Assembly (NCBI GenBank): GCA_965197905.1
Contig: CBDAOB010000005.1
Coordinates: forward strand, 1,824,001-1,888,000
Length of the DNA: 64,000 bases
Direction: 5' to 3'
Source: Candidatus Latescibacterota bacterium
GTDB lineage: Bacteria > Latescibacterota > UBA2968 > UBA8231
A program made the translations under genes and the position numbers. The notes below the pieces were generated by a model. The model ran no database searches. It saw only the letters and a list, made by a program, of their open reading frames with translations, and was not told the origin of the DNA. Within the stretch, counting starts at the first letter, position 1. Every line of letters begins with the position of its first letter. This document shows positions 1-64,000 of the stretch, piece after piece.

Positions 1-1006
1 GGATCGAGTAGTGCCTTTTGAATAGTTCAAATCCTGCACGTGCTATCTCGTTCCTTCTACTCGGATGCTCGCGCAGGAAGATGATGGCCTCAGCCAACGC
101 CTCGGCGTCACCGTGAGGAACGAGCCATGCGTTTCTCCCGTGACTGAACACTTCCCTTGCGGCTGGGGAATCACCGGTGATTAGCGGCCGTGCGGAGGCG
201 ATCGCGGCGTATGCCTTATTAGGCACCACCTGTTGGGCCTTCTCGGTCCTTCCGAAGATCCCCAGGCAGATATCCGCCCTGCTCTGTAGAACCGCCAACT
301 CATGCTCTCGCACCCTAGAACGCAGTTTGACGTCTTCGAGAGTGTTGGCTTCCACTGCAGCCTGAACGGAGTCTCTTCCAGGACCATCGCCCACCATGAC
401 GAAACTAACTCCCATGCCTGCCAATCTACGTGCCGCTTCTACTATGACATCGACGCCTTGAAGAGGAATGAAGGATCCCCAGAATAGCACCGTAAATTCC
501 TCTCCAACATCAGGCTCACACTCCCCGGTAAAGACATTCTCGTCAGCGCCTACGGGAACACATTCAAATTTCCCGGGCCATAGTCTAAATTCCCGCAAGA
601 AATAATCGATCTGGCTGCGGGTATCCAAAATCACCCTGTCGCTAAGTCTGCAGGCGGCGACATCCACCAGGCGCCAGAACAACGCTCTTGCTCCGTCCGG
701 AGCGCATCGAGCCTTGTCGTGCACCACTGTCTGGTATACCGAAAAATACGCATCGAATATTATCGGACCCTTCGCAATGAGCCGAAAGAACGGCAACATG
801 AAATGGCCACTAGAGCCCACCCACAATACGTCGTAGTCGAGAGAGCGATTTAGCGTTCTGAAGCGAACGAGCTTCTTTAGGAAAAACGACTCTTCCCGAC
901 GAAAATGAAACTCAACAACAAAGGCGCCATTCGATTTCAGTCCGTTGATCAAGATCCGCGTTCTCGAATACTCCGGATCGCCTATGGTCACATACAGAAT
1001 TTTCAC
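1..1006 (-). CDS. Glycosyltransferase family 4 (GT-B), runs off the left window edge
   Basis: Absent from the ORF track because it has no stop in the window. Hand translation from GTG at 1006 gives MKILYVTIGDPEYSRTRILINGLK...FWGSFIPLQGVDVIVEAA...ADICLGIFGRTEKAQQVVPNKAYAAIASARPLITGDSP. Clear paralog of 9127-10272. Confidence 0.85.
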   Translation of the reverse strand, partial: MKILYVTIGDPEYSRTRILINGLKSNGAFVVEFHFRREESFFLKKLVRFRTLNRSLDYDVLWVGSSGHFMLPFFRLIAKGPIIFDAYFSVYQTVVHDKARCAPDGARALFWRLVDVAACRLSDRVILDTRSQIDYFLREFRLWPGKFECVPVGADENVFTGECEPDVGEEFTVLFWGSFIPLQGVDVIVEAARRLAGMGVSFVMVGDGPGRDSVQAAVEANTLEDVKLRSRVREHELAVLQSRADICLGIFGRTEKAQQVVPNKAYAAIASARPLITGDSPAAREVFSHGRNAWLVPHGDAEALAEAIIFLREHPSRRNEIARAGFELFKRHYSI

Positions 1007-1031
1007 TTGCCGCCCATTCGAACCCGAACTG

Positions 1032-1784
1032 TCACGCGAGCGGGACCTTTTCTGCAATACCCCAGAGGGATTTGAATCTGCTACTAGTTCCATCTGTCTT
1101 CCTTTTTAGTCGGGGATAGATGTTTGGAACGAATGACAACAACCTCGACGGCACGAACAGAAACGGCCACAAACCCTCTGGAATCTTCTCCAGGATTCCC
1201 TCGGGAAGAAATTGAACCATCGACGGAACCGGGTTCCAAACTCGAACATCCCCATTGAACCCTGTTCTTCTCAGGAGCTCGCGAAGCTCGTCACGCGTGA
1301 CCCCGTGTCCGATTTCCTTGCGATGTCGATACACTAGGTGATCGTTGTTGGGAGTTGAAAAAAGCAAACATCCTCCTGTCTTGAGAACTCGCCAAACCTC
1401 CGCGAGAAGGGCAACTTGAGAATCGCACGAGTCGGGAATTTCCAAAACATGACTCAGGACCACTCCATCGAAGAAACCGTCGGGCCAGGGAATCTCGTAG
1501 AACGAAGCTGTCTTGAATACTCCTTGCGGACAAAGATGTTGCGCCTCCTGCACTAAGGCAGCACAGTGGTCGACACCGTGAATTCGAGCCCCAGTGGCGA
1601 AGCTAATCATGAACCCCGTATTGCAACCGACGTCCAAGACATTTCCGTCGAGGGCCATTATTTCCTCGATGATTCGAACACGCACATCCAGGTAATCGCC
1701 CCACCAAGTCTTTGGGCTCCACTGTTTATATCGGCTTGCAGTCTGCAGCAAGAATCCCATTTGCGCCCAACCGCTACCGTTCAT
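1032..1784 (-). CDS. Class I SAM-dependent methyltransferase
   Basis: Motif I VLDVGCNTG, plus FFDGVVLSHVLE and RVLKTGGCLLFSTPN. Confidence 0.85.
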   Translation of the reverse strand: MNGSGWAQMGFLLQTASRYKQWSPKTWWGDYLDVRVRIIEEIMALDGNVLDVGCNTGFMISFATGARIHGVDHCAALVQEAQHLCPQGVFKTASFYEIPWPDGFFDGVVLSHVLEIPDSCDSQVALLAEVWRVLKTGGCLLFSTPNNDHLVYRHRKEIGHGVTRDELRELLRRTGFNGDVRVWNPVPSMVQFLPEGILEKIPEGLWPFLFVPSRLLSFVPNIYPRLKRKTDGTSSRFKSLWGIAEKVPLA

Positions 1785-1943
1785 CCCGTCAAGACTCGAA
1801 ACAAGCTAGGTCGAAGAATCCGTGCATCTTGTAATACGCCGCAACGGTCCACGCGAGGACACTGCAGCGCACGGCGATTAGCACCAGGCTCTTCCACATT
1901 CTGGAAACGTACCTGTCCGTCGCACTTTCCAAGCACCGCGAAG

Positions 1944-3035
1944 TCATGGGTCGACCGGAAGTGCGTTGGATGTATTCCGGAGACGTCCGAGAGCTCGCCA
2001 CCCTATGCCGTCGCGACTTTGCAATTCGAAATCTGCAACTCGAGCATTGGCGAACCAAGTTTCAACCTCTTGGCGTTCGAAATATTCAGTTGAGGGTGCT
2101 GCGAGCCGATCGAACCAGTCTGCGTGGCCGACCCGGAACGGTAGGTCCGCGTATCGCGTAAATGGCAATCTTGCCGATATTCCACGTCCCCACGGAAGAC
2201 TCCGAAGAACCTTGAAGGGCAATGAAAACACCAGGAAAGAGAGGACGTTCAAACAGAGGGAGATATAATACAGGGAACGCATGGAGGTACTGCGGAACAC
2301 GAGTCTCATGAGATCAACCAAGCGATACAAACCTTTTCGCTTCCCGTACACCCAGACGAAAATCCCCCCATCCTTTTTGAGAAGGCGAGACAAGCTAAGA
2401 AACCCACCCTCCGGATCCGGAAGATGTTGGATAACACCGACGGAATAGACCAGATCAAACACCGGCTTTAGGGGCGGGTCGAAAATGTCTCCCTGGATCA
2501 CATCCACGTTTTCGCACTCTCGAGTATTGTGACGAGCAGCTTCGACAGCCTCGCTCAAATCCATAGCGATGACCTTCGCACCGTTAGCAGCAGCGTGGAA
2601 CGAATGCCTCCCGAAACCACACCCAGCATCCAATACAAACTTCCCCCTAAAATCAGAAGGTTTCATCAATGGCTCGAAATAGCTGCGGAAGTTGTCTCCC
2701 CAATGTTCGTACATCTCGGAAAAGGTTGTCCATTGATAGCCAAAGTTTCGCAGCGTCTTGAGCTTTAGTGTCGACTCATCCTCATCCGGATCCGCCGGGC
2801 GTTCTGCAGAAGCGTTGACGTACTCGGGATGAAATCTCTTCAGCGTTTCGGCCAAAAGACCCTGTTTTAGCAGTCGTGGAATTCCGTTGATTATCGGAAA
2901 ATGATGCCCCTGCTGACACGAAAGTTCACCGTTTTCAAGATCCCCCGCTTCTCCCGAGTTAAATTGCGGTTCGGAGGATAGTAGATCGCCTTGACAGATA
3001 GGACATGCGATCACTCCTAGTAAGAAACGTCTCAT
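1944..3035 (-). CDS. Class I SAM-dependent methyltransferase with N-terminal Trm112-like Zn-ribbon
   Basis: N-terminal IACPICQGDL...LSCQQGHHFPIINGIPRLL; FGYQW; VLDAGCGFGRH; FDLVYSVGVIQH. Confidence 0.88.
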   Translation of the reverse strand: MRRFLLGVIACPICQGDLLSSEPQFNSGEAGDLENGELSCQQGHHFPIINGIPRLLKQGLLAETLKRFHPEYVNASAERPADPDEDESTLKLKTLRNFGYQWTTFSEMYEHWGDNFRSYFEPLMKPSDFRGKFVLDAGCGFGRHSFHAAANGAKVIAMDLSEAVEAARHNTRECENVDVIQGDIFDPPLKPVFDLVYSVGVIQHLPDPEGGFLSLSRLLKKDGGIFVWVYGKRKGLYRLVDLMRLVFRSTSMRSLYYISLCLNVLSFLVFSLPFKVLRSLPWGRGISARLPFTRYADLPFRVGHADWFDRLAAPSTEYFERQEVETWFANARVADFELQSRDGIGWRALGRLRNTSNALPVDP

Positions 3036-3244
3036 AGTTCGACGGACCGCCCGACAACGAGTTTGGCGCGAGAATATCCGGCTTTTAGCCGTGCAGTTGT
3101 AACAATCGAGAGGGGAACCAGATTCAAGGGATGTGGATTAAAAGCGATTCGAAATATCGTGTAATCGGTGGGAGTCGGACGACTCGGAAAATGAGAGCAG
3201 AGCATGTCGATACGACTCCCGTTCAACCCATCAAAAAGCAAATA

Positions 3245-5157
3245 TTAAACCAGCCCCCTAGAACCCTTCGACTTGCATTTATTGTGCTGAAGCCACAGCT
3301 CTAGCACAATGATCGCCCAGAGCTGCTGGCTCCAATCCCTGCGACCTGAATCGTGCTCGGAAATCATTGTTTTTACTCGCTTCAAGTCGAAGTATTCACC
3401 AGTGGCGCGCGTTTTTACTAGGATGCTGTCCAACATCCACGACCTGAGCTCGGTTTGGAGCCAGCTCGCCAGGGGAATGGCGAAACCTTGTTTCCGTCGC
3501 CGAAGGATTGAACTGGGAAGATACTTTTCGGCAAGCTTTCGCAACAGAATCTTGCTGTGCCGCGAGGAGTATTTGAGATTCTTCGGTAGTCTAGACATCA
3601 ATTCGACGATTTTGTGGTCAAGCAATGGTGAGCGGGCTTCGAGCGAATTCGCCATAGTCATCCGATCGAGCTTTACCAGAATGTCGTCCGGCAGATAAGT
3701 CATCAGATCTAGCCACAACATGCGCTGCTGCCCGGCATGCGCTTGGTCGCTGAAATAATCCTGAAAGCTGTCGGGGCCCTCATATTCGACTAGTACATCG
3801 GCAAATTGTTCCGTATACAGCAGATTTTTCTCTTTTCGGGTAAAAAAAAAGCCCAGCTAGTGTTTGGAGCCTCGGCGACCGCAGTTGAATACTCCGCAAA
3901 CCGCTTAATCTTCTTGATCGTACTTGCTCCAAAGTACGTCGATGGTTCCCTGATACCACCGAATAGGGTCTGCAGCAAATTTATTCCCCCAAGACTTGGA
4001 AGGTGACCCGCCAGATCCGCCCAAGTTCGAGCCTGATATCTCCGATATCCACCGAAGATCTCGTCTCCTCCATCCCCACTCAGGGCGACGGTAACCTTTT
4101 CGCGCGTCACCCTGGACAGGTGGAATGTTGGAATCGCCGACGAGTCAGCGAATGGCTCACCGAAATGTTCAATAAGCTGTGGAACGATATTCGTAACGTC
4201 ATAGGATACCAGGTGTTCCTCATGTTCCGTATCGAGCGCCAGGGCCACTTCCCGCGCAAAAGTTAATTCGTTGTAGGCGGTATCATCAAAGCCAATCGAA
4301 AAGGTCCTGACAGGCTTAGTTGACGATTGTTGCATCATGGCGGTAATCAGGCTGGAATCCAACCCCCCGCTCAGAAACGCCCCCACGGGCACATCTGCCA
4401 ACATCCTCAACGAGACCGCCTCCCTCAGGGTACCGTCCAATTCCTCGACCAAGTCAGCGGTCGGTCGCCGCTTGTCTACGTGGTCATAACGCACAGACCA
4501 GTAGCGTTCGATTGTGAGTTTTCCGTCCCGGTAGATAGCATAAGAAGCGGGGGGTAGTTTGCGTACGGACTTGTAGATGGTACGTGGATGAGGTACAAAC
4601 AGATATGTGAGGTACTCGTCGATTGCCACCGGATCGATGCTACTATCTATATCGGTACAGAACAAAGGAGCGATTTCCGATGCAAAGACAAGCGAGTCGG
4701 CTGTATGGGCATAGAAAAGCGGCTTTTTCCCCAAGCGGTCGCGGGCGAGAAGCAGCGAATCATCACGACTGTCCCAAATGGCAAACGCATACATGCCTCG
4801 GAGTTGTCGAAATAGGTTCTCACCCTCATCCTCGTAGAGGTGAACTATGGTTTCGGTGTCAGCTTGCGTCCGGAACCTATGCCCCCGGCGGATTAGATCG
4901 GCGCGCAACTCATGGTGATTGTAAATTTCGCCGTTAAACACGATCCAGATCGAACCATCTTCGTTTGACATCGGCTGGCTACCGCCCTCCAGATCGACGA
5001 CCTTTAGGCGGCGCATGGCCAATCCGATGTTCCGTTCGCAATAAATACCCTCGTCATCCGGCCCACGATGAACCATTCGTTGGCACATGCACTCCAGAAC
5101 TTCCCTCGAGACATGCCTGTTATTGTCCGCAGCTGCTATGCCCGCGATTCCACACAT
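3245..5157 (-). pseudogene. asnB: Asparagine synthase (glutamine-hydrolysing)-type amidotransferase, split by a 1-nt frameshift in an A9/T9 tract (fragments 3790-5157 and 3245-3721)
   Basis: N-fragment has MCGIAG, HRGPDD, FNGEIYNH, LSGGLDSS, LSGDGGDE. C-fragment has YLPDDILVKLDRMTMANSLEARSPLLD and RRKQGF. One extra T at 3842-3850 joins them in frame (WAFFFTRKEKNLLYTEQFADVL...QQRMLWLDL). It may be an intact gene with a sequencing error. Confidence 0.9.
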
Positions 5158-6348
5158 CTAGTTTCGCATTGCCTCTCCGTAGATTTCCTCTACCTTCGTG
5201 GCGCAAGCACTCCACGTAAGTCCCTTCTCCAAAACGCTCTGCCTGCCACGATCTCCCAGTCTTAGGCAACGCTGCGCATTACTCATCAGCTCGCGGATTG
5301 CCATCGACAGCGACTCGACATCGCCACAATCTACCAGAACCCCTGACTCCTCGTCCGTGATAAGCTCGGAGGTACCGCCAACGTTGGTCGCAACTACCGG
5401 GACTCCGCAAGCTTGAGCCTCTATGACGACGTTCGGACGTCCCTCAGAAAGGCTCGGCAGGACCAAGACGTTGGCGGCATTCATCCATGAAACCATCTCG
5501 CTATGAGGGCGACGGCCAACAAACAAGACCTTCTCCTCAAATCCGCCGCTCTTCACGGCGTACTCCAGCTCTGATCGCAAGGGTCCTTCGCCGGCCAAAA
5601 CCAGAAGAAAACGTTTTTCTTCGATCAATCTCGCTGCCTCCAAAAGGTATGTGAGTCCCTTCACAGGTGCGAGCATGCCGACGAAGAGGACAATAAATCG
5701 ATCCCCCGGCAAGTCGAGATCCCTGCGAGAAACAGACCGGTCGCGAGGTCGAAACTGGGCATCGACGCCGTTGGGAACCACGCGAACACGGTTTTTGTTG
5801 GCACCGATTTCAACCAACCTTGCGGCTATATCGTCGCTGACCGCCAGCAGTCGATCAACCTTGCGGTAGACGAAGCGATTGAGTGCTCTCAAGAACGTTC
5901 CTGATGCGTGGATATCTGATCCCCGCACTGAGAGAACAACCGCCTGGTGTCCGCAACATCTGGCCATCAGTGCAACCAAACCACAGATCGTCCAGTTGCA
6001 ATGAATCACCTCGCACCGTCGAACAAGCCTGACCGCTGCCAACACGAACCCCGCAAGAAAGAATGGAGTTTGTACTCGCGCCAAGAAGCTCGTGGCAATG
6101 TTCGACGGAATCCCTCCTCGGTAAGCCACTCGTTGAAGTCTGGACGGCAACATGTATCTGAACCGAGTGATCTTGATTCCACCCAAATTCTCAGAACGTT
6201 CGATGCCCTCTTCATGTGGAGCCAGCACCTCAAGGCTATGCCCTCGGGCTTGCAGCTCGAGGGCCATTTGGTACACAAAATTCCCGTAGTAATCGCCAGA
6301 AAAACGGGGGAAACTCGTCGATAATATGCAAACTCTCACCGGCCCCAT
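5158..6348 (-). CDS. Glycosyltransferase family 4
   Basis: FVGMLAPVKGL and PSLSEGRPNVVIEAQACGVPVVATNVGG (EX7E motif). Confidence 0.92.
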   Translation of the reverse strand: MGPVRVCILSTSFPRFSGDYYGNFVYQMALELQARGHSLEVLAPHEEGIERSENLGGIKITRFRYMLPSRLQRVAYRGGIPSNIATSFLARVQTPFFLAGFVLAAVRLVRRCEVIHCNWTICGLVALMARCCGHQAVVLSVRGSDIHASGTFLRALNRFVYRKVDRLLAVSDDIAARLVEIGANKNRVRVVPNGVDAQFRPRDRSVSRRDLDLPGDRFIVLFVGMLAPVKGLTYLLEAARLIEEKRFLLVLAGEGPLRSELEYAVKSGGFEEKVLFVGRRPHSEMVSWMNAANVLVLPSLSEGRPNVVIEAQACGVPVVATNVGGTSELITDEESGVLVDCGDVESLSMAIRELMSNAQRCLRLGDRGRQSVLEKGLTWSACATKVEEIYGEAMRN

Positions 6349-7293
6349 TCAACTGCTTTCCTCCATGTCATATAACATGGCAAAAAGAAGAAATTGGATT
6401 CCCATAATGATCATCAACGCGCAGACAACGGAACGCGGCCCGCTTACACCAACTCCAACCAACTGCTGGTAGGCCAAAAACACACCGAAACCGACCCCGA
6501 GCGGAAGCAAGAGCAACCCGAACAAGTAAAAAAAGAACAGGGGATGGAAATCCCTGATTAGATACTTGCTAAACAGGCGCCAGAAGAACCCATGGACCAA
6601 CATAGGGGCCACGCGGAGGGCGTAACTTCCTCCCTTTATCTGCGACTGCCGCTCTCCCTGCAGATAGATCGCGCGCCTGGGCACATCCAACACCTTAAGC
6701 CCATAGGCATTCAGCCGAACCAAAAAATCCATTGGATAGCCATACCCCTTCCAGGCTTTGTTCCAATCGATCAGATCGACTCCTCTCTTCGTAATAGCCG
6801 TGAATCCGTCCACCACGTCGTAGACCTTGTAATATCCAGACGCGACCTTCGTCATAATTGAGATCAATGCATTGGGGAAGAACCGGGTCCAGGGCATGTC
6901 CTCCAAGCCCACCTCCGGCATCATAAAACGATTGCCTTTGGTATAATCTGCTCGGCCGTCGACGATAGGATCCAGAAGATCGCCGATTTGTTCCATGGGC
7001 ATCTGGTTGTCCCCACCTACCACAACGGTTACATCATGTTCCTGCTTACTGGATTCCAGGTAACCGGTAATGATGGACTGTCCGACCCCCTGGTTTTTCT
7101 CGTGCTGTAGAAGTCGAATGCGGTCATCCCCGCGGCTCTTCTCCGCAACGATCGAGGTCGTTTGGTCGCTGCTGCAGTCGTCAACAACAAATACCGCATC
7201 GATAAGACCCGGCACTGCTTCCAGAGTGGGCCCGATGAGCCGCTCCTCGTTGTAAGCCGGTATTACGAGTGAGATTTTTTTCCCTCGGTACAC
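6349..7293 (-). CDS. Glycosyltransferase family 2 with C-terminal TM helices (DPM1/polyprenol-P-sugar synthase-like)
   Basis: VIPAYNEE, VVDDCSSDQT, NQGVG, KGNRF; two hydrophobic C-terminal segments. Confidence 0.88.
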   Translation of the reverse strand: MYRGKKISLVIPAYNEERLIGPTLEAVPGLIDAVFVVDDCSSDQTTSIVAEKSRGDDRIRLLQHEKNQGVGQSIITGYLESSKQEHDVTVVVGGDNQMPMEQIGDLLDPIVDGRADYTKGNRFMMPEVGLEDMPWTRFFPNALISIMTKVASGYYKVYDVVDGFTAITKRGVDLIDWNKAWKGYGYPMDFLVRLNAYGLKVLDVPRRAIYLQGERQSQIKGGSYALRVAPMLVHGFFWRLFSKYLIRDFHPLFFFYLFGLLLLPLGVGFGVFLAYQQLVGVGVSGPRSVVCALMIIMGIQFLLFAMLYDMEESS

Positions 7294-7303
7294 GTCGCCC
7301 TCG

Positions 7304-8334
7304 CTAGTTCAGGTCGATGAGCGCTCCGCCGCTCTCCAGAGATTTGCTGGCCGCTTCCAGAATGCGCACAACCCGTAATCCGCTCTCGCCGTTCGTTCGG
7401 GGGTCCCGATTGTTTGCAACGCATGCCAGAAATTCCGCGCATTCTACCCTGAGCGGCTCCACGAAGTCAATCCTAGGTATCAGCACATCCCCGGCGCGCT
7501 GGATCAATTGAAATTTTCCGAAGGTGTCGAACTCCCCCAGCGATCCGCCTATATGCCGCCGATCGATACCCTTGTCGAAGAGTTGAATCTTGGCATCGGC
7601 GCTCGAATCATCGTACACCACCATTTTCTCGCTGCCGACCACCGTCGTGCGCCTCACTTTGCCCGGGTCCAACCAGCTGACGTGAATGTGCGCCGCAACT
7701 CCACTGGCAAACTCCAGGTTTAGGTAAACCACGTCCTCAACGCCCTTCTGAAGATAGGTATAGCCGCGGGCGTTTACCGCGACCGGCATCCCCTTGAGCC
7801 ATTTCAGGGCGATGGATATATCATGAGGAGCGAGATTCCACATCGCATTCACATCCTGGCGCACGATACCGAGATTGAGCCTCTGGGAATAGATGTAGTA
7901 GAGTTCTCCGAGCTCTTGCTTCTCTATATAGTCCGCGATGCGCTCCACCGCCGCGTTGTATTCGAAGGTGTGCCCAACCATAAGCACCGTCCCTCGGTTC
8001 TGCGCCAATTCGATCAGCTGCTCGCACTGCGAAACGGTTCTGGCGAGCGGCTTCTCTATGAACACGGATCTGCCGCTTTCTATAATGGCCTTTCCGAGCT
8101 CGTAGTGAGTATCGGCCGGCGTCGCCAGCGCGATGGCGTCAATCTTGCCGTCTGTGAGCAGATCCTGGAGGCAGTTGGCCAGGCGCAGCAGCGGATAAGA
8201 TCTGCCTATGTTCTCGAGTCGCTTCGGCGATGCGTCTGCCACCGCAACCAGCTCGCACTCGTCTAGAACTCCGAAATTCCGGATCAAGTTGGGACCCAGT
8301 AGCCGGCCCCTACAACCCCGATGCCAATAGTCAT
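7304..8334 (-). CDS. Gfo/Idh/MocA family oxidoreductase (nucleotide-sugar dehydrogenase-like); true start 8334 with a 1-nt frameshift at 8295-8297
   Basis: ATPADTH, IEKPLA, VGHTFEYN, WNLAPHDIS. The Rossmann start MTIGIGVVGAGYW at 8334 joins GPNLIRNF if the C3 at 8295-8297 is read as C4. Confidence 0.88.
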
Positions 8335-8360
8335 TTCTTTGTCATTGCGCCTGAAGCGAG

Positions 8361-9137
8361 CTATCCTCTCTTCCGTGCGACCACCAGAACCCCCCTTCCC
8401 CACTGAAAGTGAGAGAATAGCTCATCGAATTGCAACGCCCGCGACACCAGTTGGACCAAGACGCGAGACCGCCCGACCTGCGTATCAACTCTTGTTTCCC
8501 GCTCATCCATGGAAGCTCCCGCCGTGCGTTTGAGCCAGGGGGCGAATAGCAACCTGTGATAGAGTCGCCCAAGAGGGAATCCCCATATCTTGGTACGCTC
8601 GACCACGAATCCGGCATTTTCGAACAATCCAATGAGCCCAGGTTTTGTATATCGTTTTACATGTCGAGCCCAAACATCACTATCGTCCCACAGCGCCGGG
8701 TTGAAAGGAACGCTAACCACACAGGGAGCCCCCACCCTCAAGACCCGGTAAAATTCGGCGACTGCCCGCGCGTCTCCCCCTTGCTCGGGAGTCACGTGCT
8801 CCAACACCTCACCACACACGAGGCCATCGAATTGATCGTCGCCAAAGCTCAACTCCGTCACCGAACCCTGACGGACGCGAAGGGTTTCCTCCAGACCGCT
8901 CCGGGCAGCCACCGTTTGAACGAATTCAACGAACTGAGGTGAATCCTCCACCGCATCGACGTCGTAGCCGCAACGGCATAGGTCGACAGCCAAGCTCCCG
9001 CTCCCGCATCCCGCATCCAAGACGCGACCTCGTGCGACGGCCCGGCGTAACAGCCGCAACAGCAGGCGTTCGCGGAACAGATGCACCGGTCCGCGAATCT
9101 CGCACTCACCCCAATCGGTCGCGGACTCAACTTGCAA
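8361..9137 (-). CDS. Class I SAM-dependent methyltransferase
   Basis: VLDAGCGSG; FDGLVCGEVLEHV; SVPFNPALW...HVKRY. Confidence 0.87.
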   Translation of the reverse strand: MQVESATDWGECEIRGPVHLFRERLLLRLLRRAVARGRVLDAGCGSGSLAVDLCRCGYDVDAVEDSPQFVEFVQTVAARSGLEETLRVRQGSVTELSFGDDQFDGLVCGEVLEHVTPEQGGDARAVAEFYRVLRVGAPCVVSVPFNPALWDDSDVWARHVKRYTKPGLIGLFENAGFVVERTKIWGFPLGRLYHRLLFAPWLKRTAGASMDERETRVDTQVGRSRVLVQLVSRALQFDELFSHFQWGRGVLVVARKRG

Positions 9138-10272
9138 GCCGATGCTCCAGAACCGGCATCAGGTGTCTTCCAATCGCCGCCGGTGTCCCGCACGACTGAT
9201 ACCGTTGGTACCCCGAGTTGGCAATACGAGCCAAGAGCGTGCGGTCAGCGTGAAGTCTGGTAATTGATCTGGCGAGATCGGCCCCGTCCGGAGCGCACAA
9301 TAGCGCGGTATCTCCATCCTGCAGGAATTCCCGAATGGCCGGCGAATCCCTGGTAACTACTGCTTTGCGCAGGGCGATTGCGCCGAAAACCTTATACGGG
9401 ATGACCCGCGCCGCTTTTGCCGTGCTTCCGAATATACCCAAGCAGAGGTCGGCAGAGCGAATCTGTTCGACCAGCTCACGAGGTCCCATCCACCGGTCGA
9501 TGAGCTCGATATTACACAGCTCTCGGGCTCTGGCTTCCATCGACTCAAAAAGCTGTCCTCGGCCAATCAGGGTAAATTGGATCTCACGTTCATGCAGGAG
9601 TCGAGTAGCCGCATCGAGGATCACGTCGACGCCATGCAACGGCACGTAGGTGCCGTAAAACAGAACTCGAAACGATCCGCAACTCTGGCCCGCCGATTCA
9701 TGGGGAGGCGGTTCGTATTCGTGAAATTCATGCCCCACGAAACTACGCTGAAACTTGCCTTCCGGCAGTCCAAACAACTGGGCGTAGTAGCGGATCTGTT
9801 CCCGAGTGTCCACGAGCACTAGATCGGCTGCTCGAAAAGCCATCTGGTCGATCGCCTTCAGTAGAACCGCCCGCCAACTTCCGGGAGCTACCAGCGCGCG
9901 ATCGACGGCCATCGTATCGTATAGCGAAATGAAGCTCACCAAAACCATCAAACGGCCACTGAACAGATTCAACAAGCGCCCTATAAGAATCTCCAAGAAC
10001 CCGGGATATCCCACAATCACGCATTGGTGTGACCTTGCCCGACCGTACTTGCGAACGAGGGAGACATACGTCTGCAACGCTCGCCATCCCATTCGCGCGA
10101 AATCTCGCCAGTGCCAGCGACCTGGTCCATCGTGAAGAAAACCCTCCCACAGTGATTCGCGGCACTCCTCGACGTCGCAACCCGCCTCGCGTAGTCCCTT
10201 GAGCAGAAACCGGTTGACCGGATACCCCGGATCGGTTTTGTACATCCCGAAGAAACAGATCTCCATGCTCAC
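9127..10272 (-). CDS. Glycosyltransferase family 4
   Basis: FYGTYVPLHGVDVILDAA and ADLCLGIFGSTAKAARVIPYKVF; start overlaps the upstream stop (GTGA). Confidence 0.87.
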   Translation of the reverse strand: MSMEICFFGMYKTDPGYPVNRFLLKGLREAGCDVEECRESLWEGFLHDGPGRWHWRDFARMGWRALQTYVSLVRKYGRARSHQCVIVGYPGFLEILIGRLLNLFSGRLMVLVSFISLYDTMAVDRALVAPGSWRAVLLKAIDQMAFRAADLVLVDTREQIRYYAQLFGLPEGKFQRSFVGHEFHEYEPPPHESAGQSCGSFRVLFYGTYVPLHGVDVILDAATRLLHEREIQFTLIGRGQLFESMEARARELCNIELIDRWMGPRELVEQIRSADLCLGIFGSTAKAARVIPYKVFGAIALRKAVVTRDSPAIREFLQDGDTALLCAPDGADLARSITRLHADRTLLARIANSGYQRYQSCGTPAAIGRHLMPVLEHRLAS

Positions 10273-11156
10273 GATTCATCCGAACGTTCAAAGCGCATTT
10301 GCGCCACTTGCTCCGCAATGAGACCCATCATGAAAATCTGCACCGATGTAGTGAATAGCAGCATCGACATGTTTGTGAACCGGTGGCTGTTCCAATAGGT
10401 GTAGCCGTAATAACCGAGTCCCATAAGGAAGACGTAGACGCTGACCGGCAGGAAGATTCGCAGGGGAGAAAACAGCATGCAGATCTTCATGATAACCAGA
10501 AAGAATTTGGTCCCGTCAGAAAATAATCTGATCTTGCTATTGCCGCTTCTCTTCGCCGCCTTGATCGGGATGTAGCTGACGCTGAATCCCGCCCGCATCA
10601 GGCACAAGGTGATGGTGGTTGGATAGGAGAAACCGTTGGGCAGGAGACTCAAGAATCTCCATGCCACCTCGCGGCGAATCGCTCGAAACCCGGAGGTCAA
10701 ATCGGCAATCTTCTGTCCCGTTACGTAGGTGGCGAACCTGTTGTAGATCGAATTTGCCACACTGCGGTGCCACCCCGCCTGACTGCCTCGTCCCCGGGCT
10801 CCTACAACCATGTCGAACCTTCTACATCCTTCGACAAACCGCGGAATGTCAGCCGGGTCGTGCTGTCCATCCCCGTCCATGAGGATGACGATCTCCCCGC
10901 AGGCCTGTCGGATACCGGTTTTGACCGCCGCTCCGTTTCCTAGATTGTACGGATGCTGAACGACGCGAATGAGCGGATCCACCGCTTTTGCTGCCGCCGC
11001 GGTTCCATCCGTTGACCCGTCGTCAACCACCAGGAGTTCCCAGCCGCCTTCGAGTTGTTTGAGTTGAGCGAGAATAGAGCCCAGCACCGAAGCTATTTGA
11101 CCCGCTTCATTGTAGGCAGGCACAACGATGCTAACGTTGACCGCTGAGCCTCCCAC
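10269..11156 (-). CDS. Glycosyltransferase family 2 (dolichol/polyprenol-phosphate mannose synthase-like) with two C-terminal TM helices
   Basis: VVPAYNE, VVDDGSTDGT, NLGNGAA, MDGDGQHDP, DLTSGFRA, GFSYPTT. Start placed at GTG 11156, overlapping the HNH stop (TAGTG). Confidence 0.9.
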   Translation of the reverse strand: MGGSAVNVSIVVPAYNEAGQIASVLGSILAQLKQLEGGWELLVVDDGSTDGTAAAAKAVDPLIRVVQHPYNLGNGAAVKTGIRQACGEIVILMDGDGQHDPADIPRFVEGCRRFDMVVGARGRGSQAGWHRSVANSIYNRFATYVTGQKIADLTSGFRAIRREVAWRFLSLLPNGFSYPTTITLCLMRAGFSVSYIPIKAAKRSGNSKIRLFSDGTKFFLVIMKICMLFSPLRIFLPVSVYVFLMGLGYYGYTYWNSHRFTNMSMLLFTTSVQIFMMGLIAEQVAQMRFERSDES

Positions 11157-11665
11157 TAGGTTTCGGCCTGGGTCGCAGCGCGCGTCAGAAGAGGAAGCTC
11201 TTCCTGGAGATGGAACTCTGCCCTCCTGTGACAGGAAGGGCAAAGTGAAACGAGATGCTCGAGATTGTTCGCTCCGAGGTTCGATTCGAAGCTGCCATAG
11301 GGTATAGCATGGTGAACATCGAGCTTTCTGCCCAACGTTTCCTCGGTCACGCCGCATTTTCGGCAGGAGAAGTTATCTCGTTCGCGAGTAGCTAAGGATT
11401 GAATCTTCCAATTACCCCCTCTACTGTACCGCACCCCGGATGCACCTAAATCTGCGTCCGGTCGCTCGCTTGCCCAGGACCGCCGACATTTGGGGCCGCA
11501 GAACATCACACTGAGCTTCTTCGCCATGAACCAATCTGGGACTTCGATGCGGGTGCTGCAGTGAGCACACGCCAGCGTTGACCTATCACCAGAGTCTATT
11601 GGTGTAAGGTGACCGCCGCCAAATTCGAGATTAAGCTGGGAACCATCCGGTTTTTTCGGGGCCAT
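11156..11665 (-). CDS. HNH endonuclease with N-terminal CxxC Zn-binding segment
   Basis: CAHC...FCGPKC; RERDNFSCRKCG; LDVHHAIP; ANNLEHLVSLCPSCH. Confidence 0.85.
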   Translation of the reverse strand: MAPKKPDGSQLNLEFGGGHLTPIDSGDRSTLACAHCSTRIEVPDWFMAKKLSVMFCGPKCRRSWASERPDADLGASGVRYSRGGNWKIQSLATRERDNFSCRKCGVTEETLGRKLDVHHAIPYGSFESNLGANNLEHLVSLCPSCHRRAEFHLQEELPLLTRAATQAET

Positions 11666-11710
11666 TCCATTGCGCAGGGGACCGACATTCGCGCAATGTG
11701 GGGTTGGCCA

Positions 11711-11740
11711 AAAATACTGATTTTACTAAGGATATGTCAA
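11711..11740 (-). promoter_or_regulatory. Putative sigma70 promoter for the HNH/glycosylation operon
   Basis: Minus strand reads TTGACA-N18-TATTTT, about 45 nt upstream of ATG 11665. Confidence 0.5.
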
Positions 11741-11744
11741 GTTG

Positions 11745-12149
11745 TCAGTCGCTCGTAAGGGTGAAATCGACGTCCAAGGTATCGCGTACGGTGCGCGCCT
11801 GCGCCACCACCTCCCCGCGCCGGGATCGGCCGTCGCCGGGACTCTGCAGGAAGGCGATCGCCAGGCCGTCGAGGGTGATGGCGCTTGAGGTTATCGTACC
11901 TACGGTGGTTGCGAACACTACGACGGTGCTATCCTGAACCGGGCGGGTTCCCTCCCTGATGGTTGCCCAGATCTCCGAAACGGCCTCGCTGTCCTCAACC
12001 GAAAGCCGGTCTGGAAAGGCGGCGAGCTCGATGGTGAGGTTCTTGTCCTTTGAGCTGGTTGGTGCTACCGAGAAGGCGCACTGGCCGGCGGCGAGCGCAA
12101 TGGCGGCCATGAGCGCAAGGTTCGCGAGAGCTCTGATCTTTCGATTCAC
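11745..12149 (-). CDS. Small putative lipoprotein with invasin/Big-like Ig domain
   Basis: GTG at 12149 overlaps the upstream TGA. Signal MNRKIRALANLALMAAIALAAGQ-C; beta-rich DSTVVVFATTVGTITSSAITLDGLAIAFL. Confidence 0.65.
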   Translation of the reverse strand: MNRKIRALANLALMAAIALAAGQCAFSVAPTSSKDKNLTIELAAFPDRLSVEDSEAVSEIWATIREGTRPVQDSTVVVFATTVGTITSSAITLDGLAIAFLQSPGDGRSRRGEVVAQARTVRDTLDVDFTLTSD

Positions 12150-13630
12150 GGCAGAAAATCCGGTGGAGTCCACGAGAAGCGCTCGGCCATGCTTGCCAGC
12201 ATGTTGCCCGCGACATCCTCGAGGGCTGAGTTTTGTATATCCGACAATTCGCGCGCCGAAGCGGTCGCAGTAATGTTGCGGCGATCGACGGGGAGCAACC
12301 TCACGCGCTTGCGGGCCCGGCCGACGCCGTCGATAGTAGCGGTAAACGCCTCCATCTCCTCCCCTTCCGGGCCGAAGAATTCCATAACTCGGAACCGGAG
12401 TCTGACATCGACCCTGGTCTCTGGCAGCTCGACCAAGTAGGGTAGGTGAATACCGGCAAATCGTTTGATTTCGTAGTCCAGCACCTCCCCCGAAACCACC
12501 ACATCCACACCTAGCTTTCGCGCCAGATCCCGCGCCAACAGCGGTGATACTCCCCCTTTTCGGGGCAAACCGGAGAACCGAGCCAGGTCCACCACCTCGA
12601 GACTGTCGTGGGGAGCGAGCTCCGTTTTGATCTTTGCTACCAGTCGCGGCCCGGCATCGTATTCCTCGAACCCTTCGAAGTCGAGGATGGCGATGCGCAA
12701 GACCTTCTCCGGCTCGTACAGACGTTTTATTGGAGCCGGCGGAATATAGAGTGTATGCCGCGTCCCCAACTTGCGGCGAAAACCGTGCATGCGCACCCCG
12801 AAGGTAAAAGCACCCTTGGTGGGGTGATCCAAGAATCCGATCTCCCGGTTCAATTCCAGTTGGATGCCGCGAAACAACCGAATCCGCGTGCCGAATTTCA
12901 ACGCGCCAGACGCACGAGACTCCTGGGTAAACGAAACGCGAGCCTGGTACTCCACGTTGAAGCTGGCGCGATTTTGACGGCCAACCTCGATGCCGAGACC
13001 GTACACGAGCTGCGAAAGGACCTCCAAATTCCCCGACCGGAAGAATCCGCCGTTGATGTAGAGCGACAGCCTGCGAAAATGGAGGTCAACCAGATATTGC
13101 AGCCCCAAGTCCACCGACTCCGAGCTGAACGGACGGATGCCTCCCACCTTGTCCAGGGCATGTTCCCCCTTGTATCCCAAGGGTAAAGTGAACAAGAGTT
13201 GAAAGGCCGAATGGGAGCTCGACGGCACCTTGGTCTGTCTCGCGTACTTGATCCCGACTACCGGATCCCCGGTGCCGTACTTGTTGAGCCCGCCCGCTGA
13301 ATCTAGAAGGAACGGCACCAAAAAACTTATATCGATGGCGGGACTGAACCCGAAGGCATACCCATAGTTTCCCGTGTAGATGCTCCCCTGCCCCAGCTCG
13401 GGGATCGTAAGACCCACCGATCGATTAAGGGCGCGGACGCGGAATCGGCCCTTCCCCAACGGCTCGGCGCTGTGAATCATGTCCAGGCCCTGGCCGAGAG
13501 GAACGCTGATGGCCGAATTCTGAGGTCGGCGCAAAAGGTTCAGATCTTGAGCCGTTACTGGAGTATTCGCCATGGCCGCAAACGAAAACGCCGCCAGTAA
13601 GATAGCCCCGTATGATTTTTCGTTTGCCAC
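12146..13630 (-). CDS. Outer-membrane beta-barrel protein with C-terminal CsgG/TolB-N-like domain (hypothetical)
   Basis: Signal peptide; alternating amphipathic strands (GTGDPVVGIKY, LVYGLGIEV, FTFGVRM); Pro-rich linker; RIAILDF...LARKLGVDVVVSGEV. Confidence 0.6.
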   Translation of the reverse strand: MANEKSYGAILLAAFSFAAMANTPVTAQDLNLLRRPQNSAISVPLGQGLDMIHSAEPLGKGRFRVRALNRSVGLTIPELGQGSIYTGNYGYAFGFSPAIDISFLVPFLLDSAGGLNKYGTGDPVVGIKYARQTKVPSSSHSAFQLLFTLPLGYKGEHALDKVGGIRPFSSESVDLGLQYLVDLHFRRLSLYINGGFFRSGNLEVLSQLVYGLGIEVGRQNRASFNVEYQARVSFTQESRASGALKFGTRIRLFRGIQLELNREIGFLDHPTKGAFTFGVRMHGFRRKLGTRHTLYIPPAPIKRLYEPEKVLRIAILDFEGFEEYDAGPRLVAKIKTELAPHDSLEVVDLARFSGLPRKGGVSPLLARDLARKLGVDVVVSGEVLDYEIKRFAGIHLPYLVELPETRVDVRLRFRVMEFFGPEGEEMEAFTATIDGVGRARKRVRLLPVDRRNITATASARELSDIQNSALEDVAGNMLASMAERFSWTPPDFLP

Positions 13631-13634
13631 TCTT

Positions 13635-14348
13635 CTACAACCTGGTCGACGACTCTTGAAGGAGCGAGGTCGCTTCTTCGTTTATGTTTTGCAGCAGGTG
13701 CCCCGGATCGCGAAACTGGAACTGGCCGCGAATCAGGCGCAGCTGCGCCGAGGCGTTGTTTGGATCTGGTCTATCCAGGGCGCTGTAGCGCCCCAGCTGG
13801 AAATACGACTCTGCCAGCAGGATACGGACGTGTCGGGAATCGAAGTTGTCGTGGGAGAGATTCCGCCCATCTTCATCCAGTCGAGCCCGCGAGTCGTAGT
13901 CAGGATCGATCTCTAAAGCCGTAATAGCGAACTGGATCGCGTCGCTGAACTGTTGCAGGGCGTGAGCCACGCCCGCCCGCCCGACCCAGGCATCGGTGTT
14001 CCGGGAATCGAGCTGCAATGCTTGCCTGAAGGCCAGATCGGATTTTTCCAGGTCTTGCTGTTTGAAGAAAGACCACGCGATGCCGCTATGCGCTTCTGAC
14101 TTGATCTGGTTCTTGACACCTTCCGCCCCCTCCAATAGGTCGGCCTGTTCGAGGGTCTGAGTAAAACCGTCGATGGCTGCGGCGTAGTTCCCGGTGTTGT
14201 AAGGACTCCAATCTGCCGGCAGTCTGTCCCGCAGTTTGTCCTCTTGTCGTTTTATTTCAGTAGGGCCAAGTCCGTTGCCGCCCCCGCACCCCGATTGCAA
14301 CAGGATTGCCGCGCCGATGAGCGCGATAAACTTCATATTGTTTCCCAT
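13635..14348 (-). CDS. TPR-repeat lipoprotein
   Basis: Lipobox LLQSG-C; TPR helices (AHSGIAWSFFKQQDLEKSDLAFRQALQLDS, AWVGRAGVAHAL...ALEIDPD); SD GAGGT before ATG 14348. Confidence 0.8.
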   Translation of the reverse strand: MGNNMKFIALIGAAILLQSGCGGGNGLGPTEIKRQEDKLRDRLPADWSPYNTGNYAAAIDGFTQTLEQADLLEGAEGVKNQIKSEAHSGIAWSFFKQQDLEKSDLAFRQALQLDSRNTDAWVGRAGVAHALQQFSDAIQFAITALEIDPDYDSRARLDEDGRNLSHDNFDSRHVRILLAESYFQLGRYSALDRPDPNNASAQLRLIRGQFQFRDPGHLLQNINEEATSLLQESSTRL

Positions 14349-14365
14349 AGATGACCTCTTTGGAC

Positions 14366-17274
14366 TCATTTCAACAACATCATGGAACGCGACAAGATTC
14401 GATTTCCTGACTCCAACCTGTAGAAGTAGATGCCGCTGCTCACCGTGCCACCGCTCTCGTCTCGCGCATCCCATTGCAGCTCATGCCGACCAGCCGATAC
14501 CTCTCTGGCGAGCAACTGACGTACCAGCTGACCCGATATGTTATAAATAGCGAGTCGCACGGATCTTTCCTCGGGTACAGCCAGGGAACGTCCTGTTTGC
14601 CGCGGCGCCCGATACCGGTGATGTTTCCTGTAGCATTAAGTTGAGCTTCGATACTCCACTGGATGGCCGAGTCCGGATGGGAGACGCGATCGAGAATGAA
14701 CTTATTGAGACTGTCTTCGTGGGACGTGCCGGCAACGAACTGAACGTCGGGCAGTGGCAACAAGCGGAGGACCTCGCTCTCGCCGAATACGCGGATGTGC
14801 GCCGTCTCCGTATTGCTATTTCCCAGGCTGTCCCTGGCCGTGAAGGCTACCGTATCAGTACCCGAGCTAACACCGAAGAACTGCACGATGTTCCCTTCGA
14901 TAATCGCGGGGATCGAATGGTCGCCTCCAAGGATGGTGAACTCCCAGGTCAAACTCTCCACCGGGAACTCGGCTGGGGCTTGAACGAAGTTGTCCAGATC
15001 CAGCACCTCGATGAATACTCCCACGGGCACCTCGAGGGTCAGCGGAAACGGACGGATCTGGAAGGAGTCTGAAGGTGGACCGCCCGATCGAATCGTCACG
15101 AGCATGGTATCCTGTGCCGTGATACCCTCCGGCGAGATCACCTGAAAGATTACGGATTCAGTGCGGAAGGTTGCACGGTCACTCACAACGAAGGTGACCA
15201 GGTGCGTAATCGGATCTATGCCGATCTGGAGGTTGCCTTGATCGAAACTGTCCAGGACGCGCCAGCTCATCTCCTGATCGGAGTTGTTCGAGTCGTAATA
15301 GAAGCTATCAAGGTCGATTTCGCTGTGCCGCTGTCCCTGATCCAATATCAGGTCGGGGAGTCCGCCGGCCACAGGCGTTCCATCTGAGGAGTAGATCCTG
15401 AGCTTCAAATCATCCGACTGATTCCCCGGGTCCGAGACAATCAGAACTGCCTCCTCGTAGCCAACGAATTCGAACGGCGAAGCCGCCGAAAGCACGTGAT
15501 TCTCATCGACCTCAAGTACCGTCCTGATGAACGAAGGGAATGCCCAGGCAAGCTCCGAGTCGGCGTTGTCCGGGTCGTCGACGAAGTCGTCCAGATTCTC
15601 TTGAGCCGTATCTCCTCCGGGTATCAGATTGACCTTGATCTCATCGGGAAACACGACCGGTGGCAAAGCCTCCGCGGCGGTTATGAAGATCACCATCGTG
15701 TCGGAGAGTCGTTCGGGATCCACCGGATCCGCTAGTCGAAAGGTGACCCTTCCCAACCCGGAAAAATCTGGGGTGCCGGTGATCGAGATCACCAGGCCGG
15801 CCTCGGTCCGGGTGGTGTCGGTGGCAAAATGCTCTTCCGGGTCATCTACCCAGGACAGCTCGAGGCTGTCCAATGATGTGTCCACGTCCCGTGCAATGTT
15901 GCTCAACAGATAAGAACGGGTCCCTCCCCGGCTAACCTTCGGCTCCCGGTCCTGCAGAATGAACTCCGGCGGGTCTGGAAGCTCGATCACCTCGATGATC
16001 ACGCGCAAAGAATCCAACCCGCGGAAGGCATCGAGCACCACCACCTTAAGCGAGTCGGTTCCAAAGAAATCCTGCCGGGACCATACCAGTAGCTCGTGGG
16101 TGTTCGGGTCATCGTCGGCCCGCACATTTACCGTGTCGGAGAAGGCACCGAACGGCAGCACCGTAAAGTTCAGCTCGCTCTGCGGGTCGATGACGTCCGG
16201 ATCGTCGACAATCTGATCAAGATCTCTGCCGCGAAACGCAACACGCCTGTCCAGAGCTAGACCCGGCGTAAACGGACTGCCGTCCTCGACGATGCGAATC
16301 GTGTCTCGCTTGACCCCATCGGCACCGGGTTGAATCGAAAACACGGGTGGATTGTTCACCACAATATCCGAGAATTCGGTGGTCTTATTAGGCTCCTGAC
16401 CCGGGATGAGTCCCGAAGGTTCCTCGGCGATCCAGATGATCCGCTGGCGCCCCGTCCAGCCGTTCTTCGGGGTCACCTTTACGCGGTTGGTCACGGGCTC
16501 GATCTCCACCGAAAGGCTGTCCTCCAGGAAACTGTCCACAACGGAAGGATCGACGTTGGGAAGCTCGAAGGACCAGCGTATGGAATCTGGAGCGGCAAGG
16601 GTGCTGGAGACGTAGCTCGTCAGCGAGCCAATCTGCAGACTGTCGGCCTGGCCGGGTGAGAGGATCACATCCGGGATGTCTCGCAGTTGCAGCCCGGTAA
16701 CCGTGATTTCCATACCCCGGACGGTGAGGAAGCGAACCTCTTGGCCATCAGGCAGTACTAAACGGGTTTCGCGGACCGGGTTGTCGTCGATATCAATTCG
16801 ACCGTTGACGATGGGACGGACGCAAAGCAGCCGAAACGACGCTATCACGCCTGCTCCACCCCGGGTTCTCTGCCCGGCGGCCCCAACGACAGCGGCATAA
16901 TCCAGCTGCTGACCCTCGAAGTTGGAAGCGGACGGGTCGCTTTCAGGAAGCAGAAGGTTGATCTGCTCGCCTGCACCCTGAAAGAGCGGCCCCTGGAGAA
17001 AAGGCTGGACTCCGACACGCAACTCGGCCCCCTGATCGATTACCTGGAAGGCATCGCTGGGCACCGTTATGAAAAAGGCGACTCCGGACGCCTCCACTCT
17101 GCCCAGGTCACCGAACACCTCGATGGTGATCGTCTGGCCAACCTGGACCGTCGCCCGCGAGGAGTTTCCGCCGGCCTGCTGGAGTCGCAATGTTTGCGCA
17201 CCGGCAGCAGTCCAACTGAGACCGAATAGACCTATGACAAATACGGTCGGGACTAATCTATTTCGCATACTCAT
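14366..17274 (-). CDS. Large secreted protein: cohesin-like N-domain, about 7 cadherin-like/Ig repeats and a FlgD/T9SS-like C-terminal domain; interrupted near 14590
   Basis: Signal peptide MSMRNRLV...AAGA-Q; repeats of the form LDxFVxDxD...LxW. A second frame (14366-~14590) encodes SVRLAIYNISGQLVRQL...WDARDESG..VSSGIYFYRL...SRSMMLLK. Confidence 0.75.
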
Positions 17275-17317
17275 CGGCGTTTAGTCCGGACACAATAGTC
17301 CGGGCACCCGCAACTAC

Positions 17318-17333
17318 GCAAATTGCGTGCCCA
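17318..17333 (-). promoter_or_regulatory. sigma54 (-24/-12) promoter
   Basis: Minus strand TG-GGCACG-CAAT-TTGC with exact GG-N10-GC spacing, about 45 nt upstream of ATG 17274. Confidence 0.65.
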
Positions 17334-17478
17334 TTTCCACACATAAGAGCATCGCCAACTCGAAGGTTGGCGGAACTGTAATTCCCTCTCCTATGACGCC
17401 CGACCGGCTGTTGGCGTTTCGGGGAGCACATTTACCTAGGCCATCGTGCGAGGGGAACTCTTTTCCTGCAGAACAAGC

Positions 17479-17511
17479 AAAAGCGCCGCAGGGTTTCCCC
17501 TGCGGCGCTTT
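17479..17511 (-). terminator. Intrinsic terminator after the giant protein gene
   Basis: Perfect 14-bp stem AAAGCGCCGCAGGG/CCCTGCGGCGCTTT with a 4-nt loop and T-rich tail on the minus strand, 24 nt after the stop. Confidence 0.85.
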
Positions 17512-17534
17512 GTACCGTTGTTGATCTACCTGGT

Positions 17535-20500
17535 TTATTTCACCAGGGTCATCTTGCGAATCTGCGAGAAGTCGCCGGATTCCAGACTGTAGAAATACAC
17601 TCCGGAGGATACGTCATGACCGGCTTCCGTGGTACCGTTCCACTTCATGCGGTAGGTACCCGCCTTCATCCGCTTGTCCGCCAGCGTCCGGACGGTCTGT
17701 CCGAGCTGGTTGTAGATCCGCAGCTTGACGATGCCCTCGGCGGGAATGTCGAAGCGGATCTCCGTGGACGGATTGAACGGATTCGGGAAGTTCTGATGCA
17801 GTGCTGCCACCTTCGGCAGGGCCGGAGCCTTCTTCACCTGCATCGGAGAGCCACGGAACTCGCTGTTCACCAGGTCACCGGAGATGATCTCCATTTCGCC
17901 CGGATCATCACCCATCGCGACGAAGCGCAAGGTAGCCAGGTTGGCGTTGCCGCTTGCCGACCAGCTTGCTCCAATGCGACCACCGGTCACATCGACGCGA
18001 CCCGGCTGGACGCGATGGAAGAAGAGCGATCCATGCGGGTTCTTGGCAAAGACGTCGCCTGCCGTCGCGGCCTTGTCGCCACCGATCAGCTTAACCCTGT
18101 TCGGATCGAAGCTGACGCTGAGACCGTAGGCCATGACGTCGGTCATGCCGGTGACGTTCAGGTTCACCTCGAACTCGCGGCCGGTCCACCAGGACTCAAC
18201 ATCGCTGAGACCGTTGAGCTCGACCACGGCGTTCTCGTTGTCACCGCTGGCGTAACCCCGCTTGAAGACAGGCGGAGCACCAAAGCCGTCGATACCGAAG
18301 TTCTGGCTTACGAAACCCAGATCGATGGCGTTGATGATGCCGTCGTCGTTGATATCCGATGGCGCCTGGAATCCAGCATCGGCCGGAGTCAGGTTCCACA
18401 GGCTGAAGACGAGGTTCGCGTCAGCAACATCCACCTGGTTGTCGCCCGTCGCATCGCCGCCCTTGAGGAAACCAAACGGCGTCGCCGGAGACAGGTTACC
18501 CAGGTTGTCAGACCCGAAGGTCGGATCGGCGGTCTTGGTCGTCCCGTTGAACAAGTTCAGCGTATCGGTACGACCGGAGATGTAGCCGTCGGTCTTCACC
18601 GTGATCTCGTAGATACCCGGGGGTATCTCCGTGAGGGTGAAGGTCCCGAAGGCATCGCTGACCACGTTGACCGAATCGAGTATCACAACCACGCCCGGAG
18701 CGTTGCCGGTAATGGTGCTGATGTTGCCAACCGCACCGCTGGTGCCACCCGTGACCGTCTCGCCAGTCGAAAACACGCCCGTGAGCGGGGTTCCTACCGT
18801 GAGATTGGGACTGGCAAACGCGGTGACCACGCCGGCTGCGCCGCTGGTCGTACCCGTAGCCGTCTCAGAGGCGGCAAAGGTACCAGTGATACTGGCCAAA
18901 CCTAGCGTTACCGTCGTATTGCCACCGGTCGAATCGAGCGCAACGTCGTTGGCGCGGATGAAACTCTCATCAGTTATATCCTGCGTGCTTCCGATCTCGC
19001 GCAAGTGCACATCCAGGGTGTCGCCAAAATTCGTGCGACCCTGGAGTGGCGCCGTGGCGATCACGCGAGCACGAGGCGTCAGTGTTACGACACCGTCGCG
19101 CGGTGGAGCAGCTATCTGCGTAGTTCCGTTGCGCATTCCGGTGATTCGATTGCCGCCGGAATTCCACGCCAACGTGGTGTCTGCAGGTGCACCGCCCGTG
19201 AAGCGCTTGACCAGGAGTTGCACCGTGGCGGCCACCTGGGAGCTGTCGCCCGCCACGTTGCCGATCACCTCGCCACCGATCCGGCTCTCTACGAAGTTCA
19301 GGTAGAGCCACTGGTCGGTGCCCTGTGTCGTATCGTTCTGCGCGATGGTTGCGGCACCGATGAAGGCGCCGGTCGAATCCTTGAACGGCTGCACACCCGA
19401 CGTAGCCGCATCCTGGTCGATGACCTCGAAGTGCGAACGTGGCACGTTCAGATGGAAAGCCATCAGGTCGATGCTGCTGGCCTGTGAGTTCGTCAAGACC
19501 TGGAAGTCGAGCGTATCCCCCGAGCTTGCGGTGAGAGCTGTGGGCCCGAGCTCAATACTGAAGATCGGGTCAGCCCCCTCGACACGCAGGGCTCCGGGCG
19601 CCTTGGAAAGCACGGCCGACAGAGACTGAGATCCGTTGCCAGTGGCTATCGAATCCACCGTGCCATTGACGAAGATGTCTTCACCGAACTGCGGATTCAT
19701 GCTGGCGGCGACGAAGATGTCGAACTCGGTTGGCGTCCCGATTATCTTGAAGGACGTCGTCTTCGTATCCCACAGGAAGAAATTCTCGTCGCTTTCACGA
19801 ATCCGCTGGATCTTCAGTGAAGTGGAGCCCGTGTAATCCTCGATCTGGGCACCAGCAGCGTTTACGTTCGTGCCGTCCAGGCTATTGATGAGAAACACGT
19901 CACCATTGCCTGCACCAGCATTGGTTTCCAATTGAGTAATTGTGGTGTACTTGTTTTTCGGTGCCGCATAGAGACGCAGGTAGGCGTCATCCGTGCCCGT
20001 GCCATCGTCGATCAGGAAAGCATCCCATTCGAGACGGATCACGTCGCCGTTGATGAGCGTCTGCCCGGACTCGGGCGGCGTCTTCATGGTTACACGTGGC
20101 AACTGGGAAGCAGGGCTCGTACCACTGCCTTGCAGCAGCACGGCACCACCCCCCTGCACCCGCGTGTTACCAAGGGTATCTGCCATGACGGCGTAGACCC
20201 ACGCCGTGTCCACCGTGGAGCCAACCTGGAGATATTCGGATTGTTGGCATTCGACGGGGCCCCGCTTGGGCTGCCCCTGAACGTCTTGGGCAACTCGCCG
20301 GGCGGGTTACGGAAATCCCAGACGAACTGGTCTCCGGCACCCTCGTCGTCCTCGCGGATACCGCCCTGGATCAAGACAGCGTTTCCAGGATTAGTGCCAC
20401 TGGTTGCCACCAGTTGCGTCGAATCGGTCCCAGAGTAATCCACAGTGGTCGGATCGATGCCGGTGTAGTAGAGAGCAATTATGGCATTTCCATCCAGGTC

Positions 20501-23500
20501 GCGATCGGAACGTCCGCGCTGCCATTCGATGGTATACTGGAACTGCGCGCCCGTGCTGATCGGTATGGTCAGGCCCTCCAACGGCGAGGTAAACTCGAAC
20601 GAGGGACCATGCCGCACGGCCAGAGGCTGACTGGAGACACCCACTGCAAAGGTGTCTTCGTCGGCCACAACCGCGTAGAGGAAGTAGGCGCTCTGTGCGA
20701 TAATCGAGTCTTGACCACTACCCTGAGCGGTGACGTCGAAATCGAACTCGATATCTTCGTCGGTGCGCAAGGTATCGGACAACTGCATCTCGGTCGCTCC
20801 CGTCAATGCTAGGGTCTGGTTCGGGAACGTGCCGGTAATTAGAGCATTGGCATTGGTCAACGCGCTCGACGTCGAGAAGAAGAGACGAACCTGAGCATTG
20901 TCGTCATAGTCGACCAATTGGAAATCGATGTTGTACGGATTGGTCTTGGCGGCGACATCGAATTCGCCCGTATCCACCGTATCGGTTGCCACTGGCTCAA
21001 GCGACTTGACGAGCGGAATGTGGCGAACTCGCAAGGCGCCGTCACTTACGGCGAACACGGCTGGATTGACCAGATCGTCACCCACCACGTAGATGAAGTA
21101 GGTGCCATCTGGGACCTTGGTCAGCGCTGCAAAGCCCAGAGCCTGCAACGTTGCACCCGGATCATCCCAGGTGTAGGTCTGCACGTTGGTGCCGGAGGAA
21201 CCTTCGACGAAGTCCGCCGTGCCGCTCGCTGCATTTACAGAGGTGTCATCCTGCTCGTCGACGATTAAGGTCGCAAACGTGCGGATATCCTGGACGTTGC
21301 TCAAACCGTTGTCGGTGTAGAAGTAGAGCTCCATCTGGAGACCCGCTGCCGGCGTGGAAACGTTGTCGTCGGAGTCGAAGAGCACGTACCGAATGCTCTG
21401 GGTCTCGTTGGCGAACCCACCCGCGCCGAGAGTGCTGGCATCCGGTTCCACAACCTGTACCACCGGCGCTACGTTGGCAGCAGCGATGTCTATGTCGGCA
21501 CTCAGCTGGAAGAAGCTTCCCAGAGGCGGCGAGAGGGTTGATACCAGTCCTCTAGCCTGTTGAGTATGAAGTACGTTGGCAACTTGGCCCTGAGCCCCAT
21601 ATATAGGATTTGTGGTTTTTCCTATAAGGTCGATGCTCTGAGAGACGTTAGGGGTCGATGTAGCAGAATTGGATGCCGAGCTCGCGCGAATGACAAACAG
21701 GTTGTCACTGCTACCTGCGTCCAGCACATTCAACTTTACGAGCAGGCCATTCTTATCGGTATCGTCGCCCCACTCGCCGAAGTTGCTGCTTCCATCATCG
21801 TCGGCGAGGCCTTCCCAATTACCGTTGTCATTCTGTGCTTCTACCTGGTTGGACGCTCCCTTGAACACGCCCGTAGCAGAGGCCGGAGTCAGTGATGCCA
21901 CCCCCATGGAGGATAACCCAATGGTCACCCAACGGCCGGTGAGGAATCCACCCGGAGCAGAGGAGGAGCCAGGTGTGGCGCCGCCGATTCCGGATCCATT
22001 CGAATTGTCGGCGACCGTTACTGGAATCATGTTCTCCAGCGACGCAGTTTGGGGGTGTACCGGGTTGTAGGTCAGTATGTACTGGTTTCCCCCTACCGGG
22101 ATCGATCGGTCTTCGAAACTAAGGGCGCGACCGATGACCTTGAAGAACGGCTGCGGCGCTATGCTGCCCATACTCTTGGCCGAATAGCCTCTACCCGAGT
22201 TATCGGCGGCAGCTTGATTGAGAATGTCCGTGCCTGAATTCATAGGCGACCCGCCCACAAAAGAGAGGTAGACGTTGTTGTCGCCCGATCTCATAGAAAT
22301 CTTGGGGGCAAACAGGTCGCGGAACTTGACCCCGACGCCGTCGTCAAAACGGCCCGTACCAGTAGTGTTCATTCCAGTAGCCACAACGGTCGGCAACTCC
22401 CATTCTACGCCGTTGAAACGGCTGTAGTAGAGAGAGTTCGCCTGACCCGAGCTGCCGGCTCCAAAAACCGCAGCGGTCGCAGCCCTCAGTGTTTTTGTGG
22501 AAAGACCACCGGAAAACACGACATGCAGATCGCCCCGCGTCGATAGACGGTCATCGACGACCGCGGCGATCCGGTCCACGAAACCCCAGTGCTGCTCGAT
22601 CTGCCACTTGGAGTTGTTCATGAATAGTTGGCCGGAACTGACAACTTCGCCCGTTATACCCGCTCCTTGCGGGAAAGCGAAGCTCTGCGTAGTCGGCCAG
22701 CCACCGCCGGGTCCGATTACACCGTCGTAGGCGTAGAAGTTGTAAGCGATATTCTCGTCTTCGAAGGTTGTAGCGGCCGAAGCATCGGTGTATTTCCACA
22801 AGGCATATATACGGTCGGGGGTTCGTTGCCGATCAACCACCACCGTGGGGAAGAGATGCACGCCGCGCCCGGCGCCGGCTGCCCCCGTATCGGCGCCTTC
22901 CAAGGATCGGTCGGAGCTGCCCGCTACGTAACCCGCTGCGGGAGATCCACCGAAGTTGGTGTTCGTCATATCGTCGGCGAACGTACCAACCAGGGTACCT
23001 CGCTGACCTTGATCCCATCCACTGGCACCTACCTGATCCCAGAGAGTCGCCGGGACCGATTTGTGCACGATACGGTCGTCAGTGGCGGCGGCGGCGTGGG
23101 TCTGGTACCATACGACATGAAGAACATCGTCGTCGCCCACGGCAATGTCAGGCGTGAGACCGCGGACCGCATCCCGGTCGATGCGGACGCCGCCACGACT
23201 GCTTGTCTGTCCGGTAGATCCGATGGTGACGGCCTGCGCCGAACCTAGCTGCAGACTGTCGTTGTCGATCTTAGCCAGAATGACGTCGTTGGCCACAGAG
23301 AGTGCTGCAACATCCTGCATCTGGCGGTTGTAGACGACAAAAATATCGTCGGTGGAGGTGACGGCCATTCTGGGAAAGCCAGTTTTCCGTGCCGAGACGG
23401 TTGCCGTGTCATTCAAGACAACCGCGTTGTTGGCCGGCAGCCAGGAGCTACCGCCGTCGTTCGAATAGTTAAAATAGATATTGTTGTACGCATTGATGGA

Positions 23501-24136
23501 GCGCCCGCCCGCAATAACTGCAGCGTTTGTGATGGTTTGATTGTCGCGCCCATACCCCCCGAGACCATCCGGAGAATTGTCCATCGCGTAGACTACGCGA
23601 GGATTACCCTTGCTGTTGATGACGATGTCGAGCGTCGAGAACCCGCCCGTTCCGGACAGGTTGGGCGTGAGCATATCGAAACGCAACGTGCCCGATACGG
23701 ATACGGTGTCAGAAAACGTCTTGCCGCCGTCCAGACTCTTAGCATAAACGACGCCGTAGACGGGCGTTGAGGTTGAAACCGAAAAATCCGCGATACCGCG
23801 CTGCTGAACCCAGGCGCGGTGAATGATCCCGTTGTTGTCGATGGCCATGGCCTGATCCATATACGCCGCTTCGCTTGCGGTACTGAAAAAGCCTTGTGCC
23901 TGTTCGACTTTCTGGAAATTGCCAATGACCGGGTAGGTCTCATTGGCCGACTCGCTCAAATCGACAAGAATGCTGATATCCTTGTCGGACGCAAACGAGG
24001 TTTTGGTCGTGCTGTCAGAGGGGGAAAATCCCACTGGCGTCTGATTTTCGAAAACCGGCTGGGCAAAGGCATTCGTACCCAGAGCGATCGCGAAAACGAC
24101 CATCAGCGTTTGAAAAGACTTAAGCCTTAAGCTCAT
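17535..24136 (-). CDS. Giant (~2200 aa) secreted surface protein: Asp-box/BNR region, 4 Ig-like modules, cohesin, dockerin-like pair, cohesin, FlgD/T9SS-like CTD; 1-nt frameshift near 20230 (track ORFs 20090-24235 and 17535-20213)
   Basis: SD GGAAGGAG before ATG 24136; signal ...TNAFA-Q; SLDGGKTF and SNDGGSSW Asp-boxes; GDATGDNQVDVAD...SDINDDGIINAIDL; QNFPNPFNPSTEIRFDIP...SSGVYFYSL...IRKMTLVK. Confidence 0.8.
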
Positions 24137-24409
24137 AACCAAGCACTCCTTCCGTGGACACAACTTACAATTGCTGAAAGCGAAAAAGTCTACGACGGCC
24201 CCAGTTGATTTCCCTATCCCCTGTGGGCCCATCATCTATCGACTTACGTGCCCGCCCCCACGGGCACAATTAGTTCAAAAAGTGGTTTTGTGAGACCTTA
24301 CTCACCTCCTGTGCATTTTTCACGATTGATGAAATAACGTGCTGTTTTTCTGTCATTTATGTATATCGCACACACGGTTCTCCCGCGTTGAACGAATCCT
24401 TACTCCTAC

Positions 24410-24437
24410 TTATCGGCAGTGGGTCTTGGGAACTTCA
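24410..24437 (-). promoter_or_regulatory. sigma28 (FliA/SigD)-like promoter, proximal
   Basis: Minus strand TGAA-N16-GCCGATAA. Confidence 0.55.
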
Positions 24438-24547
24438 AGATTATTTTGCCCGTTAAGTCGCCGATCCAGTTATCAGGTACTATGCCGTTTTTTAGCATTG
24501 GGCCGCAAATCCGATTCAGTTTCGAGGGTTTGCGGTAATAGCTACCT

Positions 24548-24575
24548 ATATCGGCAGCCCACCCTGATTAGTTGA
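24548..24575 (-). promoter_or_regulatory. sigma28 (FliA/SigD)-like promoter, distal
   Basis: Minus strand TCAA-N16-GCCGATAT, same spacing as the proximal copy. Confidence 0.55.
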
Positions 24576-24640
24576 GCGCCGTCTGCGAATAGCCGCACCC
24601 TTGCGACATTGCCTGCCCCCCGTTATTATTACCGCCTCCA

Positions 24641-24813
24641 AAGAAAGGTTGTGGAGCCGACCCCTTTAAGAGTTGCCGGCTCCACCCTCGCTTTCAGACC
24701 AAGTTGTGCCCCAGGTTGTGGTTTCTCGAGCGCTTCACGCCTGATTACGCCGCTTGGGGGAGCGAAAGCGGGCGGACTGCGCTCGCACTTTGATGGGACT
24801 ATAAACTTGTCGC
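24641..24813 (-). ncRNA. Candidate sigma54-driven structured RNA/attenuator (~170 nt) ending in a terminator hairpin
   Basis: Lies between a sigma54 promoter (24824-24839) and the hairpin 24651-24685 followed by CCTTTCTTT. It has alternative helices and no ATG-started ORF. Confidence 0.4.
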
Positions 24814-24823
24814 TGCCCTTCTA

Positions 24824-24839
24824 AGCAAGCATCGTACCA
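24824..24839 (-). promoter_or_regulatory. sigma54 (-24/-12) promoter
   Basis: Minus strand TGGTACG-ATGC-TTGCT, near consensus TGGCACG-N4-TTGCW. Confidence 0.7.
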
Positions 24840-24972
24840 CGCTCAGGGGCTGGAGCATTAACAGATCTTTTAACTTGTTGTGGAACAGGCGATTCGCAAA
24901 ATCACCTGAACCACCGACCTCAGTAACGTCGAGGAAGATTTTGCCTTACTTTTTTACGTTTGGAGAGCGACT

Positions 24973-25227
24973 TTGCCTAAACTGAAATCTTCCAAAAAGC
25001 GGCTTCGGACCAACCTCAAAGCAAGATTAAAGAACAAGGCGATACGCTCGAGGATGCGAACCGCTATCAAGTCTGTGCGAGAAGCTGAGGACAAGGAAAC
25101 GGCTGCTGGCGCGTTGCAAACCGCCGTCTCCCTGATAGACAAAACGGCGCAAAAGAAGGTCATCCACCCGAATATGGCCGCACGTTACAAGTCAAATCTG
25201 ACCCGAATGGTCCAGAAAATGGACTGA
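24973..25227 (+). CDS. rpsT: 30S ribosomal protein S20
   Basis: MPKLKSSKKRLR...NKAIRSRMRTAIK...IDKTAQKKVIHPNMAARYKSNL; TTG start with SD GGAG. Confidence 0.97.
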   Translation: MPKLKSSKKRLRTNLKARLKNKAIRSRMRTAIKSVREAEDKETAAGALQTAVSLIDKTAQKKVIHPNMAARYKSNLTRMVQKMD

Positions 25228-25253
25228 TTGCACCCGCCAACCGATTGAATAAC

Positions 25254-25288
25254 GCCCGCCTGCTCTTATCGAGCAGCGGGCTTTTTTC
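25254..25288 (+). terminator. Intrinsic terminator of rpsT
   Basis: GCCCGC(C)TGCTC-ttatc-GAGCAGCGGGC followed by TTTTTT. Confidence 0.8.
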
Positions 25289-25289
25289 T

Positions 25290-26954
25290 ATGAGCCCGAA
25301 CCGCAGACCCGAGGTGTTTCTCATTTTTGTGGTGGCTGCGGTTGTTCTCGTCTATCTCGGCAGCCTCGACAACAGCTTCCATTACGACGACGGCCACTCG
25401 ATCCAGCGCAATCCCCACATTCGAGATCTGGCCAACCTACCGCGTTTTTTCACAGATACGTCGCTCTTCTCCGAAAATCCGGAGTACGCCATGTATCGAC
25501 CGCTGGTGCTGACCTCTCATGCGCTCAATTACGCTTTGGGAGGGCCCGATCCATCGGGGTATATTGCGCTGAACCTCGCTATTCACACCGCAGCTACCGC
25601 GCTCGCTTTCCTTGTCCTCCTTCAGCTGGGGGGAGGGTTGTACGGCGCAACCTTGGGCGCCCTCCTGTTCGGTTTCCACCCGGTTCACAGTGAGGTAATC
25701 AACTTCGTCAGCGCCCGCTCGGAGTCGCTCGCCGCCGGGTTCATGCTGCTCTCGTTTGCGGCTTACATGAGAGCTACTCAATCCGGAGGGTCGAGGATAG
25801 CAGTGTCATCGAAGGGGTACCGAGCCCTCTCCGTTTTGGCCTTCGGCTTGGGGTTGTTGTGCAAGGCGACCGCCATTGCGCTGCCTGCCCTTTTGATCGT
25901 GTATGCGTGGCTCCGTCATCCAAAAGGCTGGAATTGGCGCGACCTGGCTCGAGTCCAGCTCGCCTACTGGGCCGTCACCGCGCTGTATGTGGCAACATAC
26001 CTCTTCTTCTCGTCGCAGAGCGTCGGAAGAGCCGGCGAGGTACGGAGTGCGACGTCCCAAATCGCGACGCAGGCTAAGGCGATCGTCCACTACATTAAAC
26101 TTTCCATAATGCCCACGGAGCTGACCATATATCACCAGTTTTTCATCTCCGATTCGCTCGCAGAATGGGCCCCGTTTCTCGGCCTTCTTGCGGGGCTCAG
26201 CCTCGCGCTAATGTTTGTTGTCTTGTGTAGGACAAACTGGCTGGCCAGCTTCGGTTGCGCCTGGTTTGTCATCACCCTGTTTCCAACGTTAGCAGTGCCT
26301 CTAAACCTGGCCGTGAACGACCACAGACTCTACCTGGCTTTGTTGGGTCCGGTGATCACGTTGACTGCGTTGTGCAGGGATCGTCGCTTCGCCATTTGGG
26401 CAGTAGCGGCCGCCGCCGTCTTCGGCCTCCTGTCCGCCAAACAAGATGTCGTGTGGCAGGATGAGCTGAGCCTTTGGGACCATGCCGCCAAGCGCGCACC
26501 GCTCATGCCCGAAGCGCACTACAATCTGGCGGTTGAATACCACGAGGTGGGAGATCTGCAGATCGCGCGACTTTCATACGAGGCCGCGGTTGGACTTGAT
26601 GCGACCTACGAGGAGGCACAGGCCAATCTGGCTTCGATCTATCGTGCTGCCGGTGAGCTGGAAAAGGCGGAGTCGGCGCTAAAAGCCGCGCTTCAAGCTG
26701 AACCTGATCTTCCAGGAGCTCTCAACAGCCTTGGTTTGCTGCTGATGGACAAGGGGCAGTTAGAGCGTGCCGAGCAGGTTTTTCTGCAGATTCTGGCTTC
26801 GGACCCTGAGGTGGCCGAGGCACATTTCAATTTGGGACTGATCTACCGGGACCAGGGAAAGAAGGATCTGGCCGTTGAATATCTGAAACGAGCCGTAGCT
26901 TTGAAACCGGAACTAAAAACGTCGACCCTGCGAGCTCCGTCAATTCAGCGATAG
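25290..26954 (+). CDS. TMTC-like multi-pass membrane glycosyltransferase (GT-C) with C-terminal TPRs, paralog 1
   Basis: FHYDD loop after TM1, MYRPL, LFGFHPVHSEVINFVSARSE, LLCK, NDHRLYL, VWQDELSLW, then TPRs (AHYNLA, AHFNLG). Confidence 0.85.
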   Translation: MSPNRRPEVFLIFVVAAVVLVYLGSLDNSFHYDDGHSIQRNPHIRDLANLPRFFTDTSLFSENPEYAMYRPLVLTSHALNYALGGPDPSGYIALNLAIHTAATALAFLVLLQLGGGLYGATLGALLFGFHPVHSEVINFVSARSESLAAGFMLLSFAAYMRATQSGGSRIAVSSKGYRALSVLAFGLGLLCKATAIALPALLIVYAWLRHPKGWNWRDLARVQLAYWAVTALYVATYLFFSSQSVGRAGEVRSATSQIATQAKAIVHYIKLSIMPTELTIYHQFFISDSLAEWAPFLGLLAGLSLALMFVVLCRTNWLASFGCAWFVITLFPTLAVPLNLAVNDHRLYLALLGPVITLTALCRDRRFAIWAVAAAAVFGLLSAKQDVVWQDELSLWDHAAKRAPLMPEAHYNLAVEYHEVGDLQIARLSYEAAVGLDATYEEAQANLASIYRAAGELEKAESALKAALQAEPDLPGALNSLGLLLMDKGQLERAEQVFLQILASDPEVAEAHFNLGLIYRDQGKKDLAVEYLKRAVALKPELKTSTLRAPSIQR

Positions 26955-27108
26955 GGGACCAGGTACCCGGCCCAGTCTGCCAAAAATAGAAGCGAAGGCT
27001 GGCAACCGCCCGGCGAACAGGGAAACCAACAGCTTCAGGCTAAGGGAATGGAAAATGTGGTTGTTGAGATCAGAATAGGTGGTCGGAATCTCGCGAGGGG
27101 CGGGGCAG

Positions 27109-28026
27109 TTACTCGAAGGCTCGAGTACTGAGGTAACGGAGCCCGCTGTCGCAGAGAATGGTGGCCACCCTCTTGCCGGTCCCTAACTCCGCCGCAACCT
27201 CGCACGCCTTGAAGACGTTGGCACCCGCGGAAATACCCACCAGTAGTCCTTCCTCCCGCGCTAGGCGACGAGTCATGTCGTAGGCGTCGTCGTCGCTAAT
27301 GGTGCGCACCTCGTCGATGAGCGAGCGGTCGAGGATATCCGGAACGAATCCGGCGCCGATCCCCTCGATGTAACTGAATCCAGGATTTCCTCCCGACAGG
27401 ACGGGCGAGCCCTCCGGCTCAACGGCAACCACGCGCACCGCCGGAATCGCCTCTTTGAGCACCATTCCAACCCCGGTGAGCGAACCACCGGTACCCACTC
27501 CCGCCACCAGCGCATCGATCTGCCCATCCATCTGCTCGAGAAGCTCGGGGCCGGTGGTGCGTCGGTGAATCTCCGGATTGGCGGGGTTCATGAACTGCTG
27601 CGGCAGGAAATATTCGGGGTGCTCTTGCTTAAGCTTCAACGCCCGTTCGATGGCGCCGCGCATCCCCTCGTCTGAGGGGGTAAGCAGAACCTCCGCTCCA
27701 TAGGCCTGAATCTGCAGCCGGCGCTCCCGGCTTGCGGTGTCGAACATGGTAATGATGAGGCGATACCCCTTGATCGCCGCAACCATCGCCAGGCCAATCC
27801 CGGTATTGCCGCTGGTGGGCTCGACGATTGTGCCGCCAGGTTTCAACGCCCCGGCTTCTTCGGCTGCCTCGACCATGGCGAGGGCGATGCGATCTTTGAC
27901 ACTTCCGGCAGGATTTGCCGACTCCAGTTTCGCCCAGACCTCGGCGGTTTCGTTTCCAACCACCTGGTTCAAGCGCACGATCGGCGTGGCACCGATAAGA
28001 TCCAGCGCGTTGTTGGCCCGTTTCAT
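27109..28026 (-). CDS. cysK: Cysteine synthase A (O-acetylserine sulfhydrylase)
   Basis: NPAGSVKDRIA (PLP lysine), EPTSGNTGIGLA, GVGTGGS, IEGIGAGFVP, GISAGAN, DSGLRYLS. Confidence 0.93.
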   Translation of the reverse strand: MKRANNALDLIGATPIVRLNQVVGNETAEVWAKLESANPAGSVKDRIALAMVEAAEEAGALKPGGTIVEPTSGNTGIGLAMVAAIKGYRLIITMFDTASRERRLQIQAYGAEVLLTPSDEGMRGAIERALKLKQEHPEYFLPQQFMNPANPEIHRRTTGPELLEQMDGQIDALVAGVGTGGSLTGVGMVLKEAIPAVRVVAVEPEGSPVLSGGNPGFSYIEGIGAGFVPDILDRSLIDEVRTISDDDAYDMTRRLAREEGLLVGISAGANVFKACEVAAELGTGKRVATILCDSGLRYLSTRAFE

Positions 28027-30032
28027 TCTTCTTTTTCCTCTAGTGCGCTATTCAGTGCTTGAATCCGCGTCCGCACGTATTGCTCACGAGTGTGGTTGCC
28101 CACCGAGACCCGGAGAAACCGTCGGTAACTTTCGAGTGCTTCGCCGGGCGCTCCCAACCCCTCCCACGCCTGCGCCAGACCCAACAACATGCCCGGCTCC
28201 GCTGGCGCCATGCTCAGCGCGGCTGCATAGATCTCCTGCGCCGGCCGGTAGCGCCCGCTTTCCAGATAGATGGATCCGAGATTCATGTGGGCCCCGAGGT
28301 GATGAGGCGATCTGCTGAGCGCCTGCCGATACTGCACCTCCGCCGCCTCGTGGTTGCCGTTGGTCCAATCCAGATTGGCCAGGTTATAATATGTTTCACC
28401 GTGGTCCGGTCGCAAGAATATAGCCCGCTGGTACGCCGAGCGGGCTTCGTCGAACCTTCCCTGGCGGACATGCAAAATACCCAGTCTGCGGTGAACCTCG
28501 CCGGATGCTGGGTGGTGTTCCGCCGCTTTCCCCAGCAGATCCTCCGACATTTTCAGCTGATTGCGATCGAGATGGACCGCGGAAAGATTGATCAGGGAAT
28601 TGTGGAACGTCGGGTCGAGCTCGAGGCTTTTCTCGTAGGATCTCACCGCGGCATCGATCTGACCCAGCAACCTCAGTCCATTGGCCAGATTATAATGTGA
28701 CTCTACCACGCCTGGGGCCAGCTCGACCGCCCTCTGGTAGCGCTTCACGGCCTCCTCAACTCTGCCCGACGCCTCCAGGGCACCTCCGAGGTGCATCTGC
28801 GAACGGTACATCCCCGGGCTCTGTCGCACCGCGGCGTTCCAGAGCGTCAATTCGCTCTCCCATACCCGATTTCTTTTCGCCGTCAGCGCAGCGAGGCAGA
28901 CCACAACGGTCACCGCGGCTAGTAGGCGGAGCCGCCGGATATCGGACCATGTTGCGACTAACATGGTCACCCCGATAGCGATGCCGGCAAGAGGAAGATA
29001 GAGCCGGTGCTCGTTCACGAGCACGTTCAATGGCACAATACTAGAAGGCAGCAAAGGCAGGATGGTCCACGCGCAAACTAGCGCGGCCTTACGCCGGTGC
29101 CGTAGGGCGAACAAAGCAGACAGCAGCAGGAGCGCCGCGAAGAGAACAGGAGCCTCCCACCACACCTCCGACACGCGAAAACCGTGTTCGACGCTCAGAT
29201 GAATTGGAGCAGCGACAAGCTGCAGGTAATATGGCATCGCCTTGATCTGCGTGTATATCTGGTGCGTTAGGTCCCTGATCGGATGCCCCAACGCCGAATC
29301 AATCCCTTGTTGGACCAATGCCACGTAAGCGAGACAGACCATCCAGTAGCCCGCATTGTGCGCCCAGGGAATCGGATCTCGCTCTCGGCGCTCCCGAACA
29401 AACTCCCATACCAGTAAGGCGAGGGGTAACACCGCTGCGGTAGCCTTGCTCAACAGCGCCAGTGCGAACGCCGCCAGCGAAGCGAGGTAGATCATGCTGC
29501 CCGAATTCGATCGCTGGCGCGCACGCCATCGCAGGTAAAAGAGCAGGGCCAGCAGATACCAAAACGCCGCGAGGGATTCGGAGCGACTGCTGATGTAGTT
29601 GGTGGCTTCCGCCTGCAGCGGATGCAAACCGAACAACAGGGCGCCGAATGCTGCGGCGCGGGCATTGCCGACAACGGCGATCCCAAGCAGGTAGACGGCG
29701 ATCGCACAACTGATGTGAAGGGCAACGTTGACGAGGTGATACCCGAAGATCTCGTACCCGTGCACCCAGTGGTTCAAGGCGTAGGTGACCAGGACCAGCG
29801 GCCGGTACATGGCCCGCTCGGGCATGGACGAGAATAGGCTCGGGTCCGAGAAGAACGCGGGAATGTTCCCCAGGAGCCGAATATGGGGGTTCTCGACTAT
29901 GGAGTGGAAATCGTCGTAGTGAAAACTATTGGAGAAGGAGTTGCCGTAGGTGGCAACAATTGCCAACGTCGCCAGAAGCAGAAACCATCGACGTGTGGAA
30001 GCGGCAAGCAACGGTGCGTTCACATCTGGCAA
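28023..30032 (-). CDS. TMTC-like membrane glycosyltransferase with TPRs, paralog 2
   Basis: FHYDD, MYRPL, LHPLQAEATNYISSRSE, LLSKA, VNEHRLYLP, RNRVWESELTLW, about 7 TPRs; stop overlaps the cysK start (ATGA). Confidence 0.85.
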   Translation of the reverse strand: MPDVNAPLLAASTRRWFLLLATLAIVATYGNSFSNSFHYDDFHSIVENPHIRLLGNIPAFFSDPSLFSSMPERAMYRPLVLVTYALNHWVHGYEIFGYHLVNVALHISCAIAVYLLGIAVVGNARAAAFGALLFGLHPLQAEATNYISSRSESLAAFWYLLALLFYLRWRARQRSNSGSMIYLASLAAFALALLSKATAAVLPLALLVWEFVRERRERDPIPWAHNAGYWMVCLAYVALVQQGIDSALGHPIRDLTHQIYTQIKAMPYYLQLVAAPIHLSVEHGFRVSEVWWEAPVLFAALLLLSALFALRHRRKAALVCAWTILPLLPSSIVPLNVLVNEHRLYLPLAGIAIGVTMLVATWSDIRRLRLLAAVTVVVCLAALTAKRNRVWESELTLWNAAVRQSPGMYRSQMHLGGALEASGRVEEAVKRYQRAVELAPGVVESHYNLANGLRLLGQIDAAVRSYEKSLELDPTFHNSLINLSAVHLDRNQLKMSEDLLGKAAEHHPASGEVHRRLGILHVRQGRFDEARSAYQRAIFLRPDHGETYYNLANLDWTNGNHEAAEVQYRQALSRSPHHLGAHMNLGSIYLESGRYRPAQEIYAAALSMAPAEPGMLLGLAQAWEGLGAPGEALESYRRFLRVSVGNHTREQYVRTRIQALNSALEEKEE

Positions 30033-30050
30033 GTAAGCTCGTCGTCGCAG

Positions 30051-30332
30051 TCAGGCTTTGCCACCGGCAATAGCCGGCACGATCGACAGGTTGTCGCCGT
30101 TGTTCAGGGGCGTTTCGGAGCCGTCCAGAAAACGGATGTCCTCGTCGTTGACATAGATATTCACGTAACGGCGAATCTCCCCGTTCTCGTCGACCAGCTT
30201 TTCCTTGATGCCGGCAAATGACGTCTCAAGATTCTCTACCAGCTCTGCCACAGTTGCTGCGTCAATCTCTACCTCGGCCTGGTTTCCAGTCAGCTTTCGG
30301 AGAGGGGTGGGTACGTGCACCGTAATTGCCAT
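30051..30332 (-). CDS. MoaD/ThiS/CysO-family ubiquitin-like sulfur carrier
   Basis: VHVPTPLR...RRYVNIYVNDEDIRFLDG...LSIVPAIAGG-KA; SD GGAGG. Confidence 0.93.
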   Translation of the reverse strand: MAITVHVPTPLRKLTGNQAEVEIDAATVAELVENLETSFAGIKEKLVDENGEIRRYVNIYVNDEDIRFLDGSETPLNNGDNLSIVPAIAGGKA

Positions 30333-30343
30333 TTATTCCTCCG

Positions 30344-32209
30344 TTAGAATTTGGTTGTCGCCGATATTTCTTGTGCCCTGAGACGGGCGATCCTCGCCAG
30401 CTCTAGATCCTGGCTATACCGGGCAGCGTTCTGGTACGAATAGACAGCATCCTCCGAACGTTCCAGGACCAGCTGTAGATTTCCCAGATTGAACCAGGCG
30501 TCGGCATAGGTCGAATCGATGGCCAAGGCTGCTGCGTACGCCTCCTCCGCCTCGGCAAGGTTGCTACTCTCTTTCGCGGCCACGCCCAGGCGGGACCATA
30601 AGCTCGCACTTGGCGTGGACGATACCCCCAAAGACGCCCGGTAGTACTCGAGCGCTTCTTTGGCGTTTCCACCGCGCCCGAGCGCGAGGTCACCCAAGTG
30701 TTCCAGGGCGTCCGAGTTTTCGGCGTCGAATTTCAACACCCGTTCGTATTCTTGAATAGCTTCCTGCCACTTCTCCTGGCGCACGAAAACACCGGCGAGA
30801 TTCAACCTGGCGGCAATGACATCCGGAGAGACCGCAAGCAACGCGCGGAACTGCTCTTCCGCCTGCGCCCAGTTCCCCTGACGCAGATATAACCGTCCAA
30901 GGTTGTTCCGCGCGGCGGCGTGTCGCGGCCGCAGATTCAGGGCCTTGAGATACGCATTCTCTGCTTCCGCCCATTGAGCCCGCTTGGCATGTTCGTCACC
31001 CAGGCGCAGCTGCGGCTTTAGCATCATGGGCCCTTTGCGTGCCGCGTCCCCCCACAACTGCAGCTCATCCCCCCACACCCTGTTCCGGTCTACCGTCAAG
31101 GAGGCCAATATCACAAGGTAAAGACCCACTACGACCTTTGCTACCTTGGGCCGGCAACTGTTCAGGCTCGCAAATCCCCATATCGCGATGAGGCAAAAGC
31201 CGATGCCGGCCACGTACATGCGGTGCTCGTTGACCAACACGATCAGCGGAACGACGAGCGCAGGCAACAAAGCGATCAATGCCCACAGCCAGCCAAACGC
31301 GAGCAGTCGGCTATTCCGAATGATCACTATTGCCAGGGAAACGACAAACAACCAGACGCATAGAACAACCGGTTCGTCAACTTGGCGCGACAGTGAGAAT
31401 TGCGGATCGACACTCAAGCTGACCGGCACCCCGGTCGTAAACGCGTAAAATACGAGGGCTTTCAGTTGCGTCCACAGCTGCACATCGAGCGTGCGCACAG
31501 GGGTCAACACAGCTTTCTCGATGATCGACCGCACGAAAAGTAGATACAATGCCGGCAATGCCAGAAACGGCACGTACTGTCGCCATTGGGACCGTATGCC
31601 CTCCCATCCCCGGTGCAGCCAATCGCAACTCACCAGGCTGAGAACGGCTATTCCTCCCACGGATTTTGTCAGCAGCGACAGGGCAGCGGCGCAAACAGCG
31701 CCAACATACCATCGAGCGCTGCCCATTGTGCGAAAGCGCAGATATAGAACACACGCCAACAACAGAAAGGTCGCCATCAACAGCTCGGATCTGCTGCTGA
31801 CGTAGTTGACCGCTTCGGAGTTTATCGGATGTACAGCGAACAGCAGAGCTGCTCCCCCCGCCATCTTGCGGTCCCCCATCAGTTGCAACAGAAGCAGAAA
31901 CACCAATCCGGCATTCAGCCCGTGAAGCAATACGTTGGTACGATGAAAGGCGCGGGCGTCCAGTCCGCTCGAGCTGAAGTTGAGTGCATACGTTGCCAAT
32001 AACACCGGGCGGTACATCGCGTTTTCCGCCTCTTCCGAAAAGGTAGAAGGATCGAGGAAGAAACGGGAGACATTGCCGATCGATCGGATGTGGGGATTGC
32101 GGACGACCGAGTGAAAGTCGTCGTAATGGAAACCGTGATCGAGGCTTCCCCAGTACAGAGCGGTCGCGACACCGAAGACACTACATGCGATGGCGGCCGA
32201 GCGCAGCAA
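30344..32209 (-). CDS. TMTC-like membrane glycosyltransferase with TPRs, paralog 3
   Basis: FHYDD, MYRPV, VHPINSEAVNYVSSRSE, LLTKS, VNEHRMY, RNRVWGDELQLW, TPRs. Confidence 0.85.
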   Translation of the reverse strand: MLRSAAIACSVFGVATALYWGSLDHGFHYDDFHSVVRNPHIRSIGNVSRFFLDPSTFSEEAENAMYRPVLLATYALNFSSSGLDARAFHRTNVLLHGLNAGLVFLLLLQLMGDRKMAGGAALLFAVHPINSEAVNYVSSRSELLMATFLLLACVLYLRFRTMGSARWYVGAVCAAALSLLTKSVGGIAVLSLVSCDWLHRGWEGIRSQWRQYVPFLALPALYLLFVRSIIEKAVLTPVRTLDVQLWTQLKALVFYAFTTGVPVSLSVDPQFSLSRQVDEPVVLCVWLFVVSLAIVIIRNSRLLAFGWLWALIALLPALVVPLIVLVNEHRMYVAGIGFCLIAIWGFASLNSCRPKVAKVVVGLYLVILASLTVDRNRVWGDELQLWGDAARKGPMMLKPQLRLGDEHAKRAQWAEAENAYLKALNLRPRHAAARNNLGRLYLRQGNWAQAEEQFRALLAVSPDVIAARLNLAGVFVRQEKWQEAIQEYERVLKFDAENSDALEHLGDLALGRGGNAKEALEYYRASLGVSSTPSASLWSRLGVAAKESSNLAEAEEAYAAALAIDSTYADAWFNLGNLQLVLERSEDAVYSYQNAARYSQDLELARIARLRAQEISATTKF

Positions 32210-32218
32210 GGCTTGGAA

Positions 32219-32680
32219 TCACTCCTCTAATTCACTGCTGACTTCCACAAAGTCGCGCTCGCCCTCACTCCACATAAAGCACTTGTACCCCGCCATCTCG
32301 GATTTGTAGACTGAAAACACCAGGTATGCAACCCCGGGATAGGCAGGCTCATCCCATACCATGGCCCGTTCCTTGTCTTCATCGGAGAAGTACGCCTCGG
32401 TGTCCACGTGGGAATGGTAGATGCCCAGCAACCCGCCCCCGGCTGCTTCGGCTTGCCTGACGATGTCGAACAGCTTCTGCGGATCGATGTAGTAGGCTAT
32501 GCGTGAATCCCGGGGATAGCTTTCGGGATCTTTGGCGTGAAGGCTGTCCTGGATGTTCTCACACGGATGCACCTGGATTCCGTTCGGGCCTTCTGTCAGC
32601 AAGCCGCAGCATTCTGCAGGATACTCGTCGCGGGCGTGCTGAAGCATCACCTTCAGCGTATCTGGTTCCAGCGAAATCAG
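32219..32680 (-). CDS. mec: JAB/MPN+ (M67) metallopeptidase, Mec-like CysO-cysteine peptidase
   Basis: EYPAECCGLL and JAMM motif YHSHVDTEAYFSDED. Probable CTG start at 32680, 7 nt after AAGGAG (track start 32650). Confidence 0.88.
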   Translation of the reverse strand: MISLEPDTLKVMLQHARDEYPAECCGLLTEGPNGIQVHPCENIQDSLHAKDPESYPRDSRIAYYIDPQKLFDIVRQAEAAGGGLLGIYHSHVDTEAYFSDEDKERAMVWDEPAYPGVAYLVFSVYKSEMAGYKCFMWSEGERDFVEVSSELEE

Positions 32681-32692
32681 GTGAAATCTCCT

Positions 32693-33718
32693 TTACGAGA
32701 CGGAAGCTTCAAGAGCCGATCTCCACATCGGCGTGGTCATGTACTTGTCCCCACCGTCGCAGAACACGGTTACGACGACCCCTTCACTGAGCTGTTTGGC
32801 CACCTCTATGGCGCCCCAGTACGCGGCCCCGGACGACTGTCCAACCAAAACACCGGCGCGCTTTGGCAGATCCAGGGTAACGTCGTAAGCTACCTCCGTG
32901 CTCACCGTGATCTTGCGATCCAGCCATTTCTCGTTGTAGATCTCGGGAACAATTGAGCTCGCCATGTGTTTGAGACCTTCGATTCCATGAAACTCCTCCG
33001 GCTCGATAGCGATAATCTGGATGTTCGGGTCGAACGCCTTCAAACCCCGCCCCGTGCCCATTACCGTACCGCTGGTGCCAATGGTGGCAACGAAATGAGT
33101 CACCGTTTCGTTGGTTTGGCGCCAGATCTCGACGGCGGTGGTATCCCGGTGAGCCTTCCAATTAGAGGGATTGTTGTATTGATCCGGCTTGAAGTAGCGA
33201 TCCGGGTTTTCCTCGTATATCCGCCGCGCCTCCAGGATGGCGCCATCGGACATCTCCGAGGGATCGGTAAGAATAACCTCCGCACCGTAGGCCGAGAGAA
33301 TCGCCTTGCGCTCCGGACTCACATTCGCTGGCATGGCCAGCAACACCTTATAACCCTTCGCCGCCCCTATCATGGCATAGGCGATGCCGGTATTGCCGGA
33401 GGTGGAGTCGAGTATCGTTTTTCCGGGAACGAGGGCGCCGGAGCGCTCGCCATCCACGATCATGCGTAGAGCGGGCCGATCTTTAACCGAGCCTCCCGGG
33501 TTGAAGAACTCCAGTTTCGCGTAGACCCCCACGGCTGGCGGGATAGCTGGGTCGTGCAAGCGCAGCAATGGCGTGTTGCCGATGCCCTCGAGAATCGACG
33601 TCGGGCGCGACTCAGGTCCGGCTATATATAGATTGTTGCTTAAATCTCTGCTGAGGCTCAAAATTGGGATGGACGGCCAGGATCGGAGACGAGGTGGGAA
33701 TATGGTGACCTTCGGCAC
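32693..33718 (-). CDS. cysM: Cysteine synthase, CysM type
   Basis: IGNTPL, FNPGGSVKDRPA, DSTSGNTGIAYA, IGTSGT, GIEGLKHM, GQSSGA. Exact start uncertain. Confidence 0.85.
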   Translation of the reverse strand: MPKVTIFPPRLRSWPSIPILSLSRDLSNNLYIAGPESRPTSILEGIGNTPLLRLHDPAIPPAVGVYAKLEFFNPGGSVKDRPALRMIVDGERSGALVPGKTILDSTSGNTGIAYAMIGAAKGYKVLLAMPANVSPERKAILSAYGAEVILTDPSEMSDGAILEARRIYEENPDRYFKPDQYNNPSNWKAHRDTTAVEIWRQTNETVTHFVATIGTSGTVMGTGRGLKAFDPNIQIIAIEPEEFHGIEGLKHMASSIVPEIYNEKWLDRKITVSTEVAYDVTLDLPKRAGVLVGQSSGAAYWGAIEVAKQLSEGVVVTVFCDGGDKYMTTPMWRSALEASVS

Positions 33719-33729
33719 GCGCAGTATCG

Positions 33730-33758
33730 AATATATTTTGGCTCCCTATAGGTGTCAA
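33730..33758 (-). promoter_or_regulatory. sigma70 promoter of the cysM operon
   Basis: Minus strand TTGACA-N17-TATATT. Confidence 0.7.
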
Positions 33759-33775
33759 CTGAACCCTAACTCCGC

Positions 33776-33804
33776 TTGACACATGCAAATGCGATCTATA
33801 TCTT
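33776..33804 (+). promoter_or_regulatory. sigma70 promoter of aspS, back-to-back with the cysM promoter
   Basis: TTGACA-N17-TATCTT. Confidence 0.65.
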
Positions 33805-33884
33805 CCGATGTTTCCTCATTTGAGCTGTAGGTTGCCCCGGCACCCCACCCCACCTTGTTACCGAACGTGTAACCATCTCTAGCG

Positions 33885-35672
33885 ATGTCTGAATCGATCG
33901 AAAGCCTGGGCGATTGGCAGCGTAGCCATGACTGCGGCACTCTGACCAAAGGACAGATCGGTGAGACGGTCACCCTCATGGGCTGGGCCGGCCGTCGTCG
34001 TGACCACGGCGGCGTTATCTTCATCGACCTCCGCGACCGCTACGGAATTACCCAGGTCGTGTTCAATCCACAGCACGACGAGTCGGCGCACGCGAAGGCG
34101 GAATCTCTGCGCAGCGAGTACGTGATGGCAGTACAGGGGGTCGTGGAGGCGAGGCCCGATGGCATGGTAAATCCCAAGCTTCCCACTGGAGCGATCGAGG
34201 TCAACTGTCACGCGTTGCGGATACTGAACACGGCCCTCCCACCCGTCTTTCAGCTGGAAGAAGACCCGGATGTCAGCGAGGAGACCCGACTGAAATATCG
34301 TTTCCTCGATTTGCGGCGGGTGCCCATGCAGGAAAATCTGCGTCTGCGGCATCGAGCCTATCAGACCACGAGACGGGTTCTGGACGAGTTGGGCTTCCTT
34401 GAGGTCGAAACCCCATTTTTGATCAGGAGCACACCGGAGGGAGCTCGAGACTTTCTCGTCCCCAGTCGGGTTCACCCGGGGAGCTTCTTCGCCTTGCCCC
34501 AGTCGCCGCAGACTTACAAGCAGCTGCTCATGGTTTCCGGCTGCGACCGCTACTTCCAGATCGTAAAGTGCTTTCGCGACGAGGACCTGCGAGCCGACAG
34601 ACAACCCGAGTTCACCCAGATCGACCTCGAAATGTCCTTCGTGAACGAAAGGGACGTAATGCACGTGGCGGAAGGTGTCACCCGGGCGCTCTTTCGGGAA
34701 CTGGCTGGCTTGGAGTTACCCGATCCGTTTCCGCAATTAAACTACAGCGAAGCGATCGAGCGGTTTGGATCCGATAAACCCGACCTCAGATTTGGGCTCG
34801 AATTCGTCAATCTGGCCGAGGCTGCCGCCGCGTCCGAGTTCAACGTGTTCCTGAAGGTGCTTGAGAATGGCGGCCAGGTAAAAGGAATCAACGTAAAGGG
34901 GGGCAATAAGTTACCAAGAAGCCAGATCGACGATTTGATCGCCTTTACCCAAGCCCAGGGAGCCAAGGGATTAAGCTGGATCAAACACACAGTCGACGGC
35001 CTTGAATCCTCGATCGCGAAATTCTTTCCCGCACCTGCCCGCGACCTGGTCATCGCGGCGATGGCCTCAGAGCCGGGTGATCTGCTCCTGTTCGTCGCCG
35101 ATCAACCCGATAACGTTGCTCGCTACCTTTCGGCCCTCCGTCTCGAACTTGCCAGGCGTCTGGAACTAATTGAGGCCAACACATGGAAACCGTTGTGGGT
35201 CAAAGAGTTTCCCCTGCTTGAAAGAGATCCCGAAGCCAACCGCTTTGTCGCCATGCACCACCCGTTCACCGCGCCTATCGAGGACGATATCGAGGGGCTG
35301 GAAAGGGATCCCCAAGCCGTTCGAGCGCGGGCTTACGATCTGGTGTTGAACGGGAACGAGATTGCCGGAGGCAGCATACGAATCTTCCAGGAGCCGTTGC
35401 AACGCCGGGTCTTCGAGCTGCTGGCAATTTCAGCCGATGAAGCGCAACAGAAGTTCGGCTTTCTGCTGGAGGCGTTGCAGTACGGCGCTCCTCCGCACGG
35501 AGGTATCGCCTTCGGGTTCGACCGTCTGGTGGCATTGCTGGCAGGTGAAAGATCCATACGTGAGGTAATCGCCTTCCCCAAGACCAACAGGGCGGTCGGT
35601 CTGATGGAGAACGCCCCGGGCGCGGTAGATGAGTCCCAATTGCGCGAATTGGGCCTTTCGTTGACCCTTTGA
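33885..35672 (+). CDS. aspS: Aspartate--tRNA ligase
   Basis: RRRDHGGVIFIDLRD, STPEGARDF, LPQSPQ, CFRDEDLRADRQPEFTQID, GGSIRI, GAPPHGGIAFGFDR, IAFPKT. Confidence 0.98.
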   Translation: MSESIESLGDWQRSHDCGTLTKGQIGETVTLMGWAGRRRDHGGVIFIDLRDRYGITQVVFNPQHDESAHAKAESLRSEYVMAVQGVVEARPDGMVNPKLPTGAIEVNCHALRILNTALPPVFQLEEDPDVSEETRLKYRFLDLRRVPMQENLRLRHRAYQTTRRVLDELGFLEVETPFLIRSTPEGARDFLVPSRVHPGSFFALPQSPQTYKQLLMVSGCDRYFQIVKCFRDEDLRADRQPEFTQIDLEMSFVNERDVMHVAEGVTRALFRELAGLELPDPFPQLNYSEAIERFGSDKPDLRFGLEFVNLAEAAAASEFNVFLKVLENGGQVKGINVKGGNKLPRSQIDDLIAFTQAQGAKGLSWIKHTVDGLESSIAKFFPAPARDLVIAAMASEPGDLLLFVADQPDNVARYLSALRLELARRLELIEANTWKPLWVKEFPLLERDPEANRFVAMHHPFTAPIEDDIEGLERDPQAVRARAYDLVLNGNEIAGGSIRIFQEPLQRRVFELLAISADEAQQKFGFLLEALQYGAPPHGGIAFGFDRLVALLAGERSIREVIAFPKTNRAVGLMENAPGAVDESQLRELGLSLTL

Positions 35673-35709
35673 AATGTGCCTAACTATTTGTAAGGGCAGG
35701 AATTTTAAC

Positions 35710-35738
35710 TTGACATCACTTTTGGCGAACTGTAATTT
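35710..35738 (+). promoter_or_regulatory. sigma70 promoter for the lipoprotein-LysM operon
   Basis: TTGACA-N17-TAATTT in an AT-rich intergenic region. Confidence 0.6.
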
Positions 35739-35829
35739 TTCACTGTAACTGCAGCTAACATCAGCGTTTTCATTCGGATAGTGCCCAAATGGGAACTGCG
35801 GATGATGTCCATTCCGGAGGAGTCATTTA

Positions 35830-36117
35830 ATGAGCCAGTTTGTTACCCGATGTAGAAGGTTGACCGTCGCAGGGTCTGCCAGCGTGTTGCTCGCCCTTCC
35901 CCTGGTCTCCGGCTGCGCAGGCGGCCCTTCCCAGGAAGAGTTGGGCAGCCTTGAGGAGCGCCGCAACGCGGTTGCCGCGGCGGAAACCAAGGTTGCCGAT
36001 CTGAAGGCGGAAAAAGCGCGTTTGGAGCGCAAGCTCGCCGAGAAGAAGGCGGCCCTGAAACGGGCAAAGGATAACCAGGATGCAGCCAGCGCCGCGTTGA
36101 GCGGCAGAACCGAATAA
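35830..36117 (+). CDS. Small coiled-coil lipoprotein
   Basis: SD GGAGG; lipobox LVSG-C; heptad-rich Ala/Lys/Glu body. Confidence 0.8.
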   Translation: MSQFVTRCRRLTVAGSASVLLALPLVSGCAGGPSQEELGSLEERRNAVAAAETKVADLKAEKARLERKLAEKKAALKRAKDNQDAASAALSGRTE

Positions 36118-36126
36118 GATCTGATC

Positions 36127-36978
36127 ATGAAAAGGTTGATAGAGATGAGAAATGTGACGACGGTTGCCACCTCTCTACTTGTCTTGGGCCTGTTTTTTGG
36201 CGAGTCGGTGTCCGCCCAAGAAAAGATGACTCGCGAGCAGTATAAGATGGAGATGGTCGACCTGGATGTTCGTGAGGGGGCCGCTCAGGCTGAGATCACC
36301 CGCCTCGAAGGCGATATAGCTGCCTTGAAAGGTGATATCGACGCGGTCGATGCGGACGCAGCCTCGGTCCGTGCAAATACTCTGAGCATGTTGGGCGTCT
36401 CGGAGAGGGAGTTCATGGCTGCCGAAAAGCGTTTGCGGGGCATGTTGAAACAACTCGAAGGCTTGTCGGCTTTGGCCCCCGAGGAGAGGTTCCATCAACG
36501 CGCAGAATTGGACGATGTCGAGGCCCGTCTCGCGATTATCAAGAAACGGAAGCTCGCTGCACACCCGGATCTCGCACACCTGATCGCCAGAGTAGACGGC
36601 ATGCTCAGCGATTTGCGCAGCGGAATGCCACGGCAGATGAGCGTCGATTACACCGTGGTCCGTGGCGACAACCTGTGGAACATTGCGAAGAAGGACGACA
36701 TCTACGCCGACCCGTACATGTGGCCCAGGATCTACCGCGCCAATCGTAACGCGATTAAGGACCCCGACCTCATTTACCCGAAGCAGACCTTGTCTGTTCC
36801 CTTCGGGGTTTCCGAGAACCAATACCTGGTTACTCGCGGAGACTTCCTGTCGAAGATCGCGGCCGCCGTGTACAACGATCCGACCAAGTGGCACAAGATC
36901 TATCAGGCCAACAAGGAACAGATTGTCGAGCCGAACCTGGTGTTTCCGGCCCAGGTGTTTGACGTGCCCTCCAACTGA
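36127..36978 (+). CDS. Secreted coiled-coil protein with two LysM domains
   Basis: Signal peptide; YTVVRGDNLWNIA...WPRIYRAN...PDLIYP and YLVTRGDFLSKIA...WHKIYQAN...PNLVFP. Confidence 0.92.
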   Translation: MKRLIEMRNVTTVATSLLVLGLFFGESVSAQEKMTREQYKMEMVDLDVREGAAQAEITRLEGDIAALKGDIDAVDADAASVRANTLSMLGVSEREFMAAEKRLRGMLKQLEGLSALAPEERFHQRAELDDVEARLAIIKKRKLAAHPDLAHLIARVDGMLSDLRSGMPRQMSVDYTVVRGDNLWNIAKKDDIYADPYMWPRIYRANRNAIKDPDLIYPKQTLSVPFGVSENQYLVTRGDFLSKIAAAVYNDPTKWHKIYQANKEQIVEPNLVFPAQVFDVPSN

Positions 36979-37030
36979 TCAGGAGAGCAGCATACACACA
37001 TTTTGAGTAATACCTAAATAAACCTACTAC

Positions 37031-37082
37031 GTGAGAGGGGTTCGGTACCTGTGAACGGGTATCGGGCCCCTTTCGCATTTCT
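37031..37082 (+). terminator. Long hairpin (21 bp, 6 G-U pairs), probable terminator after the LysM gene
   Basis: 37031-37051 pairs with 37056-37076 around a TGAA loop, followed by ATTTCT. Confidence 0.6.
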
Positions 37083-37094
37083 GGCGGCAAAGAT

Positions 37095-38060
37095 TTGAAG
37101 AACGGCACCAGTATTTCGATCGCCCAAATAGATCCCCTTACACTGTTCGGCACGAATGATCGGAATCTCCTACTTATCGAAAAGAATTACGGGGTTTCCC
37201 TGGTCGCTCGGGGCGATCGGCTCCTGTTGAATGGTCCCGCGGATTCCATTCAGAACGCAACAGGTATGATTGAGCACCTGGTAACTCGCCTGCGCTCGGT
37301 TCCTCCCGTTGATGAAGCCGAGCTGCGGTCGATTATTGAGGGCGACATTCCGACTATTCAGTCGGACGGTCGGTTGTGTGACGATAACGCGGTGGTGAAA
37401 ACCTACAAAGGATCGGTGCGCGCTCGCACGGATGGGCAGGCGAGCTACCTAAAGGCGATATCCAAGCTTGATATCGTCTTTGCTATCGGTCCAGCAGGAA
37501 CCGGAAAGACATTTTTGGCCGTCGCGATTGCGGTGGCCGCACTCAAGATAAAACGGGTTTCGCGCATAGTCCTGGTACGACCTGCGGTCGAAGCGGGAGA
37601 ACGCCTCGGGTTTCTACCGGGAGCCCTCGAAGACAAAGTGGATCCGTACTTGCGCCCGCTGTATGACGCCCTCCAAAACCTCCTCGAGCCCGAGCGTCTG
37701 CGCCGCTTTCAGGATATGAAGATTATCGAGGTTGCCCCGTTGGCCTACATGCGGGGTCGCACCCTAGACAATGCGTTCATAATTCTCGATGAAGCGCAGA
37801 ATACCACCCCTCAACAGATGAAGATGTTCTTGACCCGCCTGGGAAGCGGTTCGAAGGCGGTCATCACCGGGGACATCACCCAAACCGACCTGCCCGAAGA
37901 CCAGCCTTCCGGACTCATCGAGGTGCAGAAGATCCTCAACAATCAAACCGAGATTGCGTTCATACATATGGGCCAGAATGACGTGGTCCGCAATCCGCTC
38001 GTTCAATCCATCATTCGCGCCTACGAACATCACGAAATCGGCAACGGCCAGCCACGTTAG
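37095..38060 (+). CDS. phoH: PhoH-family ATPase (YbeZ-like)
   Basis: GPAGTGKT, RPAVEAGERLGFLPG, PLAYMRGRTL, ILDEAQN, TGDITQTDL, DVVRNPLV. Confidence 0.95.
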   Translation: MKNGTSISIAQIDPLTLFGTNDRNLLLIEKNYGVSLVARGDRLLLNGPADSIQNATGMIEHLVTRLRSVPPVDEAELRSIIEGDIPTIQSDGRLCDDNAVVKTYKGSVRARTDGQASYLKAISKLDIVFAIGPAGTGKTFLAVAIAVAALKIKRVSRIVLVRPAVEAGERLGFLPGALEDKVDPYLRPLYDALQNLLEPERLRRFQDMKIIEVAPLAYMRGRTLDNAFIILDEAQNTTPQQMKMFLTRLGSGSKAVITGDITQTDLPEDQPSGLIEVQKILNNQTEIAFIHMGQNDVVRNPLVQSIIRAYEHHEIGNGQPR

Positions 38061-38073
38061 ATTGCCTTCCCCA

Positions 38074-40347
38074 ATGAACCTTTCCCGGCTTTCCCGATGG
38101 TGGTCACAGCTAGGAGGCCAACACCGAGCCGGGCATCCGCATATTCGCGTATGGAACCGACGCACGCTGCTGACGTATCGCGTTGCCCTGGCCCTCATCG
38201 TGGTCGGCTTTCTCACGACGCTGGCATCCCACCAACGACCGTATAACATCGGCGATCTGCGGCTTGGCCAAACGGCACCCGAAACGGTGCGAGCACCTTT
38301 TCTTTTTCAGGTGCCAAAGAGCGATGGGGAGCTGTCCGAAGAAAGACACCGGGCGGAAAGAACAATCCCCACCTATATGCGCCATAATGACGAGATCGAG
38401 TTGCGCCAGTCGGCACATCTCGACTCCGTCTTTCGGACGCTGTTGACGAGCATCCGCCTGCAAGTGCCCGACACATTGAAGCAGCAGCATTTGCAGCGGC
38501 AACTTCCCGACGTGATCGGCTCGCTCTCTGTCGAAGCCTTGTCCACCCTCGTAAAGGTTCTGTCCACGGCCAGCATGCCCTACGCCATGGATTTCCAGGC
38601 GGCGTGCCAACAGATTCTAGCCGATCTGTATGCGGCCGGAATAATCGCCTCCAAGACGCCCCTTTCCAATGACATTTCAAGCCGGGTGCGTATCGGCAAA
38701 TCGGAACTGCCCGTGGACGTCATCCACAGCGAGGAGGAGCTCCGGCAAGGAGCCATGTTGCCGATCATCGCGGGGTATCGACTGATCGACGAGCGCGGAG
38801 CCGCCGCAGCGGTTCACGAGCTTCTCGGGCTGTTTATCCAACCCAACCTGGTAATCGACAGGGTCTTCACCGAACGAGGCCGCGCAGAAGCCAGAAGGGG
38901 CGTGGCCAGCATCAAACGGATTTACGCGGAGGACGATGTCATCGTTGAGGAGAACGAGGTCGTCACGGCGCAACACATCGAAAGCCTTGACGCGTTGGCG
39001 CAGCGGCTGGCGGAACAAGAGCTACAAAATCCGCTCACGCGACTTCTGCAGAGGATCGCGGCAGCTGTTGTCGCGGCGTTTCTTGTGATACTGTTCGGAT
39101 TTTATCTAGCAACGCGCGAAATCGAGATCTACAATCAACCAGGACCTCTCCTCCTGCTTTCACTCCTCGCTATTGCTGTGGCTGCGACGGGAGCATACAT
39201 AAAAACGAACCAGCTGGATATCTACCTTGTACCGACCGCTCTGGTGGCGATGCTGGCGACGATCCTTCTCAACCAGCAGATCGGACTGGTCCTGTCACTT
39301 CTGATCGCCCTCGAGGTTGGAGCTATTTTCGGGGATTTCTACGTCGCGCTGACTTGCGCCCTGACCTCGGCAGTGGCGGTCTTTTCCGTTAGACACGTCC
39401 GGCACAGAAACCAGTTCTATCGGGCTATGATATTTCTGCCCATATCCTACGCACTGTTAATTGCCGCCGCTGATGTACTTCGTTTTTTGCCTGCCGAAGA
39501 GATATATCAGCATGTCCTGCCGGGAGTGTTTGTCGGGGTTGCGGCTCCCATTCTTACGATCGGTCTGCTGCCGATCTTCGAGAGCCTGTTCAACCGAACC
39601 ACGGACATAACTCTGTTGGAGCTTTCCGATCTCAACAGGCCACTTTTGCGGGAATTGGCCATCAAGGCCCCGGGCACCTATACCCACAGTCTGATCATGG
39701 CCAATCTTTCAGAGAGCGCTGCCGAGGCTATTGGCGCAAACCCGCTCTTGGCGCGAGTCGCCAGCTATTACCACGACATTGGCAAAATGATCAAACCTGA
39801 GTACTTTTCTGAAAATCAAGGCCTTCGAGGAGGGCGAAATCCACATGATCAACTGACTCCGAATATGAGCATGTTGATTATCGTCTCCCACGTGAAAGAC
39901 GGACTTGAAATGGCGGCCGAGCACGGTTTGCCAAAATCGATATCGGACCTGATTCCCCAACATCATGGCACCACGGTCATCGACTACTTCTATAACCGGG
40001 CGGTTGAGCTCGGGGAAGAGAATGTTCGCAAAGACGACTTTCGTTACGGGGGCCCAAAGCCCCAGGACAAGGAAGCTGGAATCCTCATGCTGGCCGATTC
40101 CGTGGAGTCTGCGGTCAGGACTCTGAATGAGCGAACGGCAAACCGGGTGAGGCAGCTCGTGAGCAGGATAGTGCAGCAGAAGTTCACCGCCGGAGAGCTG
40201 GATGAGTGCGAATTGACACTCCAGGATCTGCACGGGATCGAAGAGAGTTTCATCCCTGTGTTGATGGGCACCCTCCACGGTCGTGTTGAATATCCCTGGC
40301 AGCAGGTCGCGAAGAAAACTCCCAGAGATGTTTCGCATCCAATTTGA
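38074..40347 (+). CDS. 7TM-HD phosphohydrolase (PgpH/YqfF-like)
   Basis: Extracytoplasmic domain, about 7 TM helices, APGTYTHS, YYHDIGK, QHHGT, FRYGGPKPQ, MLADSVE. Confidence 0.92.
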   Translation: MNLSRLSRWWSQLGGQHRAGHPHIRVWNRRTLLTYRVALALIVVGFLTTLASHQRPYNIGDLRLGQTAPETVRAPFLFQVPKSDGELSEERHRAERTIPTYMRHNDEIELRQSAHLDSVFRTLLTSIRLQVPDTLKQQHLQRQLPDVIGSLSVEALSTLVKVLSTASMPYAMDFQAACQQILADLYAAGIIASKTPLSNDISSRVRIGKSELPVDVIHSEEELRQGAMLPIIAGYRLIDERGAAAAVHELLGLFIQPNLVIDRVFTERGRAEARRGVASIKRIYAEDDVIVEENEVVTAQHIESLDALAQRLAEQELQNPLTRLLQRIAAAVVAAFLVILFGFYLATREIEIYNQPGPLLLLSLLAIAVAATGAYIKTNQLDIYLVPTALVAMLATILLNQQIGLVLSLLIALEVGAIFGDFYVALTCALTSAVAVFSVRHVRHRNQFYRAMIFLPISYALLIAAADVLRFLPAEEIYQHVLPGVFVGVAAPILTIGLLPIFESLFNRTTDITLLELSDLNRPLLRELAIKAPGTYTHSLIMANLSESAAEAIGANPLLARVASYYHDIGKMIKPEYFSENQGLRGGRNPHDQLTPNMSMLIIVSHVKDGLEMAAEHGLPKSISDLIPQHHGTTVIDYFYNRAVELGEENVRKDDFRYGGPKPQDKEAGILMLADSVESAVRTLNERTANRVRQLVSRIVQQKFTAGELDECELTLQDLHGIEESFIPVLMGTLHGRVEYPWQQVAKKTPRDVSHPI

Positions 40348-40795
40348 CGAGCAGATCGGGACGCCACACCCCGAAATCCTGGCTCGACTCGAGCCACTCG
40401 TCGAGCACGCCTGCCGTCGCTTCGGTTTGCCAGGACCGGTGCACGTGATCATCACGACGGACAATCGCATGCAGCAACTGAATTCGACGTTCAGGAACAG
40501 AGAAGAAACGACCGATGTGCTTTCCTTCGACCTGGGAGGCGATGAACTCGCGTCCACCGAGGAAGAGGAAAGACCGGCACAAGCGGAGATCTACGTTTCT
40601 GTCGAGCGAGCTCGCGAGCAGGGGGAAGCGCAAGGAATATCCCTCGTCGATGAAGCGAGTCGGCTGGTCGCCCATGGACTGCTGCATTTGGCCGGATACG
40701 ACCACGACACGCCCAGCGACCTGCGCGAGATGGAGTCGGAAACCGAAAGGATTCTTAAGTGTTCGATACAGACCGATTCCGCCGCTCAACCTTGA
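40328..40795 (+). CDS. ybeY: rRNA maturation RNase YbeY
   Basis: TDVLSF and HGLLHLAGYDH. Confidence 0.93.
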   Translation: MFRIQFDEQIGTPHPEILARLEPLVEHACRRFGLPGPVHVIITTDNRMQQLNSTFRNREETTDVLSFDLGGDELASTEEEERPAQAEIYVSVERAREQGEAQGISLVDEASRLVAHGLLHLAGYDHDTPSDLREMESETERILKCSIQTDSAAQP

Positions 40796-40841
40796 GACTG
40801 TCCTGGCAGGCGGTGTTTCCACGAAAGGAGCCGAGCAGTAT

Positions 40842-42173
40842 TTGGAACCTCCACAATTTATTCAGCTGACGATCGCCTTGCTAGCGGCCGTTTTCGTTTT
40901 CCTGGTTTCGAGCTATGAAGCCACGTTTGCCGTGCTCTCGCGTTCCGCCCTCGAGAAGATGAACGAGGCCGGCATAAAACATGCCGCGTTGATGTTGAAG
41001 ATATATGAGCCGCGCCACCGACTCCGTCTGCTAGCCCGAATCGGAGAGGCTCTGGGTATTGTCGCTCTTACGATCTGCTTCTGGTCCCTTGTTCGAATTG
41101 CGCTTCAATCCTTTCAGTTCCTGCAAGAATACGGTGTTCCGCTGGCAGTGATTCTCACGCTGGGCGTATTCCTTTTGGCTTCTAGTCCTCGACGGTTGCG
41201 GTTCGACGAGGATTCGGAGGAAACCCGCATTCCGTCCGTTGCCCTCGCTTTCGTGCCGCTGCATACCCTGTTGGTGCCACTGACCAATCTGCTGGACCGG
41301 CTCGCCGTAGGCGATTCTACACCGGAAGATTTTCGCGCCGAAAAGGAGGAAGAGCTTCGCAGCATTGTCGAGTCGGAAAGCGAGACGGGTGTTATCGAAG
41401 AGGGTGAGAAGGATATGATCCAGGGGGTGTTCGGATTCCATGACCGCATTGCCCGCGAGGTGATGGTACCGCGAGTTGATGTCACCGCCTTTGATGAATC
41501 AGCGACCCTGAGTGAACTTTTCGCATTGATAGAGCAATCCGGCCATTCCCGAGTCCCCCTTTATCGCGATACCCTGGACAACATCCGCGGGATCGTGTTT
41601 GCGCGCGACCTGCTTCAGATCCTCATAAGCGATCAGTGTCCCGATCTGGAATCTCCCGTTTCGACCATCTTGTCTGAGGATGAGCGAGGCGCGATCCAGG
41701 CGAAGTTCGTTCACGAACCGTATTACGTGACAGAGACCAAGAAGATCGATGAAATTCTCGATGACTTCCGCAACGAAAAGAAGCGACTCGCCATCGTCGT
41801 TGATGAGTACGGAGGCACCGCCGGGCTGTTGACGACGGAGGATCTGGTCGAAGAGATCGTCGGTGAAATTCGGGATGAATCGGATGACGAGGAAGAGTTG
41901 TATCGGTGGGAGGAGGGAAACGAGATTCTCGTTGCCAACGCGCGCATCAACATCGACGATTTGAACGACACCTTGGAAACGGATCTGCCAAACGAAGGTT
42001 TCGAAACCTTGGCGGGGTTCGTTTTCGATCATCTGGGAAACATTCCCAAAGCCGGTGAAACCTTTCAGGTGGGTTCGCTGGAGATGACCGTTGTCGATGT
42101 TGACGGCCAGCGGATCACCAAGGTCAAAATAAGACGCCTGTCGACGGTTGAGGAGCACGCCGGCCACGAATGA
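40842..42173 (+). CDS. HlyC/CorC family (CNNM-CBS-CBS-CorC) protein
   Basis: AREVMVPR, GHSRVPLY, AIVVDEYGGTAGLLTTEDLVEEIVGEI, FETLAG; TTG start after AAGGAG. Confidence 0.9.
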   Translation: MEPPQFIQLTIALLAAVFVFLVSSYEATFAVLSRSALEKMNEAGIKHAALMLKIYEPRHRLRLLARIGEALGIVALTICFWSLVRIALQSFQFLQEYGVPLAVILTLGVFLLASSPRRLRFDEDSEETRIPSVALAFVPLHTLLVPLTNLLDRLAVGDSTPEDFRAEKEEELRSIVESESETGVIEEGEKDMIQGVFGFHDRIAREVMVPRVDVTAFDESATLSELFALIEQSGHSRVPLYRDTLDNIRGIVFARDLLQILISDQCPDLESPVSTILSEDERGAIQAKFVHEPYYVTETKKIDEILDDFRNEKKRLAIVVDEYGGTAGLLTTEDLVEEIVGEIRDESDDEEELYRWEEGNEILVANARINIDDLNDTLETDLPNEGFETLAGFVFDHLGNIPKAGETFQVGSLEMTVVDVDGQRITKVKIRRLSTVEEHAGHE

Positions 42174-42191
42174 AATGCCCCTTGCCCAATC

Positions 42192-42220
42192 TTGCGCCTC
42201 AATGATCCGCCGGTTATATT
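42192..42220 (+). promoter_or_regulatory. sigma70 promoter of tRNA-fMet
   Basis: TTGCGC-N17-TATATT, 11 nt before the tRNA. Confidence 0.6.
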
Positions 42221-42231
42221 CTCTGGTATGT

Positions 42232-42308
<77 letters not shown>

Positions 42309-42316
42309 AATCTTAA

Positions 42317-42347
42317 CAGGGAGTCGAATACGGCTCCCTGATTTTTT
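42317..42347 (+). terminator. Intrinsic terminator after the tRNA
   Basis: CAGGGAGTCG-aata-CGGCTCCCTG followed by ATTTTTT. Confidence 0.8.
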
Positions 42348-42357
42348 GTGGGTACCC

Positions 42358-42687
42358 ATGGCTGCGCACAACAAGATCCCCGCGGATAATAGCTCGAATC
42401 CTAAAGCGCAACGAATAACTATAGACGAACGATTCGTAGAATTATTCGTTACCGAGGACATCGAAGAGCGTGTGGAGATCCAGGAAATTCGCCAGCTCTT
42501 ACTTCGCAGCTTGCAAGAGCTTACACCAGAAGAGCTCCATGTAATCGAGCTCCGCCACCAACACAAGAAATCACCGGGCTACGTAGCGGCCAAGCTAGGC
42601 CTAGGGCGAGCGGATGCGCAGAAGCTCGAATCACGCGCCCTTGAGCGAATCCGCACCTACCTTGCTTCCTGCGGGTTGGAGCGCTAG
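42358..42687 (+). CDS. Small protein resembling sigma70 region 4 (HTH) only
   Basis: LQELTPEELHVIELR...VAAKLGL...QKLESRALERIR; no region 2. Confidence 0.65.
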   Translation: MAAHNKIPADNSSNPKAQRITIDERFVELFVTEDIEERVEIQEIRQLLLRSLQELTPEELHVIELRHQHKKSPGYVAAKLGLGRADAQKLESRALERIRTYLASCGLER

Positions 42688-42715
42688 TAGCCGGTGGTGA
42701 CGAATTCTTCGCCAG

Positions 42716-44302
42716 TTGCCAGACGATAACAAGCGTTTTCTGGCAGTCGGATGCGGTGGTCTATCCGGGCTGATCTTTTCCCTAAGCATTCCCAAGGCGG
42801 ATATTGGACTTCTTGCCTGGATCTGCTTCCTTCCCGCCTTCCTGGCACTCCGCTACACGCGCCACCCGCTGACGCTCGGAATAACCCTGGGGACGGTGGC
42901 CGGCATCGGCCGCATCTACTGGATCACCGAGACTCTCCAGTTGTTCGGCGGCCTTGGACCTGTTCTTGCGCTGGCAACCAATATTCTCCTCATCGCCTAT
43001 CTGACCCTCTACCCCGCCCTTTTCTTTTACGGAATACACCGCCTGGACCTGGGCGACCCTAGGTTGCCGTGGGTAGCTGCGGCCGCGTGGGTTCTGCTCG
43101 AGTGGTTCCAGAGCTGGGTCATCACTGGATTTCCCTGGGAGTTGGTAGGTTACAGTCAGTATCGGCACCTGCATCTGTCCCAGATCGCCTCGATAACCGG
43201 GGTCTACGGTCTGAGCTTCTTGATTCTTCTGGTCAATGCCACACTGGCTCAGGTCGTGGCAGCACCCCGCCTTTGGCGGCGTCTATTTGCCCCCATAGCG
43301 TTGCTGGGCGCCGTGCTGTGTTATGGCGTGGTTCGCCTGAACGACTTAAACAACACCAACCACACCTCGCTCACGGTTGGCATCGTCCAGGGAAATTTTC
43401 CGCAAGATATCAAGTGGGATAGGGATCGCGTCGCCCAGACCGCTGCAAGATACACCGAACTTAGCCACACCCTGGCCGACCAGGAACTCGACCTCCTGGT
43501 CTATCCAGAGACCGCGCTGCCATTTCGGTTTCGGCACCCAAACTACGCGCAGCATCGAACGCTGGTCGAAGCTGCGGCGAGATCACTGGAGACACCTATC
43601 CTTGTTGGCAGCCTGGATGCAGTAGAGACCGGGACCTCGGAAGCCCTCTACAACCGCGCCTTCCTGCTCGACAGAGACGGTAAAATCGTCTCCTTTTCCG
43701 ACAAGATACATCTGGTTCCATTCGGCGAATACATCCCCTTCCCGGATATCTTTCAGTATCTGGAAGGGTTGACCAAGGAAAGCGGGGCTTTCGCCCATGG
43801 CATTCAGCGCCCGGCGATGGAGATACCTGAATCGAACGAGCGATTGGGGCTGTTTGTCTGCTATGAAGCTGTATTCCCGGAGATCTCGCGGGATGTTGTA
43901 AAGAAGGGGGCAACTCTACTCATCAACATCACCAATGATGCCTGGTTCGGTCGTACGGCCGCACCGTACCAACACCTGGCGATGTCAGCATTTCGGGCTA
44001 TCGAAACCGGCAGGTCAGTGGTCCGCGTCGCAAACACCGGGATTTCTTGCCTGATTTCCCCAGCCGGCGCGATTTCGGATGCGACCGGTTTGTTTCAAAC
44101 CGCAGCGTTTTCCGTCAATGCCGAGACCCGCACCGAGACCACGCTTTACGTCCGCTTCGGGGATTTCCTAGTCTGGATATGCGCGCTGTATCTTCTGGCT
44201 GAGATTGTGCGGCGGCGGCGGAGTGCACCGCAGCCGCGTCCGCAGCACCTAGTCGATTCCGGCGGCAATATCGCCCCACCTTCGAGATTTCGCAGCTTCT
44301 AG
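42716..44302 (+). CDS. lnt: Apolipoprotein N-acyltransferase
   Basis: TGFPW, IVQGN, YPETA, DKIHLVPFGEYIP, VCYE, TNDAWFG, RVANTGIS. Confidence 0.95.
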   Translation: MPDDNKRFLAVGCGGLSGLIFSLSIPKADIGLLAWICFLPAFLALRYTRHPLTLGITLGTVAGIGRIYWITETLQLFGGLGPVLALATNILLIAYLTLYPALFFYGIHRLDLGDPRLPWVAAAAWVLLEWFQSWVITGFPWELVGYSQYRHLHLSQIASITGVYGLSFLILLVNATLAQVVAAPRLWRRLFAPIALLGAVLCYGVVRLNDLNNTNHTSLTVGIVQGNFPQDIKWDRDRVAQTAARYTELSHTLADQELDLLVYPETALPFRFRHPNYAQHRTLVEAAARSLETPILVGSLDAVETGTSEALYNRAFLLDRDGKIVSFSDKIHLVPFGEYIPFPDIFQYLEGLTKESGAFAHGIQRPAMEIPESNERLGLFVCYEAVFPEISRDVVKKGATLLINITNDAWFGRTAAPYQHLAMSAFRAIETGRSVVRVANTGISCLISPAGAISDATGLFQTAAFSVNAETRTETTLYVRFGDFLVWICALYLLAEIVRRRRSAPQPRPQHLVDSGGNIAPPSRFRSF

Positions 44303-45358
44303 GATGGAATCGGCGACCCGCTGGGCCCGCACCCCGTGCCAAAACGACGGTTCGCACGGACGCCCCTCGCGAATTGCGCTGATAAATTCCCAGGCTTGAT
44401 CGTATCGAAAGGTCCAGTGAGGATCGCCCTCGGCCGGGTTGCGGGGAGACCCGCTCTGCACCAGTAGCTCCGGGGGTACGGCCCGGGGCTGATAGTCCTC
44501 CCCGCGCCGGGCAAACAAAATTTGGTGAGGTGTGTGCAGCTGGTATACCGCGGAAGCCTCGCTGCCGTTTATTTCGGCGATATCGTGTTCTCCTCCCGGA
44601 CCTCGGCCCTTGGCCAGCTTGCCCATCTCGAAAACGCCCGTTGCACCGGCCTCGAATTCGGCCATCCAGGCCACCCAGTCTTCGAGATCTTGGGCCGGAC
44701 AAGGACTGCCCTCTAGAGTTTGGTCTCGGTCAATCACTCGTTTCTGCGCCGCGCAGACGGCGGCAATCGGCCCCAGTAGATCCTCTGAGAAATCGATACG
44801 GTGAATGCCCATGTCTCCGAGTTCGCCATAACCGGCCTGGTCCTTATATTGTCGCCACCCGATCGAGAATTCGCCCCAGTCCTGCAGTCGTTGAAATCGC
44901 GCGTGCCTGACGACACCCAAAGTGCCCTCGTGGATGAGCCGTTTGAGGTACTTCATGCCGGGAACCCGCCTGTAGGTAAAAGCAACCATGTGACGTTTCC
45001 GCGACCGCTCCGCCGCAAGATGCATTTCTATCGCTTCGGCGAAGTTCATACCCAGCGGTTTTTCACAGATGACGTGGCAGTTGGCGTCCAACGCCTGATA
45101 CACCAGATCGCAATGCCGGACATTTGGCGTGGCGATTGCCACGGCGTCCACTCCCGATTTGGACAGAAACTCCCCATATTCGGAAAAGGCGAGAGGAATG
45201 CCCCAATCCCGCGCCCGTTTCTGAACCAGATCAGCATTGGCATCGCATATCGCGCCAATCTGGACGCCCGGAATTCGACTAAATCCAGGATAGTGGACGC
45301 CTTCGCAAACAGCACCCAACCCGACCAGACCTACACGGATTTCATCAGCTGCCGGCAT
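44249..45358 (-). CDS. Gfo/Idh/MocA oxidoreductase
   Basis: VGLVGLG, IATPNVRH, ICEKPLG, GELGDMGIHRID; 3' end overlaps lnt by 54 nt. Confidence 0.9.
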   Translation of the reverse strand: MPAADEIRVGLVGLGAVCEGVHYPGFSRIPGVQIGAICDANADLVQKRARDWGIPLAFSEYGEFLSKSGVDAVAIATPNVRHCDLVYQALDANCHVICEKPLGMNFAEAIEMHLAAERSRKRHMVAFTYRRVPGMKYLKRLIHEGTLGVVRHARFQRLQDWGEFSIGWRQYKDQAGYGELGDMGIHRIDFSEDLLGPIAAVCAAQKRVIDRDQTLEGSPCPAQDLEDWVAWMAEFEAGATGVFEMGKLAKGRGPGGEHDIAEINGSEASAVYQLHTPHQILFARRGEDYQPRAVPPELLVQSGSPRNPAEGDPHWTFRYDQAWEFISAIREGRPCEPSFWHGVRAQRVADSILEAAKSRRWGDIAAGID

Positions 45359-45382
45359 CGTCCTCCTCCGATTTTCGCAGCG

Positions 45383-45967
45383 TTACCAACCATTCTTCCC
45401 CCGTCTTTCCGCGAAGGAATTGCCTGCCTTCTCAATTCGATCGATGTCAAAACGGCTCGAGAAATGTCTTTCGATGTCTTTAGGGTCCGAAGAATATGGA
45501 GGCCCCTCCCCTTGCACCTCCCAAAACAGCCCTACGAGAATTCCATTCTCTTTCAGAACGGTCGCCATGACCCGAGCATATTCCCCCCGCATTTCCGGTG
45601 GAATCGCACAGTAGCAGGTGTGTTCCAACACGAGATCGAAATGGTCTGCAAAATCTTCATCGAGACCGAAGATGTCCTGCTCCAGCACCGAGACGGAGAG
45701 TCCTTCTGCGCGTCGCTTAACTCGGTCCACGGCCGCAGGTGCGAAATCGACGGCAGTTACGTTCCATCCCTTCTCGCCGAGCAGAATCGCCTCGTTTCCG
45801 TATCCACAGCCAGGCACGAGCGCTGTTCCTCCCGAAGGAGCGTAAAGCTTGTCCAAAACCTCGACCAGAGGAGGGGCCGGCGAACCCATGTGCCAAGGTG
45901 GGTCGCCATCGGCGTAGATCTCGCTCCAAAAATCAGGACCCCTCGTTTCCACGGGACCTATTTCCAT
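45383..45967 (-). CDS. TPMT-like (thiopurine/halide) methyltransferase; C-terminus probably frameshifted at C5 45398-45402
   Basis: FWSEIY..GDPPW, LVPGCGYG, EHTCYCAIPP, GPPY. One extra G gives ...RRGEEWLVTLRK. Confidence 0.85.
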   Translation of the reverse strand: MEIGPVETRGPDFWSEIYADGDPPWHMGSPAPPLVEVLDKLYAPSGGTALVPGCGYGNEAILLGEKGWNVTAVDFAPAAVDRVKRRAEGLSVSVLEQDIFGLDEDFADHFDLVLEHTCYCAIPPEMRGEYARVMATVLKENGILVGLFWEVQGEGPPYSSDPKDIERHFSSRFDIDRIEKAGNSFAERRGKNGW

Positions 45968-46329
45968 ACCGTTTTGTCACCGGTCTCCGTGTATTTGTTG
46001 TATTTGTCGATATAGTCCTCACGAATGGGGCTGAAGACATCTAGCACCTGCGCCGGCCCTTCGAGCACCTCACCGGAGTGAGCAACATTGGATGGCACGA
46101 GGAATGCGTCTCCGGGCCCCAAAACCTGCTCATCCGATCCGATCTTGAACCTCAGTTTTCCCGTAATCATCAGCCCAGCTTGCTCGTGGGGATGGCTGTG
46201 CTCTGGCACCGTCCCGCCTACCGCCAGATCTAGGAAGGAGAGCATCAGGTTTTCGCCGGCCAGTATCCCGCTTAGGGCACCTGGAAAAAGTTCCATCTTG
46301 GGCAGATCCTTGGAATTGATAAAGGGCAT
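45958..46329 (-). CDS. Cupin domain protein
   Basis: PEHSHPHEQ...VPSNVAHS...DVFSPIREDY. Confidence 0.9.
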   Translation of the reverse strand: MPFINSKDLPKMELFPGALSGILAGENLMLSFLDLAVGGTVPEHSHPHEQAGLMITGKLRFKIGSDEQVLGPGDAFLVPSNVAHSGEVLEGPAQVLDVFSPIREDYIDKYNKYTETGDKTVWK

Positions 46330-46380
46330 GGGTGTCTCCTGTTGGGTTCGAATTTCAGACGGGAGCCCGAGCGTGCTGAG

Positions 46381-46698
46381 TCAGCTTCGGGGCTGGATAT
46401 CGGGTGGGCACCAACGGTACTCGCCCAGATCGACGCGGTTCCGCTGGAAAGGAATGCCTTCGTCCTCTAACATCCGATACTGGAGCTCGTGGAATCTGCC
46501 CGAACTCCGCGGTGATACCTTGCCCTGAGCGTTGATCACGCGATGCCAGGGAAGATCCAGACCGTCCGGCAGGCCGGCGAGGGCATAGCCGACTTGCCTT
46601 GCCCTTCCCGGGTAACCCGCAATCGCGGCGATCTGACCGTAGGTCGCCACCTTGCCCGGGGGGATGCGGGCGACCATCTCGTAGAACGCTTGCCGCAT
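46381..46698 (-). CDS. Alkyltransferase-like protein (MGMT family, PWHRV type)
   Basis: IPPGKVATYGQIA, ARQVG, LPWHRVINAQG (Trp replaces the catalytic Cys). Confidence 0.9.
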   Translation of the reverse strand: MRQAFYEMVARIPPGKVATYGQIAAIAGYPGRARQVGYALAGLPDGLDLPWHRVINAQGKVSPRSSGRFHELQYRMLEDEGIPFQRNRVDLGEYRWCPPDIQPRS

Positions 46699-46705
46699 TT
46701 CTGAC

Positions 46706-46948
46706 TTAGCAGTTTGGCGCAACGGTCTCGTCTCGGCCTTCGAGGAGATCGATCGCTTTGGCGTAGCTGCGTTTGTCGAGGTAATGCAAAAGCATTGGAG
46801 GTGTTTCGTCTCCGCATTGCGTACGCAGAGCGCCGATCTGCGCCAGGTATCCGCCCACATCCATACCCTCGGCGTCTGGCCCCCCTCCGTTTTCGATGCA
46901 CCGCATCATCCCGGTGAGGTTTTCGTGTAGCTTGTCTAGCAGCTTCAT
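46706..46948 (-). CDS. Hypothetical protein (80 aa)
   Basis: SD AAGGAG before ATG; PPMLLHYLDKRSYAKA; fits operon spacing. Confidence 0.6.
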   Translation of the reverse strand: MKLLDKLHENLTGMMRCIENGGGPDAEGMDVGGYLAQIGALRTQCGDETPPMLLHYLDKRSYAKAIDLLEGRDETVAPNC

Positions 46949-46974
46949 TCGGAATCTCCTTTCCGCAAACAGTG

Positions 46975-47778
46975 TCAAAACATCGATGCGATTTTCCGCA
47001 TCCGATTCCCTATGTCTATCAGCTCTCCGCGCGACCCGGAAATCTCGTGGATCAGCGGCGCCTCGTAGCCCATCTGCGACAGCTCAGACATGACCAGAGG
47101 CCAATCCGTATCACCATCCAACAGATTCACAAACTGGCGCGCGCTACGACGATAGTCCTTGAGATGTACCCGCTTTATACGCGATCCCAGAGCCCGTATC
47201 CAATGTTCGGGGAATCCGTATTCCATCATATTCGCGGTGTCGAGGTAGATGCCCACCCAGTCACTCCCTACCTCATCCACCAACTCTCGAGCCTCCCGGG
47301 GACTGAGAAGAAACTTGTTCCACACGTTCTCGAGACAGATCGCTATCCTCCGCTTCCCCGCTTCGGATGCCAGATCCGCCAGCGACGCCCGCACATTGCT
47401 CCAAACCTCGTCGTAGGTGCCCGTGGATTCGAGTTGGCCGGGATGGAGCAACACCGCGCCGGCATCGAGCTCGTGGGCTATCTCCAACGCGAGCACCACC
47501 GACTCACTGTAACGCTGCCGATCCTCAGATTGCAGACTCAGAAGGCTTCCGCGATTCCGGGTCAAGGCGATGACGGAGGTCACCTGTACTCCCGACGAGA
47601 GACACTTCTCTCGTACTGCCCGCAATTCAGAGCTGCCTAGCTCGACATCGAGGTCTTTCTCGCTTTTGAATATGAGCTCTACTGCCTCATATCTTGCAGC
47701 GCCACACAACTCCAAGGTTTCTTCGAGGGTCGCGTCACCAAGGACCAGCTGGGATATTCCGATTTTCATAGGTCGCAT
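46975..47778 (-). CDS. Sugar phosphate isomerase/epimerase (xylose-isomerase-like TIM barrel)
   Basis: LENVWNKFLLSP, YLDTAN, RVHLKDY, GDTDW, IHE. Confidence 0.88.
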   Translation of the reverse strand: MRPMKIGISQLVLGDATLEETLELCGAARYEAVELIFKSEKDLDVELGSSELRAVREKCLSSGVQVTSVIALTRNRGSLLSLQSEDRQRYSESVVLALEIAHELDAGAVLLHPGQLESTGTYDEVWSNVRASLADLASEAGKRRIAICLENVWNKFLLSPREARELVDEVGSDWVGIYLDTANMMEYGFPEHWIRALGSRIKRVHLKDYRRSARQFVNLLDGDTDWPLVMSELSQMGYEAPLIHEISGSRGELIDIGNRMRKIASMF

Positions 47779-47802
47779 CGTTAAAGGTAGGGTTCGGCAC
47801 CC

Positions 47803-48309
47803 TTAACCAAAAGTCCCAGTTCCGGACAGGAGTTCCTCCAACGAGGGGAGCTGCCCGCTCACCTCCAAGAAATGCAACCCCACTGAGACCGCACCCAAGA
47901 CCAGACCGATCGCGGCACGTACGAGCACGAGGCGAAATCGCCAGATTCCCTCCCACAGGGCGCGGCCAGAGTAGAACATGGCAACCGCGGACAACAAAAG
48001 CATCAAGGGAGAAGCCTTAAACAGGAGACATGCCAAGATTCCCAGCACCAAACCGTAGTTTGCCCCATGTCCCATGTTGGCGCGAGCGTCGTCGTCGGGC
48101 TCTATCTCCCCTTCCACCAGTGGTGCTTCCTCGGCGACCTGCGCTTGCTCCGTTGCTTCGAGTTCCCGTCCCGAATCGCCAAGCTGTCGCCACCACAATC
48201 GAGCCAACCAAATAAAGGTGTATAGCAGAGCGACGAATCCGCCCACCAGAACCAGGATTCCCAGCATCGATGAAGAAATAGCGGTCAGATCGACCATGGA
48301 TTGTTGCAT
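47803..48309 (-). CDS. Hypothetical membrane protein
   Basis: About 4 hydrophobic segments separated by an acidic loop. Confidence 0.6.
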   Translation of the reverse strand: MQQSMVDLTAISSSMLGILVLVGGFVALLYTFIWLARLWWRQLGDSGRELEATEQAQVAEEAPLVEGEIEPDDDARANMGHGANYGLVLGILACLLFKASPLMLLLSAVAMFYSGRALWEGIWRFRLVLVRAAIGLVLGAVSVGLHFLEVSGQLPSLEELLSGTGTFG

Positions 48310-48421
48310 GTTATCGGCTTCGTGTTACGCAACTTTGCGGTTGAAATGGCAGTTTCATAGACCTATCTTCTTGGAAATTTTCCGCTTCGAACCGCGGTTC
48401 AACTCATCTATGGAGAACCAG

Positions 48422-49333
48422 ATGGCAAAGAAGTCAGCGTTTACTGTAGGCGTTGTCGGAGTCGGTCGCATGGGCGCTAACATCGCCTTACACCTGAAGG
48501 ACGACGGTTTTTCGGTTACCTCCGTCTACGACTCACACCAGCCAACTGCTCGCGCCGCCGCCCGCAAGCTGGGTCTCAAACCGGCAAAAAACCTGGCCGA
48601 GGTTACGTCGGCGGCGTCGGTGGTGATCACCGTTGTCACCGACGACCGTTCCATGCGCGACATCTTTTCGGTCCGCGGCGACTCGTTGTTGAAAGATGCC
48701 AAAGGCACGGTATTCATCAACTGCGCAACCATCAGTCCGGCGGTCCACCAGGAGGTTGAAAAGAAAGCCAAAGCGACAGGGGCCTCGACGTTGGAAGGTT
48801 GCATGGCCAGCAGCATTACCCAGGCACGGGAAGGCACACTCTACCTCATGTGCGGTGGCAAGCGTAGCGTCTTCGACAAGGTCCGGCCCATTCTCGACTC
48901 CATGAGCGTGAGTTTGCGTTATATCGGACCAACCGGATCGGCGGCCAAGGTCAAAGCACTGGTCAACATGGTGATGAATATCAACACGGCCGGCCTGGCC
49001 GAGGGTTTGGGACTGGGCAAGGCTTTGAAGCTCGACCTCAAGGTCCTCATGGAGGTCTTCTCGCAGACCGGAGCCAATGCTCGCGTCCTCGAGACCGACG
49101 GGGAAGATATGGTTGCACGGGATCATGAGTGTTATTTTTCCGCTGACCATGCCGCCAAGGACTCCGGAATCGCCTTGAAGCTGGCACAGGAAGCCGGTTT
49201 GAATATGCCGCTGGCCAGGGCTACCAAAGCACAGTTTGAACGGATGAAAAAGATGGGCCTCGGCGAGCTCGACAAATCCGGCGTGGCCGAACTGACGTTT
49301 CCAGGTCGTAGAGGCTCGCGGAAGAAGAAGTAG
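48422..49333 (+). CDS. NAD(P)-dependent beta-hydroxyacid dehydrogenase family protein
   Basis: VGVGRMGANIA, INCATISP, KVKALVN, AAKDSGIA; SD GGAG before ATG. Confidence 0.9.
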   Translation: MAKKSAFTVGVVGVGRMGANIALHLKDDGFSVTSVYDSHQPTARAAARKLGLKPAKNLAEVTSAASVVITVVTDDRSMRDIFSVRGDSLLKDAKGTVFINCATISPAVHQEVEKKAKATGASTLEGCMASSITQAREGTLYLMCGGKRSVFDKVRPILDSMSVSLRYIGPTGSAAKVKALVNMVMNINTAGLAEGLGLGKALKLDLKVLMEVFSQTGANARVLETDGEDMVARDHECYFSADHAAKDSGIALKLAQEAGLNMPLARATKAQFERMKKMGLGELDKSGVAELTFPGRRGSRKKK

Positions 49334-49403
49334 CTCATAACATCCTCAAGAATTGGAAATGGGGTGGTCCGGCCAACGACGACCCACCCCGCTATTTTGC
49401 GTC

Positions 49404-50609
49404 TCAGGTCTCGACGCCGGGCGCTCTGGACTCCAGAGACCACCACATCCATGCCGCAGTCGCCACAAAGAGCACCGACGTCGAATAGAATGCGGCGGGA
49501 AAACCGTAGGCCGCACCTAGATTGGCACCAACGACCGGTCCGATGGCAAAACCGAACGCACCGGCGCTCGTCGTAATACCGAACGCTTTACCGCGATTAT
49601 CCGCCCGCACGATGTCCGCAATCATGACGTTCGCCAGCGGCCGAATCGCTCCAAACGCGACTCCCCCCAGAACAGTAACGATTGCGAGGCTGTCAACGGT
49701 CGCAGCACTTCCCTGGGCAGCCAGAAAAATCCCGGTTCCCAACAACGCGCAGATCATGGTCTTCTTGGCCCCGAATCGGGTGGTCCATTTTCCGGCAAGA
49801 AGGGAGGCGCCGGCGCTGGTCAAACCCCGCAGCGCAAATACAAGCCCGGCCACTGCAACGACGTTGGCGCCCCCGGCAAGCTGCTGCAGGTAGAGTGGCA
49901 ACACGGGCATGACAAAACCGAAAGAGAATTGAATAAACACCATGCCGACAAGCAGAATTCCGAACGACCTGCTATTCAACAGGCGACGACTGTCGCGAAC
50001 GAAGCTGCCGGGACCTTTCTGTGGAATCGAATCATCGGACTTGGAATCGTCCCTTATCTTCAGCTGGACGGCCAATCCAGCCGCTATCACCGTCGCGCCT
50101 GCCAAAACGAAGCAGCTTTGAAACCCCCATTTCTCTATCAGAGGTCCTCCGATCAGAGGACCCAGTGAAGCCCCGAGCATAATCGCCGCCTGCATCAAAC
50201 CCATGGCATAACCCAGTTCCGATCTAGGGGCAGCTTTGGATACCAGAATGACACAGGCAGTCACGCTGCCGGCCATCATGCCGTGAAATATGCGGGCGGC
50301 AAACAGCTGCTCGACGGTTGTGGCCTGGCTCATGAGTAGAACCGCGATACCCCCGCCGACCATGGAACGCACGACCATCGGCTTGGCACCGAAGCGATCC
50401 GCCATGTATCCCCACACCGGCGCGAATAGTGCCATTGCGAGCCCCCCCGCCGTTTCCATATACCCCGACCATATCAGCGCCTCCGACAGTTCGGTGATAC
50501 CAAACTGCTGTATGTAGTAGGGTAGGAACGGTTGCACCGCCTGAAACCCGACGAGGGCGACGGTCTCCACCACTAACAACAGGTAGAAATTTTGTTTCCA
50601 GGAATTCAT
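49404..50609 (-). CDS. MFS transporter (DHA1/MdtG-like)
   Basis: About 12 TM helices; motif A WGYMADRFGAK; LGPLIGG. Confidence 0.9.
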   Translation of the reverse strand: MNSWKQNFYLLLVVETVALVGFQAVQPFLPYYIQQFGITELSEALIWSGYMETAGGLAMALFAPVWGYMADRFGAKPMVVRSMVGGGIAVLLMSQATTVEQLFAARIFHGMMAGSVTACVILVSKAAPRSELGYAMGLMQAAIMLGASLGPLIGGPLIEKWGFQSCFVLAGATVIAAGLAVQLKIRDDSKSDDSIPQKGPGSFVRDSRRLLNSRSFGILLVGMVFIQFSFGFVMPVLPLYLQQLAGGANVVAVAGLVFALRGLTSAGASLLAGKWTTRFGAKKTMICALLGTGIFLAAQGSAATVDSLAIVTVLGGVAFGAIRPLANVMIADIVRADNRGKAFGITTSAGAFGFAIGPVVGANLGAAYGFPAAFYSTSVLFVATAAWMWWSLESRAPGVET

Positions 50610-50676
50610 CGACAACATTGAAAAAGGGCGGTCCCACACCGGAGACCACCCCCACGCTCTGCAAAGGCATAAGGAT

Positions 50677-51810
50677 TCAACGAAGGGCTGAAACGCCACC
50701 TCCCTTGAGGGCCCTGTCCACTTCCTTCTCCACATCTTTCTGTGTTACCATACTCGTATCGCCCGGAGTCTCCTGCACGAGGATGCCATGGGTCGCTCCC
50801 CACTGTACCGCAACATCCAGATCCCGTCCCTGAAGAAGTGCAGCAATTACGCCCGCCGCGAACGAATCCCCTCCGCCTGTGCGGTCGGCGATTTCTATCC
50901 CCTCCCGTACGGTTGCCTGGTGCACTCTATCGCGTTCGACGTCATACAGTACGGCACCCCAGTTGATGCGATCGGCGCTGAGGGCACCGCGAAGCTGTGT
51001 GCCGATAAGCTTGAGGTTGGGGAATTCGGTGGACACCGCTTTGAGTGTGCCGACGTACGCCTCGAGCCACTGGTCAAACCCCGACTCTGTGCTTGGCGGC
51101 TGAACGTCGAATCCCAGAGCATCGCAGAAATCATCCTGATTGCCCAGCAGAAAATCCACATTCGGCACGATCCCCCGGTTGATCTCTCGCGCCTTCTCCT
51201 TGTCGGGTTCCACCTTCGATCGGTAGTTAAGATCGAAGGAGCGACGCGTACCATGTCTTGCTGCCGCCTCCATAGCTTCTTTGGCAAGACCTGCGGTTTT
51301 GGCGGACAAGAGGGTGTAGATTCCGCCGGTGCTGAACCAGCGCACGCCCAGATCTCCGAAAAGGTAATCCCAGTCCACATCCCCCGGACCCACCTCGCGC
51401 ACCGGAGTGTGTGCTCTGTAGTACTCCGTAACCGAAGGCAACACCCCCTTCCCGGCCCAGGTAAAGTTTATGCCGTTGTGAAGGGTGCCTTTGCCGTCGG
51501 TGCACCAGTCCCCCACGCCGCCTGTGTCGAACCAGATAATATGGTCGGTGGCGACGCCCGCCTCGCGCAGTTGATTCTCGACGTTTCTGCCGATCCCGTC
51601 ATCGACCAATGCCGTAACCACAGCAGTGCGCATCCCGAATGCGCTGCTCAACCCTTCTGCGACGTTAGTTTCCCCTCCGCCATGCCAGATTCGTGCGGTT
51701 CGGGCGCGCGCCGTCGGAACATCCCCGGGGTCGATCCGCAGCAATACCTCGCCCAAAGCGATGGCATCAAACCGGCACTCCGGAGCCTTGCGAAGGTGTA
51801 AAACACCCAT
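50677..51810 (-). CDS. kdgK: PfkB sugar kinase, 2-keto-3-deoxygluconate kinase-like
   Basis: LGEVLLR, GGGETNVA, SFDLNYR, DRTGGGDSFAAG, TPGD. Confidence 0.8.
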   Translation of the reverse strand: MGVLHLRKAPECRFDAIALGEVLLRIDPGDVPTARARTARIWHGGGETNVAEGLSSAFGMRTAVVTALVDDGIGRNVENQLREAGVATDHIIWFDTGGVGDWCTDGKGTLHNGINFTWAGKGVLPSVTEYYRAHTPVREVGPGDVDWDYLFGDLGVRWFSTGGIYTLLSAKTAGLAKEAMEAAARHGTRRSFDLNYRSKVEPDKEKAREINRGIVPNVDFLLGNQDDFCDALGFDVQPPSTESGFDQWLEAYVGTLKAVSTEFPNLKLIGTQLRGALSADRINWGAVLYDVERDRVHQATVREGIEIADRTGGGDSFAAGVIAALLQGRDLDVAVQWGATHGILVQETPGDTSMVTQKDVEKEVDRALKGGGVSALR

Positions 51811-51813
51811 CTG

Positions 51814-52689
51814 CTAACTGCTTCTCCTAATGGGTACCGACCTGCCGTTGCTCGCCAGCGATTTTTCCAAGGCCTGTAGCGCGGCGACCGGACCGAGCAT
51901 CGAATTCTCCGTCTCGTCGGTGCGCCCGGTGTTGAATGTCTTGACGAATGCCCGTATGCCCGAAAGGTATGGACTCTCGTCGAACTCGATCACCTGGTCG
52001 GCGCGACCCCGCTCCCCGACGGCACTCAAGTGGAATTCGGCTTCTCTCCCACCCACCAGATTGAAGCAGGCCATCTCTCCTCCTTTGAAACCCAGATTTG
52101 CCACATGGGTGTTACCGCGCCCCCGAGTGAGTCGTGCGAAGCTCAAGTCGTATCCCAAAAGGCGCAACGCCATGTCCACCTGATGGATGCCGTAGAAGAA
52201 AATACCTCCCCAAGGCGAACGGATTTCACAAGGCCCCGTGGCTACTACCAGCCTTAGCCGGCCCAGCCTGCGCACCTTGCTGGTGAAATCCTTGAAAGCC
52301 CTTTGATGAGGCAGCGTCGAGAACGAGCTTACCGGTACGGCCAGCTCGTGCGCCCGCTTCAAGAATCTTCGCCCTTCGGCCACGCGATAGCAGAAGGGTT
52401 TGTCGACAAAGAGAGGCAGCTTCGCCTCGAGCAACGGTCTCGCCGCAGGCAGATGATGTTTAGCGTGTCTATGGTCGACGACGACGGCGTCTACGGCGCC
52501 GATCAGATCGATCGGTGAACGCACGATATGCGGAATATCACCTTCCGCTGCCGCGCGTTTCGCATACACGTCACGTTCGCCCCACACGTGAGTGACCCGC
52601 GCGCCTCGAACCCTGGCCTCGCGATTCACCACCCTTGCTATGGCGGCCGTGTGGCTGTTTTCCGCCCCGACGATTCCGATGTTGATCAA
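51814..52689 (-). CDS. Gfo/Idh/MocA oxidoreductase
   Basis: IGIVGAENSH, FVDKPF, FFYGIH; TTG start chosen. Confidence 0.85.
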   Translation of the reverse strand: MINIGIVGAENSHTAAIARVVNREARVRGARVTHVWGERDVYAKRAAAEGDIPHIVRSPIDLIGAVDAVVVDHRHAKHHLPAARPLLEAKLPLFVDKPFCYRVAEGRRFLKRAHELAVPVSSFSTLPHQRAFKDFTSKVRRLGRLRLVVATGPCEIRSPWGGIFFYGIHQVDMALRLLGYDLSFARLTRGRGNTHVANLGFKGGEMACFNLVGGREAEFHLSAVGERGRADQVIEFDESPYLSGIRAFVKTFNTGRTDETENSMLGPVAALQALEKSLASNGRSVPIRRSS

Positions 52690-52693
52690 CGCC

Positions 52694-52823
52694 CTACGCT
52701 TTCTCCAAAGACCAGATCGACAAGGCGGTTTTTCCAAGAACCCAAATTTCCGGAGTGCGATCGTGTTTCGGAGGATGGGGGGTTCTCCTTCCATACGTGG
52801 ACGTGGAGATCAACTATTTGCAT
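52694..52823 (-). pseudogene. Amidohydrolase remnant (N- and C-termini only)
   Basis: ATG 52823 gives MQIVDLHVHVW (DxHxH metal motif). Another frame ends WVLGKTALSIWSLEKA*, typical of amidohydrolase C-termini. The middle is absent. Confidence 0.6.
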
Positions 52824-52840
52824 TTCGGTTCCCTCAGGGC

Positions 52841-54667
52841 TCACCGGCGGATATAACGCGAGGCGTAAGAGCGGACCGCCTTGCCGTTTAGAACGTGAAA
52901 CCTCCGCAACCGATCGATAGTCGCACCTGAGAACCTCTTCAAAGGCAGATACACCAGCTGGCGTTTGCTCTGCCGAGCCAAATGCCTCCATCTGGAACGG
53001 GGTGGCACCGGAGAGACCAAGACCACCCGGCGTTCCCTGGAATGCAGCAACGCAGCCACCAGCAGATGTTCTTCCAGCGACCTGGCGTGGGCAAACCTCG
53101 GATCGTGCCAGATGTCCGGAATCGGGCGCGGAGGAAACATGAAGAAACATCCTCCGTATCGGGCTTGACCAATGCCCGGTCCCACGAGGTTGTCGCGAAA
53201 TGGCGTTGCGAAAAACGCTAGAGTGGATTCCTCCTCATGTTCGGCGAACCAGGTGCCGCGCCAGCGGTAGATCTCTTCGTCTGCCGGTGAATCGAATATG
53301 AAAACGACCACCTCTACATTCCCGGTGGTTGCAGGGATCTCCCGCACGTATAGATCTCCCGTATGCCAGTTCCGCAGCGACTCGCGGACGTCGAGCCCGT
53401 CCTTCAAGGAAGAGGTGAACTTTTCAGTGCGAGCGAGATCCTCCCCCATGAGCAACCTCGCCTGCTCACGCACGTGTTGCTGAAAGTTCTCAATGCGATG
53501 GTCCTCCGGGGGATAGGAACATTGGGTAAAAGGATCCCACTGGAGCTCCCAGTTTCGCCGTTTGGGAGCCGGAGGTGTAGGCCGTAGTGGAAGCTTGCGC
53601 CAGATGCGTGGAATACCCTCCAATCGGTTCTTGCAGGGCTTGGGATTTCCCTCGGCGTCGACCAGCTTGCCGTCGCCCATACGCAATTCCTCGACCTCGC
53701 TGGGGAGAAGCTGGGCTGGGTATTCCCGTGAAGCTTCCACCACCGCCAATGCGTAGTCGTCGTCCACGACCTGCTTGGCGGCGAGGGCCAGGTTGTAAAG
53801 ATCCGGGGCCAGCCGCCCATCCAGTACCGTCAGGTTTCGCAGGTAGGTCAGCAGTTGCGACAAACGCTGGGGAGTAAGACGATCCCGTTCCTCAGCCAGG
53901 TAGTCCCGGGCCCGGAGCAGCAGACTCTTGACGCCGTCGATCGATTGAGATTCGTCGGCCAGGAGCTCAGCTCTGCGGTGCTCGTATATCTGGGTAATGA
54001 AGGGTAACTCTCCGAGAACAAAGCAGAGACTCTCCGTCGCCGCCCGAAACATCTGCGGCATGCCAGCCCCCGGTTCGTGTTTCTGGAAGGGGAGACGCTC
54101 CATATAGGCGCTGCGAATCCAGGGCCAGTCCGGGGCCGAACAGACCAGCACGATGCACTCGTACTCCAGCTCCAGAACATGCAGTTCGTGCGCCATTCTG
54201 GCGATCCGACGCAACCGTTGGCCCTCCTCGGGTGCCGGCAAGGTGGCCACCAAAGCTGTTAAGAACTTTTCAAGAGGCAGTTTCGCCAGAGCATACGGAT
54301 CCGGAATATTGACACTCTCGGATTCGTAGTCCGCGACCTCCAGGTCGATGTAGGCGCGATCCAGACCGGAATCCATCGCCTCGCGAATCGCGGCGATAAC
54401 TGCCTGACACGGATCTACAGGTACGTAGTTACAGGATCCGACCGGCGTGGCTTCCTCCTGCAAGACCACCGAAATCTGGGGCAGCAGACCGACCGCCTCC
54501 TCTACCGGTGCTGCAAAGGAGGGCGGCAACGCTACTGCCAGGCAATCACAATTGGCTCGTTTGAGCCGCTTCCTGGTCTCCCTGGCGAACTCGGCGCTCC
54601 CGTGGACGACCGGAAGCACGGCCACGCGATCACTGAAATCGAGAACGGGATCATGAAGCTTGGTCAT
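52841..54667 (-). CDS. Conserved hypothetical MoxR partner (TraB/ChaN-like N-domain, degenerate vWA-like C-region)
   Basis: LPVVHGS...LAVALP...PVDPCQ...R.ARMA; C-region [12 protein letters not shown]...VVVFIFD; start overlaps the MoxR stop region. Confidence 0.65.
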
Positions 54668-55604
54668 CTTCGCCGCCGGGATGCAACGGATCGTCCTCGT
54701 CGAAGAAAAAATCCTGCATCTCCATCGCTGAAAAATCGGCTCCCATGTTACGCTGTCGGGCGCCCGCCAATTCTTCGAGGTTGACTGCTTCTTCGCCAAG
54801 CACTCGAATCAGGGATTCCTTCCAAGCCTCGTCCCGGGCAACAGGGTGATCTACCTGTTGAGAGATCCGTTTCAGTGCGAACCGGACGATGTTGATGCCG
54901 TCCCGAGGTGAAAATTCGAGGTCGAGAGCGTGGGCCTTTTGCAGGAAATCGACCGTAAGCCCGAGGATTTCCTCTTCGGCAAAAGGCAGATGGTAACGCA
55001 TGATCGCCAATTCGTCGGCCCGGTTGGGAAACCCCAACTCAAGGGTCGGCTGCAGACGCGACAGGATGTAGTCGGGAACCTCATAGGTGGATTCGTCATC
55101 GTTCATGGTCACGCAACAGCGAAACGAGTCGTGCGCCGGGAGCGTAATACCAGCTACTACCGACTCCACATACCTGCGGTGATCGAGCAGAGGGGCGAGT
55201 GAAGCCCAGCTCTTCTCGTTCATGCGATTCCCTTCATCCACTACGCATACCCCTCCCGTGAGCATGGCCGACACCAACGGAGACGCGTGGTAAGCAATCT
55301 TTCCGCTCTCAGCCAGCACCGGCGTTATGAGCAGGTCCTCCGGTCGGGTGTCACTGGTGGCCTGGTAGATGTATAATGGCTGCGACCGGCGCCGTGCTCC
55401 GGCCATAGCCAAAGTCGTCTTGCCAATTCCGGGTGGACCGATGAGCCTGGGAGATAGGGGCAGGTCTTTTTCATCCAGAACCAGCCAACAGGCCAGCAAC
55501 TCGTGAAGGGAGGTGCTCTGGCCGATCCACTCTTCGTCGGATTCGACGGGTGGGCTCAGCTGCAAGACAACCCCGTCCACTTCGATCTGTCTAGATGCGT
55601 TCAT
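54651..55604 (-). CDS. MoxR/CbbQ-like AAA+ ATPase
   Basis: Walker A GPPGIGKT, Walker B VVDEGNR, VTMN, ILSRL, FSPRD. Confidence 0.9.
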
Positions 55605-55714
55605 ACCTCGATGGGAAACAGATGGGACTGGAACTGTGGGAACCACCCGGGGGAAGCGCTTGGACGGCCCCGGAATTTATGCTTTTTGTCGAGCCGGCTC
55701 AAGCGCCGCCGAAC

Positions 55715-57283
55715 CTAGGATGGCCGTATCGTGCTGGCTCCCGAGCCAGGGACGACACCCAATCCTGACGCCGGTATCTGGATTCCCAGGTCCTCCTCCA
55801 GGTAGCGACCCAATGCTGGGATGCTGGATCGCTCCACCAGACCCCCGATGCTGCCACCCCATCCCGCTCCGAGCCGCTGGACAGCTCCAGCGCTGTTGCC
55901 GGCCGAGCAACCGAGAAAAGCGTTCACCTTCGCTGCGACTCGATCGTAGGCCGGAGTCATTCTCCCGTAGCCACCCGGTTGATAGCAGAGGGCGCACTCG
56001 TCGGGACCTAGGTGTGATCGCTCCATTAGATCTTCAATCTCTTCATTGGTGAGATCAACGTCCCCTTCCCCGCGGTGAGAGATGCGTATGAGATCCAGTA
56101 CCCGCTTGACGTTTCCGTCTCGCAGGAATGCGAATGACTTGTTAACCCTATCGTGCTCAGCAATACCAAACAACGTGCGTCGACGCAGATACAGTGGGGT
56201 ATCGAACCCGATCGCCGGAAAGGGATCGCGAATAGCCTCTTCGAAAAATCTCCGAAACGCAGACTGGGCGCCCGCCTGCCGAGCCTTGCGCTCAATCTTG
56301 GCTAACGTCGTTTCGCGAGGTAGCTGCAGCAACAACGTATATATCGCTTCCAACCCGAGATCCAACTCACCGAACAGATCTCCCAGATCAAGTATCGTTT
56401 GCGTTGCGCCAGGTGTTATCCCGGCGAACGCCGGCTCATTCAGCAGTCCCGGCAGGATAACATGGCGAATCAGGAACAGACTCAGCGGGTATGCCGCTGC
56501 GGATTCCTGCTTGCAGATGTCGTCGTAGATTCGCTCTACACCGCTGTCGAAGACGACAGCAGCATAGTTTGACGGCATGGCCGTCTGGCCAAGATTCCGG
56601 GTGGGCAAAGCACCGATGCAGACGAGTGCACCCTTTTCGGCGTATATCATGGTCCCGTGGTCAGCGGTTCCTCCGCGGGTACCGCAGAGCCACTCAGACG
56701 AACCAATTCCATCGATGAGCTCTCCCATGTCCAGCTCGACCCACGGATCCCAACCCTGGGCGGCCATACAAGCGATCGCAATCGACACAACCAGTGCAGA
56801 TGAGGAACTCATGCCGCCTATCGGGGGGACATTGCTCCAGACCAGCAAATCGAGACCCTTAATGGGCCGAATGTCTCGAAAGTAGCTTTCGAGGAAAATC
56901 AGCACACCGAGAGGCAATAGCTCCCACTGGGAGGTGAGGGTGTCGGTCGTTGAGCGGGCGTTACAGACATCGACGGCATATCGTTTGAAGCGCTCGGGGG
57001 TCGCAACGCGATCATCTGGAATGCATTGTTCGAGATCGAACTGGGCTGGAGGAAACTCGGGATCGGTCCCTCCAGACTCGACCACGGATCGGATGCGAAC
57101 GGTGCCGTCCTGGCGCGGGCGCGCGAGCGTCACTGTTTCGAGCCCTTTGATGGCGAGCCTGAGAGAGGGCATGCCACCATAGTCGAGATGCATGCCCATC
57201 AGGTTCATTTGAGCTGGACACCTGCCGATTGCACAGGCGCCAGCGGCACCGTACTCCACCTCGAAGAGCGACAGGATATGCAA
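55715..57283 (-). CDS. GHMP kinase, galactokinase-like
   Basis: NLMGMHLDY, SNVPPIGGMSSSSA, GGTADH, LGAGWGG. The frame stays open about 50 codons upstream without a start codon, so the 5' end is uncertain. Confidence 0.8.
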   Translation of the reverse strand: MHILSLFEVEYGAAGACAIGRCPAQMNLMGMHLDYGGMPSLRLAIKGLETVTLARPRQDGTVRIRSVVESGGTDPEFPPAQFDLEQCIPDDRVATPERFKRYAVDVCNARSTTDTLTSQWELLPLGVLIFLESYFRDIRPIKGLDLLVWSNVPPIGGMSSSSALVVSIAIACMAAQGWDPWVELDMGELIDGIGSSEWLCGTRGGTADHGTMIYAEKGALVCIGALPTRNLGQTAMPSNYAAVVFDSGVERIYDDICKQESAAAYPLSLFLIRHVILPGLLNEPAFAGITPGATQTILDLGDLFGELDLGLEAIYTLLLQLPRETTLAKIERKARQAGAQSAFRRFFEEAIRDPFPAIGFDTPLYLRRRTLFGIAEHDRVNKSFAFLRDGNVKRVLDLIRISHRGEGDVDLTNEEIEDLMERSHLGPDECALCYQPGGYGRMTPAYDRVAAKVNAFLGCSAGNSAGAVQRLGAGWGGSIGGLVERSSIPALGRYLEEDLGIQIPASGLGVVPGSGASTIRPS

Positions 57284-57521
57284 GTATCTCCGTTGCCAAC
57301 GGCCTGCATCCGGCCCGTATACATCTGAAATTGCGGGAAACAGGTTGCCGCCGAGAAGCCGGCGCCAGGTTTGCGAGGAGGCGAGAAACCTGCCGCTAGG
57401 AATCGCCGGCCTCTGGCATGACGCTCGCTTCCACTAGCAATTCCACCGCCTCGAACCGATGCCGCTTATACCTAAATTGACCTGCCAGCACAGTCCCCCA
57501 ATCGGACACGAATCTCTGCGC

Positions 57522-58586
57522 TCATGGAATGAATCTGGTTTTGTCATCAACAGCGAGGACAAACTGGGAAAGCAGCTCGATGGTGTGCTCCAGGTCACGC
57601 AGATCGATAACCTCGACGGGAGTGTGCATGTAACGCAGTGCCACACCAACGAGCCCGGTAGCCACACCCGATCGGCTCAGCTGCATGGCGTTGGCATCGG
57701 TGCCTGTAGCACCGGGTTCCGCTTGAATCTGGTGGGGAATTTTCCTTTTCTCAGCAATCCCGATTAGTCTCTCGAAAACTACAGGATTGACATTCGCTCC
57801 ACGCGCAATCACCGGTCCTTTTCCCAATGCGAGATCGCCCACCTGCCGTTTGTCCACCTCCGGGTGATCCGTAGCGCAGGTTACGTCCAGCGCGATGCCC
57901 ACCAAGGGATTGATACCGTAGGTGCTGGTTTGCGCACCACGCAGTCCCACCTCTTCCTGTACCGTGGCCACTGAGTAGAGCGCTGCGCGCAACGGTTCCT
58001 TTGCTCGGGCGACCTCCCTCATCGTTTCGGCCACTATAAAAGCGCCCATCTTGTTGTCGAATCCCCGGGAGGTAGCCAGGTTGCGGCGCAGCATCTCGAA
58101 GCTCGGATCGTAGGTGACCGGATCGCCGATCGAAACCAGTTTGCGCGCTTCCTTGGCGTCCCGGGCACCGATATCGATCCACATCTCATGCTTCTCGGGT
58201 ACCTTTCTGCGTTCCTCGCTCCTCATGAGATGTATCGGCTTCTTGCCGACCACTCCCAAAATCGTACCTCGTTTGGTGTGAATCCTCACCTTGCGGCCGG
58301 ATATGGTTCCCAGATCAAATCCCCCTACGGTATCGAAGTGTAGAAAACCGCTATCGGCTATGTGGAGAATCTGAAAGCCCAATTCATCCATGTGTCCTGC
58401 CAACATGATGCGCGGCGTAGCTCCCCCATTCAACACGGCGATCGCGTTGCCGTGCACATCCACCGTGACCGAGTCGGCATGGCGCCCAGCTTCGGCGGTC
58501 CAGACGGAGCGTACCGGGCCCTCGTACCCCGATGGGCTTGGGGCGGTAACCAGATCCTTGAGAAATTTTACTGATGATTTCCGCAT
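57522..58586 (-). CDS. M42 family aminopeptidase
   Basis: SPSGYE, AGHMDELG, FDNKMG, QEEVGLRGA, ALDVT, GTDA, RYMHTPVE. Confidence 0.93.
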   Translation of the reverse strand: MRKSSVKFLKDLVTAPSPSGYEGPVRSVWTAEAGRHADSVTVDVHGNAIAVLNGGATPRIMLAGHMDELGFQILHIADSGFLHFDTVGGFDLGTISGRKVRIHTKRGTILGVVGKKPIHLMRSEERRKVPEKHEMWIDIGARDAKEARKLVSIGDPVTYDPSFEMLRRNLATSRGFDNKMGAFIVAETMREVARAKEPLRAALYSVATVQEEVGLRGAQTSTYGINPLVGIALDVTCATDHPEVDKRQVGDLALGKGPVIARGANVNPVVFERLIGIAEKRKIPHQIQAEPGATGTDANAMQLSRSGVATGLVGVALRYMHTPVEVIDLRDLEHTIELLSQFVLAVDDKTRFIP

Positions 58587-58719
58587 CCTTCTTCTTTCCT
58601 GAGGACGTGAGGGGTCCGAATCAGAGGTTCAGCCTGCCGCCCGGCGAGCAGACGAAGCGTTGCACTTGCGTGTTGCTTGTCGGCTCCAGCGGGCGATGCT
58701 AAGTTCCCGTGAGGCAATC

Positions 58720-60531
58720 GTGGACATCAGGGCGAATAGTCTCGTACTCTACAAAAAGGGAGCGGCTCGCGTCAAGCGGGTGGATGAGAAGCTCCACCTT
58801 GAGCTGCCCGAGGCCAAGGAAAAGTGGGTACGCCTGAAGGACGTGACCCTGCTGCACCCAGGCCCGATTGCCCGACTGTCGGACCTGCAGGACCTGCAAG
58901 GAGAGGCCGAAACTGCATGGGATCTGCTCGATGGCTCACTCACCACCTTGGCCGAGCTGGCAGAGTTGATCTTTGGTGCATTTTCCCCCGATACCGCGTG
59001 GGCCACCTGGAATCTAGTGGACGAAGGTTTTCTGTTTGATGGATCCCCCGATGAGTTGAGGCCGATGTCAGCCGCTGGGGTTGCCGCGGAGCGGTCCCGC
59101 CGAGAAGCGTTGGCAAAAGAGCAAACCTCCTGGACGGAGTTTGTTGACCGCCTCAAAGAAGGGCGGTTCATTCAAGAGGATGACAGCCGCCTGGAGGAAC
59201 TAGAACGACTGGCAGCTGGACAATCCGATCGGTCGCGGGCATTGCGGGCACTCGATCGCGGCGAGACGGCGGAGAATGCCCACAGGTTGCTACTCGAGAT
59301 CGGGCGCTGGACCGGAGCTACGAATCCGCATCCACGCCGCTTCGGTGTTCTGCTCACCGCGCCCCAAGAGGAGGTGCACGTTGCCGCCGCAGAGAAGCGG
59401 GTAGACCTCACCCACCTCGATTCCTTTGCCATCGATGATGAGGGCAACCACGATCCGGACGATGCTTTGAGCATAGACGGAAATCGCCTGTGGGTCCACG
59501 TGGCTGACGCTGCGGGTGTCGCGCCCCCCGAAAGTCCCTGCGATCTGGCCGCCCGGGCGCGAGGCGCCACCCTCTATCTACCAGAAGACACGGTGCCCAT
59601 GCTGCCGGCGGCCGCGATCGACCGACTGGGTCTCGGCCTTCAAGAACGAAGCAACGCCCTTTCCTTCGGCATCGACTTCGATTCCCTAGGCTCGTTCAAG
59701 GGATTTGAAGTGGTTTTGAGTGAGGTTCACGTGCAGCGCACCACGTATTCCAAGGCGGAAGAGCTACTCGATCGAGATCCGTTCCTCAGATTGGACCAAT
59801 GGTGCCACCTGTCCCGCGAGCGCCGCCGCAATCGAGGCGCCGTATTCATTGACTTGCCCGAAGTCAAGATCGCCTGTAGGAACGGCGCCGTGACGATCGA
59901 TCTATTGGCGAGCACGACGAGCCGCCAGCTCGTCTCCGAGGCGATGCTGCTTGCCGGTGAAGCGGTAGGGCGATTTGGCCTGGACAACGGGATTCCGTTG
60001 CCATTCGCCACCCAGGACCCGCCAGCGGAGATGTGGCATGAAGAGGAAGGGTTGGCTGGAATGTATCAACGTCGAAAGTCGTTGAAGCGGAGCTTGATCA
60101 GAAGCGTTCAGGGACCTCACGCTGGCCTCGGCTTGGAGACCTACGTCCAGGCCACCAGTCCCATGCGGCGTTACATGGACCTGGTGGTCCATCAACAGCT
60201 GCGAGCTTTTCTAGCCGGGAAGCCGGGACTAAACGGTCAACAGCTGTTGGAACGGGTCGGCGCAACAACAGAGCTGTCGGACCTCGTCCGCAAAGCAGAG
60301 CGGATGTCCAACCTGCATTGGACGATCGTCTATTTGTCGCAGAGACCGAACTGGAAGGGCTCGGGGACTGTGGTGGAGCAGCGCGACGGCCGTTGCACTG
60401 TTCTCCTTCCCGACCTGGGCCATGAAACAGGGATCTATCTTAGCGGAAATGTAGAACTCAACCAAACAATCGATCTCGGTATAAGCAGCGTGGATCTACC
60501 CAATCTGGAGGCCCGATTCCAGCAGAACTGA
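58720..60531 (+). CDS. RNB-domain exoribonuclease (RNase II-like)
   Basis: FAIDDEGNHDPDDALS, VHVAD, RGATLYLP, HAGLGL..YVQATSPMRRYMDL. Confidence 0.92.
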   Translation: MDIRANSLVLYKKGAARVKRVDEKLHLELPEAKEKWVRLKDVTLLHPGPIARLSDLQDLQGEAETAWDLLDGSLTTLAELAELIFGAFSPDTAWATWNLVDEGFLFDGSPDELRPMSAAGVAAERSRREALAKEQTSWTEFVDRLKEGRFIQEDDSRLEELERLAAGQSDRSRALRALDRGETAENAHRLLLEIGRWTGATNPHPRRFGVLLTAPQEEVHVAAAEKRVDLTHLDSFAIDDEGNHDPDDALSIDGNRLWVHVADAAGVAPPESPCDLAARARGATLYLPEDTVPMLPAAAIDRLGLGLQERSNALSFGIDFDSLGSFKGFEVVLSEVHVQRTTYSKAEELLDRDPFLRLDQWCHLSRERRRNRGAVFIDLPEVKIACRNGAVTIDLLASTTSRQLVSEAMLLAGEAVGRFGLDNGIPLPFATQDPPAEMWHEEEGLAGMYQRRKSLKRSLIRSVQGPHAGLGLETYVQATSPMRRYMDLVVHQQLRAFLAGKPGLNGQQLLERVGATTELSDLVRKAERMSNLHWTIVYLSQRPNWKGSGTVVEQRDGRCTVLLPDLGHETGIYLSGNVELNQTIDLGISSVDLPNLEARFQQN

Positions 60532-60596
60532 GATTTAGATAGGACGTGTGCTGAGGTTCTCTCTCCCCCGTCGTTGGTCGAGGGTGGACGTCTTTC

Positions 60597-61589
60597 CTAC
60601 GCCGTCAGATCCACCTTCTTGCCTATCGACCACGAGCGGCGGATGGCGTCACACACGGTCGTCGTTTCCAGCGCCTCATCCGGCCAGGTGGATCTCAGAT
60701 CGCCGGTCCTGACTACCGTTGAGAACTCCTCTATCATAAGAACCTCCTGCAGGCAGGGCTCCCCCGTGATCGTTTCCGCCGCTCGGTTTCGGTGCAGCCA
60801 GTACCTGGCATCATCCTCCGCTCCGACGACGAAGTCGTCGCAAACGATCGAACCTTCCGTGCCGACAATCTCGAACCACTGTCTGAAGTAGGTGTCAAAT
60901 CCGCAATCGAATGCTGCCATGCGATCGTCGGCGAACCACAAGAGTGCGGAAACATTCATGTCCACGCCATTGTGGTAACGAACTGTTGCATAGACGGCGT
61001 CGGGCATGACCCCAAACGCCCAAAGGATCGCTCGCACCGAATAATAACCCAAATCTCCTAGACATCCGCCCCCAAGCTCCTTCTGCATTCGAATGTTGTC
61101 GGTTCGATTCTCCGGGGCCAGGTTGACAGTGAACGCCGAGGTCACCCGCTGGAGGTCACCCACTTGCCCTTCTTCAATCTCCTGTTTCATCGCGATAGTT
61201 CGAAGGTGGTGCACCCACATTACCCCATCCATGAGTTGTACACCATTGTTGCGGCAGGCATCGCGCATGATGACGGCCTGTTTCACGTCGAGAGCCAACG
61301 GTTTCTCGCAGAGCACATGCTTGCCCTTCTCCGCAGCTTTTACCGTCCATTCCATGTGCAGGGAAGGAGGCAGAGGGATGTACACGGCGTCGATGGAGGC
61401 CTCTTCCAAAAGAGCCTCGTAAGATCCGAATGCAGTCGGCACTCCCCGATCTGCGGCCCACGCTTCGGCTTTCCCGCGGTCTCTGCTGGCCATGGCTGCG
61501 AGCCGAGCACCACGAGCTGTGGAAATGGCACGACCCACCTTATCGGCAATGCCGGCCGTGCCGAGAATGCCCCAGCTCACCTCATCCAT
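60597..61589 (-). CDS. Gfo/Idh/MocA oxidoreductase
   Basis: WGILGTAGIA, VYIPLP, HVLCEKPLA, GGGCLGDLGYY. Confidence 0.92.
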   Translation of the reverse strand: MDEVSWGILGTAGIADKVGRAISTARGARLAAMASRDRGKAEAWAADRGVPTAFGSYEALLEEASIDAVYIPLPPSLHMEWTVKAAEKGKHVLCEKPLALDVKQAVIMRDACRNNGVQLMDGVMWVHHLRTIAMKQEIEEGQVGDLQRVTSAFTVNLAPENRTDNIRMQKELGGGCLGDLGYYSVRAILWAFGVMPDAVYATVRYHNGVDMNVSALLWFADDRMAAFDCGFDTYFRQWFEIVGTEGSIVCDDFVVGAEDDARYWLHRNRAAETITGEPCLQEVLMIEEFSTVVRTGDLRSTWPDEALETTTVCDAIRRSWSIGKKVDLTA

Positions 61590-61630
61590 AATGCCTCCGA
61601 TTGAGTAACAGCCGGATGTTTAGCTGTACC

Positions 61631-62419
61631 TTAGGCGTAATCCTGCAGCTTCTTGCGTAGCTGATCACCGTTCGTTTTCATCCATTGCTGGATCACGAAC
61701 AGCTCCGTACCCAGGCTGAAGTGGCGCACCCCCAGATCCAGGTAGTAAGCCGCCTCGTCCGGCGAGCCTATCTCGGCACGAGGAGGCACGCCCATCTCGA
61801 CGCAGGTTTTGATCACCCGGCCCTCCACCTCTTTGACCTCGGCAGATCTGGCCGCGTCGGGCGCACCAATGCTCTGGGAATAGTCCGTTCCGCCCCACTG
61901 GATCATGTCGATGCCGGCCAGCTCGAGGATCTGCTCCAACTGATCGACGGCAGCTTTCTTTTCGATCATAAGTACTACGACCACGTCGCGGATCGCCTGT
62001 ACGTACTCCTCTTGGGTGCGCGTGCTGTACCAGTTTCTCCGTGCGACGGCACCGTAGGTACCCTCCTCACCAGGAAGGTCCGGCCTGACCGTCCGAATAC
62101 AGGCCTGGGCGTCCTCGACGGAACGGGTGTCGACGAACAAGACCGACTGAAAGCCGGCACCCACGGCTCGCTGGGCGAAAAACTCCTGTGCCGCCTGGTC
62201 AATTTTGATCATCGTCGACAGACCGTGTAACTCGGCGGCGCGACAAAGATTGTCCAGAGCAAACAGATCGAATGGGGCGTACTCCGCTACGAACTCGACA
62301 TAATCGAACATTCCGGTGTGACCGACCACCTCGACGACCGACGGCCAGGTGCTGTGTAGATGTGTTCCGATGGTCGGTGCGTCAGCGGCAAGCAAATCGC
62401 GAAGTTTATTCCTTGGCAT
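61631..62419 (-). CDS. HpcH/HpaI aldolase family protein
   Basis: FDYVEFVAEY, VVLMIE, GIDMIQWGGTDYSQSIG. Confidence 0.85.
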   Translation of the reverse strand: MPRNKLRDLLAADAPTIGTHLHSTWPSVVEVVGHTGMFDYVEFVAEYAPFDLFALDNLCRAAELHGLSTMIKIDQAAQEFFAQRAVGAGFQSVLFVDTRSVEDAQACIRTVRPDLPGEEGTYGAVARRNWYSTRTQEEYVQAIRDVVVVLMIEKKAAVDQLEQILELAGIDMIQWGGTDYSQSIGAPDAARSAEVKEVEGRVIKTCVEMGVPPRAEIGSPDEAAYYLDLGVRHFSLGTELFVIQQWMKTNGDQLRKKLQDYA

Positions 62420-62489
62420 TTCTCGTTTCCATTAGGTGATATGACATGAGACATCATTGTCGAAAGAGTTTGAATGTGAATATCGAAGC

Positions 62490-63290
62490 TCACCTCATTG
62501 AGATGCCGCCATCCACATTTATCGTCTGACCGGTAATATTGCGGGCTTCCTCCGAGGCCAGAAAAACAACGAGATTGCCGATGTCCTCGGGGACCTGCTC
62601 CCGCCCCAGTGGCGTGTTCTGCTCCACCATTTTCTCGAACACCTGTCGTGGTTCCAGTCCGGCGAAGGCGGGGTTTGTCTCCGCCATCATCGGCGCCATC
62701 CGGTTCCAAAAATTGGTCCACAGAAGTCCAGGGCAAATCGCGTTTACATTGACGTTGTGAGGACCAAGGTCTTTTGCCACTACTCGCGTCAAATTGAGCA
62801 GGGCATTTTTTGCAGCCGCATACCCGGGAGTGAAGGTGGGATCGCGCTGCGCCGCAATGGAAGATATGTTTATAATCTTGCCGAATTTGCGCTCGATCAT
62901 GCCGGCGGCTACCGCCTTGCACATATAAAACGGACCGGTGAGATTGACGGCCAGGTTTGCCTCCCAGTCTTCGCCGCTTTGGTCGGTAAAGTGTTGTCCG
63001 ATTGAAGCGCCGAAATGGCCGGCGTTGTTGACGAGGATATCAATCCTGCCAAATCGCTCCGTGGCCGCGGAGACCAGCGTCCTGCAGTCGGCTTCATTGG
63101 TGATATCGGCCTCCACAACGTGGCCCGACCGGCCTTCGGACTCGATGGCGACGACCGTCCCCTTGGCCGCTTCTACATTGAGGTCGCAAACGACGATGTC
63201 GGCCCCCTCCCGAGCCAGGCAGGTTGAAATCCCCTGGCCGATTCCCCCTCCACCACCCGTGACAACGGCAATCCTATCGTTTAATCGCAT
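62490..63290 (-). CDS. Short-chain dehydrogenase/reductase
   Basis: TGGGGGIG, NNAG, YAAAK, NAICPG, ITGQTINVDGG. Confidence 0.93.
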   Translation of the reverse strand: MRLNDRIAVVTGGGGGIGQGISTCLAREGADIVVCDLNVEAAKGTVVAIESEGRSGHVVEADITNEADCRTLVSAATERFGRIDILVNNAGHFGASIGQHFTDQSGEDWEANLAVNLTGPFYMCKAVAAGMIERKFGKIINISSIAAQRDPTFTPGYAAAKNALLNLTRVVAKDLGPHNVNVNAICPGLLWTNFWNRMAPMMAETNPAFAGLEPRQVFEKMVEQNTPLGREQVPEDIGNLVVFLASEEARNITGQTINVDGGISMR

Positions 63291-63293
63291 TGC

Positions 63294-64000
63294 TTACTCC
63301 TTCAAGTGCGACTCGGCCTCTTCGACATCCAGTTTGCTGCCGATTATCAGAGGTACCGTTTGGTGTATGTCCGTCGGTTGAATATCGAGGATCGGCTCCC
63401 TGCCGGTTGAAGCCAAGCCCCCCGCTTCACGGACCACAAGGGCGAGCGGCGCCGCTTCGTACAGTAGCCGCAGCTTTCCCTTCCCTGTGCCAGCATCGGC
63501 GGGATAGAGGAACACCCCTCCCTTCAACAGGTTCCGGTGAAAATCGGCTACGAGCGATCCCACATACCTGGCCTTGTAAGGACTGCCGCTCCGCCCCGGC
63601 ACCTTGAGACTGTCAATGTAACTCCGCACTCCTTCTTCCCAAACCGCGCTATTGGCCTCGTTCACGCTGTAGATGGAACCGCGTTCGGGTATCTTGATAT
63701 CTTCGTGAGAGAGAAGGAACTCGCCGATGGTCGGATCGAGGGTGAAACCGTGCACACCCCTGCCGGTTGTATACACCAGCATCGTGCTCGAGCCGTAAAT
63801 CATATAACCGGCGCATACCTGTTCCTTTCCCGTGCGCAAGAAGTCCATTTCCAACGCCTGCGAAGCGCCTTTCTGCCGGCGAAAAATGGAAAAAATGGTG
63901 CCGATTCCCACATTCACGTCGATGTTCGAAGAGCCGTCTAACGGATCGAATACCAGGACGTACTCACCCCCGTTGTCTCCCGGAACGATATGGATCTCCT
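63294..64000 (-). CDS. fbp: Fructose-1,6-bisphosphatase class 1, 5'-partial
   Basis: [20 protein letters not shown] near the window end; [36 protein letters not shown]. Confidence 0.95.

Follow-up and report, generated by a model that had tools for sequence, protein, structure and literature searches.

Organization of the locus

The window is a stretch of 64,000 nucleotides from a Candidatus Latescibacterota bacterium (contig CBDAOB010000005.1, positions 1,824,001 to 1,888,000, forward strand). We found that 12 anciently diverged paralogs resembling the animal TMTC proteins bracket a 66-kb block running from aspS to lepA, and that this block holds two polyprenyl-phosphate-type GT2 glycosyltransferases, a glycan-modifying cluster and two giant secreted proteins. 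Three of the 12 (T1-T3) are in the window; nine close paralogs lie 14-33 kb to its left and another lies about 0.6 Mb away. The features, in window positions, are as follows.

1..10272, minus strand: right-hand part of the cluster for glycan assembly and modification, with GT4s, methyltransferases, a Gfo/Idh/MocA oxidoreductase and a split AsnB-type amidotransferase
6349..7293, minus strand: GT2a, polyprenyl-phosphate glycosyltransferase-type GT2, two C-terminal helices
10269..11144, minus strand: GT2b, same type, two C-terminal helices; best models AglJ and ArnC, below cut-off
11745..12173, minus strand: small exported-looking protein of the giant module, no known family
12146..13630, minus strand: secreted or outer-membrane-like protein of the giant module, no Pfam or NCBIfam match
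13635..14336, minus strand: TPR protein of the giant module, lipoprotein-like signal
14369..17274, minus strand: giant 2, cadherin-fold repeats (Big_9 match and predicted structure), sorting-domain remnant at 14369-14623
17535..24136, minus strand: giant 1, secreted, about 2200 aa; cohesin-like, dockerin, CarboxypepD_reg and C-terminal FlgD-type sorting domains
24970..33718: housekeeping genes between T1-T3 (cysK 27109-28026, ThiS-like 30051-30332, JAB 32219-32650, cysM 32693-33718)
25290..26954, plus strand: T1, TMTC-like GT-C and TPR protein, 554 aa, oriented divergently from giant 1; orthogroup in 7 genomes (support 1.00)
28023..30032, minus strand: T2, TMTC-like GT-C and TPR protein, 669 aa; PMT_2 E 1.4e-5 (below cut-off); orthogroup in 5 genomes (support 0.97)
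30344..32209, minus strand: T3, TMTC-like GT-C and TPR protein, 621 aa; AlphaFold2 pLDDT 90.6; orthogroup in 8 genomes (support 0.99)

The gene at 24970-25227 (plus strand) is presumably rpsT, a label that comes from its translation with no library match behind it. Leftward of the window the glycan cluster continues up to the nine-gene array. The cluster also holds three AsnB-type amidotransferases, a hexapeptide acetyltransferase, a FemAB/GNAT-like protein, a deacetylase and PGA_cap, and Wza-like and Wzz-like genes are found five genes beyond lepA. This gene set may resemble the A-LPS genes of Porphyromonas. Wzx-type flippases occur inside the cluster in two relatives (G008 and G006), and none was found in the cluster of this genome. 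A flippase adjoining the distant long paralog was considered as dedicated to that paralog; this was rejected, as a copy of 45% identity is present in G010 and G017, both of which lack the paralog.

Two DPM1-like GT2s had been predicted to the left of the giants, and both match PF00535 above cut-off and carry two C-terminal hydrophobic segments. Every named NCBIfam model for the sugar of GT2a or GT2b scored below cut-off. It had been suggested that the GT4/methyltransferase cluster may extend the glycan. We found no predicted export signal in these gene products and their families are cytoplasmic, which suggests that they would build a lipid-linked glycan before flipping and not lengthen one already on the protein.

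T1-T3 are TMTC-like proteins with a predicted GT-C fold

T1-T3 share 38-40% identity over their first 400 aa, and all carry FHYDDxH, YRP, HPxxsExxNxvSxRSE, K, N[ED]HRxY and WxxExxLW followed by TPRs. This confirms the common motif set of the original prediction in all three sequences; its EHR element is present in T2 and T3, while T1 has D in place of E. Pfam TPR models score above cut-off in each of the three, the helical repeats of the T3 model start at residue 397, and the intact paralogs each keep a long TPR arm of their own.

The GT-C fold was borne out by the AlphaFold2 model of T3, which matches Pmt2, ArnT and AglB at Z of about 19.5. With residues 1-413, VIA returned Pmt2 (Z 19.6, rmsd 4.6, 343 aligned), Pmt4 (19.6), ArnT (19.5), AglB (19.5) and ALG12 (19.4). 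Neither TMTC nor TMEM260 structures were among the best 50 VIA matches listed for this model. A membrane-domain profile run against the sequences of solved structures gave chance matches only, and the Foldseek list for the full-length model was taken up by TPRs. TMTC proteins have 11 transmembrane helices and an outer-side TPR domain; the model helices are compatible with 11 such segments, and a simple hydropathy scan gives only 5-8. The predicted fold is shared with enzymes whose acceptors are lipids or glycans (ArnT, ALG12, AftA) and with enzymes whose acceptors are proteins (Pmt2/Pmt4, AglB, PglB), at Z 15.8-19.6, and the lipid-linked donor chemistry of these enzymes is expected here too. 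Unlike the array proteins, none of them has a TPR tail or forms a set of a dozen fixed paralogs. In the model, the lipid- and glycan-acting GT-Cs ArnT and ALG12 fit T3 as well as the protein-acting ones do; a GT-C fold does not tell the acceptor.

The conserved residues were counted in 107 clade members. The catalytic DD of the first outer loop is present in 106, the remaining sequence being cut off, and K and two R are present in all. In the SHKSYRP region R is kept in 107/107 and P in 106/107, but xM replaces the preceding HKS. The AER motif of the last outer loop has E or D in 107/107; its canonical Arg is H in 66 members and R in 38, and an invariant R comes next. The K of the KE motif is likewise invariant. 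Its glutamate, predicted to bind metal in TMTC according to PMC7801869, is retained in just 18/107, absent from T1-T3, and present in 5/5 other TMTC-like paralogs of the same genome. DUF1736 (PF08409) matched none of the array paralogs and one other gene of the genome; this canonical TMTC aligns with the clade at 28% identity (probability 99.9). The paralogs fall into about 13 orthogroups of fixed position, of which 10 have support of at least 0.97. Judged by motifs and predicted fold, the three genes encode TMTC-like GT-C and TPR proteins.

Animal TMTC1-4 belong to CAZy family GT105. They use Dol-P-Man to O-mannosylate cadherin EC domains, adding a single mannose on the B and G strands. The bacterial proteins have in common with them an N-terminal GT-C domain, DD in the first outer loop, YRP, HP..E...R.[ED], K and E-x-R..Y, as well as C-terminal TPRs, several isoenzymes per genome and a candidate client of cadherin fold, the client fold that PMC11292533 gives for the animal enzymes. 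They differ in being bacterial, in numbering 12-13 isoenzymes and in having their genes embedded in a glycan-building cluster. In addition, the array clade mostly has S or A at the KE glutamate and [ED]HxF in place of DW, lacks the DUF1736 match and adds an invariant His after DD.

Bacterial TMTC-like proteins are among the largest uncharacterized glycosyltransferase families: with a threshold of E 0.001, the profile hits 116,629 clusters built at 50% identity. Bacterial homologues are very numerous and already in print; PMC7801869 (section 6) mentions prokaryotic ones and gives no function. Our literature search found no paper on the function of any bacterial TMTC-like protein.

Giant 2 has a predicted cadherin fold

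Both giants had been predicted to consist of Ig/cadherin-like repeats. This held for giant 2, whose four-domain model (pLDDT 83.5) has cadherin ectodomains as best Foldseek matches (E 3e-18) and, by VIA, the cadherin-like domain of dystroglycan (best Z 10.5) and cadherin-23 (10.3). For giant 1, searched against families in five pieces, there was no cadherin or Big match, only a cohesin match below cut-off. Its N-terminus is BNR-like (score 0.85), which is a lead only. Giant 1 is a single gene, read from 24136 to 17535, with a frameshift near 20230 that is either real or an assembly error; its orthologues measure 2113-2208 aa. Compared with a genome of the same genus, giant 2 is missing about 1.4 kb near 14560, again real or an assembly error, and its orthologues measure 1422-1483 aa. 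The larger giant is Ser/Thr-rich, as predicted (Ser+Thr 17.7%, rank 24 among 289 ORFs of at least 800 aa, median 11.5%). Prediction of a complex between T1 and giant 2 repeats 2-4 scored 0.00 in two runs, a value from a setup in which controls were not folded, and we weighed it neither for nor against binding.

Paralogs, GT2s and giants are lost together

A synteny check confirmed that the paralogs are linked to the giants, and this linkage is conserved across genera. A missing GT-C fold and paralogs scattered without linkage, both among the contrary results set in advance, were not what we observed. Conserved synteny alone was rejected as evidence for shared function because the housekeeping neighbors are equally conserved.

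Joint loss is more informative. Of 12 array-bearing relatives, 11 have main-locus giants; none were found in the five informative relatives that lack the array or in which it has decayed, and the unlinked giant paralog was likewise not found in any of these five (5/5). Four relatives that do not form one clade lack paralogs, GT2s, giants and the unlinked giant paralog and keep the intervening housekeeping genes. Monophyly of the four, and likewise of the bearers, was rejected (delta lnL ~206; two-gene species tree). In G011, T3, T2, T1, the giant module, and the glycan cluster with the array are gone from five separate intervals, and cysM, JAB, ThiS, cysK, rpsT and HNH are retained. T1-T3 are also absent between kept genes in G004 and G017. 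FlgD-domain matches persist in G004, G010, G011 and G017 (38-136). We conclude that enzymes, GT2s and giants, lost together in several lineages, likely form one surface-glycosylation system; joint loss does not tell which molecule is the acceptor.

Other genomes depart from this pattern. G003 has lost the giants and has T1 and T3 as remnants, and keeps both GT2s, one GT4 and two intact paralogs; its cysM and oxidoreductase have also decayed, so its joint-loss evidence is confounded by general decay. T2 is absent from G008, and T1 and T2 from G016, and both genomes keep the giants. Single paralogs are therefore dispensable, which speaks against strict enzyme-giant pairing. In G018 (460 contigs) the array is present and main-locus giants and GT2s were not found. 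In a sister family (G020) without the array, genes like those of giant 1 and giant 2 and the genes downstream of them keep the order seen here, and the TMTC-like genes number only one or two, distant and unlinked. G009 (78% complete) was left out of the count, as aspS and lepA matches are both absent and the region is thus probably unassembled. G009 has unlinked giant paralogs and the long paralog.

The D-S/T sequon is independent of the array

The general O-glycosylation sequon of Bacteroidota is D-S/T-A/I/L/V/M/T. In giant 2 we counted 17 D-S/T-hydrophobic sites versus 4.6 expected. Its orthologues have 14-21 versus 6.0-7.6 (enriched in 7/7) and those of giant 1 have 18-22 versus 10.6-12.0 (4/4). 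The best-conserved Ser/Thr of the giants fall in such sequons in 15/20 cases versus 43/164. Many sequons begin beta-strands, so part of this conservation may be structural. Enrichment is strong in the giants and in selected periplasmic proteins. Among 46 large S/T-rich proteins the deviation goes both ways, and over 526 signal-peptide proteins called with a crude predictor no enrichment is seen (ratio 0.89). Array-less genomes, G017 included, have 115 sequons versus 27.2 expected in 13 periplasmic-protein orthologues, and G017 has no TMTC-like match at 1e-10; 20 of the large secreted proteins from such genomes give 146 versus 134, with one protein enriched and one depleted. As the sequon persists without the array, we rejected the array as the initiating enzyme of D-S/T glycosylation; the sequon reader is likely a different enzyme, TMEM260-like or YfhO-like.

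TMEM260 is CAZy GT117 (PF11028), a protein O-mannosyltransferase whose GT-C and TPR architecture the array proteins share; the TMEM260 homologue is a separate family at a different locus. This genome has one TMEM260-like gene and all 30 of 30 relatives have at least one; the homologue is a candidate D-S/T sequon reader, with which YfhO competes according to bioRxiv 10.64898/2026.07.27.740950. The situation appears to resemble the Bacteroidota system, with a sequon that is enriched and conserved in giants and selected periplasmic proteins while other large secreted proteins avoid it. It differs in that the host lies outside Bacteroidota and the sequon persists without the array; the metG-wzx layout given in PMC12871550 is not seen in this cluster. 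The paper describes the OTase and ligase as unidentified, and an array-independent sequon of Bacteroidota type narrows the hunt for the transferase.

Possible roles of the paralogs

Sequence motifs, predicted fold, gene order, orthogroups and joint loss together lead us to propose, tentatively, that the paralogs are client-specific periplasmic O-glycosyltransferases that transfer a polyprenyl-phosphate sugar to Ser/Thr of the giants' beta-sandwich domains. The GT2s would put the first sugar on polyprenyl phosphate, and the GT4, AsnB-type and methyltransferase genes would elaborate the lipid-linked glycan in the cytoplasm before it is flipped. The TPR arm of each paralog may grip a different domain or client while the giants, probably bound for secretion via their FlgD-type C-terminal domain, cross the periplasm. 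Array glycosylation would then be a second layer over class-wide D-S/T glycosylation by another enzyme. Mannose as donor sugar is not implied. For the original prediction of a prokaryotic TMTC system acting on cadherin repeats, the fold, the giant 2 fold, the linkage and the joint loss speak in favor; the replaced KE glutamate and DW motif, the giants that occur without the array, and the retention in array-less genomes of D-S/T sequons, the obvious glycosylation sites on the giants, speak against.

Three other explanations were weighed. The paralogs may decorate a lipid-linked surface polysaccharide or glycolipid (capsule, O-antigen or cargo anchor) as ArnT or AftA do, and giants that bind or hang on that glycan would be lost with them. 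The array's position within a cluster of GT4s, AsnB-type amidotransferases and PGA_cap, the Wza-like and Wzz-like genes past lepA, the flippases of G008 and G006, the tie of ArnT and ALG12 with Pmt2 in structure matches and the presence of GT2s and a GT4 without giants in G003 are consistent with this. However, the intact paralogs each carry a long TPR arm, which lipid-acting GT-Cs are not known to have; most paralogs of G003 have decayed where part of the glycan cluster remained; and the characterized relatives all act on proteins. We regard this explanation as rather unlikely.

Somewhat less probable still is that the paralogs, as the ligase type proposed for Bacteroidota, extend or ligate outer sugars onto a D-S/T core sugar set by the class-wide TMEM260-like or YfhO-like enzyme, with the TPRs choosing the protein. 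Enrichment and preferential conservation of the sequon in both giants' orthologues and the ubiquity of TMEM260-like genes agree with this, the altered active-site residues of the clade would suit a different acceptor, and separate core and outer glycan steps are proposed in PMC12871550. Against it, the sequon occurs across the class and the array in a single uncultured bacterial family, and sequon conservation may be partly structural. That the paralogs glycosylate other envelope proteins, with the giants mere neighbors caught in the same deletions, would suit the equally conserved housekeeping gene order, the huge family and the giant module without array, but is very unlikely given losses in separate intervals between kept genes in unrelated lineages that include the unlinked giant paralog.

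Under the preferred reading of client-specific transferases acting on the giants, the locus ties enzymes, probable donors and candidate clients by repeated joint loss and not by adjacency alone, which makes the question testable by co-expression; if true, this has implications for how cadherin O-mannosylation arose. A broader and more speculative possibility, which we consider on the unlikely side, is that the periplasm runs two animal-type routes, a class-wide TMEM260-like sequon reader and a twelve-isoenzyme TMTC set for the cadherin-fold giants. If so, the TMTC-cadherin pairing exists in bacteria and may predate animals.

A 66-kb block bracketed by TMTC-like paralogs

The original prediction had proposed a bacterial TMTC-type protein glycosylation system beside cadherin-like giant surface proteins, and we found its three membrane-protein ORFs (T1 to T3) where they had been placed. 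The window contains:

3245-5157: AsnB-type amidotransferase in two ORFs (split also in the relative G016, whole in other relatives)
6349-7293: GT2a, polyprenyl-phosphate-type GT2
10269-11144: GT2b, polyprenyl-phosphate-type GT2
11156-11665: small HNH protein, following the giant module in both families and retained where that module has been deleted (G003, G011)
11745, 12146, 13635: three small genes, forming the giant module with giants 1 and 2
14369-17274: giant 2
17535-24136: giant 1
25290-26954 (+): T1
28023-30032 (-): T2
30344-32209 (-): T3
27109-33718: cysM, JAB protease, ThiS-like carrier and cysK, which form a set for cysteine synthesis via a sulfur carrier, with T2 and T3 lying between its genes

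T1, T2 and T3 each carry TPRs and are 38-40% identical to one another over the first 400 residues. Using tblastn and a profile search of the genome we found nine further close paralogs (two of them frameshifted) that form a tandem array, hereafter the array, 14-33 kb to the left of the window, a long-TPR close paralog about 0.6 Mb from the window, and several more distant TMTC-like genes. Between aspS and lepA, T1-T3 and the array (twelve paralogs) bracket a block of some 66 kb, with the gene order cysM, JAB, T3, ThiS, T2, cysK, T1, rpsT, giant 1, giant 2, the three small module genes, HNH, GT2b, GT4, methyltransferase, oxidoreductase, GT2a, GT4, AsnB-type amidotransferases, more methyltransferases and GT4s, and the array. 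All array-bearing genomes belong to one family, presumably of the Latescibacterota. A conserved core adjoins the array (L003:2217-10089 and L012: AsnB, polysaccharide deacetylase, M55 D-aminopeptidase, degenerate AsnB, PGA_cap, methyltransferase, GT4). In several relatives (loci L011, L012, L014, L016 and L019) the block also contains insertions of further PMT_2-type GT-C genes, some having TPRs and others lacking them.

The paralogs are divergent TMTC-like GT-C proteins

The predicted GT-C fold was borne out by an AlphaFold2 model of T3 (pLDDT 90.6), whose first 400 residues matched yeast Pmt2 with Z 19.6 (rmsd 4.6, 343 aligned). Pmt4 (19.6), ArnT (19.5), AglB (19.5), ALG12 (19.4), STT3B (18.4) and PglB (17.6) also matched; the near-equal scores from Pmt2 to ALG12 show the fold but do not discriminate between acceptors.

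We scored 107 members of the clade holding T1-T3 and the array, from 15 genomes, against the TMTC motifs of PMC7801869, which already mentions prokaryotic TMTC homologues. The clade has the DD (106/107), the R of YRP, the K, and an E/D and an R in the last loop (107/107 each), where the position of the canonical Arg is H in 66 members and R in 38. However, the KE glutamate is present in only 18 of 107, [ED]HxF replaces DW, and an extra invariant His follows DD. DUF1736 matched a single gene in the genome, outside the clade, which aligns with it at 28% identity (probability 99.9). The clade is thus a divergent TMTC-like subfamily rather than an equivalog of GT105, the TMTC family. The wider family comprises 116,629 clusters with E 0.001 or better. 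A full-text literature search, with most subscription papers outside its reach, yielded no functional study of any bacterial TMTC-like protein.

A tree of 112 domains covering at least 330 profile positions, with frameshifted and cut copies left out, resolved about 13 groups (10 with support of at least 0.97). A genome contributes no more than about one member to each group, at a fixed position, which argues that the paralogs are old isoenzymes and not recent duplicates.

Three other loci contain related genes:

G000 C4:72052-73869 (L006:8049-9731): canonical TMTC-like gene unlinked to the array, DUF1736 over cut-off, KE, DY and AER intact
G000 C5:1224752-1228891 (L004): methyltransferase, Wzx/MurJ-like flippase and long-TPR clade paralog (frameshifted here), in an order kept in five relatives; the flippase persists in genomes that have lost the paralog
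L007:8616-11291: GT2 immediately upstream of a further TMTC-like gene, together a minimal pair of donor and transferase genes

The giant proteins

Giant 1 is a single gene interrupted by a frameshift near 20230. Comparison with a genome of the same genus shows that some 1.4 kb is missing from giant 2 near 14560. The cadherin-like description fits giant 2: a model of four repeats (pLDDT 83.5) gave cadherin ectodomains on top in Foldseek (E 3e-18) and, by VIA, a dystroglycan domain (Z 10.5) and a cadherin-23 domain (Z 10.3). Sequence searches of giant 1 gave dockerin, CarboxypepD_reg, a cohesin match just below cut-off and a BNR-like lead, so the description is supported for giant 2 only. Both families end in a FlgD-type domain over the Pfam cut-off, from which we infer secretion by a type IX-like route. 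A second, unlinked locus (G000 C5:2586136-2601948; L129, L130) encodes paralogs of both giants, two of giant 1 (1895 and 1929 aa) and one of giant 2. It has no TMTC-like neighbour and was not found in the five genomes whose array is absent or decayed.

Joint loss of enzymes and giants

Among 18 same-family genomes, 12 had 8-26 clade-profile matches, G003 had 4, G009 had 2, and G004, G010, G011 and G017 had none or one distant match. A search for orthologues of the main-locus giants was positive for 11 of the 12 array-bearing genomes (all but G018, an assembly of 460 contigs) and negative for the remaining six. Among these six, G009 carries no information, since aspS and lepA are missing there too. 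At 65% identity or more, GT2a orthologues were present in 11 of the 12 and GT2b orthologues in 9, and both in G003.

This shared distribution could be explained by physical linkage. However, genes are lost from separate intervals between kept genes, which contradicts linkage alone. G011 retains aspS, cysM, JAB, ThiS, cysK, rpsT, HNH and lepA in that order, with five separate intervals lacking T3, T2, T1, the giant module, and the glycan cluster plus array, respectively. G004 and G017 keep cysM-JAB-ThiS-cysK-rpsT without T1-T3, and G010 has aspS, ThiS, rpsT, lepA. In a lepA and aspS tree the four genomes lacking the array fall in four places, and forcing either them or the array-bearing genomes into a single clade was rejected (delta lnL about 206, AU p <1e-6; two genes, 20 genomes). 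G003 resembles an intermediate stage of loss: the giants and T2 are gone, T1 and T3 are remnants, one intact array paralog lies next to lepA and the GT2s are kept, but cysM and the oxidoreductase have decayed as well.

The unlinked-locus giant 1 paralog was not found in any of the five lacking genomes, G003 included; a related query found unlinked giant paralogs in 13 of 30 genomes. FlgD-domain matches are retained in G004, G010, G011 and G017 (38-136).

Obligate pairing of enzymes and giants is argued against by the sister-family genome G020, where giant 1-like, giant 2-like, TPR and 12146-like genes stand in the same order among unrelated neighbours and TMTC-like genes are only distant and unlinked, and by genomes that keep the giants without T1 and T2 (G016) or without T2 (G008). 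We conclude that the locus association is real and non-random, and better supported than by adjacency alone, with the giants as acceptor candidates only.

A D-S/T sequon is enriched in the giants

D-[ST]-[AILVMT] is the Bacteroidota O-glycosylation sequon whose transferase is described as yet to be identified in PMC12871550. Giant 2 has 17 such triplets against 4.6 expected, ranking third of 4154 ORFs of at least 200 aa, a count reached in 0 of 2000 shuffles. The sequon was enriched in 7/7 giant 2 and 4/4 giant 1 orthologues, and its Ser/Thr were conserved more often than other Ser/Thr (15/20 versus 43/164; 16/18 versus 113/315). Over all 526 signal-peptide proteins, crudely predicted, there was no excess (ratio 0.89). 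Among 46 large S/T-rich ORFs, some of them duplicates or paralogs, the sequon was depleted in 12 and enriched in 4 (p <0.01); the control E-[ST]-x was depleted in 1 and enriched in 0, and a swapped motif in neither direction.

Three periplasmic-type proteins, picked because they were sequon-enriched in the source genome, had 115 sequons against 27.2 expected in 13 orthologues from five array-less genomes (controls 0.55-1.67). One of these genomes, G017, gave no TMTC-like match at 1e-10. Since enrichment persists there, the array is ruled out as the initiating enzyme of the sequon.

Two further patterns were seen in large proteins:

G000 C3:1169778-1183208 and other very large secreted-type ORFs: sequon strongly avoided (a 4476-aa ORF has 4 where 36.5 would be expected), as though these proteins had to escape glycosylation
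G000 C1:8284-19343: three adjacent large proteins with 27-35 N-[ST]-hydrophobic triplets versus 8-9 expected, probably repeats

Possible reactions of the paralogs and of other GT-C proteins

Our preferred reading is that the paralogs may carry out client-directed O-glycosylation, acting in the periplasm on the giants as clients and using a polyprenyl-linked sugar donor. This reading is suggested by the only characterised relatives, TMTC proteins that glycosylate cadherin domains (PMC11292533, PMC10214176), by the separate TPR arm kept by each isoenzyme, and by the joint loss of enzymes and giants. The joint loss would be accounted for equally well if the paralogs decorated a lipid-linked surface polysaccharide, which we consider unlikely. 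Extension by the paralogs of core sugars attached at sequons would explain that loss just as well, and we regard it as rather improbable. TfpW is reported to be a bacterial GT-C that combines transfer and polymer roles (bioRxiv 10.1101/2020.04.19.049825).

A candidate reader of the sequon is a separate GT-C protein:

G000 C4:378790 (L128:8691-11303): single TMEM260-like (PF11028) GT-C gene, 870 aa, behind uvrA

A gene of this family is present in G000 and 30/30 relatives; of the 14 controls, Bacteroides thetaiotaomicron alone has one. The full-text search, most subscription papers again lying beyond it, found no paper connecting DUF2723 with the Bacteroidota sequon. YfhO is proposed as the sequon transferase in bioRxiv 10.64898/2026.07.27.740950, and is absent from Porphyromonas gingivalis according to that source. 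We found weak YfhO matches in all 14 genomes searched, 11 of them over cut-off.
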